NCBI GenBank assembly: GCA_963816185.1
Contig: CAWFJJ010000001.1
Location: 632,464-696,463, forward strand
Reading direction: 5' to 3'
Length of the DNA: 64,000 bases
DNA from: Thermoanaerobaculia bacterium
GTDB lineage: Bacteria; Acidobacteriota; Thermoanaerobaculia; UBA5066
The number at the start of each line of letters is the position of its first letter. Positions within the stretch are counted from its first letter, which is position 1. The notes under the pieces are model-generated. The model did not search any database. It was not told the DNA's origin and worked only from the letters and a program-made list of their open reading frames with translations. The position numbers and the translations under genes are program-made. Below are positions 1 through 64,000 of this stretch, piece after piece.

Positions 1-1526
1 CCGGCGGCACGCCTTTCGAGTTCGGCACCATCGCGATCTCGGACGGCATCTCGATGGGGACCGACGGGATGCGGGCATCCCTCGTCTCGCGCGAGGTCAT
101 CGCCGACTCCATCGAGCTCGCCGTCATGGGCCACGCGCTGGACGGCGTCGTCGCCCTTTCGGGCTGCGACAAGACGATCCCCGGCTCGGTGATGGCGCTC
201 GCGCGCCTCGACCTCCCGTCCGTCGCGCTCTACGGCGGGTCGATCGAGCCCGGGCGCGTGAACGGGAGGGACGTCACGATTCAGGACGTCTTCGAGGCCG
301 TGGGCGCGCACTCGGCGGGAACGCTCTCCGAGGCGGGCCTGTGCGACGTCGAGGCCGGCGCCTGCCCGGGCGCCGGCGCGTGCGGCGGCCAGTTCACGGC
401 GAACACGATGGCGACCGCGCTCACCTTCCTCGGGATCTCGCCGATGGGCGCGAACGACGTCCCCGCGACGGACCCCGCGAAGGCCGCGGTCGCGCGCGCC
501 GCCGGCCGTCTCGTCATGCAGCGCCTCGCGGACGGACTCACGCCTTCGAAGATCCTGACGCGCGCGGCCTTCGAGAACGCGATCACGTCCGTCGCCGCCA
601 CGGGCGGCTCGACGAACGCGGTCCTGCACCTTCTCGCGATCGCGCGCGAGGCCCGCGTCCCGCTCGTCCTCGACGACTTCGACGCGATCGCGACGAGGAC
701 GCCGATCTTCGTCGACTTGAAGCCGGGCGGACGTTTCACGGCGCCCGACCTCTCTCGCGCGGGCGGCTCGCGTCTCGTCGCCAAGAGGCTTTCGGATGCG
801 GGCCTCCTGAAGCGCGCGATGACGGTTACGGGCCGGTCCATCCAGGAAGAAGCCGCCGAGGCGCGCGAGACTCCCGGGCAGGAAGTCGTGCGCGACATCG
901 CCCGGCCTCTCAAGAAGACCGGCGGCCTCGCGATCCTGCGCGGCTCCCTCGCGCCCGAGGGCTGCGTCGTGAAGCTCGCGGGGCACGAGCGCCTGAAGCA
1001 CACCGGAGAGGCGCGAGTCTTCGACGGCGAGATCGCCGCGTTCGCCGCCGTCGAGCGCCGGCAAATCCGCCCGGGCGACGTCGTCGTGATCCGCTGGGAA
1101 GGCCCGAAGGGCGCGCCCGGCATGCCGGAGATGCTCGCGGTCACGGCGGCGCTCGTGGGCCAGGGCCTCGGCGAGTCGGTCGCCCTCGTCACGGACGGCC
1201 GCTTCTCGGGCGCGACCCACGGCCTCATGGTCGGGCACGTCTCACCGGAAGCGGCGGCCGGCGGCCCGATCGCGTTCCTCAAGGACGGCGACCGCGTGAC
1301 CCTCGACGTCACCGCCCGCCGCCTCGACTTCGAGGTGGGCGACGAAGAGATGGCCGCACGGAGGCGCGCATACCGCGCCCCGGCTCCGCGGGCCACGACG
1401 GGCGTCCTCGCGAAGTACGCGCGCCTCGTCTCCTCGGCTTCCGAGGGAGCGGTGACGAGCCCGGTCGCGCCGGCCGCGTCCCCTTCCCTCGCGACCGCGT
1501 CCGAGCGCGCAGGGGTGAGCGCGTGA
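1..1526 (+). CDS. ilvD: dihydroxy-acid dehydratase (5' end lies outside the window)
   Basis: Frame open from base 3 (…ISDGISMGT); motifs [53 protein letters not shown]. Confidence 0.97.
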
Positions 1527-3271
1527 GCGCCCAGTTCCAGCCCGCCGCACAGTTCCTGCCTCGCGAGAAGACGCGCGTGAGGGCCGCGAACGCGATGGCC
1601 GCCGAGCTCGTGGCGCAGGGCGTGACGCACATCTTCGGCCACCCGGGCGGCGCCTCGCTGCCGCTGTACGACGCGCTCCTTTCGGCTCCGATCACGCACC
1701 TCCTCATGCGGCACGAGCAGTGCGCGGCGCACGCCGCGCAGGGCTACGCGCGGGCCACGGGCCGGCCCGGCGTGTGCCTCGCGACGTCGGGCCCCGGCGC
1801 GACGAACCTCATCACGGGCCTCGCCGACGCGATGCTCGACTCCACGCCCGTCGTGGCGCTCACGGCACAGGTCGCGACTCCGCTCCTGGGCCGCGACGGC
1901 TTCCAGGAGGCCGACATCCTCGGCATGACGGCGCCGGTCACGAAGCACAACTGGCTCGTCCTCGACGCGCAGGAACTTCCCGGCACGGTGCGCGAGGCCT
2001 TCCGCCTCGCGTCCTCCGGGCGGCCCGGCCCCGTCCTCGTGGACGTGCCGCGCGACGTGCTGCAGACGGAGATCGACTGGGAGGTGGGAACCGCCGCCAC
2101 GTCGCTCCCTCTCCGGCGCGCGGACCCCGTGGGCCTCCGCCGAGCGGCGTTCGCGATCTCGAACGCGAAGCGCCCGATCCTCTACGTGGGCGGCGGCGTC
2201 ATCTCGTCCGGAGCGTCCGCGGAGGTGCGGCGCCTCGCGAGGAAGACGCGCATCCCCGTCACGACGACACTCATGGGAAAAGGGGCTTACCCCGAGACGG
2301 ACGCACTGTCCGTCGGCATGCTCGGCATGCACGGCACGGCCTACGCGAACTGGGCCATGAACGGCAGCGACCTCATCATCGCCGTGGGCGCGCGCTTCGA
2401 CGACCGCATCACGGGAAAGCTCGCCACGTTCGCGCCGCACGCGAAGGTCGTCCACATCGACATCGACGAGGTCGAGATCGGCAAGAACCGCAAGGCCGAT
2501 TACCCCCTCCACGGCGACGCCCGGGCGGTCCTCCAGCAGCTTCTGCCCCTCGTCGGCGCCCCCGACACGTCCGAGTGGTGGAAGGAGATCGAGGCGTGGA
2601 AGGCGAAAGCGCCCTTGAGGTACCGGGAGGAAGGCGACGTCATCCTCCCGCAGTTCGCGATCGAAAGGCTCTGGCGGCTCACGCGTGACCACCGTCCGAT
2701 CGTCACGACGGACGTCGGCCAGCACCAGATGTGGGCCGCGCAGTTCTGGAAGTGCGACGAGCCCGGCGTGTTCATCACGTCCGGCGGGCTCGGCACGATG
2801 GGCTTCGGCCTCCCGGCCGCGCTCGGCGCGCAGTGCGGGCGGCCGGACCGGCTCGTCATCAACCTCAACGGGGACGGCAGCTTCCAGCAGACCATGCAGA
2901 CGCTCGCGACGGCGGTGGAAGCCCGCCTGCCGCTCAAGGTCGTCGTGATCGACAACCAGGGCCTCGGCATGGTGCGGCAGTGGCAGGACCTCTTCTACGA
3001 CCGCCGCTTCTTCTCGGTGGAGCTGAAGAACCCCGACTTCGCGAAGCTCGCCGAGGCGTTTGGCGCCGCGGGCTTCACCGCGCGGCGGCCGGACGAGCTG
3101 GATGCCGTGTACGAGAAGGCCCTTGCCGTGACGGGCGGTCCCGCGCTCGTCCACGTCGTCACCGAGCCCACCGAAAACTGCTTCCCCATGTGGCCCGCGG
3201 GCCAGTCCATCGACACGATGGTCGTCGAGGACCCGAGGCACGCGGCGAAAAGCGCGAAGAAGAAGAGCTGA
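1523..3271 (+). CDS. ilvB: acetolactate synthase large subunit
   Basis: GTG at 1523 overlaps ilvD stop; [34 protein letters not shown] and ThDP motif GDGSF…N. Confidence 0.96.
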
Positions 3272-3279
3272 AGAAGGAC

Positions 3280-3710
3280 AAAGAAGAGAAGAAGAGCTTA
3301 GAAGGAAATATTCAGAGAGAACGAAGAGGAAGAGGAACGGCAATGGAACAGATCTTCGACATCAGGATTCAGAACGTGCCCGGGATTTTGGCGCGCGTGG
3401 AGTCGATCTTCAGGCGGCAGCGCGCGCCCATTCGGGGGTTTTGCTTAGAAGGGGAAGAAATGACTGGCGCGGCGCATCTCACGATCACTGCCATGGCGAA
3501 CGGCGACGTCGCCAATCTTCTGAGAAAGCAACTGATGCGGCTCATGGACGTGGAAGCGGTCGCCGATACCGGCGCCAGCGCGGCCCGCGCCTTCGCTCCG
3601 CCCGAATCCTCTTTCACCTTCAAAGAAAAAACTGCTTAACCCGAAAAAAGCCGCAAGCAGGAACCGATCGGACGTCCCAACAGCCCTATTCACCATCGAA
3701 GAAGAAACAG
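3280..3710. repeat. dispersed TTCTWAGAA-core motif cluster (5 copies) at ilvB-ilvN-ilvC
   Basis: Core centres 3299(f), 3446(f, TTGCTTAGAAGGGGAAGA), 3522(f), 3623(r), 3699(r). Confidence 0.7.
3343..3639 (+). CDS. ilvN: short ACT-domain acetolactate synthase small subunit (IlvN/IlvM-like)
   Basis: 98 aa, N.PGILARV…F.R and KQL.RL.DV; sits between ilvB and ilvC; divergent and overlaid with the dispersed motif. Confidence 0.75.
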
Positions 3711-3758
3711 CGTTACCCAAGCCGAGAAGACAACACGAAGCAGAACGGGAGCAGAACG

Positions 3759-4772
3759 ATGGCGACGATCTGGTACGACAAGGACGCGGACATCTCCCGC
3801 CTCAAGGGGCGGACGGTGGCGATCATCGGGTATGGCAGCCAGGGGCACGCGCACGCGCTGAACCTCAGGGACAGCGGCATCTCCGTGGTGGTCGGGCTGC
3901 ACGCGACGTCGAAGTCCGCCGCGAAGGCGAAGGCGGACGGCCTGACCGTGCTGAGCGTCGACGAGGCCGCGAAGCGCGCGGACATCATCATGATCCTGAC
4001 GCCCGACACGGGCCAGAAGAACCTCTACGACTCGTCCATCATGCCGTACCTCTCGGCCGGCAAGACGCTCATGTTCGCGCACGGCTTCAACATCCGGTTC
4101 GGACAGATCGTGCCGCCGGCCGACGTGGACGTGTCGATGGTCGCCCCGAAGGCGCCGGGCCACCGCGTGCGCGAGCTGTTCCGGGAAGGCGAGGGCACGC
4201 CCGCGCTGCTCGCGGTCGAGCAGAACGCGAGCGGCCACGCCCGCGAGGACGCGCTGGCCTACGCGAAGGCGCTCGGCGCGACGCGCGCGGGAGTGCTCGA
4301 GACGACGTTTGCCGAGGAAACCGAGACGGACCTTTTCGGCGAGCAGGCGGTCCTCTGCGGCGGCACGTCGGCGCTCGTGAAGGCTGGTTTCCAGACGCTC
4401 GTCGAGGCGGGCTACCAGCCGGAGGTCGCGTACTTCGAGTGCCTGCACGAGCTGAAGCTCATCGTGGACCTCATGTACCGCGGCGGCCTGAACTACATGC
4501 GCTATTCGATCAGCGACACGGCCGAGCACGGCGACTACACGGCCGGCCCGCGCATCGTGACCGAGGCGACGCGCGGCGAGATGAAGAAGATCCTCCAGGA
4601 GATCCAGGACGGCGTCTATGCCGAGAAGTGGATCGACGAGAACCGGAAAGGACGCCCCGAGTTCGAGGCGACCCGCGAAAAGGAAAAGAACCAGCTCCTC
4701 GAGAAGGTCGGCCAGGAGCTGCGCGCGAAGATGCCGTTCCTGAACCCGGTCGTCGTGGACAAGGTGGCCTGA
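3759..4772 (+). CDS. ilvC: ketol-acid reductoisomerase
   Basis: [64 protein letters not shown]. Confidence 0.98.
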
Positions 4773-4773
4773 A

Positions 4774-6009
4774 ATGCGAATTACGATCTTCGACACGACG
4801 CTCCGCGACGGCGAGCAGGCGCCGGGCTTCTCGATGCGCGAGGCCGAGAAAGTGCGCCTCGCCCGGAAGCTCGACGCCCTCGGCGTGGACGTGATGGAGG
4901 CGGGCTTCCCGATCGCCTCCGAGGACGACTTCAACTCCGTCCGGGCCGTCGCGCGCGAGGTCCGGCGCCCCGTCATCGCGGCGCTCGCGCGCTCCGTGGA
5001 CGCCGACATCGACCGCGCCGTGGCGGCCCTGGAAGGCGCCGCGCGCCCCCGCATCCACACGTTCCTCGCGACGTCCGACCTCCACCTCGAGCACAAGCTC
5101 CGGATGTCTCGGGCTGAATGTCTCGACGGCGCCGCGGCCGCCGTGCGAAGGGCGCGCCGGCACGTGGACGACGTGGAGTTCTCGGCCGAGGACGCGACGC
5201 GCAGCGACCTCGATTTTCTCGTCACGGTCATCGAGGCGGTCGTCGAGGCCGGCGCGACCACGGTCAACCTTCCCGACACGGTCGGCTACGCGACCCCGGA
5301 CGAGATCGTCCGCTTCTTCAAAGCGGTGCGCGCGCGGGTGAAGGGCTCTGACCGCGTCGTCTTCTCGGCGCACTGCCACAACGACCTCGGCCTCGCGGTG
5401 GCCAACAGCCTCGCGGCCCTCGAAGGCGGCTGCCGGCAGATCGAGTGCACCGTGAACGGCATCGGCGAGCGCGCGGGGAACGCCTCTCTCGAGGAGATCG
5501 TCATGGCGCTCCGCGTGCGGCCCGACAGGCTGCCGTTCACGACCGGCATCGCCACGCCGGAGCTCTTCTCGTCGAGCCAGCTCCTCGCGGAGATCACGGG
5601 CGAGAGCGTCCAGTCGAACAAGGCCATTGTCGGCCGCAACGCCTTCGCGCACGAAGCCGGCATCCACCAGGACGGCATCCTCAAGGACCGAAGGACGTAC
5701 GAGATCATGCGGCCCGAGGACGTCGGCGTTCCCGAGACGACGCTCGTTCTGGGCAAGCATTCCGGCCGCCACGCGCTGAAGAACCGCTGCGCCGCCCTCC
5801 GGATCGAGCCCACGCGCCTCGAGCTGGACGAGCTCTACAAACGGATGATCGCTCTCGCGGACCGGAAGAAAATCGTGGGCGACAACGACCTCTTCGACCT
5901 CTGGAGCGCGATGAAACGCGCTGCGGCACGGGCGAAGGCGCCCGCGGCGCGCGTCTTCCGCGAGGAGACCGCTCCCGCCGAAGAAGCGGGCTACGGGCAC
6001 GGGGTCTGA
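4774..6009 (+). CDS. leuA: 2-isopropylmalate synthase, short form without C-terminal regulatory domain
   Basis: [43 protein letters not shown]; 411 aa. Confidence 0.93.
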
Positions 6010-6010
6010 C

Positions 6011-7096
6011 GTGGGGCGACGCGCGCGCATCGCGGTCCTCCCCGGGGACGGAATCGGCCCCGAGGTGACGGCTGCGGCGTTGACGGTGCTCAAGGCCGTC
6101 GCGGCGCGCTTCTCTCACGACTTCGTCGTGTCGGAGTGGCCGATCGGCGCGATCGCGATGCGCACGAAAGGCCTTCCGCTTCCAGAGGAGACTCTCGCGG
6201 CGTGCCGCGATGCCGATGCGGTGCTCCTGGGCGCCGTCGGCGATCCCGCGTACGACCTCGCGCCGCGTGACAAACGCCCGGAAGCCGGGCTTCTCGCGAT
6301 CCGCAAGGCGCTCGGCCTCTACGCGAACGTCCGTCCGGCCCGCGTATTCAGGGGCCTCGAAGACGCGGGCCCGCTCAAGCCGGAGATCGCCCGGGGTCTC
6401 GATCTCGTCGTCGTGCGCGAGCTGACGGGCGGGCTCTATTTCGGGACCCCGCGCGCGCTGGATCTCACCGCGGGAACGGCCGTGAACACCCTGCCGTACT
6501 CGCGGCCCGAGGTGGAGCGGATCGCCGAGGTGGCGTTCCGTCTCGCGTCGGGCCGAAGGAAGAAAGTCACGTCGGTCGACAAGTCCAACGTCCTCGAGAC
6601 CTCGCAGCTCTGGCGCGCGGTGGTGACCGAGGTCGGCAATCGGCATCCGGACGTCGTCCTCGAGCACCAGCTCGTCGACTCGTGCGCGATGAACCTCGTC
6701 CTCACCCCGTCGGCCTTCGATGTCGTCGTCACGGAGAATCTCTTCGGCGACATCCTGTCCGACGAGGTGGGCGCGCTCGTGGGCTCGCTCGGGCTCCTGC
6801 CCTCGGCGAGCCTCGGTGACGGCCCGGGCCTCTTCGAGCCCGTGCACGGCTCGGCGCCGGCGCTCGCGGGACGCGACGTCGCGAATCCGATCGGGGCGAT
6901 CGCGACGGCCGCGATGCTCCTCGAGGACGGGCTCGGCTTAAAGGAAGAAGCCGCGGCGGTCCATCGGGCGATCGAGACGGTTCTGGAAAAGGGCGCGCGC
7001 ACGGCGGATCTCGCGCCGCGCGGCACGCGGGTGCTCGGCACGCGCGAGATGGCGCGGGCGGTGGCAGACGCGATCCCGGCTCATGTGGCGGTCTGA
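6011..7096 (+). CDS. leuB: 3-isopropylmalate dehydrogenase
   Basis: LPGDGIGPEV, VRELTGGLYFG, NLFGDILSDE, LFEPVHGSAP. Confidence 0.96.
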   Translation: MGRRARIAVLPGDGIGPEVTAAALTVLKAVAARFSHDFVVSEWPIGAIAMRTKGLPLPEETLAACRDADAVLLGAVGDPAYDLAPRDKRPEAGLLAIRKALGLYANVRPARVFRGLEDAGPLKPEIARGLDLVVVRELTGGLYFGTPRALDLTAGTAVNTLPYSRPEVERIAEVAFRLASGRRKKVTSVDKSNVLETSQLWRAVVTEVGNRHPDVVLEHQLVDSCAMNLVLTPSAFDVVVTENLFGDILSDEVGALVGSLGLLPSASLGDGPGLFEPVHGSAPALAGRDVANPIGAIATAAMLLEDGLGLKEEAAAVHRAIETVLEKGARTADLAPRGTRVLGTREMARAVADAIPAHVAV

Positions 7097-7108
7097 ACGG
7101 AGGAAGTC

Positions 7109-8095
7109 ATGGCGATGGAATCGAAGACGATCTGGCTGAACGGGGAATTCGTCGACTACGAGAAGGCGACTCTCCACTTCCTCACGCCCGGCCTGCATTA
7201 CGGCATCGGCGTCTTCGAGGGAATCCGCTGCTACGCGACGGCCGACGGGCCGGCCATCTTTCGCCTCGGCGAGCACATCGCGCGCTTCTTCCACTCGGCC
7301 TATTGCCTCGGTTTCCGGGAGCTTCCGTTCCCCGAGGAGCAGATCGCCGAGGCGTGCGCCGAGCTCGTCTTCCGCAACGGGTTCGACGATTGCTACATCC
7401 GCCCGCTCCTCTATCTCGCGAGCGGCGGCTCGGGCGGCGGCTGGAACCTGAACCTCGACGGCGGCTCGCCGGCCATCGGCATCGCCGCGTGGGAGTGGAA
7501 GAACTACCTCGGGGCCGAGGCTCTCGAGAAAGGCGTGCGCGCGAACGTCTCGTCCTTCACGCGCCACCATCCGAACGTCACGATGACGAAGGCCAAGATC
7601 AGCGGCAGCTACGCGAACAGCTTTCTCGCGAAGACCGAGTCGGTGCGGCTGGGCTTCGACGAAGCCATCATGCTCGACCCTCAGGGATACGTGGCCGAAT
7701 GCACGGGAGAGAACCTCTTCCTCGTGAAGAACGGCACGATCATCACGTCGCCCTCGGCGCCCATCCTGGAAGGCATCACGCGCGACTCTCTCGTGGCGCT
7801 CGCGGGCGACCTCGGCATTCCCGTCGTCGAGCGGCCCGTCTCGCGCGACCAGCTCTACACCGCCGACGAGGTCTTCGTGTGCGGCACGGCGGCCGAGTGC
7901 ATCGCGCTCCGCGAGATCGACTTCCGAAAGATCGGCCGCGGCACTGCGGGCCCCGTCACACGCAAGCTCCAGAAGGCCTTCCACGCCGCCGTCAAGGGCG
8001 AGCATCCGCGCTCGAACGAATGGTGTACCTGGGTCCGTGAGGAGGCGGCGGCGCTTCCGCCCCCCGCGCGCATCGCGGGCGGCCGGCAACGCTGA
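7109..8095 (+). CDS. ilvE: branched-chain amino acid aminotransferase
   Basis: LHYGIGVFEGIRCY, AKISGSY, ECTGENLF, ILEGITRD, ADEVFVCGTAAE. Confidence 0.96.
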   Translation: MAMESKTIWLNGEFVDYEKATLHFLTPGLHYGIGVFEGIRCYATADGPAIFRLGEHIARFFHSAYCLGFRELPFPEEQIAEACAELVFRNGFDDCYIRPLLYLASGGSGGGWNLNLDGGSPAIGIAAWEWKNYLGAEALEKGVRANVSSFTRHHPNVTMTKAKISGSYANSFLAKTESVRLGFDEAIMLDPQGYVAECTGENLFLVKNGTIITSPSAPILEGITRDSLVALAGDLGIPVVERPVSRDQLYTADEVFVCGTAAECIALREIDFRKIGRGTAGPVTRKLQKAFHAAVKGEHPRSNEWCTWVREEAAALPPPARIAGGRQR

Positions 8096-8167
8096 GCCCT
8101 CCTTGTTGTTGCAGCGACTCGCTCCTGCTCGCCGCGGGTTCTTATGTTAGCTGCGAGGGCTCCGCAC

Positions 8168-10561
8168 TCAATGTTTCCGGACAGGAACGAACGGACCGGA
8201 CGCTTCGATTCGAGGGTTAAGCGAGAGAGCGAAAACGGTCCCGAAATTGGCTGAACCTCCGTTCGCCGTCGTCCCGTAGAGATTTCCGAGGCCATCCAGG
8301 AGAAGCGAGCATACCGGGTTATGCCCATCGATAGGTCGCTCCTCAAATGCATGTAGGAGTTGAAGACCGGCGCCGTCTGTCTTGATGCTGAAGACTGTGC
8401 CGCCTCCGAGCGGGCCCCCGAATTGAGTTGTTCCGTAAAGGTTTCCGAACCCGTACACAACTGCGGACGGAGTGCCACCTTCCGTTGAAGGAATGCCATC
8501 TTCGATCGCTCCCGTGAAGGCGTGCAACACTTGGTAGCCGGTCCCGTCGGAGGAGATTCTGAATATGGTGCCAGAGTGGGAAGGACCGCCAATTTCGGTG
8601 GTTCCGAAAAAGGTTCCCGACCCGTCGGTAGTTAAGAAGCCCCCGGGGCTTATCCCATCGTCGCCGCCGACGAAGGTGTGCAGAAGGTGGAAGCCCGTGC
8701 CATCCGTTCTCAGCTTGAAGACCGTCCCCCAGTTCGTCGCTCCCCCTCCGATCGTCGTTCCGTAAAGGTTTCCGAGGCCGTCGAGGAGCAGGGAGGCGTA
8801 GGGTAATGCCCCGTTGCTCGTTGAGTCATAGCCGAACGTATGGAGCAGCTGGAAGCCCGACCCGTCGACTCTCATTCTGAAAACGGTGCCCACTGTGGCT
8901 GCGCCTCCTTCGACCGTCGTTCCGTAGAGATTTCCCGAGCCGTCGAGGATCAGAGCAGCGCCAGGGACAAGGCCATCTGCGGCGCCGCCTTGGAAGGCAT
9001 GCAGAATCTGAAAGCCTGACCCATCAGTCCTGAGCCGGAAAATGGTGCCGCCGTTCGCGGCCCCTCCCGTCCACGTCGTTCCGTAAAGGTTCCCCGACTG
9101 ATCTGGAACCATTGCAGAACCCGGTGCGGCCCCATCGTTCGGGCCACCGACGAAGGTATGCAGCAGTTGGAAGCCCGTGCCGTCTGGCCTGATCCTGAAG
9201 ACTGTACCTGTGTTAGAGGCGCCGCCGAGAGACGTCGTCCCGTAAAGGTAGCCCGGCGCGTCCGCGATCACCGATGCCACTGGCCCGCTGCCGTCGCCCG
9301 TGAAGCCCGCGAATGCGTGCAGAACCCGGAAGCCGCTTCCGTCGGTGTCGACCCCGAAGACGGTGCCCGAGTTTGAGAGAGCACCGTCGGCCATGGTCCC
9401 GTAAAGAGTTCCAGAACCAACCAGAATCAGGGAGCCCGACGGTGAGATTCCATCGGGCGGGTCTACAAATGTGCGCAGGACCTGGTACCCGGTCGCATCC
9501 GTCCTTACCTTGAAGAGGGTTGCGCCAAATGTTGTACCGCTGCCCGACGTCATACCGTATAGAGTCCCGGATCGATCAAGTAACAACGAGCCGACGGGGT
9601 AAATCGCGTCGGTCGCACTTGCGCCGAACGAATGGAGGATCTGGAAGGCTGAGCCATCCTTGGCGATCCGGAATACGGTCCCGGCGTTAAACAAGCCCCC
9701 GAATCCAGTCGCTCCATAGAGGTTGCCCGCCCCGTCCGTCGTGACGGAGCCGGAAGGGCCCCCTCCATCGTTCGCGTCAACGGGAAAGGCTCGCAGGAGC
9801 TGAAATTCTGTTCCGTCCGTCTTGATCCTGAAGATGGTTCCGGCGCCGTCGTAGAACCCCCTGAGGTGGTAATCCACCCGCGGGTGGCCGCCGAAGGCCG
9901 TTGTGCCGGAGAGGGTGCCCGAGCCATCCAGAAGAAGGGAACCGGCAGGACCTCTCCCATCACCAACGCCGCCCGCGAACGTGTGAAGGAGCTGGAACCC
10001 CGTTCCGTCCGTTCTGAGCTTGAAGATGGTGCCGTAGTCCGAAGGACCGCCACCACTCGTCGTTCCGTAAAGGCTTCCCGTGCCGTCCGGAGTGAGCGAG
10101 ACAAGAGGGAATCTTCCGTCACCGCCCGCAAATGAATGAAGGACCTCGAAGCTGCTGCCATCCTCCTTGATCGTGAAAACGGTGCCCTCGCTCGCTGTTC
10201 CTCCGGTCCGAGTCGTGCCGTAGAGGTTTCCCGCATCGTCGAGGACGAGAGAAGCCTCAGGATCGAAACCGTCGTTCGCGCCGCCCGCGAATGCGTGAAG
10301 GCGCTGAAAGCCCGTACCATCCGTGTTGATCGTGAAGACGGTGCCGCCGTCCGACGGGCCTCCGTGGGCCGTCGTTCCGTAAAGGTTGCCGCGGGTATCT
10401 GAAATCAACGGCGCACGGGGGATGCTCTCGGCGCCTTGAAAGGAGTGAAGAACGGAATAGCGGACGTGCGCTGGCGGTGAACCGCCGTCGGCGACCTGCG
10501 GGATGCCGGACCCTGTCAGGGTAAAGACGGAAGCGAGCAGCACCCTCGATCCGGAACGCAT
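8168..10561 (-). CDS. secreted tandem-repeat (GloVer/choice-of-anchor type) beta-propeller protein with 14 repeats
   Basis: 14 copies of a ~55-aa unit (G.LYGTT..GG….GTVF….DG.GF..LH.F); signal-like N-terminus from ATG 10561; lower GC than flanks. Confidence 0.85.
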   Translation of the reverse strand: MRSGSRVLLASVFTLTGSGIPQVADGGSPPAHVRYSVLHSFQGAESIPRAPLISDTRGNLYGTTAHGGPSDGGTVFTINTDGTGFQRLHAFAGGANDGFDPEASLVLDDAGNLYGTTRTGGTASEGTVFTIKEDGSSFEVLHSFAGGDGRFPLVSLTPDGTGSLYGTTSGGGPSDYGTIFKLRTDGTGFQLLHTFAGGVGDGRGPAGSLLLDGSGTLSGTTAFGGHPRVDYHLRGFYDGAGTIFRIKTDGTEFQLLRAFPVDANDGGGPSGSVTTDGAGNLYGATGFGGLFNAGTVFRIAKDGSAFQILHSFGASATDAIYPVGSLLLDRSGTLYGMTSGSGTTFGATLFKVRTDATGYQVLRTFVDPPDGISPSGSLILVGSGTLYGTMADGALSNSGTVFGVDTDGSGFRVLHAFAGFTGDGSGPVASVIADAPGYLYGTTSLGGASNTGTVFRIRPDGTGFQLLHTFVGGPNDGAAPGSAMVPDQSGNLYGTTWTGGAANGGTIFRLRTDGSGFQILHAFQGGAADGLVPGAALILDGSGNLYGTTVEGGAATVGTVFRMRVDGSGFQLLHTFGYDSTSNGALPYASLLLDGLGNLYGTTIGGGATNWGTVFKLRTDGTGFHLLHTFVGGDDGISPGGFLTTDGSGTFFGTTEIGGPSHSGTIFRISSDGTGYQVLHAFTGAIEDGIPSTEGGTPSAVVYGFGNLYGTTQFGGPLGGGTVFSIKTDGAGLQLLHAFEERPIDGHNPVCSLLLDGLGNLYGTTANGGSANFGTVFALSLNPRIEASGPFVPVRKH

Positions 10562-10704
10562 TTCTCTGCCTCTCACCGTAGCTCTGCTTGACGCGTCATC
10601 GACGTCCAAACGGAAGTGTAGGCGTCAGGCGAGCACTAACCGCGAAAGATGATGTGTCTGCTCCATCCGTGATGGAGCGCTGCGACTGACGACAAGGCTG
10701 AGCG

Positions 10705-10845
10705 TTACGGCTCCGGTTCCATCCAGACGACCGCGAGCCACCCCCGCGCGATAGGCCGCCCGGAAGAGCCGGCCGAAACGGGTCCGGGAATGACGACATC
10801 GTAGAGCGGTAGGCCGAAAAGCGAGGGGGAAGACGTGTCCTGCAT
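10705..10845 (-). pseudogene. truncated duplicate of the 5' end of the 12118-12630 membrane-protein gene
   Basis: MQDTSSPSLFGLPLYDVVIPGPVSAGSSGRPIARGWLAV vs MRYTSSLSLFGLPLYDVVIPGSAPAGPPGRPVARGWLAV; ATG overlaps upstream TGA; similarity ends at about 10728. Confidence 0.75.
10728..10845 (-). repeat. 118-bp imperfect direct repeat, copy 1 (copy 2 at 12513-12630)
   Basis: Ungapped alignment of equal length with high nucleotide similarity. Confidence 0.85.
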
Positions 10846-11240
10846 CAGCGCGCGGCTCCTTGCCGGAGGCGGAAGAATACCCAGGGCGCGAGGGTGAGCC
10901 AGACGAGGAAGAGAACCCAGACGCGGCCCGCCCGGAGGTTGTAGTCGTGGAGGACGTCCGACAGGGGGCGACGCGCGAGCACGAGGCCCATGAAGAACTC
11001 GAAGGCGACGGTGAGGACGAGCCACACGAGCCCGATGAGGAGCGCCTCACGACTCGAGATCGGAGGCCACGTCCGCACGACGAACCAGATGAAGATGCCC
11101 ATCAGCACCGAGCCGATCAGAGTGGAGAGCTGATGCGCGCGGAGCTCCGGCATCACCCTGGCGAACGTCGCCTGGCGCAGCGCGCCGTTCGCGACGGCGA
11201 TGACGAGCATCGGAAGCCAGGCGAGGACGTAGCGGGTCAC
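10845..11240 (-). CDS. hypothetical membrane protein (about 4 TM)
   Basis: Hydrophobic 131-aa ORF, tightly packed with its neighbours. Confidence 0.8.
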   Translation of the reverse strand: MTRYVLAWLPMLVIAVANGALRQATFARVMPELRAHQLSTLIGSVLMGIFIWFVVRTWPPISSREALLIGLVWLVLTVAFEFFMGLVLARRPLSDVLHDYNLRAGRVWVLFLVWLTLAPWVFFRLRQGAAR

Positions 11241-11241
11241 G

Positions 11242-11661
11242 TCAGTGGTCGTTCTTGATTTGGGCGAGGGTCACGAGCGCCGACACCTCGCGAATTTGCC
11301 GGACCTCGAGCCGGACTCCTCGACCCTCCGCATAACGGGGTGAGGCGTCGATTGCCTTCATGACGGAGCCCGGGAGCTTCCGTTCGTGCGCCGCGGCGAC
11401 GGCCTTCTCCCCGAGCGCGAAGGACACCAGGAAGTGTCCCTTGCGGGGAGTCATGTAGAGGAGGACGCGGTTCTTGCGCTTCAATCGAAGACCCCAGCCG
11501 GTGACGGCGCTCGTGAAGCCCCAGACCGTGGAAATTTTATCGATGCGGAAGGTGACGAGCTCGATGAGTCGGGCCCAGGCGTCGTGCGCCCTGCCGAGGA
11601 CCGCCCGGAGATCTTCCTCGGTGGGTCGAAGGGCCTTGTCGGCGAATGCGCTGAGGGCCAG
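11242..11661 (-). CDS. DUF3788-like protein, probable CTG start
   Basis: Open frame (M)ALSAFADK.LRPTEEDL..VLG…W…GW.LR.KRK.R.LLY.TP…RYAEGRGVRLEV; AAGGAG RBS precedes CTG at 11661; in-frame TGA 5 codons upstream. Confidence 0.75.
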   Translation of the reverse strand: MALSAFADKALRPTEEDLRAVLGRAHDAWARLIELVTFRIDKISTVWGFTSAVTGWGLRLKRKNRVLLYMTPRKGHFLVSFALGEKAVAAAHERKLPGSVMKAIDASPRYAEGRGVRLEVRQIREVSALVTLAQIKNDH

Positions 11662-11699
11662 AAAAGCTCCTTTTCAGTCCGTCTCCGTGAGGATGACGG

Positions 11700-12131
11700 T
11701 CAGGCGTGGTCGTACCGAAGGAGACCGTGATGTGAGATGAGCTTCCACTCGCCGTCCAGCGTCGTGTAGACCTTGCACGCTCTGCCCAGCCAGTGGAAAT
11801 CGGCGCCGGTGTGCGCGCGCCAGAGGGTGTCGACGTCCACGACGGCGAAGCCGGCGTCCTGCTCGGCGGAAACCTCGATCCTCACGATGTTGCGCCGGTT
11901 GTGAACGAGGGTGTGGGTGGCGAAGAGATCCGCCCAACCTTGCCTCCAACGCACGTGATCGAATCGACCAAGCTCGAGAACCCAGAGCGCGGGATCGTGC
12001 GCCATGTTGTTCGCGGGCCACGGCCAGACCATGTCCGGGTGGAAGATCGACATGAGAAGCGTGAGGTCCTGCGTGTCCCAGGCCCGGGTCTCGCGATCCA
12101 CGATCTCCTTGATGCGTTCACGTGCGTCCAC
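11700..12131 (-). CDS. NTF2/SnoaL-like fold protein
   Basis: VDRETRAWDTQD..LL.SIFHPDMVWPWP…AVVDVDTLW…GRACKVY…WKLISHHG; GTG start. Confidence 0.75.
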   Translation of the reverse strand: MDARERIKEIVDRETRAWDTQDLTLLMSIFHPDMVWPWPANNMAHDPALWVLELGRFDHVRWRQGWADLFATHTLVHNRRNIVRIEVSAEQDAGFAVVDVDTLWRAHTGADFHWLGRACKVYTTLDGEWKLISHHGLLRYDHA

Positions 12132-12630
12132 GGCGCGCTTTCCTGGCGAGGACGGGAACGAGGAGGAGGCAAACCAGGATGGCCAAGAACCAGTCGGAAT
12201 GCCGTGCCACCCGACGAAGCGCCGGCCACACGAACCCGGATGAGAAGAACGCGCGCGCGGCGGAATCGTTCGCGTGCTCCGCAAAGGCCACGCCTCCCAA
12301 CGCGTAAGTGAACGCGGCGGCGAGACCTCCGAGAGCCGCGTTTACCGCGATCGCCACGCCTCCCAGCGCCCAGTAGCCGACGGCGGCGCCGCCGAAAGCG
12401 ATCGCTCCGGCCGTGAGGCCGCCGATGGAGAGAAAGCCGAGAGCGAGGCCACCGAAGGCAAATCCGCCGACGGAGAGCCCTCCGAACGCGATCACGCCGA
12501 TCGCGATCGGGCCGACCGCGAGCCAACCCCGCGCAACAGGCCGCCCGGGAGGGCCGGCCGGGGCAGACCCGGGAATGACGACGTCGTAGAGCGGCAGGCC
12601 GAAAAGTGAAAGGGAGGACGTGTATCGCAT
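12118..12630 (-). CDS. Gly-rich membrane protein
   Basis: ARGWLAVGPIAIG followed by repeated (A/S)(F/I/L)GG(L/A)A.G hydrophobic units. Confidence 0.75.
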   Translation of the reverse strand: MRYTSSLSLFGLPLYDVVIPGSAPAGPPGRPVARGWLAVGPIAIGVIAFGGLSVGGFAFGGLALGFLSIGGLTAGAIAFGGAAVGYWALGGVAIAVNAALGGLAAAFTYALGGVAFAEHANDSAARAFFSSGFVWPALRRVARHSDWFLAILVCLLLVPVLARKARRGRT

Positions 12631-12702
12631 GGGTCTCGCGTCGCTCCGCAGTTTACGCGGCCGTCCGCGGGTGAAAGCGTCGGGGGGATGACCGTTGGCG
12701 CT

Positions 12703-12966
12703 TTAGCGAGAGGAATCCCGCAGAACCGACAGAAAAGCCCCGACGAAAAGGGCCAGCCCAAGAAGAGCGACGCCGACCTCCCAGGTCTCTTTTCCCTCGA
12801 AGACGCTTCTTCCTCTGCCGGCGAATAGCCCGACGAAGAGGACGGCTCCGGCCCAGAGCAGCAGCAGGAACCGGAGCTTCCGTCCGATGCGACGGCGGAG
12901 GTCGGGGAAGAAGAGCAACACGAGCGGCGCCCCGACCACGAGGATCAGGAGCACCGAACGCTTCAC
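12703..12966 (-). CDS. small hypothetical membrane protein
   Basis: 87 aa with three hydrophobic segments, directly downstream of the permease. Confidence 0.65.
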   Translation of the reverse strand: MKRSVLLILVVGAPLVLLFFPDLRRRIGRKLRFLLLLWAGAVLFVGLFAGRGRSVFEGKETWEVGVALLGLALFVGAFLSVLRDSSR

Positions 12967-12973
12967 AATGCGC

Positions 12974-14482
12974 TCAGGAGTTGTCTCCGCGGGCTCGGGC
13001 CTGCTGGAGAACCGAGTGGTGCCGGCCGTAGCCGAAGTAAATGAAGAACCCGAGCGCCAGCCAGATGATGAGCCGCCACCAGTTCTCGGCGGGAAGGGAG
13101 AACATCAGGAGCGTGCAGGTGAGGATGCCGAGAATCGGCGTGAGGGGCACGAAGGGCACCCTGAACGGCCGTGGCGCCTCCGGGTTCGTGCGCCGCATGA
13201 TGAGAACGGCTGCGCAAACGACGACGAACGCGAAAAGTGTTCCGATGTTGACGAGCTCGGCCAGAACGCGCAGAGGCAGGAAGGACGCGAGAGTGGCCAC
13301 GAAGAGGCCGGTGACGATCGTCGCTTTCCAGGGAGTCCTGAACCTCTCGTGGATCGCGGCGAAAAAATTCGGGGGCATGAGGCCGTCGCGCGCCATCGCC
13401 AGGATGACGCGCGGCTGGCTGAGCATCATGACGAGGAGCACCGAGGTGATGCCCGAGAGAGCTCCGAGAGAGACCAGAAACTGCGCCCACGGCAGCCCAA
13501 CCTGCCGGAACGCGTCCGAGACGGGAGCGTCGATGTTGATCTTGTTGTAGGGAACCATGCCGGTGAGGACCGCCGCCACGGCGATGTAGAGAACCGTACA
13601 GAGGACGAGCGACGTCACGATGCCGATGGGAACGTCGCGCGTCGGGTTCTTGGCCTCCTCGGCGTGAGTCGATACCGAATCGAAGCCGATGTACGCGAAG
13701 AAGATCGTCGCCGCGCCCGCGAGCATGCCGAGAGGCTCGCCGCCCGCCCCGGTCTGCCCGAACAAGGTCTTTCCGAAGAAGCTCACGCCGGTGAGGCCGA
13801 AGGGAGCAAAGGGCTTCCAGTTTGCCGGGTTGACGTAGAAGGCGCCGACGATGATCACGAAGAAGACGATGATCAGCTTGACGATGACCATCGTCGCGTT
13901 GAAGCTGGCGCTTTCCCTGATCCCTTTCACGAGAATGGCCGTCACGAGGATCGTGATGATGAGAGCGGGAAGATCGAGCACCGTGCCGGTCGAGACGAAA
14001 TGCCCGAGATGGGGATCGTAATCGAACGGCGCCGTGGAGAACGCGTGGGGAAGCTTGACTCCCAGGATTCCTATGAAGTCCTGAAAGTAATGCGACCAGC
14101 CGTGCGCGACGGTGGCGGAACCGACGGCGTATTCGAGAATGAGGTCCCACCCGATGATCCAGGCGAGGAGCTCTCCCAGCGTTGCGTAGGCATAGGTGTA
14201 GGCAGAGCCCGCGACCGGCACCATCGAGGCGAATTCGGCGTAGCACAGCGCCGCGAAAATGCAGGCGATTCCGGCCGATACGAACGACAGCATCAGGGCG
14301 GGCCCGGTCTTGTCGTGGGCCGCCTGACCCGTAAGCACGAAGATGCCGGTGCCGATGATCGCGCCGACTCCGAGGCTCGTGAGCTGCACCGGTCCCAGGA
14401 TGCGACGCAGCCGGTTCTCTCCCTTCATCTCCTCCATGAGGCGTTCCATGGATTTCGTCGCAAAGAGCGGGTTCTGAGACAA
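12974..14482 (-). CDS. APC-family (cationic amino acid type) permease
   Basis: GVGAIIGTGIFVL, ALCYAEFASMVPVAGSAYTYAY, FFAYIGFD, AEEAKNP, AMARDGL; TTG start after GGGGGG RBS. Confidence 0.93.
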   Translation of the reverse strand: MSQNPLFATKSMERLMEEMKGENRLRRILGPVQLTSLGVGAIIGTGIFVLTGQAAHDKTGPALMLSFVSAGIACIFAALCYAEFASMVPVAGSAYTYAYATLGELLAWIIGWDLILEYAVGSATVAHGWSHYFQDFIGILGVKLPHAFSTAPFDYDPHLGHFVSTGTVLDLPALIITILVTAILVKGIRESASFNATMVIVKLIIVFFVIIVGAFYVNPANWKPFAPFGLTGVSFFGKTLFGQTGAGGEPLGMLAGAATIFFAYIGFDSVSTHAEEAKNPTRDVPIGIVTSLVLCTVLYIAVAAVLTGMVPYNKINIDAPVSDAFRQVGLPWAQFLVSLGALSGITSVLLVMMLSQPRVILAMARDGLMPPNFFAAIHERFRTPWKATIVTGLFVATLASFLPLRVLAELVNIGTLFAFVVVCAAVLIMRRTNPEAPRPFRVPFVPLTPILGILTCTLLMFSLPAENWWRLIIWLALGFFIYFGYGRHHSVLQQARARGDNS

Positions 14483-14574
14483 CGTTTCCCCCCTGTCCGC
14501 ACGGCGCGGCGCCGGAATGTTTCGCGGAACATACACCAGAGCCCGCTTAGAATGTCGACAAGAGGGGAGCAGGC

Positions 14575-15153
14575 ATGACGGTTTCTCATCCGCCGGCCCT
14601 CGCGCCGGGCGACATCGCGGACGAGTTCCGCTCTTCGGTCAAGGTCTACGGGGCGAAGACGCCGCTCGCGGGTGTGAAGATCCACCGACTCGCGCGGCAC
14701 GTGGACGACCGCGGATTCTTCCAGGAGATCTATCGCGTGCAGGCGGACCATTCGGGCAGCGAAGGCCTCGCCGAGTTCTTCCGCGACGTCGCCGTGGCCC
14801 AGATCAACTTCACGATCGTGAACGCCGAGAACCACGTCAAAGGCCTGCACTATCACCTCAAGCAGCAGGACGTGTGGTTCTGCCCGCACCCGTCGAAAGC
14901 GAAGTTCGTCCTGTTCGACGTGCGCAAGGGCTCGCCGACGTTCGGCGGGACGCAGGTCGTCGTGGCCGGGGACGGGCAGGACGTCCTCGTGCGCATCCCG
15001 GAGGGCGTCGCGCACGGCTATCGGCCGCTCACGAACCCCTGCGCGCTCTTTTACATCGTGACGCGCACGTTCGACGCGAAGGACCCCGACGAATGGCGCA
15101 TCCCCTGGGACCACCCCGCCGTGAAGGACCTCTGGGAAATCCCGAACGGCTGA
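14575..15153 (+). CDS. RmlC-like cupin (dTDP-4-dehydrorhamnose 3,5-epimerase family)
   Basis: DDRGFFQE, KGLHYH, DVRKGSPTFG, IPEGVAHGY. Confidence 0.88.
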   Translation: MTVSHPPALAPGDIADEFRSSVKVYGAKTPLAGVKIHRLARHVDDRGFFQEIYRVQADHSGSEGLAEFFRDVAVAQINFTIVNAENHVKGLHYHLKQQDVWFCPHPSKAKFVLFDVRKGSPTFGGTQVVVAGDGQDVLVRIPEGVAHGYRPLTNPCALFYIVTRTFDAKDPDEWRIPWDHPAVKDLWEIPNG

Positions 15154-15168
15154 TCGCCGTCGGACCTT

Positions 15169-15633
15169 TCAGCGCTTCTCGCGGACCGTCAGGACGGGCA
15201 CGGGGCAGAGACGCACGACGCGCTCGGCCGTGGAGCCGATGAGGAGCTTCTCGAGCGCGTTTCGGCCGTGCGTGCCGAGGACGACGAGCGACGCCTTCGT
15301 CTTCACGGCCGTTTCGACGATTGCGTCCGACGGGCGGCCCCACAGGAACTCGGACGTCGCGGAGACGCCGCGCTTCTCGGCGGAGGCGACGGCGGCCGTG
15401 AGGCGCTTTCTCGTCGCGTCCTCCCATTCCTTCTGCGTCGACACGTCGAGGTAAGGGAGCGCGCCCGCCACGTCGAAAGCCTGCACGGGCTCGACGAGGA
15501 CGTGCAGAAGGTGAATTTTTGCGCCCTGCGAGGCCGCGAGCGACACGGCAAACGAAAATGCCCGCGCGGCACAGACGGAGAAATCCGTTCCGACGAGGAT
15601 GTTCTTGAGGAAAGGCGCGGTTTTCTTCGACAT
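15169..15633 (-). CDS. universal stress protein
   Basis: NILVGTDFS…LVVLGTHGR…LIGSTAERVVR..PVPVLTV. Confidence 0.95.
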   Translation of the reverse strand: MSKKTAPFLKNILVGTDFSVCAARAFSFAVSLAASQGAKIHLLHVLVEPVQAFDVAGALPYLDVSTQKEWEDATRKRLTAAVASAEKRGVSATSEFLWGRPSDAIVETAVKTKASLVVLGTHGRNALEKLLIGSTAERVVRLCPVPVLTVREKR

Positions 15634-15638
15634 CGCAA

Positions 15639-16999
15639 TCACCTTTTCTGTCCGACGAGGCGCCTCTTCAGAACCGCGGCGGCGGCGGCGATCTCCTCGG
15701 ACGACGGCTTCAGGGGGAAGGACGCACCGCGGCGGTAGCGCGGAATCCCGTCCACGAACGTCGCGACCACGTGCGAGCGGTCCATGCTGTAAACGATAGG
15801 CCCGTACGGGTCGTCGCGCCAGGTCGTCGGCTCGGCAAAACCCGAGCCCGGGTCCAGGAGCAGGAGATCGGCCCGCCGCCCTGGTTCGAGCGTGCCGGTC
15901 GGGGAGAGACGAGCGCCGAGGCGCCTTCGGCCGTCGCCATCCGGACGACGTCCCACGCGGAGAGCGCGCCGGGGCCGAGCCGGACTTTCGGGAGCAGCGC
16001 GGCGAGCCGCATCTCCGTGAACGCGTCGAGCCTGTCGTTGCACGGCGCCCCGTCCGCCCCGATCGTCACGGGGATGCCTTGTGCGCGGTATTCCGGCACG
16101 GGACAGATGCCCGAGGCGAGCTTGAGGTTCGAGGACGGGCAGTGCGCGACCGTCGTCCCGCGTGCGGCAAGGAGCGCGCGTTCGGCGTCGTCCGTGTGGA
16201 GGACGTGAGCGAGGACGACGTGCCTTCCGGAGATCCCGACGTCGTCGAGATAGGCCACGTTTCTCTTCCCGGTTCTCTGGAGGACGAGCGCGATCTCTTC
16301 GAGGTTCTCGGAAGCATGCGTGTGGACGAGAAAGCCGTTCGCCCGCGCCCGCGCGGCGACGCTTCTGAGGAGGCGGTCCGTGCACGAGACGGCGAAGCGG
16401 GGGCAATAAGCGACGCGCAGCTTGCCGCCCCCGGCGCCGTGCCATCTCTTCGCGAGGCGCGCCGTCTCCTCGAGAGCTTCGTCCATGCCCGCGCGGAGCT
16501 CGTCCGGGTTCGTCGCCGGGTCGTCCATGAGCGCGTTTCCGCTCGTGACCCGCACGCCCGAAGCGTCCGCCGCGCGGAACACGGCGTCCGTGTGGCGCAC
16601 GGTCCCCATGTCCAGGATCGCGGTCGTGCCGCCCGCGAGGAGCTCCGCGAGGCCGAGCCGCGCCGAGACCTCCAGCGTCGCCTCGTCGTGCGCCGCTTCG
16701 CCCGGCCAGACGTGCGTCCTCAGCCACGGGAGGAGCGGCAGGTCGTCCGGGCCGTTCCGGAGCAACGTCTGGCAGAGGTGGATGTGCGTTTGGACGAATC
16801 CCGGCAGGAGCCAGAGGCCGCGCGCGTCGAAACGCTCGAGAGGCCGCCCGGCCGCCGCGATCTCGTGCGCACGGCGCTCCGCGTCGCCGTGAAGAGCCGT
16901 GATCACGCCGTCCTCGGCGAGGAGATGCCCGCTTTCCGTCACGTCCGAAGGACGGGTCATCCCGATGACTCGAGCGTTCTCGACGAAAAGGGGGATCAC
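15639..16999 (-). CDS. metal-dependent amidohydrolase (MtaD / 5'-deoxyadenosine deaminase-like); frameshift near 15905
   Basis: PGFVQTHIHL, HTHASE, HCPSSNLKLASG, GADGAPCN; C-terminal GTLEPGRRADL is in another frame. Confidence 0.88.
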
Positions 17000-17017
17000 C
17001 CCGGGATTATCTTCTTC

Positions 17018-17530
17018 CTACGCGAGGATCGCCCCTTCGTGCGCGAGCAGCCAACGCTTCCGCGAAATCCCTCCGCCGTAGCCCGCGAGCTTGCCGTCTG
17101 ACGCGATGACGCGATGGCACGGCACGACGACCGAGACGGGATTTCGCGCGTTCGCACCCGCGACCGCGCGGACGGCGGAAGGCTTGCCGACGGCGCGCGC
17201 GAGCTGCGCGTACGACCAGGTCGTGCCAGGGGGAATGCGACGGAGGGCTTTCCAAACCTCTTCCTGAAAAGCAGTGCCATCCGTGTCGACGAGGACGTCG
17301 GCGAGTGCCTCGAGGTCGCCAGCGAAATATCGCCGCAAGGCGTCGGCTGCACCTCCGCCTTTCGGATTTTCTTCGAAGGAGATTTTCCCGAACCTCCGTA
17401 TGAGGTCCGCTTCCATCCCTTTCCAGCGATCTTTGTAGACGAGTCCGACGAGGGCGGTTCCGCGGCTCACCAGAACGACGGTGCCCGCGGGCGTGTCGAT
17501 TTCCGTGATGGAAAGCCGGGTGGGGTTCAT
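17018..17530 (-). CDS. ogt: methylated-DNA--protein-cysteine methyltransferase
   Basis: GTAFQ.EVW.AL..IP.G, RAVAGANARNP, active-site PCHRV. Confidence 0.95.
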   Translation of the reverse strand: MNPTRLSITEIDTPAGTVVLVSRGTALVGLVYKDRWKGMEADLIRRFGKISFEENPKGGGAADALRRYFAGDLEALADVLVDTDGTAFQEEVWKALRRIPPGTTWSYAQLARAVGKPSAVRAVAGANARNPVSVVVPCHRVIASDGKLAGYGGGISRKRWLLAHEGAILA

Positions 17531-19018
17531 TCAAGTCTCCTTTTTCGTGGCGGGAGTGGCAAGCGAGTTCCAAAGGTGCAACGTGGCATAAGCGCGGAAC
17601 GGGCTCCACGAGGCGGCACGCGCGCGGAACGCCGCCTCCTTCGCCGAAGCGCCCGCCGCCTCGAGCGCGCGGCGAAGTCCGAGGTCTCCAGCGGGGAAAG
17701 CGTCCGGCTCGCCGAAAGCGCGGAGCGCCACGTATTGCGCCGTCCACGGCCCGATTCCCCTCAGCGCGCAGAGTCGCTGCTCGAAGTCTTCCAGGCCGCG
17801 GGGAGCCGCGAGCTCGAGCTCTTTCGTGTGGACGGCGCGCGCGAGCTCGCAGATCGCCTTCGCGCGTGCGCCCGGGACGCCGATCCGGGACAAGTTCGCT
17901 GAGGCGAGGACGGCGGGCGCCGGAAAAACGTGCGTCAAGCCGTCCGCGCCTGCGCCAAGAAGCGGTCGCCCGAACGCCTCGACGAGCCGGCCCGCGAGCG
18001 TGCGCGCTCCGCGCACGGAAATCTGCTGGCCGAGAATCGCGCGGACGGCAATCTCGAAAGCGTCCCACGCGCCCGGGACACGGAGGCCGGGGCGGGCCGC
18101 GACGAGCGGCGCGAGAAGCGGATCCCGGCTCAAGACGCCGCCGATCGCAAGCGGATCCGCATCGACGTCGAAAATGCGTCCCGCGCGGCGCACGATCTCG
18201 AGGAGATCCCGCCCCGGAGCGAAATTCAGCGAAAGCTGCAGGAAGTCCTGCCCGGCGTCGTGTGAAACGTTCAGGACGCCCGCTCGTCCGCCACTTTCGA
18301 TCGTCCGGGAATACGCGTGACCGCGAATCGCCTCGACTCCCGGAAGGGCGCGTGCTTCGAGGAAAGAAAAAAGGGACGTCGCGTCGAATGGCGCGCGGAC
18401 AGGCAGCTTCAGCGTCAAGGCTCGCTCGGACGTTCCCGTCGCCGGCGCTCGTTCTTTCTCCCTCGCAGCGCGCCGCAGCTCGCGCGGCGGGCGATGAAAC
18501 GTCTCGCGGATTGCATCGTTGAACCGGCGCACGCTTTCGAAGCCGGCCGCGAACGCGACCTCCGCGATTGGAAGCGATGTCTCGTCCAGCAGCCGGCGCG
18601 CGAAATGGACGCGATGCGTGCGCTGGAGCGACGCGGGAGAAGCGCCGACATGTTCCGCGAAAAGCCGCCGCAAGTGGCGCGAGCCGAGTCCGAGGCGCTC
18701 GGAAAGAGCTTCAACGGATTCATGCCCGTTGCCGTCGAAAATCCTCTTCAATGCGCGCGAAACCGTCGCGGACGTCCCGTCCCAGACAGGGGAGCCGGGC
18801 GCAGTTTCAGGCCGGCAACGCCGGCAAGGCCGGAATCCGGCATCTTCCGCGGCGGCTGCGTAAGCGTAGAAACGCATGTTTTTCGGTTTCGGGAGAGGCG
18901 CGGGGCATCCGGGCCGGCAATAGACACGCGTCGTCACGACGGCGACGAAGAATCGGCCGGAAAAGCGGCTATCCCTGCTCAGGATGGCTTTGACGCGGGC
19001 GGCGTTCTCGAGGTCCAC
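17531..19018 (-). CDS. alkA: Ada-like regulator / DNA-3-methyladenine glycosylase fusion (AdaA-AlkA)
   Basis: Ada Zn site YCRPGC…GFRPCRRCRP, AraC HTH, AILGQQIS, HhH GIGPWTA.Y. Confidence 0.92.
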   Translation of the reverse strand: MDLENAARVKAILSRDSRFSGRFFVAVVTTRVYCRPGCPAPLPKPKNMRFYAYAAAAEDAGFRPCRRCRPETAPGSPVWDGTSATVSRALKRIFDGNGHESVEALSERLGLGSRHLRRLFAEHVGASPASLQRTHRVHFARRLLDETSLPIAEVAFAAGFESVRRFNDAIRETFHRPPRELRRAAREKERAPATGTSERALTLKLPVRAPFDATSLFSFLEARALPGVEAIRGHAYSRTIESGGRAGVLNVSHDAGQDFLQLSLNFAPGRDLLEIVRRAGRIFDVDADPLAIGGVLSRDPLLAPLVAARPGLRVPGAWDAFEIAVRAILGQQISVRGARTLAGRLVEAFGRPLLGAGADGLTHVFPAPAVLASANLSRIGVPGARAKAICELARAVHTKELELAAPRGLEDFEQRLCALRGIGPWTAQYVALRAFGEPDAFPAGDLGLRRALEAAGASAKEAAFRARAASWSPFRAYATLHLWNSLATPATKKET

Positions 19019-19095
19019 GCGGGGAATCTACTCCCGGGCGGGTAAGAAACTAGCCGTTTTCGGACATGGCTGTCTTTCTCCTCCCGGGCGAGGAA

Positions 19096-19729
19096 TCAAG
19101 GAGCTGGAGGTTCGGGAGGCGCCGGAGAATCCGGCAGGTCCGCGGCGGGGGCGCCGCCGAGGCCGATGCGGTCCGCAATCGGCACTTGCGCGGCAAGGAC
19201 GAGCGCGATGAGTTCGGGCACGGGCAGCGCCCCATTCTTCAGCGCCGCGCATCACGTAAGTCCGGTCCACGGAGCGTGCAAAAGATTTCTCCTTGAGCCG
19301 TTTCAGGACGGATTCAACGGGCACGTCCGCGATCTTCTTCGTCGGGCGGATGAGCGCGCACGCGCCCGCGAAACCCGTGAGCTCGTCCGCGGCAAGGATC
19401 GCTTTCTCCATCCGCGTTTTCCGCTCGATGTTCGTGTAGAACGCATGCCCGCCGACGGCCCGGATGATCTCTTCAGGCCAGCCGCGCTCTCTCAGGATCT
19501 CCATGCCGCGCCACACGTGATCCTGCTCCGTCGGGTATTTCTCGTAATCGAAATCGTGGAGCATCCCGACGAGCCCCCACGTCTCGATCTCCGCTGCGTC
19601 CGTCACGCCCGACCTTCGCGCAAGATGGCGCATCGTCGCCTCGACCGCGAGCGCGTGGCGGCGGAGCGGTTGCGATTGCGTGTATTCCGTCAGAATCGCC
19701 CAGGCAGCCTCGCGCGAAGGGGTCTTCAT
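19096..19729 (-). CDS. HD-domain phosphohydrolase-like protein; frameshift near 19230
   Basis: H.LAVEA.M, LHDFDYE, AADELTG, KRLKEKSFA; C-terminus LPVPELIALVL continues in the shifted frame. Confidence 0.85.
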
Positions 19730-19804
19730 GAATGCAATCCTCGCATCAGCGCCTTGCCGAAGAAAGTCCCATAAACAGGACTGTCTAGTCGTTAATACGA
19801 TTTC

Positions 19805-19822
19805 TGCACAGTTTATTGTGCA
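19805..19822. promoter_or_regulatory. palindromic operator candidate upstream of glnA (NtrC-box-like)
   Basis: TGCACA-GTTTAT-TGTGCA perfect 6-bp dyad in the AT-rich divergent intergenic region. Confidence 0.5.
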
Positions 19823-19913
19823 TTTCTCCTGATTTTAGTGGATGAATTTCATTTTTGATCTCAAAATCCGCACGGCGAAGACCAATTTCCGAAAGGAAGA
19901 AAGGGAAACCGAG

Positions 19914-21254
19914 ATGGGCATGAAGGCGGTCGAGATCCTCAAGGAGTGCGACAAACAAGGCGTGCGGTTCCTGCGTCTCCAATTCACGGACATCCTCGGA
20001 ATCATCAAGAACGTCGAAGTCCCCCGTTCGCAGTTCGAGAAAGCGCTCGACGGCGAGATCCAGTTCGACGGCTCTTCAATCGAGGGCTTCACGCGAATCG
20101 AGGAATCGGACATGGGTCTCGTGCCCGACCTCGATACGTTCCGCATCTTCCCGTGGCCGCACCCGAACGGGAAGGTCGCGCGACTCGTCTGCGACATCAT
20201 CGAGCCGGACGGCAAGGCCTTCGCCGGCTGCCCGCGCCAGACGCTGAAGCGTCAGATGGACAAGGCGAAGGCTCTCGGCTACACGCTCATGACCGGGCCC
20301 GAGGCGGAATTCTTCCTTTTCCGCCGTGATGCGAACGGCGACCCGATCGTCGACACGCATGACCAGGGCGGCTACTTCGACCTGACCCCCGTGGACCGCG
20401 GCGAAGAAGCGCGGCGCGACGTCGTCGTCGCGCTCGAGGCGATGGGCTTCGAGGTCGAGGCGGCGCATCACGAGGTCGCTCCCGGCCAGCACGAGATCGA
20501 CTTCAAGTACGGCGACGCGGTCACGACGGCGGACCAGGTCACGACGTTCAAGCTCATCGTGAAGAAGGTTGCGCTCGATCACGGCCTGCACGCGACGTTC
20601 ATGCCGAAACCGATTTTCGGCGTGAACGGTTCCGGCATGCACGTCCACCAATCCCTCGTCACGGGCTCCGGCGCGTCCATTAAGAACGCGTTCTTCGATT
20701 CGAAGGCGAAGTACGAGCTCTCGAGCGTCGCGATGAGCTACATCGGCGGCATCCTGAAGCACGCGCGCGCGATCGCCGCCGTCACGAATCCGCTCGTGAA
20801 CTCGTACAAACGGCTCGTGCCCGGATACGAGGCACCGGTGAACGTCGCATGGTCCGAGCGCAACCGCTCGCCGATGGTGCGCATTCCGGCGCGGCGCGGC
20901 ATGGGCACGCGTTGCGAAGTTCGGATGCCGGATCCCTCGTGCAACCCGTACCTCGCGTTCACCGTCATGCTCGCGGCGGGCCTCGACGGCATCAAGAACA
21001 AGCTCGACGCGGGCGAGCCCGTGAACCAGAACGTTTTCGAGATGTCGGCTCGCGAGAAGAAACGCCTGAAGATCGACGTTCTCCCCGGCAACCTCTCGGA
21101 AGCGCTCGACTGCCTCGAGAAGGACGACCTCCTCAAGAACGCGCTCGGCGAGCACGTCGTCGAGAAGTTCATCGAGGCCAAGCGCTCCGAGTGGCAGACG
21201 TACATCGCGTGCGTCCACCCCTGGGAAGTGGAACGCTATCTCCAGGCGTACTGA
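19914..21254 (+). CDS. glnA: glutamine synthetase type I
   Basis: FDGSSIEGF, HHEVAPGQHEIDF, ATFMPKP..GVNGSGMH, NSYKRLVPGYEAP, NPYLA. Confidence 0.97.
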   Translation: MGMKAVEILKECDKQGVRFLRLQFTDILGIIKNVEVPRSQFEKALDGEIQFDGSSIEGFTRIEESDMGLVPDLDTFRIFPWPHPNGKVARLVCDIIEPDGKAFAGCPRQTLKRQMDKAKALGYTLMTGPEAEFFLFRRDANGDPIVDTHDQGGYFDLTPVDRGEEARRDVVVALEAMGFEVEAAHHEVAPGQHEIDFKYGDAVTTADQVTTFKLIVKKVALDHGLHATFMPKPIFGVNGSGMHVHQSLVTGSGASIKNAFFDSKAKYELSSVAMSYIGGILKHARAIAAVTNPLVNSYKRLVPGYEAPVNVAWSERNRSPMVRIPARRGMGTRCEVRMPDPSCNPYLAFTVMLAAGLDGIKNKLDAGEPVNQNVFEMSAREKKRLKIDVLPGNLSEALDCLEKDDLLKNALGEHVVEKFIEAKRSEWQTYIACVHPWEVERYLQAY

Positions 21255-21273
21255 CGAGCCGTGGGACCCCGGT

Positions 21274-21969
21274 TCAGAGGTCGAGCTTCGCGCGTGCGGC
21301 GGCGAGGACGGCCGCCGCCGCCGCGGGCATGCCGAGCGCACGAGGATGGACGACGAGGTCGTAAGCCGCCGGATCTTCGATCTCCCTCTGGAAGGCCTGC
21401 CAGATGAAATCCCGCTGTGCCGTGTCGCTCGCCGCGATGCGGCGGCACGCTTCGTCGAGCGTGAGGCCCAGGTCGCGCGCCAGCGCCTCGGCGCGCTCGG
21501 CGGCCGGGGCGACGGTACGGACGCAAAGCCCGTATGCGGGATCCAGCATGAAATTCGCGCCGCGCCCGACGAGCACCGCGTGACCCTCGCGCCCCAGACG
21601 TTGGACGACGTGCGTCAGATCGACGAGGTAGCGAGCCTGGCCGGGGTCGGCCGGAAGGATGAGCGGCGCGATGTACTCGCCGAACGCGCGCACGCCCTTC
21701 TCGTCGAATCGCTCGAGGGTCCACTCGTCACGCCGCATATCGGACGCCACCGCGTGGAGGATCTCCCGATCGTAGACGCTCCAGCCGAGCGCGGACCCGA
21801 CCCGGACCGCAAGCTCGTTGCCCGCCGACCCGAGCTCACGCGAGAACGCGATCCAGGGTCCTTCGGCCTGCGCGGGCCCGGCAGACGGGCTTTCCGTCGC
21901 GCGCCGGCGCATTTCCGTGAAGCGACCCTGGCGATCTGCAAGTTCCACGCCGGGAAGCGTCGAAGTCAT
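21274..21969 (-). CDS. cytidylate kinase-like family protein
   Basis: IAFSRELGSAG, YDREIL, VLVGRGANF, YDLVV. Confidence 0.85.
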   Translation of the reverse strand: MTSTLPGVELADRQGRFTEMRRRATESPSAGPAQAEGPWIAFSRELGSAGNELAVRVGSALGWSVYDREILHAVASDMRRDEWTLERFDEKGVRAFGEYIAPLILPADPGQARYLVDLTHVVQRLGREGHAVLVGRGANFMLDPAYGLCVRTVAPAAERAEALARDLGLTLDEACRRIAASDTAQRDFIWQAFQREIEDPAAYDLVVHPRALGMPAAAAAVLAAARAKLDL

Positions 21970-22065
21970 GACGGCCTCCCCCTGCCGGCCTGCCCTGGCC
22001 GACTCGAGCCTGCGGATAATGTAGTGCCGCCGCGCCGTTCGTGCATGCCCGGCCGCGCCGCGACT

Positions 22066-23221
22066 TCACGAAATCAACATCGCGTCGCCGTAGCTGAAGA
22101 AGCGATATCCCTTCGCGACCGCCTCCCGGTAGGCGGCCAGAACTCGCTCGCGTCCCGCGAACGCGGACACGAGCATGAGCAGCGTCGAGCGGGGCAGGTG
22201 GAAGTTCGTCAGGAGCGCGTCCACGATGTGAAACGTCGCGCCCGGGCACGAGGAAGAGGTCCGTCTCGAACGCGCCTGCGGCGACCGTGCCGCCGTGCGT
22301 GCGAGCCGACGCCTCGAGCGTGCGCACGGACGTCGTGCCGACCGCGACGACGCGACGCCCGTCGCGTTTCGCATGGTTCACGCGTTCGGCGGTTTCCCCG
22401 GGGATTTCCGTCCGCTCGAGATCCATCCGGTGCTCTTCGACGAGATCGACTTTTACCGGCTTGAACGTGCCGAGGCCCACGTGCAGGGTCACGCGTGCGA
22501 GGTGCACTCCCTGCGCTTCGATCTTCGCGAGCAGGTCGGGAGTGAAGTGCAGCCCGGCCGTCGGCGCCGCGATCGCACCGGGGCGATCGGCGAACACGGT
22601 CTGGTAGTCGATCGCATCCTGGGCGTCCGCGACGCCGAGCGGGCGCCGGATGTAGGGTGGCAGGGGAGCGGACCCGAGGGAGGGGAGATCGTCGAGGAGA
22701 AAAGACGTTTTGCTCCCGTGCTTCGTGAAACGGAGAACGTAGAGGCCGGCTTCGGAGCGAGTCGTTTCGCCGGTTTTCTTAGAAGGTGAATGGGGCATGG
22801 GCTGGGCCCGAGCCGCGCTCGCGAGCGCCACGGCCTCCCACCCCCCTTCGAAGAAAAAGCGCCGTCCCGGTTTGACGCGCCGTCCCGGTTTTGCGAGACA
22901 CCGCCAGAGCTCCTCTTCTTTCTTTTCCCTTTTCGAAGCAAAATCCGAAATCCCCGGTTCCTCCGACATCTTCGAAACCAGCAGGAATTCCGTCCTTCGC
23001 CCCTTCTCGTCCGTTCCGAAAATCCGCGCCGGGATGACTTTCGTGTCGTTCAGGACAAGGACGTCACCCGCGTGGAGAAGCGACGGCAGATCGGCGACCA
23101 CGCGATGGGCGAACGCGCCCGTCCGGCGGTCGAGCGTCATGAGGCGTGCGGTGCCGCGCGGGGCGGGCCGCTGGGCGATGGATTCGGACGGCAGCACGAA
23201 ATCGAAATCCGCGACGTCCAT
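22066..23221 (-). CDS. queA: SAM:tRNA ribosyltransferase-isomerase; frameshift near 22241; motif-associated loop insertions
   Basis: DFDF.LP…[69 protein letters not shown]. Confidence 0.95.
22771..22950. repeat. motif cluster inside queA
   Basis: TTTTCTTAGAAGGTGAA (centre 22780), reverse copies centred at 22851 and 22936. Confidence 0.8.
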
Positions 23222-23259
23222 CCGCCGCATTTTGCACGGCCGCTGTGCGAGACTGACGC

Positions 23260-24875
23260 ATGCGGTCGAGGGCCGGAGTCGTCGTGGGGCTCTATGCCCT
23301 TCTGGCGCTTCTCACCGTCCCGGTTTTTCCGCACTTTCTCTCGCCGAACGAGTTCACGCGCTGGGCGCTCGCCGCGTCGTTCGTCGAGCACGGCACGCCG
23401 GAGATCTCCTCCGTTCTGCCGCTCCTCGGGCCGGCGTTCGAGGATGTCTCGGAGAAAGGCGGGCGCGTCTACTCGAACAAGGCACCCGGCGCGACGCTCG
23501 TCGCCCTGCCGGGGTACCTTCTCGCGCGCCCGTTCTCGGGAGCGCCCTCGCCTTCTTCGATGCGACCGGTTCTGTGGGCGATGCGGCTCTTCGGTGCGAC
23601 GGCGCCCGCAGTGCTGCTCGCGCTCGTCCTGTTCCACGCGGCCGTGAGGTCCGGGGCTTCTCCCTCGCGCGCCGCGAGTGCGGCATTCGCTCTCCTTTTC
23701 GCGACGCCGCTCTTCACATACGGCCTGCTTCTCTTTTCGCACGCCCTCGCCGCGGCGTGCCTCTTCGGAGCGTGGGTCGCGCTCTTCCATCCGGGCGATC
23801 CTTCCCGCGTGTTTCGCCGCGATGTGCTTGCGGGCGCGCTCCTCGGTCTCGCGGTCCTCTCGGAGTACCCGGCGGCCGTGCCGGCGGCCGTGCTCGCCCT
23901 TTGCGCGGTCATCCCCGCGCCCCGGCGCGCCCTCGCCCTCGCCGCGGGGGGTGCTCCGTTCGCGGCCCTTCTCGGCGCGTACGATCTGGCCTGCTTCGGG
24001 GGAGTCTTCGAGCTTTCTTCCGCCCACGAGCTCTCGTCGAGCTTCCGGTCGCTCGCCTCGGCGGGTCTCTTCGGCATCGCCCTGCCGTCTCCGGAAATCC
24101 TCCTTCGCCTGCTCGCGGACCCGTCGAAAGGCCTCCTGGTCTTCTCGCCGTTTCTCCTCCTGTGGCCCGGAGCGCTTCTCTCGTCCCGCGCCGCGTTGCC
24201 TTTCGGGGGCCGCGTCGCGCTCGTGCTCGCTCCTCTCTCGCTTCTCCTCCTCTATGCGGGCTACCCGAACTGGCACGGCGGGTTCAGCGTCGGGCCGCGG
24301 TATCTCGTCGCGGCTCTGCCGTTCCTCGTCTTCCCGTTCGCATTCGGGAAGGGGGGATTCCTCGAGAGCGCGCTCGTCGGTGCTTCGACGCTGGCCGTTT
24401 GCGCGACGACGCTCGCGTTCCCGTTCGTCCCTCCCGGGTTCGCGTTGCCGTGGGGCTCATTCGCGGCGTACTTCTTCGAGAGGGGCTCGACGCTGCCGAA
24501 CGTGTTGCAGATCGTTGCGCCCTCGGCGGCGCGCTTCGTCCTGCCGGCAATCGTGGCGGTCGCGGCGTACTTATCCTTGGAAGGGAAGAGAGAAGAGGAT
24601 CCGAAAGCCGAAGGGGAAGGGTGGGAATCGCTTTTTTCCTTGGAGCGGCGGCCTGCGCATTCCTGGGAATTCTCCTTTCTAAGCAAGTTATTCTTTCTTC
24701 TCCTTCCCTTCTTCTCCAGCGTGCGTACGTCGCCGATGTTTACTTCGAGCAGCGGGGCACGCTCGATGAGGAGATCGCCCGGACCGGATCCCGGCAGCCG
24801 CGTCTCCTCGCCCGGCGCGAGCGGGAACTTTCGCTTCCCCCGCCGCCCTGGCCTTTTCCGCCGGCATCACGCTGA
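23260..24875 (+). CDS. multi-TM membrane protein (GT-C / glycosyltransferase-like); frameshift near 24610
   Basis: Many TM segments, [27 protein letters not shown]; C-terminal hydrophobic part continues in another frame to TGA 24875. Confidence 0.7.
24570..24715. repeat. degenerate motif pair in the membrane-protein gene
   Basis: TCCTTGGAAGGGAAGAGAG (centre 24578) and CTCCTTTCTAAGCAAG (centre 24681). Confidence 0.55.
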
Positions 24876-24937
24876 TCGAAGGGAGCGCGCCGCCGGGCCG
24901 GCAAAGATCGCGCCGGCGGCGCCGAACGGTTGTATAG

Positions 24938-25579
<642 letters not shown>

Positions 25580-25593
25580 AGGGTGCGCACGGC

Positions 25594-26571
25594 GTGACCA
25601 CGAAGCGAAGCGAAGCCCCGGAGCCCGCCGTCCCACGCCCGCCGACGTTCTCCCGGAAGGACCTCCTCGACATCGAGTCGATCACCGAGGACGACATCCG
25701 GCTCGTCCTCGACACGGCCGAGTCGATGCGCGAGATCAACCAGCGCGCGATCAAGAAAGTCCCGACCCTCCGCGGCAAGCTCGTCGCGAACCTCTTTTTC
25801 GAGAACTCGACGCGCACCCGCTTCTCGTTCGAGATCGCCGAGCGCCGTCTTTCCGCCGACTCGATCGCGCTCTCGGCCACGGGTACGTCGGTCGCGAAGG
25901 GCGAGACTCTCCTCGACACGGGGAGAAACCTCATGGCGATGGCGCCGGACGCGATCGTGATTCGCCACCGGCGCGCGGGCGCCCCGCACCTCCTGGCACG
26001 GCACCTCCCGTGCGCGGTCGTCAACGCGGGCGACGGCGCGCACGCGCATCCCACGCAGGCCCTGCTCGACGCCTTCACGATCCGCCGCGCGAAGGGCTCT
26101 CTCGCGGGCCTGAGGGTCGCGATCTGCGGAGACGTCTCGCACAGCCGGGTCGCGCGCTCGGACGTGTCGCTTCTGACGAAGATGGGCGCGGGTGTCACGC
26201 TCTTCGGCCCGGCGACGCTCCTTCCCGTCGAGATCGAGCGCACGGGCGCGCGCGTCGTGAACCGCATCGAGGAGGCCGTCGAAGGGGCCGACGTCGTCAT
26301 GATTCTGCGCGTCCAGAAGGAGCGCGGCGGCGGCCTCGGCTTCCCGTCCGACAAGGAGTACTTCGAGCTGTTCGGACTGACGCCCGAACGGCGGCGCCTC
26401 GCGAAGAAAGACGCGATCGTGATGCACCCGGGCCCCATGAACCGCGGCGTCGAGATCGACTCCGCCGTCGCAGACGGGCCGGACTCGGTGATCCTCGACC
26501 AGGTGGAGAACGGCGTCGCGGTGCGCATGGCGGTGCTCTATCTCCTGATCGGAGCGAGCGGCGATGAGTGA
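25594..26571 (+). CDS. pyrB: aspartate carbamoyltransferase catalytic subunit
   Basis: [45 protein letters not shown]. Confidence 0.96.
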
Positions 26572-27877
26572 AGCCGTTCTCCTCAAGGGCGGGCGAGTCG
26601 TGGATCCGTCCCGCAACCTCGATCAGACTCTCGACGTGCTTCTCCGCGACGGCGTCGTCGCAAAAGTCGACGAGAAGATCGTGGCGAAAGGGGCCGACGT
26701 CGTGGACGCCGCGGGCCTCGTCGTGGCACCCGGGTTCGTGGACCTCCACGCGCACCTTCGCGAGCCCGGCTTCGAGTACAAGGAGACCGTCGCGACCGGC
26801 ACGCGCGCCGCAGCGGCGGGGGGCTTCACGACCGTCTGCGCAATGGCGAACACGCTGCCCGTGATCGACGACGCGCCGTCCGTGGCATTCCTCGTTCGGC
26901 GCATTCGCGAGACCGCCGTCGTGCGCGTTCACCCGATCGGCGCCGTCTCGAAAGGCCTTCAGGGACTCGCGCTCGCCGAGATCGGCTCGATGAAAGCCGA
27001 GGGCATCGTCGCCGTCTCCGACGACGGAAAACCCATCGCGAACGGCATGCTCATGCGGCGCGCCCTCGAGTACGCCTCGATGTTCGACCTTCCCGTCGTC
27101 GTCCACGAGGAGGACCCGAGCGTCGTGGGCGGCGGTGTCATGAACGAAGGGTGGGCCTCGACCCGCCTCGGATTGCCAGGCTGGCCGAACGTCGGCGAGT
27201 CCGCGATGGTCGCGCGCGACGTCCAGCTCGCCGCGCTCACGAAGGCGCGCCTGCACGTCGCCCACGTCTCGACGCGCGAGAGCCTCGAGGCGCTTCGCGC
27301 CGCGCGGCGGGCCGGCGTCGCGGTAACGTGCGAGGCGACCCCTCACCACCTCACGCTCACGGACGAGGACCTCGCGCGGTCCGGCTACGACACGCGCTTC
27401 AAGATGAACCCGCCGCTCCGGTCCGAAGCCGACCGGGCGGCTCTCGTCGCGGCGCTCGTGGAAGGAACGATCGACGCCGTCGCGACCGATCACGCGCCTC
27501 ACCACGAAGACGAGAAGGCCCTCGAGTTCGAGGACGCCCCTTTCGGCGTCACGGGGCTGGAGACGGCGCTGCCGGTCCTCGTGGACGCTCTCCTCGTCCC
27601 GCGCGCGATCACGCTCATGCGCCTCGTCGAGGTGCTGTCGACGGCGCCGGCGCGGGTCTTTTCGCTCCCGGGCGGCACGCTCGTAGAGGGGGTGCCCGCG
27701 GACGTCGTCGTGTTCTCGACGTCGAAGTCGACGCACGTCACGCCCGACGGTTTCGCGAGCCTCTCGAAGAACTCGCCGTGGACCGCGCGCACCCTGCGCG
27801 GGCGCGTGGAGCACACGTTCGTCGGCGGGCGCGAGGTGTTCTCGCGCGGCGCAGGCGCATCGGGAGGGGCGCGTTGA
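26564..27877 (+). CDS. pyrC: dihydroorotase
   Basis: [33 protein letters not shown]. Confidence 0.95.
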
Positions 27878-28308
27878 GCGAGCCGTACCTGAAGCCCGTG
27901 TCCGCGGAGAACCCGGTCGCCGCCGGCCAGCCGAAGCGGGTCGTCCTCGTGGACGAGTCCGCGCTCTATGCGGAGTCCTGGCGCGCGGTCCTCGCGTGCC
28001 GCTACGGTCCGGCCGTCTCCTTCGAGTTCTACCGGGATCCGATCGCGGCGCTCGACGCGCTCGGCCCGGACGTGAGCCTTCTCCTCGTCGACCTCGAGCT
28101 GCCGCTCTTCGGCGGCCGGAAGATGTTCGAGCTCGCGAAGGGCCGGGGCGTCGCCTGCAGGCGGATCGTGATCCTCTCGAGCCGGCCCGCCGAGGAGCTC
28201 CACGAGCTTTTCCCGGAGGGCTCCTGCCTCGCGGTCATCGACAAGACGGAACCGAACCAGGAGAACGCCTTCCTCATGATCCTCGACTCGATCGTGAGGC
28301 GGCACTAG
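27874..28308 (+). CDS. stand-alone response-regulator receiver-like protein
   Basis: VVLVDE…LLLVDLELP..GG…IVILSS…VIDK pattern; TTG overlaps pyrC stop. Confidence 0.7.
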   Translation: MSEPYLKPVSAENPVAAGQPKRVVLVDESALYAESWRAVLACRYGPAVSFEFYRDPIAALDALGPDVSLLLVDLELPLFGGRKMFELAKGRGVACRRIVILSSRPAEELHELFPEGSCLAVIDKTEPNQENAFLMILDSIVRRH

Positions 28309-28319
28309 CCGGCGCGCCG

Positions 28320-29273
28320 TCAGCGTGGCGGCGGCGGCTGGGCGAGCTCCGGGACTGCGGCGACGGCCGCCGGCTCCGGAGGTTTCACGTCGAGCATCTC
28401 GGCGAGGAACGCGAGGCGGTCCCGGCGCGCTTCCGCGTTCAGCGCGTGCGGCGCTTCGTACACCTTGAAGCGCTTCGGCTCGCTCACGTTCGCGGCGTAC
28501 TCCTTCGCGTGCGCGGGCGTGAGGAAATCCTCTCGGGTCGCGTACTGCATGAAGACGGTCGCGGGCGCCGCGTGCGCGACGTACGGACCGGGGTCGGCCC
28601 AGGCGTGCTCCGCGACGAACGGGTCCCACTTCGCGTGGCCGATCTTCTCGATGTAATGCTTGTACGCATCGGACCGGAAGTCGGCCTGGTCCGAGAGCGC
28701 ACCCGCCATCAGGACATACGCCTTGAAGCGCCGGTCGACGCCCGCGAGGATCGCCCCGACCGCCGCGTTGTAGCTGTGGCCGACGAACGCGAGGCGGCGT
28801 GGGTCGACGTCGAGCCGCGCGAGGAGGAGATCGGCGCCGCGGCGCATGTCCACGACCTGCTGGACGAGGTCGTCGAACTGCTTCGCGTTGAGCGGCGTCC
28901 GGTCGGGGGTGTAGCCGGCGCGCGCGACGGGTCCGTCCGTCAGGAGCGAGACGACGCCGGAGCGCGCGAGGACGACCGCCTCGTCGAGGAACTGGCGGCG
29001 GCTCTTCATCGGGGAGTTCTCCCAGTACCAGTGGCCCCAGAGAACGGCCGCGAACGGTCCCTTGCCGCCCGGCACGACAAGGTACGCCGGGACCCGCCCG
29101 CCCTTCGGGCTCGCGTACGTCAGGTCCTGGATCGCGACGTCCCCTCGCGTCTCGACGCCCTTCGTGATGACGTCGAGGGGAGCCTTCGGGTCGTAGGAGA
29201 AGTGCGACTCGGGGGCGGCCGTCGCGGCTGCAGCTGCGGCGGCGAGGAGCAGGGCGATGAGGGTATGCGTCAT
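28320..29273 (-). CDS. secreted alpha/beta-fold hydrolase
   Basis: Signal peptide MTHTLIALLLAAAAAA; RVPAYLVVP.GKGPF; nucleophile elbow GHSY. Confidence 0.8.
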   Translation of the reverse strand: MTHTLIALLLAAAAAAATAAPESHFSYDPKAPLDVITKGVETRGDVAIQDLTYASPKGGRVPAYLVVPGGKGPFAAVLWGHWYWENSPMKSRRQFLDEAVVLARSGVVSLLTDGPVARAGYTPDRTPLNAKQFDDLVQQVVDMRRGADLLLARLDVDPRRLAFVGHSYNAAVGAILAGVDRRFKAYVLMAGALSDQADFRSDAYKHYIEKIGHAKWDPFVAEHAWADPGPYVAHAAPATVFMQYATREDFLTPAHAKEYAANVSEPKRFKVYEAPHALNAEARRDRLAFLAEMLDVKPPEPAAVAAVPELAQPPPPR

Positions 29274-30548
29274 GGGCGCCTCTCCGTGATGAGCCGGGCC
29301 GAGCGGTTCCACGTCACGTAGTTCCAGGCCCACTGGACGAGGGTCAGGACCCGGTTTCCGAACAGCACGAGATACATGAGGTGGATGAAGAGCCACGCGA
29401 GCCACGCAGGGTATCCCGCGATGCGCAGGAAGCCGAAGTCGGCGACCGCGCGCCCGCGGCCGATCGTCGCCAGGCTGCCCTTGTCGTGGTAGCGGAAGGG
29501 TCCGGAGGGCGGCCGTCCCGCGAGGCGCATGGCGATGGCGCGCGCCACGTAACGTCCCTGCTGCATCGCGACCGGGGCCACTCCGGGAAGGGGACGGCCT
29601 GCGTCGTCTGACATCGTGGCCATGTCGCCGAGCACGAAGATTTCCGGATGAGAGGGAAGCGTCAAGTCGGGGTTCACGGCGATGCGCCCGGCGCGGTCGG
29701 TCTTCGCTCCGGTTTTCGAAGCGAGCGCAGAGGCGAGCGGAGACGCCGCCACGCCGGCGGCCCAGAGAATCGTGCGGGCCGCGATCGTCTCGGAGGCCCC
29801 GGCACGTGAGACGGTGACCGACGCCTCCTTCACCTCGGTGACGCTCGTGTCGACCGCGACGTCCACGCCGAGGGCGGCGAGCGCCGTTCGGGCCTTCTCG
29901 GAGAGCTCGGGCGGGTAGGTCGGCAGGACCCGCGGCCCGCCTTCGACGAGGAGGATGCGGGCCTCCGACGGGTTGATCGCACGGAACTCGCGGCGCAGCG
30001 TGTGGCGCGCGATCTCCCCGAGCGCGCCCGCGAGCTCGACTCCGGTGGGACCGGCCTCCGACGATCACGAACGTGAGGAGCGCGCGCCGCTCCACGGGAT
30101 CCGCCGTGATCTCCGCCCGCTCGAACGCGAGCAGGATGCGGCGCCTCATCTCGACCGCGTCCTCGAGCGTCTTCAGGCCCGGCGCCGCGGACTCCCAATC
30201 GCCGTGTCCGAAGTAGTGGTGCCGCACGCCTGCGGCGACGACGAGAAAATCGTACGGGAACTCGCCGTTCGCAGTCAGGACGCGGCGGCCGGGGACGTCG
30301 ATTCCGGTCACGTCTTCGAGCAGGACGCGCGTGTTTCGGCTTCTCTTCAGGATCGCCCGCAGGGGCGCGGCAATGTTCGCGGGCGAGAGGGCGCCCGTCG
30401 CGACCTGGTAGAGCAGCGGTTGGAAAAGGTGAAAGTTCCGCCTGTCGAGGACGGTGACCTCGACGGGGAGCGGCCGGAGGCGACGGGCCGTGTAAAGCCC
30501 GCCGAAGCCTCCGCCCACGATCACGACGCGCGGAAGGGCCGCGTTCAC
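29270..30548 (-). CDS. ndh: type II NADH dehydrogenase; frameshift near 30053
   Basis: VVIVGGGFGG, FQPLLYQVATG, second dinucleotide motif IVGG/GPTGVELAG split by the frameshift, WAAGV, DKGSLATIGR. Confidence 0.92.
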
Positions 30549-30572
30549 TAGAATGGGATTCTAGGTGGTGCG

Positions 30573-31403
30573 ATGAGAGAGCTCTGGGCGCGCGAGGACG
30601 AACGGGATCTCGCCGAATTCCTCGAGGCCGTGCGTCGCAACGACCTCGTCGGGGCGATGTTCTCGATCGAGGGCACTCCGCCCGCCGCGCGCCGTCAGGC
30701 CGAGGCGGTTCTCGACGCAGCCGCGTCCGCCGTCCGGGCGCGCACGGCCGGCACGCGTTCCTCGTTCCAGAAGGCTCGGCTTCTCTCTCGCATTCTCTCG
30801 GAAGAGCTGGGATTCGCCGGCGACGAGGACGACTACTACGACCCGCGCAACGTCCTCCTCGGCCCGCTCCTCGAGCGTCGCAAGGGGATGCCGATCCTCC
30901 TGTCCATCCTCTGGATGGAGGTGGGCCGCCGCGCCGGCATCCCGGTCGCGGGAATCGGCCTTCCGGGTCATTTCATCGTGCGCATCGGGCCCCCGCCCGG
31001 GACGCTCGCCGATCCCTTCGCGGGCGGCGTGCCTCTGACGGTGGACGACTGCCGGCGCAAGGTGAAGTCTCTCGCGGGCGGACGCGTTCCCTGGCGCGCG
31101 GACTATCTCCGGCAGCTGGAGCTCCCGGCCCTTCTCGAGCGCGTCCTGCGCAACCTGTCCGGCTGCCGGGGCCGAAACGGCGACGAGGCCGGCCGCTTTC
31201 GCGCCGTCACGTTTCTCTCGGCGCTTCGGCCGGACGAGCCGGAGAACCTCCTGTCGCGCGCCGAGCTCGCCGAGGAGCTGGGAGTTCGGGGGCTGGCCCG
31301 CGCGGTGTGGGCCGAGATCGTCGAGCGCTTCCCCGAATCGGCGCAGGCCCAGGCCGCGTCCGAGAAGATGGCGGAGGAGGACGAGCCGCCCGTGTTCCAT
31401 TGA
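30573..31403 (+). CDS. SirB1 / transglutaminase-like protein with TPR tail
   Basis: GF.GD..DYYDPRN, RRKGMPI.LS, GIGLPGHF, DPF.GG. Confidence 0.85.
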   Translation: MRELWAREDERDLAEFLEAVRRNDLVGAMFSIEGTPPAARRQAEAVLDAAASAVRARTAGTRSSFQKARLLSRILSEELGFAGDEDDYYDPRNVLLGPLLERRKGMPILLSILWMEVGRRAGIPVAGIGLPGHFIVRIGPPPGTLADPFAGGVPLTVDDCRRKVKSLAGGRVPWRADYLRQLELPALLERVLRNLSGCRGRNGDEAGRFRAVTFLSALRPDEPENLLSRAELAEELGVRGLARAVWAEIVERFPESAQAQAASEKMAEEDEPPVFH

Positions 31404-31408
31404 GCGGC

Positions 31409-32218
31409 ATGCGCCCGGTCGACGTCGCGGTCGCCGCCGCGCGCGAAGCCGGAGAGGTCCTTCTCGCGCACTTCGGGCAGCTCGACCCCGCGCGCGTCGA
31501 GGAGAAGTCGAAGAACGACGTCGTCTCGATCGCGGACCGCGAGAGCGAGGCCGTCATCCGGCGCGTTCTCCTCGGCGCGTTCCCGACCGACCGCTTTCTC
31601 GGCGAGGAGACGGGGCTCACGGGAGCGGACGAGACGGCGCCTTCGTGGATCGTCGACCCGCTCGACGGCACGGCGAACTTCGTGCGCGGCTTCCCGCACT
31701 GGGCGGTCTCGATCGCCCGCACGCGCGGCGGCCTCCTCGGCGCTTTCGAGGCCGGGGTCGTGTGGGATCCGGTCAAGAAGGATCTCTTCGCCGCGGAGGC
31801 GGGCGCGGGCGCGTTCCGCAACGGACAGCGGCTGCGCGTGCCGCCGCGTCCGAACCTCGAGGGCGCGGCCCTCGCGACGGGCTTCCCGTTCCGCCGGCAG
31901 CATCAGATCGACCGGTATCTCTCGATCTTCCGGGCGGTCTTCATGAGATCGCGCTCGCTCCGCCGCGCCGGCAGCGCCGCGCTGGATCTCGCCTACGTCG
32001 CGGCCGGCATCTTCGACGGCTTCTTCGAGTTCGGCCTCTCTCCGTGGGACACGGCGGCCGGCGCGCTTCTCGTGACGGAGGCGGGCGGCGTCGTGACGGA
32101 CTTCGACGGCGCGGCGTCCTGGCGGACCCGCGGCAACGTCCTGGCCGCGACGCCCGGCGTCCACGCCGCGCTCGTCGAGGTCATGCGCGAGATCGGAGTC
32201 GAAGAGAAGGACCTATGA
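31409..32218 (+). CDS. suhB: inositol monophosphatase family protein
   Basis: D.VS.AD, LGEE, WIVDPLDGTANF, GSAALDLAYVAAG, PWDTAAG. Confidence 0.92.
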   Translation: MRPVDVAVAAAREAGEVLLAHFGQLDPARVEEKSKNDVVSIADRESEAVIRRVLLGAFPTDRFLGEETGLTGADETAPSWIVDPLDGTANFVRGFPHWAVSIARTRGGLLGAFEAGVVWDPVKKDLFAAEAGAGAFRNGQRLRVPPRPNLEGAALATGFPFRRQHQIDRYLSIFRAVFMRSRSLRRAGSAALDLAYVAAGIFDGFFEFGLSPWDTAAGALLVTEAGGVVTDFDGAASWRTRGNVLAATPGVHAALVEVMREIGVEEKDL

Positions 32219-33039
32219 AGGCGCGGGGGGCGGTTCTCTTGCTTTGTGCGGCCTCGGCGGCGCTTCGGGCGGAAGATCCGGACTGGTTCGACGCGTTCCG
32301 GGACCGGGCCTTCCTCCAGGGCGACGCGAGCTTTGTCGCGCGCGAGAAGTCGGCGCCGCCGGACACGCCGCCCCTGTTCCAGGCGCGCTGGGTCGTCCTG
32401 CGTTACGCGGAGTTCGGCGAGAGCGAGCGGCGTTGGTGGCCGCACCGGAACCTCCTCCTTGTCACGATGCCCTCCGGAGCGCGATACGTCCTCGAGTCGT
32501 CGCTGGGTTTCATGGACGAGAACCACCTCGACGAGGACCGCCCATCGTGGCGTGTCGCCTCGGAGAGGGTTGCCTTCGAGGTCTGGATGTCGGGCTCGGT
32601 GGAAGAGAACCCCGCGGACGTCTCGACCTGCGACAGGATGCGCGAGCGCGTCCGGGCGCCAGGCGGGACCCTGGATTTCTTCGTCGAAGACTTAGGCAGC
32701 CGGACCGTCCGGGTCTCGCTGGCCGAGATCGCGGCCCGGACGTTCGATGAGGACGAGCGCCGCGATCTCGCGGCGCTTCTGAAGGTCTCCGTCGAGAGCA
32801 ACTCCTCTGTCGGGACATCCTTTCGCGGAACATCCTTGTCGATCTATCACCTCCGGGATCCCTTGCTCGCGGTCAATGTCGCACTTCGCGACCAATTGCC
32901 GCCGCCCGACAAGAGGACAGTCGTCTTCGTGCCGGACTCCTCCGCTCCCACGGACCTTTCGTCGTGGCGCGCTTTCGCCCGCCTCCCCTTGGACCTCCCG
33001 CCCTTCCCGCCGCTGCCGCCGGAGGCCCCCGTGCGATGA
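32215..33039 (+). CDS. secreted hypothetical protein
   Basis: Signal peptide MKARGAVLLLCAASAALRA|ED; ATGA overlap with suhB. Confidence 0.7.
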   Translation: MKARGAVLLLCAASAALRAEDPDWFDAFRDRAFLQGDASFVAREKSAPPDTPPLFQARWVVLRYAEFGESERRWWPHRNLLLVTMPSGARYVLESSLGFMDENHLDEDRPSWRVASERVAFEVWMSGSVEENPADVSTCDRMRERVRAPGGTLDFFVEDLGSRTVRVSLAEIAARTFDEDERRDLAALLKVSVESNSSVGTSFRGTSLSIYHLRDPLLAVNVALRDQLPPPDKRTVVFVPDSSAPTDLSSWRAFARLPLDLPPFPPLPPEAPVR

Positions 33040-33172
33040 GAGAACGAGGAGAGAGGAAGAGATTTCTTAGAAGGTGAAGATCGGAAGCCGGCTCGCGCGC
33101 GCGGCGCTGCCTCGCGCGAGAACCGCCCCCTCAAGCCCTTTTCTAAGAGAATCTTCTTCTTCTTTCTTCTCT
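33040..33172. repeat. convergent motif pair, 77 bp
   Basis: GAGGAAGAGATTTCTTAGAAGGTGAAGA … CCCTTTTCTAAGAGAATCTTCTTC. Confidence 0.85.
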
Positions 33173-33775
33173 CGATCTCGGCCCGTGCCGGCGCAGAGGA
33201 TGCGACCCCGAAGATCGACGCTCGAGCGCGTCGTCGACGGCCGCGGGAACCGGTTTTGCGACATCGCGAAGGCGTCCGTGAAGAGCGAGAACGAGCGTCG
33301 GAGCGCGTGGGTCGTGCGCGGCTTGCTCCGGAGCGATCTCGTCCTGCGGCGCGAAGTCCGCAGGGATGCGAACAGCGGGGAGTCGACGGTCGACGAGATC
33401 CGTCTCGGCGACGGGGCGCCGCTGCGCTTCGAGGGCGGCGCCCCGGGAAGCCGCGTCACGGCGGCGTCGCCTGTCTCGACCTTTCGTTACTTCGACGTCG
33501 ACGTCACCCGGCCGACCGTGCGCTGCAACCTCTCGCGCCTCGTCGAGGAGACCGACCACGAGCTCCTGGGCGCCGCCGCGGACTACTGGGCGATGAAACA
33601 GGGAATGGGGGAGAAGGTCTCGATCGAGGAGCTGCCCGTGCTCATGCTTCTCGCGATCGAGAAGCGCCCGCCGCTCCCGTCGCCGCCGATTCGAAAGAAG
33701 AAACCTCTTTCCGAGGACGCGCCGGAGGCGGTCGATCTGAAGTCCGCCGCTCTCGCGGCGCTCGGCGAGGAGTAG
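33074..33775 (+). CDS. hypothetical protein, 5' end uncertain and probably frameshifted
   Basis: Coding-like 3' part; a signal-peptide-like RIFFFFLLSISARAGA|ED lies in another frame at about 33148-33200. Confidence 0.55.
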   Translation: MKIGSRLARAALPRARTAPSSPFLRESSSSFFSRSRPVPAQRMRPRRSTLERVVDGRGNRFCDIAKASVKSENERRSAWVVRGLLRSDLVLRREVRRDANSGESTVDEIRLGDGAPLRFEGGAPGSRVTAASPVSTFRYFDVDVTRPTVRCNLSRLVEETDHELLGAAADYWAMKQGMGEKVSIEELPVLMLLAIEKRPPLPSPPIRKKKPLSEDAPEAVDLKSAALAALGEE

Positions 33776-33779
33776 GGCC

Positions 33780-35261
33780 CTACCAGGGAAGACCGCGGAC
33801 CTCGCGCGCGCGCCGATAGACGGCCTCGTACTTTTCGGCGGAGCGGTCCCACGAGAAGTCCTGCGCCATCCCGTTCTCGACGATCCGGCGCCACCGGTCC
33901 CGCTGGAAGAAGACGTGCTGGGCGCTGAGGACCTCGGCCGCGAGGGCGTGGGGCGCCGGCGCGTCGAAGGAGAAGCCGGTCGCGCGATCGAGGTTCCAGC
34001 CGTCGTACGACACCACCGAGTCCGCGAGGCCGCCCGTCCTGCGCACGATCGGCGGCGTTCCGTAAGCGAGCGAATACATCTGGCTGAGGCCGCACGGCTC
34101 GAATCGCGACGGCATGACGAAGGCGTCGGCCCCGGCCTCGATCAGGTGTGCGACCGGCTCGTCGTAGCCGACGAACCCGCGGAAGCGGCCGGGAGCGTGC
34201 GCTTCGAGGAGGCGCATCGCGCCCTCGAGGGCCGGCTCGCCTGAGCCCAGCATCGCGATGCGGATTCCGCGCCTGATGAGCTCGGGCGCCGCCTCGAGCA
34301 GGAGGTCGAAGCCTTTCTGGTCCGTGAGGCGTCCGATCGCGCCGAGGATCATCGCGGGGTCGCCCGGCTCGAAGCTCGCGATCCGACACAGCTCCGCGCG
34401 GCACTCGGCTTTCCCGCGGAGGTCCTCGCGACTGTAGCGAGCGGGAAGGTGGGGGTCGCGCGCGGGATTCCAGACCGACGTGTCGACTCCGTTCAGGATC
34501 CCGACGACGCGGTCGGTGCGGGCGCCGAGGACGGCCTCGAGGCCGAAGCCTCCCGCTTTCGTGCGAATCTCGTTCGCGTACGTGGGGGAGACGGCCGTGA
34601 TCATGTCGGCGGCCACGATGGCGCCCTTGAGAAGGTTCACGGCGCCGCGAAACTCGACGGCGCCGCCCGTCCACGCGGCATCGGGCAGGCCGAGGATGGG
34701 AAATTCCTCGCGGCCGTAGACGCCCTGATATCCGAGGTTGTGGATCGTGAGCACGGACGCGACGTCGTCGAACCAGCGATCACGCCAGTTGCTCCACGCC
34801 CCGAGCATCGGAGCGAGCGCGGGATGCCAGTCGTGCGCATGGAGGACTCGCGGGCGCCGGTCGAGCCTCTTCAGTGCGTCGATCGCGGCCCGGACGAAGA
34901 GCGTGAAGCGCCAGAGCCCGTCGTCGCGACCCCGGTCGTCCGGCGCGTAGATCTGCCGGCGGTGGAAGAGCGGGTCGTGCGCGACGAAGTAGACCGGGAC
35001 GGTGCTGCCGGGCAGCAGGTCCCAGAGGAGGCCGACCGTGTGCGCGCGTCCGAGAATCGAGACCTCGAACGGGGGCAGCGCGGCCTCGGGCCAGGACTGG
35101 CGGCGGCGGTACCAGCGCGCCGCCTCGAGATGAAACGGCATGAACACGTCGACGTCGTGTCCGCGCGCCGCGAGCGCCTTCGGAAGGGAGCCCACGACGT
35201 CTCCGAGACCTCCCGTCTTCGCGAACGGGGCACATTCGGCTGCGAGGTGCGTGATGCGCAG
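33780..35261 (-). CDS. glgA: glycogen synthase, probable CTG start
   Basis: (M)RITHLAAECAPFAKTGGLGDV, HAHDWH, TIHNLGYQG, QKGFDLL, MPSRFEPCGL, TGGLADSV. Confidence 0.95.
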   Translation of the reverse strand: MRITHLAAECAPFAKTGGLGDVVGSLPKALAARGHDVDVFMPFHLEAARWYRRRQSWPEAALPPFEVSILGRAHTVGLLWDLLPGSTVPVYFVAHDPLFHRRQIYAPDDRGRDDGLWRFTLFVRAAIDALKRLDRRPRVLHAHDWHPALAPMLGAWSNWRDRWFDDVASVLTIHNLGYQGVYGREEFPILGLPDAAWTGGAVEFRGAVNLLKGAIVAADMITAVSPTYANEIRTKAGGFGLEAVLGARTDRVVGILNGVDTSVWNPARDPHLPARYSREDLRGKAECRAELCRIASFEPGDPAMILGAIGRLTDQKGFDLLLEAAPELIRRGIRIAMLGSGEPALEGAMRLLEAHAPGRFRGFVGYDEPVAHLIEAGADAFVMPSRFEPCGLSQMYSLAYGTPPIVRRTGGLADSVVSYDGWNLDRATGFSFDAPAPHALAAEVLSAQHVFFQRDRWRRIVENGMAQDFSWDRSAEKYEAVYRRAREVRGLPW

Positions 35262-35268
35262 AGCGGCC

Positions 35269-36111
35269 TCAGTTCACGAGGACGTCGGTCGTCAGAGTCT
35301 GCGTGGACGTCGCGACGGAAATGCGTGCCGTCCCGCGCGCCACGCCCGTGACGGCGCCGTTCGAGACCGTAGCCGTCTTCGGGTCGGAAGACGTCCAGGC
35401 CAGCGCGGCATCCTCGATGAGGACGCCCGTGGGGTCCCGGATCGTCGCCATGATCCTCTGTGTCTCGCCCACCTTCAGGATCAAGGTGACGGGGGTGAGC
35501 TCGAACGTGGCGATCACGCGGTGAAGGACCTTTACGTCGCACGCGGAGCTCACGTCGCTGCCGAGGCTGGCGATGATCGTCGTCTGGCCCTCGGCACCGG
35601 ACGTCACGCCCCCCTCCCCGTCGACGGTCGCGACCTTCGGGTCTCCCGAGATCCACTTCGGCTTCAGGGGAGACAGGTTTCCCTTTCCGTCCTTGATCTC
35701 GGCGAGAAGCGACGTCTTCGTCCCCGCTGGCCCGACGAGCGTGATGCGGCTCGGGGTGACCGTGAGGGACGAGACGTCCATGACCTCCACGACGGCGCTC
35801 GACGTGAGGTTCTTGAAGGTCGCCGTCATGATCGCGCGCCCGGGCGCGAGAGATCGAACGACTCCGTTCGCGTCGATCGTCGCGATCTTGGGTTTGTCGG
35901 TGACCCAGACGGCGGTCAGGCCCGGCATCGGATTGCCCTTCTTGTCGGTGATCTCGTACTTGAGAGACTGATTGCGGCCCGTTCCGTAGAGGGTCACTTT
36001 GGCCGGCGTGATCCGGAGGTCGGACGGCCTGGGACGGCAGGCCTCGGCGGCCAGCATGATCACAGAAAGAACGAGGGCCTTTCCGGCAAGGCCCGCGAAA
36101 CATCTTTTCAT
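35269..36111 (-). CDS. secreted or lipoprotein with three Big_2-type Ig-like domains
   Basis: Repeated ITP….W.S.DPKVATVD..G.V.G…G.T.I.A units; N-terminal hydrophobic signal. Confidence 0.85.
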   Translation of the reverse strand: MKRCFAGLAGKALVLSVIMLAAEACRPRPSDLRITPAKVTLYGTGRNQSLKYEITDKKGNPMPGLTAVWVTDKPKIATIDANGVVRSLAPGRAIMTATFKNLTSSAVVEVMDVSSLTVTPSRITLVGPAGTKTSLLAEIKDGKGNLSPLKPKWISGDPKVATVDGEGGVTSGAEGQTTIIASLGSDVSSACDVKVLHRVIATFELTPVTLILKVGETQRIMATIRDPTGVLIEDAALAWTSSDPKTATVSNGAVTGVARGTARISVATSTQTLTTDVLVN

Positions 36112-36121
36112 CGCGGCGATT

Positions 36122-36901
36122 CTAGCGCGCGGGTGTCGTCAATCCTGCGGGCACGGCCTGGTTGTCCATGCGCTGCGCGATGAGGTCGGTGCGGCGCTCC
36201 CAGGCCGCCGGATGCGCGCGGTACCATGCCGGACCCGGGATCAGGGCGGCGAGATGCGCCGCGTCCCGGGTCGAGAGGCGGCTCGCGTTCACGCCGAAGA
36301 GCGCGCGTGACGCCGCCTCGCAGCCATAGGTCGTCTCGCCGAACTCGATCGCCGAAAGATAGATCTCGAGGATCCGCGCCTTCGGCACGAGGAGGTCGAG
36401 GGTGGCGGCGAGAACCGCCTCGCGCCCCTTCCGCCACCAGGTGCGGTCGCCCGTGAGCCACAGGTTCTTCACGAGCTGCTGCGTGATCGTCGACGCGCCG
36501 TGAAGGCGTTTTCTGCGGCTCCTCGCGTGCGCCTCGTTCCAGCGGTGGGCCGAAGAGACCGCATCCCAATCGATCCCGTGGTGCTCGAAGAAACGGGAAT
36601 CTTCCGCGGTGAGGACCGCCTGCACGAGGGCGGGCGAGACCTGAGAGAGGCGAACGGGGCGCCGGTCGATCGTGTCGCTCTTGCCAAGGGCGCGCAGGTG
36701 CGCCCTTCGGGCCTCGATGAACGCGGTGGTCTTCGGGTCGCGCCAGCGGAGGAGAATGATCTGCGGAAGAGGGATGAAGACGAGGAAAAGGAAGATGAAG
36801 AGAAGAAGAAGAGAGAGATTTCTTAGAAGGTGAAGAGAAGAAACCCCGCGGCCCCCGTGGCGCGCTTCGGCGGATTGCGACGCGCCGGCCCCGTCTTTCA
36901 T
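36122..36901 (-). CDS. mtgA: monofunctional peptidoglycan transglycosylase
   Basis: AEDSRFFEHHGIDW, GASTITQQLVKNL, RKGRE, K.RILEIYL. Confidence 0.92.
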   Translation of the reverse strand: MKDGAGASQSAEARHGGRGVSSLHLLRNLSLLLLFIFLFLVFIPLPQIILLRWRDPKTTAFIEARRAHLRALGKSDTIDRRPVRLSQVSPALVQAVLTAEDSRFFEHHGIDWDAVSSAHRWNEAHARSRRKRLHGASTITQQLVKNLWLTGDRTWWRKGREAVLAATLDLLVPKARILEIYLSAIEFGETTYGCEAASRALFGVNASRLSTRDAAHLAALIPGPAWYRAHPAAWERRTDLIAQRMDNQAVPAGLTTPAR

Positions 36902-36912
36902 TCGAAGAAAAA
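36790..36912. repeat. convergent motif pair at the mtgA 5' end, 81 bp
   Basis: GAAGAGAGAGATTTCTTAGAAGGTGAAGAGAAG … TTTCATTCGAAGAAAA. Confidence 0.85.
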
Positions 36913-36956
36913 GCGCCGTTGCCGTTGCCCCGGCGCAACCGGCATCGGGCGGGTCC

Positions 36957-38316
36957 TTAGCCGAGAACTTCCGTCAACGCCGCCCGCAGCCGCTGGACGC
37001 CGAGCGCCGCCTCGTCCCGCGTGAGGGTGAGCGGCGGGCGCAGCCGGATCGCGCGCTCACCCGAAGGCAGAGACATCACGTTGTGCTTCTGGAGCCAGCT
37101 GGACAGGACGCTGCCTCGCGCCTTCCCGTCCGGCAGGTCGAACGCGATGAAGAGGCCGCGCCCCCTCACGTTCGTCATCTTTCCGGGGAACTCCGAGGCA
37201 ACCTCGTTCAGCTTGCCGAGCAGGAACTCGCCCGTCGCTCTTCGCGTTCTCGACGAGCTTCTCCTCGGCCATGATCTCGAGGATCTTGCGGCAGCGCACC
37301 ATGTCGACGAGGTTCCCGCCCCATGTGGAGTTGATGCGCGAAGAGACCGTGAAGACGTTGTCCTTCTCCTCGAGGATGCGCTCGTTCGAGGCGAAGCCGC
37401 AGACCTGCGTCTTCTTGCCGAATGCGAAGAGATCGGGCGTGACGCCGAGACCCTGGAACGCCCACATCGTCCCGGTGAGGCCCATGCCGGTCTGCACCTC
37501 GTCGAGGATGAAGAGCATGTCGTGCTCGTCGCAGAGCGCGCGCACGCGGGCGAGAAATTCCGGGCGAAAATGGTTGTCGCCGCCTTCTCCCTGGATCGGC
37601 TCGAGGATGAACGCGGCGATGTCGTCGCCGCTGTCGTGGATCGCCTGCTCCGCCTGCGCGATCGAGAGGTTCTCGAGAGCGATCGTCGCACCGAGGCTCT
37701 CCGGCGTGACCGGAAACGTGAGCTTCGGGTTCACGACGCGCGGCCAGTCGAACTTCGGGAAGTACATCGTCTTCCGCGGATCGCTCGTGTTCGTGAGCGA
37801 GAGGGTGTAGCCGCTCCGGCCGTGAAAGGCCTGCTCGAAATGCAGGATCTTCGTCCCCACCTCGCGCCGGTGGCCCTTGCGGAAGTTCCGGCGTACCTTC
37901 CAGTCGAAGGCGGCCTTGAGCGTGTTCTCGACCGCGAGCGCGCCGCCCTCGACGAAGAACAGATGCCGCGCGTGGGACTCGGGCACGCCGAGCCGCGCGA
38001 ACGTCTCGACGAAGGACGCCATCTGTTCGGTGTAGATGTCGCTGTTCGCCGGCTTCGTGACGGCGCTCCACGCGAGCTCATCGAGGAACTCGGGCGTGGT
38101 CATCTTCGGGTGGGCGTAGCCGATCGGGCACGTCGCGAAATGCGAGAAAAAATCCAGGATCTGGACGCCGTGGAGGGAGTCGTGGAGGAAGCTGCCGCGC
38201 GAGGCTTTGAGATCCATGACGACGTGGTAGCCGTCGACGAGAATGTGCTTCGAGAGGGACTCGAGGACTGTCTTGGCCGGCACGTCGGGCTTCACGGAGG
38301 AGGGGGGAAGAGCCAT
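36957..38316 (-). CDS. lat: L-lysine 6-transaminase; frameshift near 37238
   Basis: KPANSDIY, FFVEGGALAVENTLKAAFDWK, EPIQGEGGD, DEVQTG, FGKKTQV, STWGG. Confidence 0.92.
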
Positions 38317-38384
38317 GGAAGGCATGATAACTCTTCCCCGTGATCGGCGTAAGGCATTGAAAAGAATGGCCTTGAGGCCTGCGA

Positions 38385-39542
38385 TCAGGTCTTCAGGATC
38401 ACCGTGGAACCGCCCCCCCTCATGGGAGCCACCTCCGCGGCGACGACGCAGTTCTTTCCCTTGAGCTTCGCGGCGTAGAGGGCGGAATCCGCCTTCTTGA
38501 GGATCTCGTTCTTCTGCTCGGCGACCGGCAGGGACGGGTTCACGTGGGCGCGGTACGTGGCCACGCCGACGGACATCGTGACGACGTTCTTGAGGTTCAA
38601 CGCGGGCTCGCCGGGTCCGATCGACATCGGAAGAAACGTCCAGTCGTCGATCGCCTTCCGGATTTTCTCGGCGATTGCGACGGCGGCGTTCAGATCCGCG
38701 TCGAGGAGAATCACCGTGAACTCGTCGCCGCCATAGCGGCAGGCGAGGGAAACGGTGTCGGCGAGCGTTCTCTGGAGGATGAACGAGACCTCCCGGAGCA
38801 CCTGGCTCCCCGCGAGATGGCCGTGCAGGTCGTTCACCCTCTTGAGGTGGTCGCAGTCGAGGAAGAGGAGGGCGAGCTCGCCTTCCTTCGATTCGCCGAG
38901 CCGGTCGATCTCGCGCTGGAGCTTCCGGTGGAAATAGCGGTCGTTGTAGAGCGACGTGAGCGAGTCGCGCCGGGCGACCTCGCGTGCGCGCCGCTCGTCG
39001 AGGAGGTTCTGGAGCGCGAGGGAAAGCGTGTCTCCGAACAGCTCCATGAGGCGCTCGTCGCGGGGCGTGAACGCGGGCTCGCCCTGGCGGTTGATGAGGA
39101 TGAGCGACCCGCACACGTGGTTCTCGATCACGACGGGCACCGCGAGGACGTTCGTAATCGGGATCTCGAGAAGAGCGTCGATCTCGCGTGAGAACGCGTG
39201 CGCGCCTCCTACCTCGTTTACGCACGTGCGCTCCCCCCGCGCGTACACGAAGCCCGCGATCCCATCCACGGGCCGGACCTTGCGGCCCACGGCGCTCTCC
39301 TTCACGTCTCCGGCCGTCACGATGATGGCGAGCTCGTTGCGCGAACGGTCGTCTTCCTTCGAGACGGGGTCGTCGAGAAGGAGGGCTCCGGCCTGAGAGG
39401 GCACGAACTCCATCGCGCGGTTCACGAGCGTGATGAGAAAGCGGTCGGGCGGCGTCCCGCTCGTCTCATCGAGCAGACGGTGCCGCTCCATGTATCGCAC
39501 GAGCTGCTTGGCCGAGATCACCCGGGCGACTCTTGTGTTCAC
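38385..39542 (-). CDS. GAF-GGDEF diguanylate cyclase
   Basis: DSLTSLYN, K.VND.HGHLAG, RYGGDEF, ADSALYAAK..GKN; N-terminal GAF. Confidence 0.93.
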   Translation of the reverse strand: MNTRVARVISAKQLVRYMERHRLLDETSGTPPDRFLITLVNRAMEFVPSQAGALLLDDPVSKEDDRSRNELAIIVTAGDVKESAVGRKVRPVDGIAGFVYARGERTCVNEVGGAHAFSREIDALLEIPITNVLAVPVVIENHVCGSLILINRQGEPAFTPRDERLMELFGDTLSLALQNLLDERRAREVARRDSLTSLYNDRYFHRKLQREIDRLGESKEGELALLFLDCDHLKRVNDLHGHLAGSQVLREVSFILQRTLADTVSLACRYGGDEFTVILLDADLNAAVAIAEKIRKAIDDWTFLPMSIGPGEPALNLKNVVTMSVGVATYRAHVNPSLPVAEQKNEILKKADSALYAAKLKGKNCVVAAEVAPMRGGGSTVILKT

Positions 39543-39594
39543 GATGACGACGCCATTTTACGCTTCGGGCGCCGTTGGACCCGGCGACAGCGGC

Positions 39595-41406
39595 TCAGGC
39601 GAGGCGCGAGAGGACGCGGGCGGCGTGCGCGCGCAGCGACGCGATCTTCACGTCGTAGTCGCCGAGCTGGGGCGCGGAGCGGAGGAAGTCCACGTCCGAA
39701 AGGAGAGTCCTCACGTCGTCGATCCGCGCGGCCGAGACGCCGCGTTCGGCGAGGCCGGAGAGGACATCGGCCGTGGATGCGCCGTCGGGAACGAGGTATC
39801 GGCGCGCGAGGAGCTCGCGGAGCGCCCGGTCCACGCGCGCGGCCGCTCGCTCCTTCGTCTCATCTAGCTCCGGGTCGAGAGCCTCGCGCCATGCGCCGTG
39901 GGTCCGCCGCCGCCGGACGGCGACGACCGCGCCGAATCCGAGGAGGGCCGCTCCCGGCAACGCGGCGAGCGCCCATAGCGGAAGCGTCACGGTATGGTTC
40001 GAAAGGTCGAGAGTGGTCTCGAGTCCGGTCTTCGCGATCCGTGGAGCCGGAGACGGTCCTGGGGTGGGCAGGAGCGGGAGCGTCGTCTCGGCGGTCGTGA
40101 GGCTGGAGGCCGGGCCCCTGGCGGCGCCGCCCTCGGCCACGAGCGTGAGCGGTGTCGTCGTCTTCGTCACGATGCGCTTTTCGGCGGGGTCGAAGACCGC
40201 GAGCGAGACCGGAGGAATCGTCACGGTTCCGTTTTCCTTCGGCACGAGGACGTAGGTCCACTCGGTCGCGACTTGCGTGCGGCCGGCCCGGGAGGAGTCG
40301 GTTTTCACGCTCGGGGGGTACAGCGTCGCGTTCGGCACCTCGAGCTTCGGCGCCTCGGTCGCCGTGCGCAGGTTTCCGGTGCCCGAAAGCCGGATGCGCA
40401 GCGTCACGGCCTCGCCGGGCGCCACCTTCGTGCGATCCAGCTTCGCGCTCAGGTCGAAGCGGCCCACAGGCCCGTGGAACGTGGGGTCGCCGGGGATCGG
40501 AAGGATCCTGAGGCTCACCGCCCGGGCGACGAGGTCCATGACCTGCGGGCGCGGGAAGAATCCGAACGGGTCGCCGAACGGGTCCGCGGAGCCGCGGACG
40601 CTCGTGCGGATCTTCGCTTCGGGAATGTTCACGATGCCCGGGTTGAGGCCCGAGACGATCTTCTTGAGCAGCGTGAAACGCATGACCGTGCGGCCGTCGA
40701 CGACGTCCCGGTGACCCACGGGCTTCTCGGGCTTCTCGAGATCCTCGGCCCAGCAGCCGGGGAACCGCGGCGGCTCTAGGTACTCGAGACCCTGCACGTC
40801 GGCCTGCGTGAGGAGCTCGTAATGCAGCGTGATCTCTTCGCCCACGTAGGCCGTCGTCTTGTCCGGCGTGACTCGGAACTCGATCAGGGGCTGCGCCTGC
40901 TGACCTGCGCGAGGAGGGCGGATCGAGGACACGTTGCGCCGGCGGAAGAGCTGCGCGATCGGATCGTCCTCCTCGGGCTCCGGCGCGGCGCCGCCGCGGC
41001 CGCGCGCTGGCCCGACTTCGAGAAGATAGCTCGCGGCCTTGACCGTCTTCTCGTCGAATCCGAACGAGACCTCGCCGATCTCGGCGGGACCCGTGCCCTG
41101 GGGCCGCAGGTAGTACGTGAGAGAGAGCGACCGGCTGAAGACGCCGTTCACGAAGGACACCTGCTCCGACCTCGATGGGCCGCCGGCGAGCGTGAGGTTC
41201 TTGAGAGGAAGGCTGGCGGGAAGTCTCAGCGTCCCGCCGAGGCCCGAGCCCGAGAACGTGTACGTGAGGCGCACGACGTCGTCCGCGGCGGGCCGTGCCT
41301 GGTCCACCAGAACCTGCACGGAGAGCTCGTCCGCGGCGCGTGCCGCAAACGCGACGAACGCGGCTGCGGCGAAGACGGTCGCTGCGGGAAACGCGGCGCG
41401 CCTCAC
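39595..41406 (-). CDS. batD: BatD-family protein
   Basis: Signal peptide, AYVGEEITL, PVGRF, GEAVTL…SGTGN, C-terminal TM; last gene of the Bat operon. Confidence 0.85.
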   Translation of the reverse strand: MRRAAFPAATVFAAAAFVAFAARAADELSVQVLVDQARPAADDVVRLTYTFSGSGLGGTLRLPASLPLKNLTLAGGPSRSEQVSFVNGVFSRSLSLTYYLRPQGTGPAEIGEVSFGFDEKTVKAASYLLEVGPARGRGGAAPEPEEDDPIAQLFRRRNVSSIRPPRAGQQAQPLIEFRVTPDKTTAYVGEEITLHYELLTQADVQGLEYLEPPRFPGCWAEDLEKPEKPVGHRDVVDGRTVMRFTLLKKIVSGLNPGIVNIPEAKIRTSVRGSADPFGDPFGFFPRPQVMDLVARAVSLRILPIPGDPTFHGPVGRFDLSAKLDRTKVAPGEAVTLRIRLSGTGNLRTATEAPKLEVPNATLYPPSVKTDSSRAGRTQVATEWTYVLVPKENGTVTIPPVSLAVFDPAEKRIVTKTTTPLTLVAEGGAARGPASSLTTAETTLPLLPTPGPSPAPRIAKTGLETTLDLSNHTVTLPLWALAALPGAALLGFGAVVAVRRRRTHGAWREALDPELDETKERAAARVDRALRELLARRYLVPDGASTADVLSGLAERGVSAARIDDVRTLLSDVDFLRSAPQLGDYDVKIASLRAHAARVLSRLA

Positions 41407-43361
41407 CAGTCCCTCGCGACGTGCCGCTTGCTGCGCTGCTCGGCGATCTTCTTCTTCTGCTCGTCGAGGTCGGAACGCTCGATGGCCGAGAGGAGCTGCT
41501 CGGCCTTGTCGCGCGTCATCTTCGCGTTCTGCTCGAACTCCCTCTCCTGCTGTTGCTTCTTCTGGGCGTCGCTTCCGGCCTGCTGCTTGTCCTTCTTGTC
41601 CCCCTTGTCTTTCTCGTCCTTCTGGTCCTTCTGATCCTTCTGTCCTTGCTGCTGCTGTTTCTGTTTCTGCTTCTGCTTCTCTTGCTCGGCGCGGCGTACG
41701 CACAGCTCGTAGTTCCAGGCGGCGTCCGCATCTCCCGGGCGGCGCTTCAGCGCCTCACGAAAGGCGACGGCTGCGGGCTCGTACTGCTTCTCGCGGTAGA
41801 GAGTCTGGCCCGTGTTGAACGCAGCGTCGGCCGCGACGGCGCCGCGCCCTTCCTTGCGCGCCCTCTCGAGCGACGCGAGAGCCTCGGCGGGCTTCCCGGC
41901 GCGCGACTGCGCGGTCCCGAGGTTGTAGCTGCCGGTCGGATCCTTCGAATCGATCTCGGTTTCCCGCAGGAAATGCGCGATCGCCTCGTCCGGCTTCTTC
42001 TCGTCCAGCGCTCTTCTGGCCCTTCTTCGCCTCGGAGCGGGGAGAAGAGAGGAATTTGCTTAGAAAGGGGAGAGGGGCGGTTGCGTCCGGGGACGCCTGA
42101 GCATCTGGCAGCGCAGGTGCGGCGGTGCCGCTCGAAGAGGCCGACGAGGAGGGCTGCGGCGCGGTTGCGCCGGCGCGGCCGGTGCCGGCTGCTGCGCCCG
42201 GGCGCGCGCGGCGACGGGAAGCATAAGGAGCAGCACAGCCGCCACCCCGAGCTCCGCGGCACCCTTCTTCCCCTTTCTAAGCAATCTTCTCTTAACCACA
42301 TTTTCTAGAAAACCCGCTGCTTCGGCACGTCTCGAAGCGCTCCTCCCTCGTCCGACTCCGAGCAATAGAAGCGCCAGCGCTCCCACCGCGACGCCGAGCG
42401 GAATCTGGAAGCGCTCCTCGAGCGACGTGACGAGGACCTCGGAAAGCGGGTGGCGCGCGCCGAGGTCGATCTGCCGGGCGACGCCCTCGAGATCGGTGCG
42501 GCCCGGGGAGACGACGGTGAACGAGCCTCCCGTCTCGGCCGCGAGCCGGCGGAGGAGCTCCGGGTCGGCCCTGGAGAGCACCGGCTGGCCGCTCGCGTCG
42601 GTCTTGAAACCGCTCGTGCGCCCCGCCGCGTCGACCTCCGGCACCGGGGCTCCGGCCCCGCCGAGGGATCCCACGAAAACGGAGTGGACGATGATCCCTT
42701 CGGCCTTCGCGCGACCGATCGCGGCATCGACCCCGCCCTCGAGGTCCTCGCCGTCCGAGAAGACGACGACGTTCCGGCCGCCCGCCGATCCGGCCGGGAA
42801 CAGGTCGGCCGCCGCCGCGAGACCCGAGGCGAGCGAGGTGCCGGGCCTGGCGCCCATGCCGGGCTCCATCGCGTCGAGGAAGAGTCCGACCGCCGAAGCG
42901 TCGAGAGTGAGCGGCACGAGGGCCTGGGCCTCTCCTTCGCAAGAGATCAATGCGGCGCGATCGCTTCCGAGGCGCGACAGGAGAGACTGTGCGGCCTGCC
43001 GTGCGAGGACGAAGCGCGAGGGCGAGACGTCCGTTGCGCGCATCGAGGCAGAGGTATCGAGGACGAAGACGACGTCGGCGCCCCGCCGTTGCGCGGTCTC
43101 GGCCGTATTTCCCCAGCGCGGCCGCGCGAGCGCAGCGGCGAGACCGAGCGCGACGAGAAGCGTGAGTACGGCGGCTGCAGCGGGGAAGCCGCTCGCGGGA
43201 GCGAGACGGGCCTTGGCCGCGAGCGCGGGAGAGACGAGCGCCGCGCTTCGGGCGGAGCGCCGCCGGACGGAGAAGATCAGGGCGCCGGCCGCAGCGCCCG
43301 CGAGGAGGAGTCCGGGAAGGAGCATGACCGGCTCGGCAAAAAGCGTCGTCCACGTACTCAT
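41403..43361 (-). CDS. batB: BatB-like VWA protein fused to BatC-like TPR and Gln/Lys-rich tail; frameshift(s) near 42010-42150
   Basis: ALARPRWG, LDTSASM.A.DV.PSR, FSDGED; downstream frame YNLG…FNTG…AAWNYEL…KDQ repeats…RDW. Confidence 0.82.
42040..42314. repeat. motif pair in batB with a perfect 16-bp inverted repeat
   Basis: TTGCTTAGAAAGGGGA 42056-42071 / TCCCCTTTCTAAGCAA 42269-42284. Confidence 0.85.
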
Positions 43362-44413
43362 CGGGGGGTCACCGGGAACAGGAAGAGCGTCGCGAGTCCG
43401 GCGAGCGCGAGGCACGCGGCCGCGGGCCTCGCCGCCAACGGGAAGACCTCGCGAAAGCGGGTGTACTTCGTCGTCTTGATCTCGCTCTTCTCGAGCTTGT
43501 CGATCGTCGCGAACGTGTCGGAAAGGCCTTGCGCGTCCGTTGCGCGGAAGAAGCGGCCTCCCGTCGCGTTCGCGATGCGCTGGAGGAGCGCCTCGTCCAC
43601 GTCCACGTTCGCGCGCACGCGCCGCTCCGTCACACGTCCCGTCTCGGGGTCGCGGATGGGAATCGGGATCTCGACAGGTCCGTTGTTCGTCCCGACGCCC
43701 ACCGTGTAGACGCGCACGCCGAGCGCCTTCGCGACGAGAGCGGCGGTGTCCGGATCGATCTCGCCCGCATTGTTTCCGCCGTCGGTCACGAGAACGACGA
43801 CGCGCGATTTCGCTTTCGAGGGCCTCAGGCGCGCGAGCGCGTTGCCGAGCGCAAGACCGATCGCAGTGCCGTCGCCTTGATCGCCGAGCTTGAGGCCTTT
43901 CAGCCGGTCGAGGACCATGCCGCGATCGGTCGTCAGGGGGCTGACGGTGCGCGAGCGGCCCGCGAACACGAGGAGACCGACGCGGTCGCTCGAGCGTCCC
44001 TCGATGAACTGGCGCACGCAGGATTTTGCGACGAAGAAGCGGTTCTTCGGCGTGAAGTCCTCGGCTGCCATCGAACCGGAGGCATCGAGCGCGATGAAGA
44101 TGTCGACGCCCTCCGTCCACGATTCCGTCCGCTCGAGGCCGAGGCGAGGTCGCGCGAGCGCGACGACGAGACCGGAATAGCCGATCAGCGCCAGGGCGAA
44201 GGGCAGCAGGCGGAAGCGCACGCGCCACGTCGGACGCACGTGCGCGACATTCGCGAGCGTCGGCACGATGAGCGCGCCGTCCCCGCGCTTTTCGCGAAGG
44301 GTTTTCAGAGCGATCGCGAGCGGAACCAGGACGAGGAGAAGGAGCAGGAGCGGGTCGCGAAACGACAGGCCGGGCGGGACGAGAGAGGCGGCGAAGGTGC
44401 GAAGAGAGGTCAC
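43358..44413 (-). CDS. batA: BatA-like VWA protein
   Basis: ALARP, LDASGSM.AED, DRVGLLVFAG, GTAIGLAL, VTDGGNNAG, TGGRFFRA. Confidence 0.9.
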   Translation of the reverse strand: MTSLRTFAASLVPPGLSFRDPLLLLLLVLVPLAIALKTLREKRGDGALIVPTLANVAHVRPTWRVRFRLLPFALALIGYSGLVVALARPRLGLERTESWTEGVDIFIALDASGSMAAEDFTPKNRFFVAKSCVRQFIEGRSSDRVGLLVFAGRSRTVSPLTTDRGMVLDRLKGLKLGDQGDGTAIGLALGNALARLRPSKAKSRVVVLVTDGGNNAGEIDPDTAALVAKALGVRVYTVGVGTNNGPVEIPIPIRDPETGRVTERRVRANVDVDEALLQRIANATGGRFFRATDAQGLSDTFATIDKLEKSEIKTTKYTRFREVFPLAARPAAACLALAGLATLFLFPVTPR

Positions 44414-45550
44414 GAGGCGCGCTCCTTCGAAGCGGCGACGCGGGCGGCCTCGGCTTTTTGCCGCGCCTCGACGTCGTGGAGGACGACGCGGGCTCTGACG
44501 AGCGCCTCCCGCGCGTCCTCGCGCGTTGCCGCACCTTTTCCGAACTTGACGCGGTCGGCGGAGGCGAGAAGGTCGGGGAATGCGGCTTCACGCGGGAACT
44601 CGAAACCTCTCTCGCGCAGGCGCCTCACGGTCTCGAACGTCGTCCATTCGAGGACCGGGTCGCCCGTCACGCGCTCGAGGAAGCGCTTCACCGCGAACGT
44701 GAGCTCCGAATAGAACGCGCGTGCATCGTCGTCGAGGTTCTCCGCAGCGTCCGCGAGCCGTGCGAGCGCGAGGCGCAGCTCCTCGCCGGGCTCGATCGCG
44801 GGCTCCGAAGCCTCCACACCGCCAGACTTGCGGCGCCTTCGCGAGACGAGCCAGGCGACGAGCGCCGCGAGGAGAGCCGCTCCGGCCCCAAGAGCGATCC
44901 AGTACTTCGCGGGCCACGCGGGGATACGAACCGGCTTGTCCGCCTTCGGCGCGAGCTGCTCGGGTTTCTGGCCCGGAGGGAGGCGGGAGGCGACCTTCAG
45001 CTCCAGATCCGGCGGACGGACGTCGACGGGGGAAGACGAAGAAGGAGATTCTTTGAATGAGTAGTGGGGACCCGGCACACGCACGGTCCCTGCTTGAAAT
45101 GGGAACAGCGCCACGGCTTGCGTCCATTCGAAGAAATCTCCCGTGGCGCTCTTCGTAACGGTGGGCGGCGAGGGGTTCTCGAACTCGAGGATCGTGCCGC
45201 CCGGAGGCCGCGCGCCTTCCGCGGGCGCGGGCGTCACGAGCGCATCGAGCGTCAGCGAAGAGCCGGCGGGAATGCGCGCGGAATACGTCACGACGACGCG
45301 GTCGCCGAGGGCGACGGACGCACGGTCGACGGTCGCGGAGAACTGGACAGAGGGAAGAGAGGACCAGAAGAGGAAGAGGAAGATTTCTTAGAAGGGGAAG
45401 AGGGGGAGGCCCGGCGGCGGCATCGGCGGGCTAATGGCGCTGGCGGCGCCGTGGGCGGGGTCTCACCTTCGAAGAAAATCCACCGCCGAGAAGTCCACTG
45501 GAAACGCCAAGCGCAACGAAGAGAGAGGGAGCAAGAAGGATTCTCTTCAT
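44410..45550 (-). CDS. Bat-operon hypothetical membrane protein; 5' part frameshifted in the motif region
   Basis: ATG 45550 overlaps DUF58 stop and begins a signal peptide; main frame SATVDRA.V.LGD…TM…FYSEL…LE.TT.E…ADRVKFG. Confidence 0.72.
45032..45480. repeat. two convergent motif pairs (78 bp and 83 bp)
   Basis: Centres 45053/45131 and 45389/45472 (GAAGATTTCTTAGAAGGGGAAGAGG … CACCTTCGAAGAAAATC). Confidence 0.8.
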
Positions 45551-46431
45551 CTTCCCGCCGCCTTGCGCTTCTCGCGCTGCTTGAAGAACCGCACGAGGGG
45601 CAGCTCGTAGGACTCGTCCGTCCTGAGCGGGATGGAGTCGATGCCCGAGGAGCGGAAGATCGCCGCCGGCTCGGGGAAGGTCGCGGAACGACGCCCCCAG
45701 GCCTCGCGGAACGCGCGATCGGTCGTGTCGAAGATGCGCGTGGCGCCCGTCTCGGCGTCGCGTAAACGCACGAGGCCCGCGGCCGGCAAGGACTGCTCGC
45801 GCGGATCGCCGATCGGAATCGCGACGACGTCGTGCCTCTTGTTGAGTGTTTTCAGCGCCTTCTCGTATCCCGCCGCGAGAAAGTCGGACACGATGAAGAC
45901 GACCGCGCGCTGCTTCAGGAGCGATGCGGCGCTCCGGAGGGCCAGGGCGAGGTCGGTCGTGCGGCCTTGGGGCACGAGCGAAAGGGCGTCGCGCGTGATC
46001 GCGAGCACGTGGTCGACGCCCTTGCGCGGCGGGTGGTAGCGCTCGAGCCGGTCCGTGAAGAGGAGCGCGCCGACGCGGTCGTGATTCTTGACCGCCGCGA
46101 ACGAGAGCAGCGCGGCGAGCTCGGCCATGAGCTCGCGCTTCGTGAGGTACTGCGAGCCGAAACCTTGCGACGCCGAGAGGTCGAGGAGGAGGAGGACCGT
46201 GAGGTCCCGCTCCTCCACGAACTTCTTGACGTGCGGGACGCCCGTGCGGGCCGTGACGTTCCAATCGATCGTCCTGACGTCGTCCCCGGGCACGTACTCG
46301 CGCACCTCGGAGAACTCCATCCCGCGGCCGCGGAAGACCGAGTGGTACTCGCCTCCCACGCCCGCCTCGACGAGACGGTTCGTCCGGATGCGGATGCGGT
46401 GGAGCTTGCGGACGATCTCGCGTGGCAGCAT
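45547..46431 (-). CDS. DUF58 family protein (MoxR-associated)
   Basis: GRGMEFSEVREYVPGDDVRTIDWNVTAR, KKFVEER, VSDF. Confidence 0.95.
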   Translation of the reverse strand: MLPREIVRKLHRIRIRTNRLVEAGVGGEYHSVFRGRGMEFSEVREYVPGDDVRTIDWNVTARTGVPHVKKFVEERDLTVLLLLDLSASQGFGSQYLTKRELMAELAALLSFAAVKNHDRVGALLFTDRLERYHPPRKGVDHVLAITRDALSLVPQGRTTDLALALRSAASLLKQRAVVFIVSDFLAAGYEKALKTLNKRHDVVAIPIGDPREQSLPAAGLVRLRDAETGATRIFDTTDRAFREAWGRRSATFPEPAAIFRSSGIDSIPLRTDESYELPLVRFFKQREKRKAAGR

Positions 46432-46454
46432 GGGGGCGAGGGGCTAGAACCCCG

Positions 46455-47489
46455 TCACGGGACTTCGACTCTCTCCAGCAACCGTTTCACGACCTGGTCG
46501 CTCGTCACGTTCTCGGCCTCGGCCTCGTAGGAGAGGAGGACGCGATGACGCAGCACGTCCGGAGCGACGTCCTTCACGTCCTCCGGAACGACGTAGCCGC
46601 GGCCGGCGAGGAAAGCGCGTGAGCGGGCCGTGGAGAGGAGCGCGAGCGTGGCGCGCGGCGACGCTCCGTACGAGACGAAATCGGCGAGATCCGAGAGGCC
46701 GTATGCCTTCGGGTCGCGCGTGGCGGCGACGAGCTCCACGAGATATCCCTTGATCCGCTCGTCGGCGTAGATGCCGCGCACGAGGACGCGGAGCTCTCGA
46801 ATCGCCGCGGGGGTGAGGACCGGGCGCACGTGCGCGGAGGCCTCGGCCTCGGTCGTGTCGCCCATGCGGTCGAGGATCTGGCGTTCCTCCGCCTTCGTCG
46901 GATACCCGACGGTGAGCTTCATGAGGAAGCGATCGACCTGCGCCTCCGGCAGGGGATAGGTGCCTTCCTGCTCGATCGGGTTCTGCGTCGCGAGGACGAG
47001 AAACGGGTCGGGCAGGGGGGTCGTCGTATCGCCGACCGTGACCTGCCGCTCCTGCATGGCCTCGAGGAGAGCGGACTGCACCTTGGCGGGCGCTCGGTTG
47101 ATCTCGTCAGCCAGGACGAGGTTCGCGAACACGGGGCCGCGGCGCGCGACGAACTCCTGCGTCTTGGGGTTGAAGACGAGCGTGCCGATGAGGTCGGCGG
47201 GAAGGAGGTCGGGGGTGAACTGGATGCGCGAGAACGTCGCGTCGAGGCCGCGCGCGAGGGTCCTCACGGCGAGCGTCTTCGCGAGGCCCGGGACGCCTTC
47301 CAGAAGCAGGTGGCCGTCGGCGAGAAGGCCGATCGTCAGCTTGTCCACGAGAGCGCCCTGGCCGACGATCACCTTGCGGATCTCGGTCAGAAGGGCCCCG
47401 ACGAGGAGCGATTTCTCGCGGATTCTCTCGGTGAGGGCGGAAGGGTCAAAGCCCGGGGCGGCGGTCGTGAGCGTCGTGGTCGTCGTCAT
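46455..47489 (-). CDS. moxR: MoxR-family AAA+ ATPase
   Basis: LEGVPGLAKT, RIQFTPDLLPAD, DEINRAPAKVQSALLEAM, ATQNPIEQEGTYPLPEAQ.DRF. Confidence 0.96.
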   Translation of the reverse strand: MTTTTTLTTAAPGFDPSALTERIREKSLLVGALLTEIRKVIVGQGALVDKLTIGLLADGHLLLEGVPGLAKTLAVRTLARGLDATFSRIQFTPDLLPADLIGTLVFNPKTQEFVARRGPVFANLVLADEINRAPAKVQSALLEAMQERQVTVGDTTTPLPDPFLVLATQNPIEQEGTYPLPEAQVDRFLMKLTVGYPTKAEERQILDRMGDTTEAEASAHVRPVLTPAAIRELRVLVRGIYADERIKGYLVELVAATRDPKAYGLSDLADFVSYGASPRATLALLSTARSRAFLAGRGYVVPEDVKDVAPDVLRHRVLLSYEAEAENVTSDQVVKRLLERVEVP

Positions 47490-47652
47490 CCTGTCCCTTC
47501 GAAGGCTTCATTTCGACGCCGAATCGGCATCGAAGAACGGCCGGAAGTCACTTACAGCAAGCGGGATGCCGAGGCCGGCCGATGCCGGTTTCCGACCGTT
47601 CGGGGCTCTGGGGAGAATAGATGGACGGCCGCGCGGCCTTATGCTCGAGGCG

Positions 47653-48021
47653 ATGGCTTCCTCAACGCCGGCCCGCGCCGCGTGCGTCGCCTTGGCGGTC
47701 TTCCTCCTCATGGCTCCCGCCTCGGAGGCGGCGAAAAAGAGGCGTCGAAAGCCGACCCCGACGCCCGCCCCCACGGCGACCCCGACCCCGTTGCCATTTC
47801 TTCGGGCGGCCGGTGCGTGCCTGCGCTACGAGCCGGGCGCGTTCCTCATCCTGTCGGAGGTCGGACAGGGCGGAAGGATGTTCCACCTGGACGCGGCGAC
47901 GGAGGTCACCGTGACGCCGAAGAAGGGAGCCCGACTCAGGGTCCTCTACGAGGACGGCCCGGACGGCCCCATCGCGCGGAAGATCATGCCGGGACCGACC
48001 GAGGCGACGCAGAGTAAATAA
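47653..48021 (+). CDS. small exported hypothetical protein with Pro/Thr linker
   Basis: Signal-like N-terminus, PTPTPAPTATPTP linker, then a ~70-aa beta-rich domain. Confidence 0.65.
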   Translation: MASSTPARAACVALAVFLLMAPASEAAKKRRRKPTPTPAPTATPTPLPFLRAAGACLRYEPGAFLILSEVGQGGRMFHLDAATEVTVTPKKGARLRVLYEDGPDGPIARKIMPGPTEATQSK

Positions 48022-48034
48022 AGGGTTCGGACTT

Positions 48035-48147
48035 GGGATTTTCTTAGAAGGGGAAGAGGGCGATGGCCGAGCAACGCGGAAGCGCCCGTCCGAAAAGAAG
48101 GCGCTGCCCCCGCGCCTTCTAAGAAATCTCTGTCTTCCTTCTCTTTC
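48035..48147. repeat. intergenic convergent motif pair, 76 bp
   Basis: Perfect 12-bp IR TTTCTTAGAAGG 48040-48051 / CCTTCTAAGAAA 48115-48126 between convergent genes. Confidence 0.88.
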
Positions 48148-48477
48148 TCAGTTCAAATGCGGCTCGAACTTGCGCTCGAGCGAAGCCTGGGGCGAGACGC
48201 CGACGACGCGCTCGACGATCTGGCCGCCCTTGAAGAGCATGAGCGTCGGAATCGACATGATCCCGTAGCGCTCGGCCACGGAAGGAACGTCGTCCACGTT
48301 CAGCTTCGCCACGGTGACCTTTTCCCCCCACTTCGACGCGAGCGACTCGACGATCGGGGCCACCTGCCGGCAGGGGCCGCACCAGACCGCCCAGAAGTCC
48401 ACCAGGACGGGCTTCGCGCTCTTCAGGACGGTGGATTCGAACGAACCTTCGTTCAGCTCGAGAACGTTTGCGGACAT
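48148..48477 (-). CDS. trxA: thioredoxin
   Basis: VDFWAVWCGPC, SIPTL. Confidence 0.97.
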   Translation of the reverse strand: MSANVLELNEGSFESTVLKSAKPVLVDFWAVWCGPCRQVAPIVESLASKWGEKVTVAKLNVDDVPSVAERYGIMSIPTLMLFKGGQIVERVVGVSPQASLERKFEPHLN

Positions 48478-48547
48478 TTCGTAGATTCCTTTCTGGCGGG
48501 CTTGCGCTCGCTGCCGGCCGATCCCGGGCGCGAGCTTCGATGGTAGG

Positions 48548-49363
48548 GTGCGGCGTGTGAGAGCGTCAAGCGCGCGGCCCTCTCGGGCCCGATGGGGTCA
48601 GCACTTCCTCGTCAACGTTTCGACGGTCGAAAAAATTCTCGATGCCCTGGGGGCCCGGGAGGGGGAGACCGTCGTCGAGGTGGGCCCGGGCCGCGGGGCG
48701 CTCACGCGGCCGCTCCTCGACCGGGGAGCGCGCGTCCTCGCGTTCGAGATCGACCCGGTGCTGGCGGCGCGCCTTTCCCACGAGCTCGCCGAGCGGGCGC
48801 TCTTCGTGGAGTCGGCGGACGTGCTCAGGGCCGATGTCGAGGCCACGCTCGCACGGATCGGAGCCAGCCCTCCTGTACCGTTCGTCGGCAATCTCCCTTA
48901 CGAGAGCGCCACGCCGATGCTGCGTGCCTTCGTGCGGCGGCCGGATCTCTTCTCCCGCCTCGTCGTCATGATCCAGAAGGAGGTCGCGGACCGGATCGTC
49001 GCCGAGCCCGGGGGCGACGCCTACGGCTTTCTCACGCTGGACGTCGGAGCGCACGCGACCGCGCGCCGGCTCTTCGACGTGTCGCGCGGCGATTTTTCGC
49101 CGCCGCCGAAGGTGAGGTCCTCGGTCCTCGAGCTCGTTCCCCACAGCCCTTTGGCCGGGGCCGGCGAGGCGCTTCGTGTGGCCTCGGCCGGCTTCACCTC
49201 GCGGCGCAAGACGCTCGTGAATGCGCTCACTCCCCTGTGGGGCCGCGAGCGCGCGGTCTCGGCGGTCGCGGACGCCGGGCTGCCGGCGACGGCGCGAGCC
49301 GAAACGCTCGGCCTGGACGTCTTTTGCGCGCTTGCGCCGAGGCTCGGACCGCCCGGTAAATAG
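48548..49363 (+). CDS. rsmA: 16S rRNA adenine dimethyltransferase
   Basis: GQHFL, EVGPGRG.LT, EID, GNLPY, MIQKEVA, F.PPPKV.S. Confidence 0.93.
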   Translation: MRRVRASSARPSRARWGQHFLVNVSTVEKILDALGAREGETVVEVGPGRGALTRPLLDRGARVLAFEIDPVLAARLSHELAERALFVESADVLRADVEATLARIGASPPVPFVGNLPYESATPMLRAFVRRPDLFSRLVVMIQKEVADRIVAEPGGDAYGFLTLDVGAHATARRLFDVSRGDFSPPPKVRSSVLELVPHSPLAGAGEALRVASAGFTSRRKTLVNALTPLWGRERAVSAVADAGLPATARAETLGLDVFCALAPRLGPPGK

Positions 49364-49398
49364 GCCGAAAACCCGACACCGCCTGTTACAATTCGTCG

Positions 49399-50271
49399 AT
49401 GTCGGTGACAGTCGGCCAGGCCGTCCTGCTCGGCATCGTGCAGGGCCTGACGGAGTTCTTGCCCGTCTCCTCGACGGCGCATCTGGCGCTCGTGCAGCGC
49501 TTCCTTCCAGGTTTCGCTCAGCCCGGGATCCTCTTCGACGTCCTGCTCCACGTCGGGACGCTCTTCGCCCTCGTCGTCTATTTCCGGACCCGGATCGCCG
49601 CGACGCTGACGGGGGCCTTCTCGTCGGACCAGCCCGAAAGGCGAAAGGCGTGGAAACTCATCGGGCTCCTCGTTCTCGCGGTGGGCGTCACGGGCGTCCT
49701 GACGATGCCCCTGAAACGTTACGCGATCGAAGGGATGACCGACTTCCGGCGGATGGGCTTCGCGCTGCTCGGCACGGCCGCGCTCCTCCTCATCGCGCAA
49801 CGCGTGGGCGGCGCGCGGGGTGAAGGCGGCCGCACGCTCGAGGACATTCGCCCGCGCGACGCCGCGCTCGTGGGTGCGTGCCAGTCGGTCTCGGCGATCC
49901 TCCACGGCGTCTCGCGGTCGGGGAACACGATCTCCGTCGGCCTCTTCGCGGGCCTCTCCCGCAGCGCGGCGGCCGAGTTCTCGTTCCTGCTCTCGATTCC
50001 GACGATCCTCGCGGCTGCGACCGTCGAGAACGTCCACGCGTACCGGCACAGGACGGGTCCGCTGATGGACGGAGGCTCCTTACCCGCATACGTGATCGGC
50101 ATGCTGGTGGCGGCCGTCGTGGGCTATTTCGCGATCTCCGCCCTTCTCCGGGTGGTCGTGTCGATGCGCTTGTGGCCATTCATCGTCTACTGCGCCCTCC
50201 TCGGTTTCGTGCTCGTACTCTTCGCTGAACGGATCTCGTCCGGATTCGCCGAGCTGAAGGTCCTCTCGTAG
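49399..50271 (+). CDS. uppP: undecaprenyl-diphosphatase
   Basis: GIVQGLTEFLPVSSTAH, GVSRSG.TI, AAEFSFLLSIP. Confidence 0.94.
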   Translation: MSVTVGQAVLLGIVQGLTEFLPVSSTAHLALVQRFLPGFAQPGILFDVLLHVGTLFALVVYFRTRIAATLTGAFSSDQPERRKAWKLIGLLVLAVGVTGVLTMPLKRYAIEGMTDFRRMGFALLGTAALLLIAQRVGGARGEGGRTLEDIRPRDAALVGACQSVSAILHGVSRSGNTISVGLFAGLSRSAAAEFSFLLSIPTILAAATVENVHAYRHRTGPLMDGGSLPAYVIGMLVAAVVGYFAISALLRVVVSMRLWPFIVYCALLGFVLVLFAERISSGFAELKVLS

Positions 50272-52694
50272 TGGCACCCGCCCTCAAGACCGCGCCTCCT
50301 CCGTCGGCCTTCGCGCGGCGGCGCGACGAGTTCCTCGGAATCCTCCTCGTCGCCACCGGCCTTCTTCTGCTCGCGGCGCTCGCGTCGTATCACCCGAACG
50401 ACCCCTCGCTTTTCTCGGCCGTGAACGACCAGGGGCTCCGGCCGCGCAACTGGGCGGGACGCTTCGGCGCCACGTTCGCGGACGGCAGCCTCCAGTTCTT
50501 CGGCCTCGCCGCGCTCGTCGCGCCGCTTGCGCTCCTCGTGCTCGGCTGGCGGCGCTTTCTTTCGAGGCAAGTCGGCGCCTGGGGCACGAAGGGCCTCGGC
50601 ATCGCCCTCGTCGTGCTCACGCTCGCGCCGCTCGCGCACCTCGCGCTCGGGCGCCCGCGCGCGTTCGGAGGCGGACTCGACGCGGGCGGTTTCGTGGGCG
50701 ATCTTCTCGGCTCGTTCGCGGTGTCGGCGCTCAACCCGCCGGGCGCGGCGATCCTCCTGTCCGCCGGTCTTCTCATCGGCCTGCTCCTTGCGACCTCGCT
50801 TTCCCTCGGCGACGGACTCTCGGGCACGACGCTGCGCCTCTCGGGTTGGTGGCGCGGATTCCTGCTCGAGCGCCGGCGCCGCCGTGAGCTCGCCCAGAAG
50901 GAGAAGCAGCGGCGGGACGTCGTGAAGAAACACCTCGAGCGCGCGAAGGAGGATGCCGCCCGCCCCGTGCCCGAGAAGGCATCCGAGCCCGAGGGCGACG
51001 TCGTCTACATCCCGTCCGTCGCCACGCTCCGCGTCAAGGAGAAGGCCGGCGCGGGACGCTTCTCGATCCGGAAGGCAGGCGGCGCGGAGGACGAGCCGCC
51101 GAGGCCCGTGGCCCGGCCGGCCCGGCTCGAGAAGAAAGCCGAGGCACCGCAGAGAATCCTGCCGTTTCCGGCCCCCCGCGACGCGTCCGGCTGGGTCTTT
51201 CCGCCGGCGAAGCTGCTCCGGCCGGCGCCGAAGAGGGATCGTGAAAGCGACCGTGAGGAATTCCGGCAGACGATGGAGCTCATCGCCGCCAAGTGCCTGG
51301 AGTTCGGCGTCGAAGGCGCCGTGGACGCCTACACGCCGGGTCCCGTCGTCACGACGTACGAGTTCAAGCCGTCCGCCGGCGTGAAAGTCTCTCAGGTCGC
51401 GTCCCTCGAGAACGACCTCGCGCTCGCGCTTGCCGCCGAAAAGGTCCGCATCGAGCGCATGCCGGGCCGCGCCGCGATCGGGATCGAAGTTCCGAACCGA
51501 AGCCGCGACCTCATCGCGCTCCGCGAGGTCATCGAGAGCGAGAAATTCCGGCGCTCGCCGTCGCTCCTCACGATCGCGCTCGGCATCGACGTGCACGGCG
51601 AGCCGATCGTCGCGGACCTCGCGCGGATGCCGCACCTCCTCGTCGCGGGACAGACAGGCGCCGGCAAGAGCGTGGGTGTGTCGGGCATGATCACGTCCAT
51701 CCTCTTCAAGGCGCGTCCGGACGAGGTCAAGTTCATCTTCGTCGATCCGAAGATGAACGACATGAAGGACTACGAGGACCTGCCGCATCTCCTCGTCCCG
51801 GTCATCACGGATCCCAAGAAGGCCGCGAACGCGCTCAAGTGGGCCGTCGACGAGATGGAAGGCCGCTACAAGCTCCTGTCGGAATGGCCGGGCGTGCGCA
51901 ACATCGAGCAGTACAACGCGGCCATCCGCGACCCGCGCTCGGTCGCCGAGGTGAGGGAGAAGCTCGGCGAAAGGCTGAAGGCCGACGAGACCGGCGCGAT
52001 CTCCCCGATGCCGTACATCGTGATCGTCATCGACGAGCTCGCCGATCTCATGATGACGGCGCCCCGGGAGATCGAAGAGTCCGTCGCGCGGCTCGCTCAG
52101 AAGGCCCGCGCCGTGGGCGTCCACCTCATCCTCGCGACGCAGCGCCCGTCCGTGGACGTCATCACCGGCACGATCAAGGCGAACCTCCCGTGCCGCATCG
52201 CCTACACGGCGCGGACGCGGGTCGACTCGCGCACGATCCTCGACTCGATGGGCGCCGAATCGCTCCTCGGCCAAGGGGACATGCTGTATCTCGCCGCCGG
52301 CACTTCGTATCTCATGCGCGTCCACGGCGGCTTCATCAGCGGCGAGGAGACGAAGGAGATCTGCCGCTTCCTGAAGAAGCAGGCCAAGCCGATCTACGAC
52401 GAGAGCGTGACCGTCGACCGCGAGCCCCAGGCGGGGGCCGGCGGTCTCAGGGCCGACGGGGACGACACGGACCCGATATACGACCAGGCGGCGCGCCTCG
52501 TCGTGCGAGAGCGCATGGCCTCGATCTCGTTCCTGCAGCGGAGACTCGAGATCGGGTTCTCGCGCGCCGGCAAGCTCATCGACATGATGCAGCGCGACGG
52601 AATCGTGGGGCCGCCCGCGGGCGGGAGCAGGAGCCGCGAGATCCTGGTCCCGACGGACTACTTCGAAGAGATCGACCGCAACAGAAGAAGCTGA
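50271..52694 (+). CDS. ftsK: DNA translocase FtsK
   Basis: N-terminal TM domain; MPHLLVAGQTGAGKSV, DPK, IVIDELADLM, RLAQKARAVG, ATQRPSVDVITG, gamma domain LQRRL.IG..RA. Confidence 0.97.
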   Translation: MAPALKTAPPPSAFARRRDEFLGILLVATGLLLLAALASYHPNDPSLFSAVNDQGLRPRNWAGRFGATFADGSLQFFGLAALVAPLALLVLGWRRFLSRQVGAWGTKGLGIALVVLTLAPLAHLALGRPRAFGGGLDAGGFVGDLLGSFAVSALNPPGAAILLSAGLLIGLLLATSLSLGDGLSGTTLRLSGWWRGFLLERRRRRELAQKEKQRRDVVKKHLERAKEDAARPVPEKASEPEGDVVYIPSVATLRVKEKAGAGRFSIRKAGGAEDEPPRPVARPARLEKKAEAPQRILPFPAPRDASGWVFPPAKLLRPAPKRDRESDREEFRQTMELIAAKCLEFGVEGAVDAYTPGPVVTTYEFKPSAGVKVSQVASLENDLALALAAEKVRIERMPGRAAIGIEVPNRSRDLIALREVIESEKFRRSPSLLTIALGIDVHGEPIVADLARMPHLLVAGQTGAGKSVGVSGMITSILFKARPDEVKFIFVDPKMNDMKDYEDLPHLLVPVITDPKKAANALKWAVDEMEGRYKLLSEWPGVRNIEQYNAAIRDPRSVAEVREKLGERLKADETGAISPMPYIVIVIDELADLMMTAPREIEESVARLAQKARAVGVHLILATQRPSVDVITGTIKANLPCRIAYTARTRVDSRTILDSMGAESLLGQGDMLYLAAGTSYLMRVHGGFISGEETKEICRFLKKQAKPIYDESVTVDREPQAGAGGLRADGDDTDPIYDQAARLVVRERMASISFLQRRLEIGFSRAGKLIDMMQRDGIVGPPAGGSRSREILVPTDYFEEIDRNRRS

Positions 52695-52813
52695 CCCGCG
52701 CGGGCCGCGCCCGCAGCCGAAGAGGACAGGTCAGCCAGCTGGCGTGGTCGGGGGAACCCGAACCCGGGCTCCCCCCCCGCCCCCTCCGCGGCCGGAGGGA
52801 ATTCGGAGCGCCC

Positions 52814-53101
52814 TTACTTCTTTGGTCCGAGGATCGAGTCCTTCGCGGCTTTCGCGACGCGGAACTTCACGACGCGCTTCGCCGGGATCTTGATCGCCTC
52901 GCCGGTCGCGGGGTTGCGGCCCATGCGCGCCTTGCGGTTCACGAGCACCAGCTTGCCGAGGCCCGGCATCGTGAACGAGTTCTTCGCCTGCTTGTAAGCA
53001 AGGGCGGCGAGCTCCTCGAGGTACTGCGCCGAGACCTTTTTCGTGAGTCCGGTCTTTTCGGCGAGGTGTTCTGCGATCTGTGATTTCGTCATACCAGCCA
53101 T
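52814..53101 (-). CDS. HU-family DNA-binding protein
   Basis: MTKSQI…PGLGKL…ARMGRNPATGE.IKIPAK.VVKFR. Confidence 0.95.
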   Translation of the reverse strand: MAGMTKSQIAEHLAEKTGLTKKVSAQYLEELAALAYKQAKNSFTMPGLGKLVLVNRKARMGRNPATGEAIKIPAKRVVKFRVAKAAKDSILGPKK

Positions 53102-53190
53102 GTGAATCCGTCCTTTCTTCAATTCGCTCCCGAGTCGGGATGCGCGCATTCTAGAGGGAAAACGGGGTTTCGTGTCGATACACTGGCACG

Positions 53191-54259
53191 GTGCGAATAG
53201 TTTTTTTCGGATCGCCGTCCTTTGCTCTCCCGGCGCTCGATGCGCTCCTAGCGGCGGGCCATCGTGTTCCGCTCGTCGTTTCCCAGCCCGGGAAACCTGT
53301 CGGACGAAAGGGCGAGGTGACGGATCCGCCTGTCGCCGCGCAGGCGAAGTCGCTGGGAATCCACGTCTTCCAGCCCGCGACGCTGAAGGACGACGCTGCT
53401 GTCGCGCGCCTCGCCGAGGTGCGCGCCGACGCATTCGTCGTCGTCGCGTACGGAAAGATCCTCGCGCAGAGGGTGCTGGACCTGCCCCGGCTCGGCTGCC
53501 TGAACGTGCACGGCTCGCTCCTCCCGCGCTGGCGCGGGGCCTCGCCCGTGCAGGCGGCGATCCTCGCCGGGGACGCGGTCACGGGCGTATCGATCATGAA
53601 GATGGACGCCGGGATGGACACGGGCCCGGTGTACGCGACGCGGGAGACGCGGATCGGGGAGGAAGAGACGGTTGAAGAGCTGGGCGCGCGGCTGGCGCAA
53701 ATGGGGGCTGATGCGCTCGTCGATACGTTGTATTTCTTAGAAGGTGAAGAGAAGTAGCAGGGGCGCACGGCCCACGCCGGCGCCTCCGCACCGCCGGGCT
53801 TCTGGTGAATGCCCGCGCGGCATGCCGCCGGCGCCGGGAGGGACGGCCCCTCACGCGCCTTCTCAGAAAATCTTCCTTCCCCCGGTCCCCCAGGACGACT
53901 CTCTCGCCACCTATTGCCCGAAGATCTCGCGCGAGGACGGCCGTGTGGACTGGTCCCGGCCCGCGGCCGAGCTTGTTCGAAGAAGCCGTGCCTTCACCCC
54001 ATGGCCCGGCCTCTTCACCCTTCGAAGAAATACGCGCTTGAAGCTCTCGGGCCTCTCGCCGGTTTCGCGAGATGTTTCCGGCGCGAGAGGGAGCAAAGAA
54101 TCCCCCGGGGTTCTCCTCGAAGCGGGTCCGCGCGTCGTCGTCGCGTGCGGGGAAGGCGCGGTCGCGGTCGGCGTGCTGCAGGCAGAAGGCCGCCGCGCGC
54201 TCCCGGCGGCCGAGTTCGTGCGCGGCGAGCGCGTCGCGCCCGGCGAGCGCTGGGGCTGA
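53191..54259 (+). CDS. fmt: methionyl-tRNA formyltransferase, interrupted by a ~130-bp motif-bounded segment with a stop and frame change
   Basis: MRIVFFGSP.FA, VVAYG.IL, NVHGSLLPRWRG.SP, GMDTGP; C-terminal PQD…ATY.PKI..EDG..DW…RAF.PWP in the +1 frame. Confidence 0.92.
53731..54031. repeat. motif copies inside fmt
   Basis: ATTTCTTAGAAGGTGAAGAGAAG 53732-53754; CCTTCTCAGAAAAT 53858-53871; CTCTTCACCCTTCGAAGAAAT 54011-54031. Confidence 0.85.
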
Positions 54260-55605
54260 TGGCCGATTCGCGGCCCGTCCGCGAGCGGGCGCTCGGCGTG
54301 CTCGTTCGCGTGGCTCGGGACGGGGCGCACGCGGCGCCGCTCGTGGACGCGCGCGGACGCGACCTGCCGCCTCGCGACCGCGACTTTCTGCGCGCGCTCG
54401 TGAAGAAGACCCTTCGGGGCGCCCTGCGCCTCGACCACGTCCTGTCGCGGCACCTCCGGCAAGCGCCGGAATCGCTCGATCCGGCGGTCCTCGCCGCGCT
54501 TCGCCTCGGAGCTGCCCAGCTTCTTCTCATGGATCGCGTCCCGCCGCACGCCGCGGTCGGCGAGACCGTAGCGGCGGTGCGCCGCTTCGCGCCGAAGGCC
54601 GCCGGCCTCGTGAACGCCGTCCTCCGCCGCGTGGCCGAAAAGGAGAAACGGCCCGGCGCCGTCGTGCTTCCGGGAAGCGCGGATCCGGTCCGCCGGCTCG
54701 CGCTCGAGACTTCGCATCCGGAGTGGCTCGTGGCGCGGTGGGTCGCGGCCTTCGGCGACGAAGCCGCCCGGGCAGCGCTCACGGCCGACGAAGAGGACGC
54801 GCCGATCGATCTCCTCGCGGATCCCCGGGCCGGGACGCCCGACGAGATCGTCCTCCGTCTCGCCGCCGACGGCATCGAAGCCGTGCGCTCGCCGTGGGCT
54901 CCGCTCGCCCTCACCGTGACGTCCGGGAACGCCGCGTCGAATCCCCTCGTCACATCGGGCGCGGTCGCGGTCGTCGACGTCGCCGCTCAGGCGATGGTGG
55001 AGCTCGTTCCGGCCGCGGACGTCGTGGCCGACCTCGCCGCGGCACCGGGCGGCAAGACGCGCACGCTTCTCGCGACGGGACGCGCGCGCCGCGTCGTCGC
55101 GCTCGAGCGGACGGCCTCGCGCGCCCTCAGGCTGGCCGCGAACCTCGCGGCGGCCGGACGCCGGGACGAAGCGCTCGTCGTCCGTGCGGATGCCGGGCGC
55201 GCGCCCCTGCCGCCCGAGCGCTTCGCCTCGATTCTGCTCGACGCTCCGTGCTCGGGGACGGGCACGCTTCGCAAGAACCCGGAGATTCGCCTTCGCCTCA
55301 AGCCGGAGGACCTGGCCGGTTTCGCAAGGGTGCAGAGGCGCCTGCTCTCAGCGGCGCTCGACCTCGTCGCGAAAGGGGGCACGCTGGTTTATGTGACGTG
55401 CTCGCTCGAGCGAGAGGAGAACGAAGACGTCGTGGATGCGTTGCTCGCCAAGAGGCCGGAGTTCAGCCGCATCGTCCCGGCTGCGGCTGGCCTCCCCGCG
55501 CCGCTCGGCGCCGCCGTCTCGCCCGCGGGCCTCGTGCGCGTCCTGCCGGGCGCCACCCACGACGGGTTCTCGGCGGCCGTGCTGCGGCGCAAATCTCCGC
55601 GTTGA
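54259..55605 (+). CDS. rsmB: 16S rRNA m5C967 methyltransferase (RsmB/Sun)
   Basis: NusB-like N-terminus, SHPEWL, DLAAAPGGKT, LLDAPCSGTG, YVTCS…ENE. Confidence 0.92.
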   Translation: MADSRPVRERALGVLVRVARDGAHAAPLVDARGRDLPPRDRDFLRALVKKTLRGALRLDHVLSRHLRQAPESLDPAVLAALRLGAAQLLLMDRVPPHAAVGETVAAVRRFAPKAAGLVNAVLRRVAEKEKRPGAVVLPGSADPVRRLALETSHPEWLVARWVAAFGDEAARAALTADEEDAPIDLLADPRAGTPDEIVLRLAADGIEAVRSPWAPLALTVTSGNAASNPLVTSGAVAVVDVAAQAMVELVPAADVVADLAAAPGGKTRTLLATGRARRVVALERTASRALRLAANLAAAGRRDEALVVRADAGRAPLPPERFASILLDAPCSGTGTLRKNPEIRLRLKPEDLAGFARVQRRLLSAALDLVAKGGTLVYVTCSLEREENEDVVDALLAKRPEFSRIVPAAAGLPAPLGAAVSPAGLVRVLPGATHDGFSAAVLRRKSPR

Positions 55606-55630
55606 CAAGGCCGGGGGTCGAGCCTACATT
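55602..55630 (+). promoter_or_regulatory. sigma70-type promoter of the second HU gene
   Basis: TTGACA (55602-55607), 17-bp spacer, TACATT (55625-55630). Confidence 0.7.
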
Positions 55631-55673
55631 GCGGGCGCTTCCCTCCGACCGCGAAGAGCCAGAAGGAGACCCC

Positions 55674-55961
55674 ATGGCGGGCAAAGCCGACATTGTGGAT
55701 GCAATTGCGAACGACACCGGCCTGACGCGAAAGGACGCGACCGCGGCGCTCGACTCGGTCGTGAACGCGATCACCGGAAGCTTGAAGAAGGGACAGCGCG
55801 TCGCGATTCCAGGTCTCGGGGCCTTCCACGTGGCCGACCGCAAGGCGCGAGCCGGGATCAACCCTCGAACGAAGGCCGCGATCCGCATCGCGGCCGCGAA
55901 GGTCGCGCGGTTCCACGCGGGCAAGGACCTCAAGGATCTGCTGAACAAGCGGCGGAAGTAG
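55674..55961 (+). CDS. HU-family DNA-binding protein (second paralog)
   Basis: KADIVDAIA..TGLT.K, V.IPGLG.F, RKAR.G.NP.T…I.IAA.KV..F..GK.LK. Confidence 0.94.
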   Translation: MAGKADIVDAIANDTGLTRKDATAALDSVVNAITGSLKKGQRVAIPGLGAFHVADRKARAGINPRTKAAIRIAAAKVARFHAGKDLKDLLNKRRK

Positions 55962-56000
55962 GCGCCCGCGCGTCGCGCGCGCCCGTATCATGAGTCGTTC

Positions 56001-56708
56001 ATGATCCCGCTGCGCGACACGATCCGGACGCGGACGGTTCCCTTCGTCACCCGACTCCTCGTCGTCGCGAACGTCGCGGCTTTCGTGCTGGAGTTCCTCC
56101 AGGGCGAGAGCCTCGACGCGTTTCTCGAGACGTTCGCTTTCATCCCGCTCCGGTTCTTTCACCCCGAGCTCGCCGGCTGGACGTTCTCCGCCTCCGTCGT
56201 GACGATCTTCACCGCGATGTTCCTGCACGGTGGCCTTCTGCACCTCCTCGGAAACATGCTCTTCCTCTGGATCTTCGGCGACAACGTCGAGGACGCGCTC
56301 GGGCACTTCCGGTTTCTCTTTTTCTACCTCGCGGCGGGCGTGTGCGCGACCCTTCTGCAGGCGTTCCTCTCGCCATCGTCGGCGGTCCCGAATCTGGGTG
56401 CATCGGGCGCGATCGCAGGCGTCCTCGGGGCGTACTTCGTGTATTACCCGCGCGCCCGGATCGTAACCATCGTCCCGCTCTTCATTCTCTTTCCCGTCGT
56501 CGAGATTCCGGCGGGCCTCTATCTCCTCGGCTGGTTCGCCCTGCAGTTCTGGATGGGATCGGAGCAGCTCACGCGCGCCGGCCGGGCCGCCGCGTCGCAG
56601 GGAGGCGTCGCGTTCTGGGCGCACGTCGGCGGATTCGTCTTCGGCGTCGCGTGGGCGCTGATCTTCCGCCCTTCCCGAGGGCCTCAGACGGCCTACCGGA
56701 TCTCGTGA
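56001..56708 (+). CDS. rhomboid intramembrane serine protease
   Basis: MFLHGG..HL.GNM.FL..FG.NVED, GASGAIAG, AHVGGF. Confidence 0.95.
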   Translation: MIPLRDTIRTRTVPFVTRLLVVANVAAFVLEFLQGESLDAFLETFAFIPLRFFHPELAGWTFSASVVTIFTAMFLHGGLLHLLGNMLFLWIFGDNVEDALGHFRFLFFYLAAGVCATLLQAFLSPSSAVPNLGASGAIAGVLGAYFVYYPRARIVTIVPLFILFPVVEIPAGLYLLGWFALQFWMGSEQLTRAGRAAASQGGVAFWAHVGGFVFGVAWALIFRPSRGPQTAYRIS

Positions 56709-58102
56709 AGGTCCGAGGCGGGACCGTTCTCGCGTGGAGCCTCTATGAGCTCGGGGCGACGAGCTTCGCGATGAACATGCTCTCGTTCTACTTTCCGCTC
56801 GACATCGCGACGCGCGTTGCGAGGGGGAACGAGAGGTTCTCGGTCGTTTTCAGTTGTTCGATGCTCGTGGTTGCGATCGCGGCTCCCCTCCTGGGCACTC
56901 TTGCCGATCGCCGTGGAAAGCGGCGACTCCTGATCCCGTTCGTCCTCGGCGGCATCGCCCTCACGGCGCTCGTCGGTGTGACGGGCCCCGTGTGGCGCGT
57001 CCTCGCATTCTTCGCGTTCGCGAACATCGCGTTCCAGTGCGCTTACGTCTTCTACAACGCGCTGCTGTCCGACGTCTCGGACTCTTCGAACTCCGGCCGC
57101 GTGTCGGGCTACGGCGTCGCCGCGGGTTATGTGGGCTCACTCCTCGGAATGGTCATTGCCGTGCCCTTCGTTTCGGGAGCGGCGCGAGCCAAGCTGCCTC
57201 CCTTTCTCGGTTCCGTCGTCGATGCCCTTTCCGTCGCGGCGCTTTCTTCGAATGTGAATGACGCCTGGGTGCGCCGGAACGCCTACCTGCCCACGGCTCT
57301 GCTCTGGCTCGCCGCGGCCGTCCCGCTGCTTTTCTTCGCGCGCCTGCCGAAATTGAAGAAGGATATTTCAGCGAATGAGAAAGCGGGCACGGGCAGCGGT
57401 GGCGCAGCAGGCGCCGCGCAGGCCGTCCACAACGCAAAATTGCCTTCTAAGAAATCTCTCTCTTCTTCGTCTCCGATTCGAGACGTCCTCCAGACGATCC
57501 GATCTTTGCCGCAGACGCCCTCTCTCCTCTGGTTTCTCGTCGCGAACTTCCTCTACATCGACGTGATCCACACGATTCAAGTGCAGATGGGGACTTATTC
57601 CCGCTTCGCGGTGGGTCTGGACGATGGGGCGGTCCTGAGGCTTCTGCTCACGGCAACGGCCGTGGCGGTCGTGGGTGGGCTCCTGTACGGTTTCCTCTGC
57701 CAGCGCGTCACGATCCGCACGGCGACGCTCGTGGCGCTCGGGAACTGGGTCGTCGTGTTCGTCCTCGCGTTCTGCATCCGCGATCCGAAGACGTTTCTAC
57801 TCGTCGGCGTCCTCGCCGGCATCGGCCTCGGCGGCATCAAGGTGACCGGCAGGCTCGGGCTGATCGCGCTCGTCCCGAAAGAGCGCACGACGGAGTTCTT
57901 CGGCTTCTTCACGCTGGCCGGCGAAGCCGCGTCGGTCCTGGGGCCGTTTCTCTGGGCGGCCACCCTCACGCTCTTCCCCGACAGGAGCCCGGCCGGCTAC
58001 CGCGCGGGCATCTCCGTACTCTTCGTCGTCCTCGTCTTCGCGGTCGGTGCTTTTCTCAGAGTGCGGTTCCCGAAGGCCGAACCCGCGCGTTATCCCTCGT
58101 GA
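56705..58102 (+). CDS. MFS transporter (UMF1/ATG22-like)
   Basis: AWSLYE, P.LG.LAD..G, FYNALL, G.VSG.G…GY.G, EFFGF; central loop carries a motif-bounded segment. Confidence 0.88.
   Translation: MKVRGGTVLAWSLYELGATSFAMNMLSFYFPLDIATRVARGNERFSVVFSCSMLVVAIAAPLLGTLADRRGKRRLLIPFVLGGIALTALVGVTGPVWRVLAFFAFANIAFQCAYVFYNALLSDVSDSSNSGRVSGYGVAAGYVGSLLGMVIAVPFVSGAARAKLPPFLGSVVDALSVAALSSNVNDAWVRRNAYLPTALLWLAAAVPLLFFARLPKLKKDISANEKAGTGSGGAAGAAQAVHNAKLPSKKSLSSSSPIRDVLQTIRSLPQTPSLLWFLVANFLYIDVIHTIQVQMGTYSRFAVGLDDGAVLRLLLTATAVAVVGGLLYGFLCQRVTIRTATLVALGNWVVVFVLAFCIRDPKTFLLVGVLAGIGLGGIKVTGRLGLIALVPKERTTEFFGFFTLAGEAASVLGPFLWAATLTLFPDRSPAGYRAGISVLFVVLVFAVGAFLRVRFPKAEPARYPS
57243..57470. repeat. motif copies inside the MFS transporter gene
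   Basis: Centres 57248(f), 57371(f, degenerate), 57449(r, CCTTCTAAGAAATCTCTCTCTTCTTC). Confidence 0.78.
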
Positions 58103-59483
58103 AGCGCGCCGTCGTCGGGCTCATCCGCTTCCTCGTCGATCTCTTCTATCGGCGTGTCGAGGTGTCGGGTCTCGAGAACGTGCCGGGCCAGGGGCCGGTC
58201 CTCTTCGTCGCGAATCACTTCAACGGCCTCGTCGACCCGATGCTCGTCCTCCGCGTCGTCGAACGCGGGGTCGTCTTCGTCGCGAAGTCCACGCTCTGGC
58301 GGATTCCGATCCTGCGGCCGCTCCTCGACCTCCTCGGTTGTGTGCCGGTCGTGAGGAAAGGGGAGGAGGACCGGGAGATTTCTTCGAAGGGTGAAGAGAG
58401 GAACCGCGGCGCGTTCGAAAAGCTGGCGGCTGTTCTCGAGAGAGACGGCGCGATCCTGATCTTCCCCGAGGGGCGGTCGCACTCCGATCCACGGCTTTCG
58501 GAGATCCGGACGGGCGCCGCGCGTGCTCTTCTCCTTTCTAAGAAATCCCCGGTCGTCCTTCCTGTCGGCCTCTGGTTCACGAAGAAGGAGGAATTCCGGT
58601 CCGACGTGCTCGTCCGCATCGGTCCGCCGGTCGCGCCCCCGGCCGCTTCGACCGTCGAGGCCTGGACGGCCGCGATCGAGAAGGCGCTCCTCGACGTCAC
58701 GTTGAATGCGGACGACTGGGAGGACCACGAGGTCGTCGCGGCGGTTGATGCGCTTTATGGGACGAGGATTCCGGAGGAGGGAAAGACGGGGGGGAGAACC
58801 GGGGATTTCTTAGAAAGTGAAGAGAGGAATTCGTCCTCGCAGTTGGCGCGCTCGTTCCGGAATCGGCAACTCCTTCTCGCGGCTCGCGACGTGCTGAAGC
58901 GTGTAGAACCCGGCGCGGTGGCATCTGTCGCGCGGCGCGCCCGCGCCCTCGACCACCTTCTAAGAAAAATCGGTCTCTCTTCCGGTGCCCTCGACGATCC
59001 TCCGCCTGCAAATGAGGTCATTGCCTCGGAACTCTCAAAGCTCTTCTCTTCATCCTTCTCGGCTTTCCGGTCGCTGTCCTCGGCGTGGCCGCGTGGTGGG
59101 TGCCGTACCGCTTGTGCGGGGTGATCGCGAACCGCGTGCGTGGAGTCTCGGAGCAACGCGACCAGATTGCACTTTACAAGCTTCTTGCGGGAGCTCTCCT
59201 CTTTCCCCTCTTCCTTGCGCTCGAGGCCACCGCCGTCTGGAGTTTCGCAGGCGCAGGTTGGGCCGCCCTGGCCTTCGCCCTTCTTCCATTCGCAGGAATC
59301 TCTTCTCTTCTCTTCTTCGAGTACACGTCATGGCGCGAGAGTCAGGCGCGGGAGCTCCTCGCGCTCGCGTTCATGCCCGGCGGGATCGCGCGTCTGCGCG
59401 CCCGGCGCGACGCTCTCGTCGCCGAATGCGACCGGCTGGCAGGGGTCTACCGGAGTCGGACCGGCGATAATCGGGTTCCGTGA
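58099..59483 (+). CDS. PlsC-like acyltransferase with C-terminal TM region; frameshift near 59035
   Basis: NHFNGLVDP, FVAKS.L, IFPEG.SH, TGAAR. Confidence 0.85.
58360..58975. repeat. four alternating motif copies inside the PlsC-like gene
   Basis: Centres 58384(f), 58540(r), 58811(f), 58962(r); perfect 20-bp IR 58534-58553 / 58798-58817. Confidence 0.88.
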
Positions 59484-60505
59484 CGGACGAGAAGGAGGCG
59501 CCGGTCCCGCCGGCCACGCGATTCGAGATCGCGGCGTGGATCCTCGCGGGGGCCGCCTTCGTCTTCGTCTTCGAGCGGCATCTCGTGTCGGCGCTCCTGG
59601 CCGGGCTTCTCGTGCAGCTCATCCTCGACACGATCGCCAGGCGGCTGCACGGCCCGCGGCTTTCTCACGGCGTCGAAAAAGCGATCTCGGTAGCGGTCCT
59701 GGGACTCGTTGCCGCCTCGGTCACGGTCGGCATCGTGATCCTCGTCCTCGGCCTCCTGCGCGGGCGTCTCGGAGATCTCCCCGCGCTCTTCGAGGCGATG
59801 GCCGACGCGCTCGAGAAGATCCATGCGCGGCTCGGCGCGGCGGGCTTCCTCGTTCCCGCCCTCGACGCCGAGCACCTCCGTCTCCTGGTGACGGAGCGGC
59901 TGAGGCTTCACGCGAGTGCGCTCGGGGAGGCGGGCGGCGAGATAGGCCGCGTTCTCGTGCACGCGCTGTTGGGAATCCTGATCTCGCTCCTCGTCTTCTT
60001 CCGCGGCGAGAGCCCGTCGCGACGTCCTTTCGCCGCAGCCCTCCTCGATCGTGTCCGGCGATTCACGCAGGCGTTCGAGACGATCGTCCGGGCGCAGGCG
60101 GAGATCTCGGCCATCAACACGTCGTTGACCGCGATCTATCTTTTCTTCGTGCTCCCTCTCCTGGGGGCGCATCTTCCGTTCTCGGGGACGGTTCTCATCG
60201 TGACGTTCCTCGCGGGAATGATCCCGGTGGCCGGAAATCTCGTTTCGAACACGGTCATCGTCGTCCTCGCGCTCTCGGTTTCGCCGTTGCTCGGGGCGGT
60301 CTCGCTTGCCTTCCTCGTGGTCGTTCACAAGCTGGAGTACGTGCTGAACGCGAAGATCGTGGGCCGTCGAATCGGAGCCGCCGCCTGGGAGATGCTGCTC
60401 GCGATCCTCGTGTTCGAGGTGGCTTGGGGCGTTCGCGGCGTCGTTCTCGCGCCCGCGATCTACGCGTGGGTGAAGGGAGAGCTCAAGGACCGCGGTCTGG
60501 TCTGA
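59480..60505 (+). CDS. AI-2E family transporter
   Basis: Multi-TM; AQ..IS..NT.LT, IPVAGNL, HKLEY.LN.KIVG, AWE.L.A. Confidence 0.88.
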   Translation: MTDEKEAPVPPATRFEIAAWILAGAAFVFVFERHLVSALLAGLLVQLILDTIARRLHGPRLSHGVEKAISVAVLGLVAASVTVGIVILVLGLLRGRLGDLPALFEAMADALEKIHARLGAAGFLVPALDAEHLRLLVTERLRLHASALGEAGGEIGRVLVHALLGILISLLVFFRGESPSRRPFAAALLDRVRRFTQAFETIVRAQAEISAINTSLTAIYLFFVLPLLGAHLPFSGTVLIVTFLAGMIPVAGNLVSNTVIVVLALSVSPLLGAVSLAFLVVVHKLEYVLNAKIVGRRIGAAAWEMLLAILVFEVAWGVRGVVLAPAIYAWVKGELKDRGLV

Positions 60506-60530
60506 GCATCCTGGTGTAGCCTCACCCGTC

Positions 60531-61691
60531 GTGACGAATGTAACCGCGCCCGCCGTCCCGGTTCCGCTCCTCGACTTGAAGAAACAGTACGCGACGATCC
60601 GCGAGGAGATCCTGCGTGCGACGGTCGACGTTTACGAGAGCCAGTACTTCATCCTGGGCCCTCGCGTCGAGGCGTTCGAGAAGGCGGTCGCTTCCTACGT
60701 CGGGGTGAGGCACGCGATCGGCATGTCTTCGGGCACCGACTCGCAGCTCGCCGTCATGATGGCGCTCGGTGTCGGGCCGGGCGACGACGTCGTGACGTCT
60801 CCTTATTCCTTCTTCTCGACGGCCGGCGCCGTCGCGCGCCTCGGCGCGCGGGCAGTCTTCGTCGACATCGAGCCGGCGACGTTCAACCTCGACCCCTCGA
60901 AGCTGGAGAAAGCGATCAGCCCGAAGGCGAAGCTCATCCAGCCCGTCCACCTTTACGGCCAGTGCGCCGACATGGATCCGATCCGGGAGGTCGCGAAGCG
61001 GAAGGGGATCCCGGTGCTCGAGGATGCCTGCCAATCGCTCGGGGCGGCGTACAAGGGTGTCAAGGCGGGAGCGCTCGGCGAGTTCGGAGCCTTCTCGTTC
61101 TTCCCCTCCAAGAATCTGGGCGGGTTCGGCGACGGCGGCATGGTGACAACGCAGAACGACGCGTACGCAACACGCCTTCGCGCCTTGCGCATGCACGGCG
61201 AGACCTCGCGCTATCACCACAAGCTCGTGGGCGGGAACTTTCGGCTCGACGCGCTTCAGGCCGCGATCCTTCACGTGAAGCTGCCGCACCTCGACGGCTG
61301 GGCGCGCGCGCGGCGTGCGAATGCGGCCGAGATCGAAAGGCTTTACGTCGAATCGGGCGGACGCAGATACGAGGAGGGCGGCCTGAAGTTTCCGCGCCAG
61401 GCGGCGGGCCGCGAGCACGTCTTCAACCAGTTCGTCGTGCGCGTCGGAAAGGGCCGGCGCGACTTGTTGAAGAAGCTTCTCGACGAGCGGCAGATCGGAA
61501 ACGCGATCTACTATCCGGTGCCGCTGCACCTGCAGGAGTGTTTCGCCTCTCTCGGAGGCCGCCCGGGCGACTTCCCGGAGGCGGAGAAGGCCGCCGCCGA
61601 AACGCTCGCGCTTCCGGTTTTCCCGGAACTCACGGCCGAGCAGAAGAGTACGCTCGCGATGACCCTCGCATCCTTCTCGCGCGAGACATGA
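60531..61691 (+). CDS. DegT/DnrJ/EryC1/StrS-family aminotransferase
   Basis: VHLYGQ, EDACQ, SFFPSKNLGGFGDGG, NFRLDALQAA, YYPVPLH. Confidence 0.95.
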   Translation: MTNVTAPAVPVPLLDLKKQYATIREEILRATVDVYESQYFILGPRVEAFEKAVASYVGVRHAIGMSSGTDSQLAVMMALGVGPGDDVVTSPYSFFSTAGAVARLGARAVFVDIEPATFNLDPSKLEKAISPKAKLIQPVHLYGQCADMDPIREVAKRKGIPVLEDACQSLGAAYKGVKAGALGEFGAFSFFPSKNLGGFGDGGMVTTQNDAYATRLRALRMHGETSRYHHKLVGGNFRLDALQAAILHVKLPHLDGWARARRANAAEIERLYVESGGRRYEEGGLKFPRQAAGREHVFNQFVVRVGKGRRDLLKKLLDERQIGNAIYYPVPLHLQECFASLGGRPGDFPEAEKAAAETLALPVFPELTAEQKSTLAMTLASFSRET

Positions 61692-61699
61692 GACCGCGG

Positions 61700-61785
61700 C
61701 GAATCTGCTGAGAAAGAAGCGGCCCCTGACGAAAGACAAGCGGACCGCTGCTGGGCCGCCACTTCCCTCACCTTCGAAGAAACCC
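61700..61785. repeat. degenerate motif pair upstream of the groESL promoter, 67 bp
   Basis: ATCTGCTGAGAAAG (centre 61710) … CCCTCACCTTCGAAGAAA (centre 61777). Confidence 0.55.
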
Positions 61786-61844
61786 GGTTCCTCTATTTTT
61801 AAGTCGTTCCTGATAAACATCTTACGCGAAATCTATATATCTAC

Positions 61845-61873
61845 TTGACAGATTTCGCTACCCGAGCTAACGT
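61845..61873 (+). promoter_or_regulatory. sigma70-type promoter of groESL
   Basis: TTGACA (61845-61850), 17-bp spacer, TAACGT (61868-61873). Confidence 0.75.
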
Positions 61874-61875
61874 TG

Positions 61876-61902
61876 TTGGCACTCGCCGGCCTTGACTGCT
61901 AA
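61876..61902 (+). promoter_or_regulatory. CIRCE element (HrcA operator)
   Basis: TTGGCACTC-N9-GACTGCTAA vs consensus TTAGCACTC-N9-GAGTGCTAA, directly after the -10 box and upstream of groES. Confidence 0.9.
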
Positions 61903-61994
61903 CAGGCGATGGCGGGCAAAACAAGAGTCAAAACCAGGGCGTCGGCGGGTAACTCGCCTCGCGCGGCGTCCCGAGGAACCGAAAGGAGCGTCCC

Positions 61995-62288
61995 ATGAAA
62001 GTTCGTCCCCTCTACGACCGGATTCTCGTCAAGCGCATCGAGGCCAAGGAGCAGGTGCGCGGCGGAATCATCATCCCCGACACCGCCAAGGAAAAACCGA
62101 TGGAGGCCAAGGTCGAGGCCGTCGGCGAAGGCAAATTCGACGACAACGGCAAGCGGATCCCGCTCGACGTGAAGAAAGGCGACCGCATCCTGATCGGCAA
62201 GTACGCCGGCACCGAAATCAAGATCGAAGACGAAGAGCTCCTCATCCTCCGCGAGGACGAAGTGCTCGCAATCGTCGAGACGAAGTAA
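61995..62288 (+). CDS. groES: co-chaperonin GroES
   Basis: [32 protein letters not shown]. Confidence 0.98.
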
Positions 62289-63935
<1,647 letters not shown>

Positions 63936-63970
63936 ATCGACCTTCCCCCCGACTGTTTCAGTTTCTTAAC

Positions 63971-63999
63971 GGCCCGGCGGAAACGCCGGGCCGATTTCT
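63971..63999 (+). terminator. intrinsic terminator after groEL
   Basis: GGCCCGGCG-GAAA-CGCCGGGCC hairpin followed by GATTTCTT. Confidence 0.8.
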
Positions 64000-64000
64000 T

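Follow-up and report, generated by a model that had tools for sequence, protein, structure and literature searches.

Lineage-specific cores of about 9 nt, present in hundreds of copies and in both orientations, characterise USS of the Pasteurellaceae, DUS of the Neisseriaceae and HIP1 of cyanobacteria; these cores stand in coding sequence even where codon usage disfavours them, keep their orthologous places and work as single sites. Integron attC carries the core sites R′/R″ (GTTRRRY / RYYYAAC) and is read as a folded hairpin in cassette arrays, and the internal eliminated sequences of ciliates are excised. REP, BIME and REPIN sequences, which go with RAYT transposases, are high-copy short repeats in inverted doublets; host proteins probably bind them, and they are stable over the long term (PMC3733652). 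Rickettsia palindromic elements (RPEs) are short palindromic elements of one genus that stand in frame in unrelated, even essential genes and are translated, their copies having a common conserved full-length sequence and peptide (PMC10969869).

The pattern presented here matches no described repeat family. It was analysed in a stretch of 64,000 nt (the window) and throughout the 5.09 Mb genome G000, metagenome-assembled from an uncultured soil acidobacterium, 94.9% complete, estimated to be 3.4% contaminated and not free of frameshifts. Where 0.05 copies of the exact core TTCTWAGAA would be expected in the window there are 11, a count reached by 0/100 dinucleotide shuffles, and its starts (22776, 33064, 36820, 45385, 48041, 48117, 53734, 57445, 58536, 58807 and 58958) recover all 11 copies that the original prediction had listed; a 21-mer allowing up to 3 mismatches returned 7 window matches against 0 expected. 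Genome-wide there are 337 exact cores, and the variant cores already suspected from the window number 169 for TTCTTCGAA, 48 for TTCTTTGAA and 37 for TGCTTAGAA. The repeat unit is an AT-rich, asymmetric half-site of ~27–45 nt, a purine tract followed by GATTTCTTAGAAGGKGAAGAG. Scanning with a weight matrix built from the exact TTCTWAGAA cores of G000 gave ~815–907 half-sites against 11–22 expected, a density of ~1 per 6 kb. Within the window 36 half-sites reach at least 12 bits, 29 at least 14 bits and 21 at least 20 bits; they fall at ~15 loci (Table 1), in keeping with an earlier estimate of about 35 copies.

Table 1. Half-sites and paired elements in the window (arms by core start; spacing in nt)
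Element	Positions	Strand	Arms	Context
Convergent pair	3434..3635	.	left 3442 (28.1 bits), right 3619 (27.3 bits), spacing 177	
Weaker extra arms near the 3434..3635 pair	3295, 3311; 3518; 3695	+; +; -		
Solo half-site	17361..17387	+	TTCTTCGAA core at 17369 (20.5 bits)	
Left arm with two right arms	22768..22948	.	22776 (30.8 bits); 22847 (16.1 bits, spacing 71); 22932 (16.0 bits)	just upstream of ATG at 22797
Weak pair	24566..24693	.	left 24574 (12.1 bits), right 24677 (18.8 bits), spacing 103	
Pair	33056..33157	.	33064/33141, spacing 77	intergenic
Pair	36812..36917	.	36820 (38.9 bits), 36901 (12.3 bits), spacing 81	
Pair with TGCTTAGAA cores	42049..42291	.	42057/42275, spacing 218	
Weaker pair	45041..45143	.	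45049/45127 (19.5, 17.4 bits), spacing 78	coding region
Pair	45377..45484	.	45385 (38.7 bits), 45468 (19.9 bits), spacing 83	intergenic; long GAR purine tract before it
Pair	48033..48133	.	48041/48117, spacing 76	flanked by two convergent genes, one thioredoxin
Pair	53726..54037	.	53734/53860, spacing 126; further right arm 54021	fmt linker
Pair	57359..57461	.	left 57367 (degenerate, 12.9 bits), right 57445 (31.0 bits)	loop of MFS transporter gene
Pair	58372..58552	.	58380/58536, spacing 156	inside Pfam acyltransferase domain
Pair	58799..58974	.	58807/58958, spacing 151	same ORF as acyltransferase, further along; arms encode DFLESEE and HLLRKIG
Solo right-type half-site	61763..61789	-	61773 (21.0 bits)	

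A single dispersed motif had been proposed; the copies are in fact arranged as inward-facing pairs. For 82% of 648 strong half-sites there is a convergent partner (at least 8 bits, 40–300 nt away), as against 3% with a divergent and 13% with a tandem one, and 269/303 neighbouring convergent site pairs lie at most 300 nt apart versus 15/294 divergent ones. Some 300–400 paired elements are present per genome, their arms 65–300 nt apart, with a sharp floor in the spacing near 64–68 nt, a mode at 74–78 and no helical periodicity. Interiors between the arms are GC-rich, mostly unique and unstructured: 219/267 are singletons, which bears out the earlier statement that the spacers are not homologous, 229/267 are without other match in the genome, and self-complementarity was not detected (z −0.13 vs −0.09). 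Convergent arms with one consensus amount to the terminal inverted repeats of MITEs such as Correia, RUP and ERIC, which are likewise non-coding with occasional intragenic copies (PMC10969869), but the whole-length homology of MITE copies is absent from these interiors. Conserved inverted ends around a centre of variable sequence and length also recall attC and the ciliate eliminated sequences, as a working resemblance only: the core here is CTTAGAA/TTCTAAG rather than the attC core sites, no covariation of arms indicates a structure-specific hairpin, and interiors here are translated and collinear between species.

These features bear on an unlikely explanation, in which the half-sites would be a host signal without mobile origin, written in by mutation and selection or molecular drive like uptake sequences, Chi or HIP1, and serving a genome-wide process (uptake, repair, nucleoid organisation) that requires convergent pairs. 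As in USS, DUS and HIP1, a lineage-specific over-represented core of ~9 nt with flanking preferences occurs in both orientations, equally common in genes, inside and outside coding sequence, against codon usage and at kept positions, and the motif is genus-specific with one consensus for all species. Uptake sequences, however, are single sites spread fairly evenly and give no reason for obligatory convergent pairs or for the ~65 nt floor, whereas the sites described here are clumped (variance 12.1 vs mean 3.4 per 20 kb, and no site in 26% of bins). Nor is their orientation biased with GC skew in the manner of Chi or KOPS, and the 20–40 bits of information per site are far above the ~13.5 bits which, by our own arithmetic, specify ~900 sites. 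ComEC is encoded in G000, but it is uninformative because it is widespread.

Coding sequence makes up 87% of the genome, and by the predictions of our own simple and crude gene caller it holds 495/815 half-sites (61%), in both orientations, and 178 of the 337 exact cores. The claim that copies lie mostly inside genes stands only roughly; in the window 7/11 cores are in a predicted ORF (one of these ORFs very weak). Pairs are in fact ~5x denser per kb between genes (101 in 0.65 Mb vs 129 in 4.44 Mb coding). In-gene copies fall into two reading frames (45 in frame 0, 40 in frame 1), and solo half-sites in genes have no strand preference (108 same strand, 92 opposite). In-gene half-sites use TTA; the codons TTA and CTA account for 0.2% and 0.5% of Leu codons in the genome and AGA for 2.6% of Arg codons, so the description of these codons as rare is correct. 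In the codon-preserving comparison that the original prediction had suggested, coding sequence contains 456 matches of at least 16 bits and 164 exact cores, against 41–61 and 0–3 in three synonymous-codon shuffles; shuffling synonymous codons leaves ~1/9 of the in-gene half-site matches. Together with the two orientations, the two frames and the kept positions, this ~9x excess agrees with the proposed selection on the nucleic acid rather than on the protein, and it also counts in favour of a host signal without mobile origin. Harder to reconcile with such a signal, besides the unit-sized presence/absence between species described below, is the weak codon bias of the in-gene interiors (0.257 vs 0.636 log-odds per codon), 79% of which are under the control 25th percentile: most of them look like non-native filler.

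Inverted doublets of high-copy short repeats are shared with REP, BIME and REPIN (PMC3733652). REPs, however, are extragenic imperfect hairpins whose doublets pair with each other, whereas here most half-sites are in predicted coding sequence, the half-site forms no hairpin, the arms do not covary, the spacing is long and variable, and G000 has no Y1_Tnp/RAYT gene (PF01797, 0 matches in the 94.9% complete genome). The REP and uptake-sequence analogies named originally fail on defining features.

Pairing between the arms themselves would be the basis of an RNA-level element, a most improbable reading in which, in a transcript of either strand, a purine-rich arm at the 5′ end would pair with a pyrimidine-rich one at the 3′ end and so close a large loop with an effect on translation or on the processing or stability of the mRNA. 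Complementarity does exist between the consensus arms, and since a convergent pair is identical from either strand, orientation-independence in genes fits such an element; the left arm also contains AGAAGGTGA, Shine-Dalgarno-like in its presumed relation to the 16S rRNA 3′ end. Within-pair arm identity nevertheless in no segment differs from that of permuted pairs (z −0.0 to 1.6), without compensatory covariation, and core variants pair at random within elements (54 observed vs 51.3 expected, 16 vs 14.9), mismatching mixed variants being as frequent as expected. Arm-to-arm duplex energy (−30.1 kcal/mol) is no better than that of random genomic 45-mers (−29.7 kcal/mol), the strand-neutral solo half-sites speak against an RNA function, a search of the window with Rfam 15 gave 0 matches at gathering score, and a long stem within essential coding sequence would be costly.

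Arms are retained across species to a degree not expected from neutral decay. Counted by hand over the genomes whose retrieved stretch covers the site, 53/74 orthologous comparisons keep at least 14 bits, vs 15–27% under decay simulated at 0.69–0.75 identity (third codon positions, intergenic sites), and at most sites orthologous arms are retained in 4–6 of 6 genomes. Identity of intergenic arm columns is 0.742, not above the 0.749 of other alignable intergenic columns, so the conservation claim depends on motif-score retention. Both arms of the 42057/42275 pair are retained in 6/6 genomes around an interior that has diverged and acquired indels; likewise the 36820 left arm persists in 6/6 genomes with an interior whose length varies by species and which is deleted in G007. 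The 33064/33141 pair is complete in G007 and G038, and G011 and G014 have the right arm only.

Short segments flanked by inverted arms, with unique interiors and conserved ends as in the eliminated sequences of ciliates, could also point to recombination sites at which the interior undergoes programmed inversion (invertons, shufflon) or is excised, a far-fetched possibility in our estimation. Site-specific recombination synapsis has reported spacings of the order of the 65–80 nt floor seen here. Yet of the interior matches with E < 0.001 that link G000 to five relatives, 13/13 run collinearly and none is flipped, whereas invertible DNA occurs in both segment orientations. The interiors of fmt align collinearly across 12 species and mostly in frame, which means that they are translated and not removed, some interiors are essential domain sequence, and the spacing lacks helical periodicity. 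A DNA contig of run X1 spans the 48041/48117 pair unchanged, a contig-level view of public runs in which rare within-population events are beyond reach.

Species differ in whether they carry a whole unit (tract, arm, interior, arm, tract) at a given place. The 48041/48117 pair is found in G000 only among 27 genus loci compared, most relatives having abutting genes, and G006 and G012 carry elements with unrelated interiors at this spot; no target-site duplication was visible at the G000, G006 and G012 insertions. A unit of roughly 150 nt differs in presence between species in the G038 MFS gene. In fmt, 12 orthologs are long and 14 short, with interiors in frame in 8/12 long forms; the 53734 left arm encodes FLEGEE, and 26/26 aligned genus orthologs have an arm-like FLEGEE-type sequence there, interior present or not, which is a point in favour of a host signal. 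So are the arms of the acyltransferase pair 58380/58536, which take the place of variable loops with length unchanged around an interior of native conserved coding sequence; in a Ser/Thr kinase family the left arm likewise replaces a loop rather than lengthening it. An origin by single insertion leaves the acyltransferase and kinase arms unexplained.

In-frame, translated, genus-conserved insertions in unrelated genes (here fmt, MFS and RNase R-like genes) are a trait shared with RPEs, which are likewise short and restricted to a genus (PMC10969869). RPEs have a conserved element-wide sequence and peptide; here only the arms are common, in two frames and both orientations, the interiors are unrelated, and the elements span ~65–300 nt. 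Unlike RPEs, moreover, some arms replace native codons with nothing inserted.

Lineage-specific copies (the 48041 pair in G000, others in G006 and G012) and terminal inverted arms would also be expected of a still-active non-autonomous MITE moved by a transposase, with arm conservation mostly due to ascertainment bias and gene conversion. The greater density of pairs between genes agrees with this, and the genome also harbours a repeat family of conventional type whose TTCT-type end is similar. We nonetheless hold it to be rather improbable. None of the three enzyme families tested (Y1_Tnp, RVT_1 and DDE_3) tracks the motif: RVT_1 is present in just 4/29 genus genomes, and DDE_3 in 4/27 including G000, whose copy has no motif within 1.5 kb. 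No autonomous element was found between long-range convergent pairs, which enclose only housekeeping genes, and of TTCTTAAGAA, the palindrome predicted for an empty target, there are 0 copies. In the same three-family search no parent insertion sequence or transposase of the MITE kind emerged, and the copies are mostly ancient and positionally fixed, without target-site duplication; most interiors have no second match in the genome.

The reading we prefer, with a probability of roughly 0.4, is that the pairs are old foldback-type insertions whose two arms have been kept as recognition sites for a putative sequence-specific DNA-acting factor. The insertions, MITE-like and by now largely immobile, would have come to rest at permissive places: in intergenic DNA, or in the loops and linkers of proteins, where in-frame copies would be translated as low-complexity peptides. 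Insertion-like behaviour is seen in the unit-sized differences between species, the higher density of pairs between genes, the weak codon bias of in-gene interiors and the in-frame interiors of fmt. A conserved trans-acting factor reading DNA one arm at a time, of host origin or domesticated from an element, may hold the arms near one consensus, separated by at least ~65 nt of free-evolving GC-rich filler; its cellular role might be local DNA organisation or insulation. Given the dissimilarity of 219/267 interiors, a transposon family fits only if nearly all copies predate neutral saturation. The two readings in the original prediction, a protein-binding or chromosome-architecture signal and the remnant of a micro-element, are combined in this one. 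Each has to be revised, since what functions or is structured as a unit is two asymmetric half-sites in convergent arrangement rather than one dispersed motif. The data establish the architecture, the excess over chance, the constraint at DNA level, the kept positions, the genus restriction and the lack of covariation between arms, which speaks for each arm being read on its own; the insertional origin, the binding factor and any cellular role are inferred.

A bolder and more doubtful extension sees the pairs as a new chromosomal punctuation, with ~400 positions per genome each presenting two inward sites to a putative lineage-specific DNA-binding factor. That factor might be a domesticated transposase, and the marks, set in coding and non-coding DNA alike, would predate the split of two genera; in bacteria the system would then possibly correspond to convergent-site architectural systems or to host-captured transposon-end networks. 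Should the arms be read by a protein, they would be a DNA signal that at hundreds of loci, the essential gene fmt included, prevails over codon usage and protein sequence, with a strict geometry (convergent, at least ~65 nt) absent from described bacterial repeats and uptake signals. They would also open a way to study how the chromosome is organised, or how transposons are domesticated, in a large soil lineage that is uncultured, and the pairs would be a marker for recognising the DNA of this genus. Were they only decayed mobile DNA, they would be foldback insertions absorbed as in-frame protein linkers, as in Rickettsia, with the arms alone conserved.

The motif was not found outside the genus and its sister genus g10. 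Inside the genus, a look at related genomes, as had been advised at the outset, shows it under one consensus in 26/26 genomes. The same consensus is present at low copy in g10, and G000 and the g10 genome G058 share the position of the pair in an RNase R-like gene.

The original prediction placed 11 copies of TTCTWAGAA in the window, and our count agrees: 11 are present against 0.05 expected, and the source genome (G000; 5.09 Mb in 30 contigs, 68% GC) carries 337. Alignment of all these copies reveals an asymmetric half-site, or arm, in which a purine-rich tract of about 20-25 nt is followed by (G)AT-TTCTTAGAA-GG(K)GAAGAG(G) and then by GC-rich sequence without consensus. With a weight matrix derived from this alignment we found 907 half-sites of at least 14 bits and 813 of at least 16 bits in G000, against about 22 and 11, respectively, under a third-order Markov simulation; 29 half-sites of at least 14 bits, at about 15 loci, lie in the window. 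The motif is not an assembly artefact, given that it is found in assemblies produced by several methods and that an independent public DNA run yields a contig crossing a G000-specific element without any change. Half-site density varies about five-fold among large contigs of G000, the largest genome in its genus (0.51, 1.05, 2.39 and 2.67 per 10 kb in C29, C25, C24 and C28, respectively), and several contigs of 10-57 kb have no half-site at all. Chromosomal domains, regions that were acquired, or contamination from binning (3.4% by estimate) could account for this unevenness. No replication-strand bias was seen relative to local GC skew, which is weak in G000.

Half-sites mostly occur as two inward-facing arms around an interior. 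Among neighbouring sites, 269 of 303 convergent pairs are spaced by at most 300 nt versus 15 of 294 divergent (outward-facing) pairs. Considering the 648 half-sites of at least 20 bits, 82% have an inward-facing partner of at least 8 bits within 40-300 nt, while 3% have an outward-facing and 13% a tandem one. Such strict convergent geometry suggests that two bound arms act together. Arm spacing shows a sharp floor at about 64-68 nt, a mode at 74-78 nt and a tail up to 300 nt, without significant helical periodicity (best R 0.178, with the null maximum reaching 0.181 at its 95th percentile); the floor may simply arise because long inverted repeats are unstable when close together. A further peak, at 93 nt, is artefactual: in a family of Ser/Thr kinase paralogs, a left arm and a native ..IY(G/S)FEE.. 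segment mistaken for a right arm make up a spurious pair.

Of the 267 interiors, 219 resemble none of the others and 229 lack a second match in the G000 genome; on the latter count we rejected captured genomic DNA as their source. Interior GC is 71%, and self-complementarity is not above that of random genomic segments (z -0.13 vs -0.09). Arms of the same pair are no more alike, in any segment, than arms from different pairs, core variants of left and right arms combine at random, and the duplex energy between arms is the same as for random 45-mers drawn from this GC-rich genome. Each arm therefore fits the consensus by itself, and there is no selection for pairing between the two arms of a pair. 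Along with the unstructured interiors, these observations rule out a hairpin or cruciform element. An element working at the RNA level is very unlikely, and no Rfam family matches within the window.

Our own codon-statistics gene caller (4338 genes, 87% coding) puts 495 of 815 half-sites (61%) in predicted coding sequence, both orientations equally, and 129 of the 267 pairs entirely within one gene, evenly distributed over gene length. Pair density per kb is about five times greater between genes than within them, the densest intergenic regions being those between co-directional genes (0.19 per kb), followed by convergent (0.12) and divergent (0.09) ones. The claim that the motif is written into coding sequences withstands a codon-preserving shuffle, with 456 real in-gene matches of at least 16 bits against 41-61 shuffled; likewise, 164 exact cores are found in genes against 0-3 after within-gene synonymous-codon shuffling. 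Same-strand exact cores fall 45 times in frame 0, 40 in frame 1 and 10 in frame 2, the latter putting the core's TAG in frame, and the motif uses TTA, which accounts for 0.2% of G000 leucine codons. Codon log-odds of in-gene interiors are 0.257 vs 0.636 in control segments, 79% of these interiors falling under the control 25th percentile, and the first and second codon positions have raised GC; the majority of interiors within genes resemble filler that is translated. For copies lying in frame, the nearest precedent is provided by the Rickettsia palindromic elements (PMC10969869).

The domain linker of fmt carries arm-like sequence, encoding FLEGEE or close variants, in all 26 aligned genus orthologs. 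Fourteen of them present a short form, and 12 long forms of varying length add an interior and a right arm, eight with the whole gene in frame and open. G000 fmt itself is frameshifted: the N-terminal domain stops at TAG 53755 and the C-terminal domain resumes in the +1 frame. Since fmt of a related strain in the public sequencing run X2 has two additional nt, which would restore the frame, and the G000 acyltransferase ORF has a similar frame defect, its C-terminus departing from that of relatives, an assembly or strain defect is the more likely explanation. On the strength of the in-frame relatives and of the X2 strain, we reject the idea that the fmt element is bypassed in translation or spliced. 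The acyltransferase also holds an arm pair within its Pfam domain; between these arms lies native sequence, with a conservation of 72-89% identity. Set against 11 homologs drawn from other genera and a different family (the unpublished G019 locus being left out), the arms take the place of variable loops, and relative to outgroups one arm site is 3-5 residues longer and the other shorter. Loop replacement around a native interior means that a single insertion cannot explain those arms.

All 18 other genus genomes searched contain a motif 14-mer, and none of 12 genomes from two other families of the order (unpublished G019 among them) does. An 18-mer is present in all 26 genus genomes searched for it and in four of eight genomes of the sister genus g10 (1-5 copies); eight further genera, represented by 26 genomes, lack it. 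The g10 copies are likewise convergent pairs, one of them at the same place in an RNase R-like gene as a G000 pair. Over 31 kb of synteny shared with five relatives (73-92% identity), most half-sites keep their position, and by hand count 53 of 74 orthologous comparisons retain at least 14 bits; simulated neutral decay gives 15-27% retention at the observed neutral-site identity of 0.69-0.75. Column identity does not separate intergenic arms (0.742) from other alignable intergenic columns (0.749), which somewhat weakens the conservation claim. The 48041/48117 pair is found in G000 only among 27 genus loci compared; the two genes nearly abut in most relatives with a readable junction, and the genomes G006 and G012 have elements with unrelated interiors there. 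Unit-sized gains or losses of pairs occur between species. Between species, interiors keep their orientation, all 13 matches being collinear, and Logan contigs of public runs (at most 31% of sampled words) show no sign of excision, inversion or transcription, their joints being variants of relatives or motif-to-motif graph links. That the pairs serve as recombination sites is hardly credible.

Our preferred reading, with a probability of roughly 0.4, combines a foldback-type insertional origin of the pairs with a putative conserved trans-acting factor that recognises every arm as sequence. Unit-sized presence/absence, intergenic excess and filler-like interiors point to the former; unrelated interiors, conservation confined to the arms, a single consensus in both genera and absence of covariation argue for the latter. 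A purely written-in host signal, which the acyltransferase arms would suit, is unlikely.

A Y1/RAYT transposase was not found in G000. Retron or reverse-transcriptase writing (RVT_1 in only 4 of 29 genus genomes) and IS630-type mobilisation (DDE_3 in 4 of 27, the G000 copy without nearby motif) were discarded. So were autonomous copies, as the long-range pairs examined enclose an ABC transporter, Lgt, signal peptidase II, a peptidase and an oxidoreductase, and TA-duplicating insertion into a palindromic target, whose predicted empty site TTCTTAAGAA occurs 0 times. A still-active MITE is rather improbable. In the literature searched, the 11-mer appears in unrelated papers only, with none on the motif and none on Thermoanaerobaculia inverted repeats; titles and abstracts on Acidobacteria miniature inverted repeats likewise yielded none on this motif.

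Coordinates of the window and of features related to, or observed beside, the arm pairs
Feature	Location	Remark
Window	G000:C1:632464-696463	
Arm pair at gene junction	window 48041/48117	arm core starts
fmt	window 53191-54259	frame defect in conserved gene: assembly indel or real pseudogene
Acyltransferase ORF	window 58099-59483	frame defect in conserved gene: assembly indel or real pseudogene
Acyltransferase arm pair	window 58380/58536	arm core starts
Ser/Thr protein kinase paralogs	G000 C24:602899-633522 and other loci	left arm written into conserved ..VLP.(D/E)F(L/F)EGEER..RF.REA..
IS630-type DDE_3 transposase gene	G000:C24:515174-515608	one, intact (357 aa); sporadic in genus, unlinked to motif
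Reverse-transcriptase gene	G000:C30:283778-284398	one (587 aa open frame); sporadic in genus, unlinked to motif
Second repeat family	G000:C28:403211-403337	34 other aligned copies genome-wide

Members of a second repeat family, conventional in type and about 125 nt long, are 75-87% identical to one another, have no Rfam match and are often located inside or beside arm pairs. They contain one hairpin around GCGGCGGCTGC..GCAGCCGCCG and another, long one around GTCAAGGG..CCCTTGAC, and their left end (TTCTNATATGCGG) is similar to the start of the arm core.

Follow-up and report, generated by a model that had tools for sequence, protein, structure and literature searches.

A copy of an interspersed repeat in the Fmt interdomain linker and a probable one-base assembly error in an acidobacterial genome

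Organization of the fmt locus

The gene for methionyl-tRNA formyltransferase (fmt), single-copy in this genome, lies on the plus strand of the window (the whole 64-kb stretch of DNA that was analyzed), where the Formyl_trans_N and Formyl_trans_C domains are each complete but stand in two frames of the assembly. The N-terminal part (53191..53757, frame 1, 188 codons with a GTG start) ends in ...ALVDTLYFLEGEEK, followed by the TAG codon at 53755–53757; it matches PF00551 over profile positions 1–180 of 181 (E 1.6e-42) and is 80–90% identical to Fmt of the same genus. The C-terminal part (53744..54259, frame 2) runs in the list of open reading frames from GTG 53744 to the stop codon at 54257–54259, reads ...APSQKIFLPPVPQDDSLATYCPKI..., also given as ...APSQKIFLPPVPQDDSLATYCPKISREDGRVDW..., and contains Formyl_trans_C from residue 60 of the frame onwards (PF02911, E 2.7e-22, profile positions 1–99 of 100); its full-length matches in relatives show 69–86% identity. 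The best solved relatives of Fmt are structures 5uai and 1fmt. Both the reading frame list and the Pfam domains agree with what a sequence-only reading of this DNA had claimed, namely that fmt runs to the TAG codon and continues after it with the frame shifted by one base.

The extra segment is flanked by an inverted repeat, ATTTCTTAGAAGG / CCTTCTCAGAAAAT, whose arms at 53733–53744 and 53858–53869 comprise 12 nt, are 92% complementary and are spaced by 113 nt; the two bounding strings noticed in the letters do form such a repeat. The left motif copy covers 53732..53752 of the plus strand (core TTCTTAGAA at 53734–53742) and is read in frame as (Y)FLEGEE, while the right, inverted copy covers 53858..53876 (core TTCTCAGAA at 53860–53868) and gives PSQKIF in frame 2. 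Between them lies a GC-rich interior (53756..53857) that is open in frame 2 (SRGARPTPAPPHRRASGECPRGMPPAPGGTAPHA), is homologous to the inserts of relatives and holds a decayed second left motif at about 53800–53811 (TTCTGGTGAATG). The distance from (E/D)TL to CPKI is 205 nt in this genome versus 75–90 nt in relatives with a short linker; compared with an 84-nt form the extra length is 121 nt, that is, 40 codons plus one base, in line with the earlier estimate of about 40 extra codons. The segment folds as RNA with −75.1 kcal/mol (z = −2.0), a weakly better value that was equalled by 8 of 200 dinucleotide shuffles, and a search of Rfam over positions 53000–54400 gave no family, intron or ribozyme, just three matches far under the thresholds.

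The Fmt linker in related genomes

Comparison of fmt in sister genomes, a check suggested along with the first reading, shows the gene open in all 21 same-genus genomes with an fmt match (321–380 residues or more, one frame extending to 806 residues). In each of them the left motif is present in frame as the linker (E/D)TL-x-FLEGEE, slightly altered in three. Measured from (E/D)TL to CPKI, the linkers fall into 13 short ones of 75–90 nt (e.g., ETLYFLEGEEGRNPLPQ), one intermediate one of 99 nt that retains the outer flank of the right motif, and seven long ones of 162–243 nt. A long linker is also found in the fmt gene of the metagenome contig L039, the sole fmt among the three loci recovered when metagenomes were scanned with a 20-mer; an exact 27-mer of the left flank had no match in these scans.

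All eight long forms (seven genomes and L039) are open and in frame, so that reading of the insert in frame in relatives is established. The long inserts are homologous to each other and to that of the window, sharing FLEGE..., a central PRG-x-x-GAE and APS(K/R)KIF-x-PP(L/V)PQD, in which APS(K/R)KIF is the reading of the right motif. They differ from each other by several indels, every one of which preserves the frame. Since the segment stays open through many indels in eight lineages, it would be translated in the relatives, with no need for a mechanism that skips it. The insert of G007 consists of two parts and carries a second left motif, and the window insert resembles it. In the Fmt of G003, 37 residues (183–219) between the two Pfam domains take the place of 10 (195–204) in the solved structure 5uai; an AlphaFold2 model of this protein, computed with 19 close sequences, was poor (mean pLDDT 52.9), with the C-terminal domain as low as the insert.

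Among the 21 genomes the insert is thus polymorphic for presence and absence at one site. In a tree of 19 Fmt sequences with the linker removed, each of the three well-supported clades contains long forms, a pattern that takes at least three changes. The 99-nt allele is a deletion derivative. Because of this derivative and of the scattered distribution in the tree, sequence comparison points to a long insert that is old and has been lost several times.

Position and size of the frame break

Frame 1 of the window is collinear with the Fmt of G007 until ...FLEGE, and frame 2 is collinear with it from ...SRGA... on, which places the break inside 53745..53757 of the plus strand; this interval, delimited by DNA and protein comparison with G007, G003 and G011, contains the TAG codon. 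Relative to these sequences, the interval has either one surplus base or a deficit of two, and the location and size of the break are thereby established. When AAG-T at 53752–53755 is taken as a single step, a reading applied from codon 54 on so that an earlier AAG-T (K53) is left normal, a continuous Fmt frame results, and the repaired protein aligns with the Fmt of G007 in one HSP across the junction with 78% identity.

The repeat family in this genome

The genome (5.09 Mb in 30 contigs, 67% G+C, 94.9% complete) was searched with positions 53725–53880 of the window, and matches were obtained at 52 other places, through the two ends alone. The core TTCTTAGAA occurs in 337 copies on both strands, compared with a mean of 1.9 and a maximum of 20 for 200 shuffled 9-mers, which leaves the repeat family established. 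Its oriented consensus of about 25 nt consists of a purine-rich lead followed by ATTTCTTAGAAGGtGAAgAGgg; in the repeat as a whole, a GC-rich interior that varies between copies is enclosed by two inverted ends of about 20 nt, whose consensus is rrAGATTTCTTAGAAGGtGAAGAGgg on one side and the reverse complement of this on the other. A profile search gave 694 merged sites at 16 bits or more, which form 205 convergent left...right pairs (the nearest comparable control, 94 pairs in reversed sequence, was counted before merging of duplicate hits). Neighboring exact cores are likewise oriented mostly toward each other, with 71 '+-', 13 '++', 7 '--' and 6 '-+' arrangements, and the core-to-core spacing has a sharp peak at 74–76 nt and a tail to about 300 nt. 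The sequence-only reading had described the fmt segment as bounded by the motif and had missed that this motif belongs to a genome- and genus-wide repeat, whose left half at this place is native Fmt sequence, read in frame as FLEGEE in all genus relatives compared.

Comparison by eye of 45 equal-sized copies indicates that interiors are unrelated and that the ends alone match. The possibility of a long hairpin was rejected, as interiors showed no more folding than random genomic DNA (mean z of −0.12 for 83 interiors and −0.01 for 83 random genomic controls; the 83 interiors came from 90 pairs picked at random among those with a spacing of up to 160 nt, out of all 205 pairs). A small peptide encoded by the 75-nt class, with ATG after the Shine-Dalgarno-like end and TAA in the right end, was also rejected, most copies having no in-frame ATG...TAA on inspection by eye. 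An association with promoters did not survive either: an early excess between divergent genes was lost when copies were classed by gene calls (13 convergent vs. 12 divergent). No autonomous parent element stood out among pairs 600–4000 nt apart.

According to crude gene calls, about two thirds of the pairs lie within called reading frames. In 51 of the 205, a single frame spans the pair and has at least 60 coding-like codons to either side of it, a crude count in which some frames may be spurious; in these frames the left end mostly gives (D/E)FLEG... and the right end ...(P/L)SKK(S/I). In 17 of the 205 pairs two coding-like frames of the same strand abut inside the repeat, and fmt is the only case of one gene in two parts. 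For the other 16, Pfam gave no sign of one gene in two pieces: where both families were matched they were tyrosyl-tRNA synthetase/prephenate dehydrogenase, Memo/SufBD, endonuclease III/Wzy and Wzy/Ku, or else two complete ABC domains, and for the remaining ones at least one of the two neighbors matched no Pfam family.

The acyltransferase gene at 58099 provides a different picture of the interior. One of its motif pairs (58380 / 58536) flanks the native FPEGR catalytic motif and a second (58807 / 58958) flanks another conserved stretch. The peptides encoded at the four motif places are conserved in all three orthologues compared, and a recognizable core is present in at least two of the three at three of the four places, the first place having one only in G008. 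As these pairs enclose native conserved sequence, the repeat 'unit' is not always foreign DNA.

Distribution of the repeat across genomes

The 12-mer TTTCTTAGAAGG is present in all 24 same-genus genomes, in 21–210 copies (3 or fewer for the backwards control). By contrast with this, not one of 16 genomes from the two sister families of the order carries it; these 16 include two unpublished genomes, G025 and G030. Named public records containing a 21-mer of the motif come, with few exceptions, from MAGs that bear the label Thermoanaerobaculia or Acidobacteriota. A 400-kb portion of G011 has 63 strong sites; for 42 of them the alignment with this genome extends across the site, and at nearly all of the aligned places shown the motif is present in both, as judged by eye. 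Identity between the two genomes is 0.82 in the motif and 0.80 in its flanks. As the motif is barely more conserved than its surroundings and sites are mostly orthologous, most copies are old and not the result of recent jumps.

Among the full-text matches listed for the core TTCTTAGAA there was no related paper, and a search on palindromic elements in frame in Acidobacteria genes gave, by titles and the beginnings of abstracts, none on this family.

Origin of the frame break

The segment of ~125–140 bp is one copy of a lineage-specific interspersed repeat, and we propose, with a probability of about 0.7, that the break in it is an assembly indel. The repeat copy sits in the flexible stretch that links the two Fmt domains. 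It is old in the genus and would be translated there, the left end as FLEGEE, the interior as an Ala/Gly/Pro-rich loop and the right end as APSKKIF, and it adds about 27–53 residues to the linker, much like the extra peptides contributed by palindromic elements in Rickettsia genes. In this assembly the frame is broken by a single extra base where the left end meets the interior (53745–53757), and this base gives rise to the TAG codon. If it is a consensus error of the assembly, the Fmt of the organism is probably normal and uninterrupted, with about 355 residues. That this break is an error, instead of a real recent mutation, is the part of our best explanation that we infer.

The same assembly has a surplus of frame breaks of its own, which is established by comparison with its relatives. 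About eight private breaks are found in the 64-kb window; besides that in fmt, private indels with respect to both G011 and G003 lie near 15900, 19235, 22248, 23258, 30056, 37245 and 59027, each with a lasting frame change. Broken genes of the window with a Pfam match encode an amidohydrolase, QueA, an NDH-2-type dehydrogenase and an acyltransferase. When G003 and G011 were tested against each other in this way, 0 and 2 frame switches were counted. In a 231-kb orthologous sample (169 reading frames, from a further 400 kb of G011) there are 16 switches in 11 frames of this assembly and, in the reverse test, 6 in G011, some of which may be artefacts in both directions given the crude stop-to-stop method. 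Genes broken in the sample include those of an aconitase-family enzyme, Mrp/ApbC, an AcrB-type pump, a Ku protein and a sugar dehydratase; Mrp/ApbC shows five frame switches in about 1 kb, and dnaE2 is spread over three frames. The sequence-only reading had named error, pseudogene and recoding and considered a one-base error giving a loop of about 40 residues to be at least as likely as recoding, and the evidence favors such an error: the insert is open in 7 of 7 long-form sisters and in L039, one skipped base yields a continuous gene, and private breaks are many.

Other observations are less favorable to an assembly error. Homopolymers are the commonest site of long-read indels; the break in fmt lies outside a homopolymer (GAAGAGAAGTAG), which counts against such an error. 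Furthermore, the genes rpoB, rpoC, dnaE, ileS and secA (about 17 kb) are intact, and the broken ones include dispensable genes such as dnaE2, queA, a Ku gene and radC, a combination that would also fit real decay; at one break per 8–14 kb, however, zero breaks in 17 kb are not improbable. Sequencing reads do not correct the assembly at this place. The best run contains 37% of the sampled words, and in contigs of two runs of one study 53696–53748 and 53835–53961 are matched without mismatch, with 46 other letters between these flanks versus 86 in the assembly, a net difference of −40 nt by which the frame would be restored through length. Contigs of four runs were compared, and none covers 53760–53831. 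The short-read form is another allele, differing over the whole interior, and not a correction of this assembly.

It is conceivable, if unlikely, that the extra base is real and that fmt is either a recent pseudogene or expressed as two polypeptides, a catalytic N-terminal domain of 188 residues and a C-terminal domain starting at GTG 53744 or later. This takes the sequence as given, with GTG 53744 overlapping the end of the first frame by 14 nt. The interior of the locus is polymorphic, as seen from the other allele in two runs, and several indels separate the relatives, so mutations are frequent here; the intact long essential genes leave room for decay of dispensable ones. Against it stands the conservation of an open fmt in 21 of 21 relatives of the genus. 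Formylation is linked to the use of def, and the two def genes of this genome, both intact, fit a working pathway; because of these two genes and the single fmt, formylation is expected to be in use in this organism. Moreover, a separate C-terminal domain would have no good ribosome-binding site before GTG 53744, where AGAAGG abuts the start codon, and private breaks in housekeeping enzymes (aconitase family, Mrp/ApbC, NDH-2) are hard to credit in a 5-Mb free-living soil bacterium.

Recoding of any kind in fmt is improbable. We consider it very doubtful that the extra base is real and that the ribosome slips by +1 or hops at AAG-UAG and so rescues Fmt, aided by the Shine-Dalgarno-like end and by pairing of the inverted ends; if this were true, a gene essential to translation would have received its recoding signal, ready to use, from an interspersed repeat. 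A programmed +1 ribosomal frameshift, in which the ribosome pauses at the stop codon of AAG-UAG (53752–53757) and slips one base to AGC AGG..., with assistance from the Shine-Dalgarno-like AAGGUGA that the repeat end places 4 nt upstream, is itself highly improbable. The site of RF2 (prfB) has a stop codon in the A site and a Shine-Dalgarno-like element just upstream, an arrangement that the A-site stop and the element of fmt resemble, and the product would be a complete Fmt collinear with that of G007. Re-pairing from AAG to AGU is, by reasoning, poor for tRNA-Lys; stop and shift are found in no relative examined, so that the arrangement is not conserved, and the Shine-Dalgarno-like string belongs to a motif present in hundreds of copies with no other split gene there.

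Least credible is the translational bypass that had been speculated upon, from AAG 53752–53754 over 112 nt to AAA 53867–53869, or an excision from the mRNA, either giving ...FLEGEEK-IFLPPVPQDD: as in T4 gene 60 (PMC6551183), the codon proposed for take-off has a stop codon directly behind it, Lys codons stand at both ends, which the inverted repeat could bring together, and the product length would be near that of short-linker alleles, but the long form is kept stop-free and in frame in seven sister genomes and L039 through many indels, which speaks of selection for translation, the gap is 112 nt instead of about 50 with take-off and landing codons that are not identical, the fold is equalled by shuffled sequences as often as given above with no Rfam family, intron or ribozyme around it, and a bypass or splicing signal residing in the repeat should interrupt other genes out of frame, which a repeat copy does in fmt only.

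For an apparently split or recoded housekeeping gene in a MAG, sister genomes and the assembly's own frame-break rate are worth checking first, and for fmt both checks point to an artefact. The wider result is that a genus of soil Acidobacteriota, whose records are labelled Thermoanaerobaculia, holds hundreds of copies of an inverted-repeat signal of about 20 nt, which entered the coding sequence of many genes and would be translated there. In Fmt this includes a loop of 27–53 residues, which would show how tolerant the interdomain linker of this enzyme is.

Relation to known repeat and recoding systems

With T4 gene 60 and the mitochondrial byps elements (PMC6551183; 10.1101/2022.08.31.505936), the locus has in common an insert of mobile-element origin within a gene and a UAG right behind the sense codon with which the first frame ends (AAG TAG, 53752–53757). 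In T4 gene 60 the take-off and landing codons are identical and the gap is 50 nt (PMC6551183), whereas here they are AAG and AAA, 112 nt apart, and the relatives translate the insert. A +1 shift of the RF2 type differs in that the shift site of this locus occurs in no relative and that the P-site codon AAG would, by reasoning, re-pair poorly.

The REP/BIME/REPIN elements, which are mobilized by RAYT (Y1) transposases and tagged by GTAG/CGTC (PMC3733652), resemble the present repeat in their hundreds of copies on both strands with a preference for convergent pairs. Here, however, the core is an AT-rich 4+1+4 palindrome and not a GC-rich hairpin, and about two thirds of the pairs lie within called reading frames and not outside genes. 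A search for the RAYT (Y1 transposase) family PF01797 found none in this genome (94.9% complete), whereas the control search matched 6 of 14 reference genomes. Identity with REP/RAYT elements was rejected for the missing transposase and the wrong location.

DNA uptake sequences, DUS in Neisseriaceae and USS in Pasteurellaceae, are confined to their lineages and have a core of about 10 nt within a longer consensus. The repeat shares with them the core of about 10 nt, an extended consensus of about 30 nt, restriction to one lineage, presence on both strands and inverted pairs, as well as frequent occurrence in coding regions with preferred frames. In fmt the motif codons TTA, GAA and GGT are retained across 21 species; such AT-ending codons are presumably rare in so GC-rich a genome. 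The density of the repeat is nevertheless some ten times lower than that of uptake sequences, its pairs are 50–300 nt apart instead of forming a tight terminator hairpin, and between the two species the motif, at 0.82 identity, is scarcely better conserved than its flanks at 0.80.

The best analogy is with the Rickettsia palindromic elements (RPE), which are described as 'selfish DNA' inserted in frame in protein-coding genes (PMC10969869). In both cases a short dispersed repeat with inverted ends is found inside unrelated genes and between genes, its in-frame reading adds a peptide where the protein tolerates one, and presence and absence vary between related genomes. The RPE families are of ~150 bp with a conserved interior and encoded peptide, whereas here just the ends of about 20 nt are conserved. 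The interiors of the present repeat are variable in length and unstructured, and that in the acyltransferase gene consists of native catalytic sequence; moreover, the repeat resides in a free-living acidobacterial lineage of soil, and most copies are orthologous between two species.

With its conserved ends, unrelated interiors and spacing of 74–76 nt the repeat matches no described class well, and together with the retained AT-ending codons these features appear to fit a plain MITE poorly. Candidates for its origin are a decaying MITE, a protein-binding site and an uptake-type signal. Within this range the insert of fmt is best described as an RPE-like, translated repeat in the linker of Fmt.

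Variation of the fmt insert and organization of the repeat pairs

Contigs from two sequencing runs, obtained from soil and freshwater-sediment metagenomes, match the flanks of the repeat insert in the methionyl-tRNA formyltransferase gene fmt (53191–54259) with 100% identity and carry a different interior of 46 nt at positions 53749–53834 of the window. Strains that are very closely related thus differ in the interior of the insert. Throughout the genome to which the window belongs, the interiors of the convergent motif pairs are unrelated to each other and unstructured; the core-to-core distances of these 205 pairs display a sharp peak at 74–76 nt (24 pairs), and 10 pairs form another spike at 93 nt.

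Additional copies of the repeat are found in the window at positions 22776, 33064/33141, 36820/~36900, 45385/~45470, 48041/48117 and 57445, mostly as convergent pairs whose outer flanks are purine-rich and pyrimidine-rich, and in several of them one partner is decayed (TTCGAAGAA). Around 24590–24640, approximately 34 nt are absent from the window where two related genomes (G011 and G003) carry the left motif GAAGAGAAGATTTTC(G/T)TAGAAGGGAAGA..., a difference that corresponds to the presence or absence of a repeat end among close relatives.

Frame breaks in the window and elsewhere in the genome

Comparison with the same two relatives reveals private indels of 1–2 nt in the window, at approximate positions 15900, 19235, 22248, 23258, 30056, 37245 and 59027, each followed by a lasting change of frame. 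The genes broken in this way that have a Pfam match encode an amidohydrolase, QueA, an NDH-2-type dehydrogenase and an acyltransferase. Elsewhere in the genome, a gene for an Mrp/ApbC-type Fe-S P-loop NTPase (contig C30, 353995–355093) switches frame five times within about 1 kb when compared with G011, and this region looks like a locally poor consensus. A second polymerase gene, which is DnaE2-like (contig C24, 123226–125789), is spread over three different frames; farther along the same contig, at ~128.5–131 kb, a copy of the repeat lies between an ImuB-like (IMS family) ORF and a RecA-like ORF. Gene-level interpretation of this assembly has to reckon with approximately one frame break per 8–14 kb.

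The motif in other contexts

The 20-mer ACGTTGTATTTCTTAGAAGG is also present in two metagenome contigs (L040 and L041), both times outside fmt, and reads ...KTLYFLEGKW... in one of them. TTCTGAGAA occurs at one and the same position in five identical ORFs of 377 codons (C2:7126, C24:734976, C25:394135, C25:609509 and C25:611491). These ORFs probably represent an insertion sequence present in several copies, and the occurrence of the motif in them may be a coincidence.

The PlsC-like acyltransferase gene (58099–59483) contains four in-frame repeat motifs, at 58380, 58536, 58807 and 58958, one pair of which flanks the native FPEGR catalytic motif. Since the peptides encoded by these motifs are kept in G011, G003 and a third relative (G008), motif pairs are able to enclose native coding sequence.
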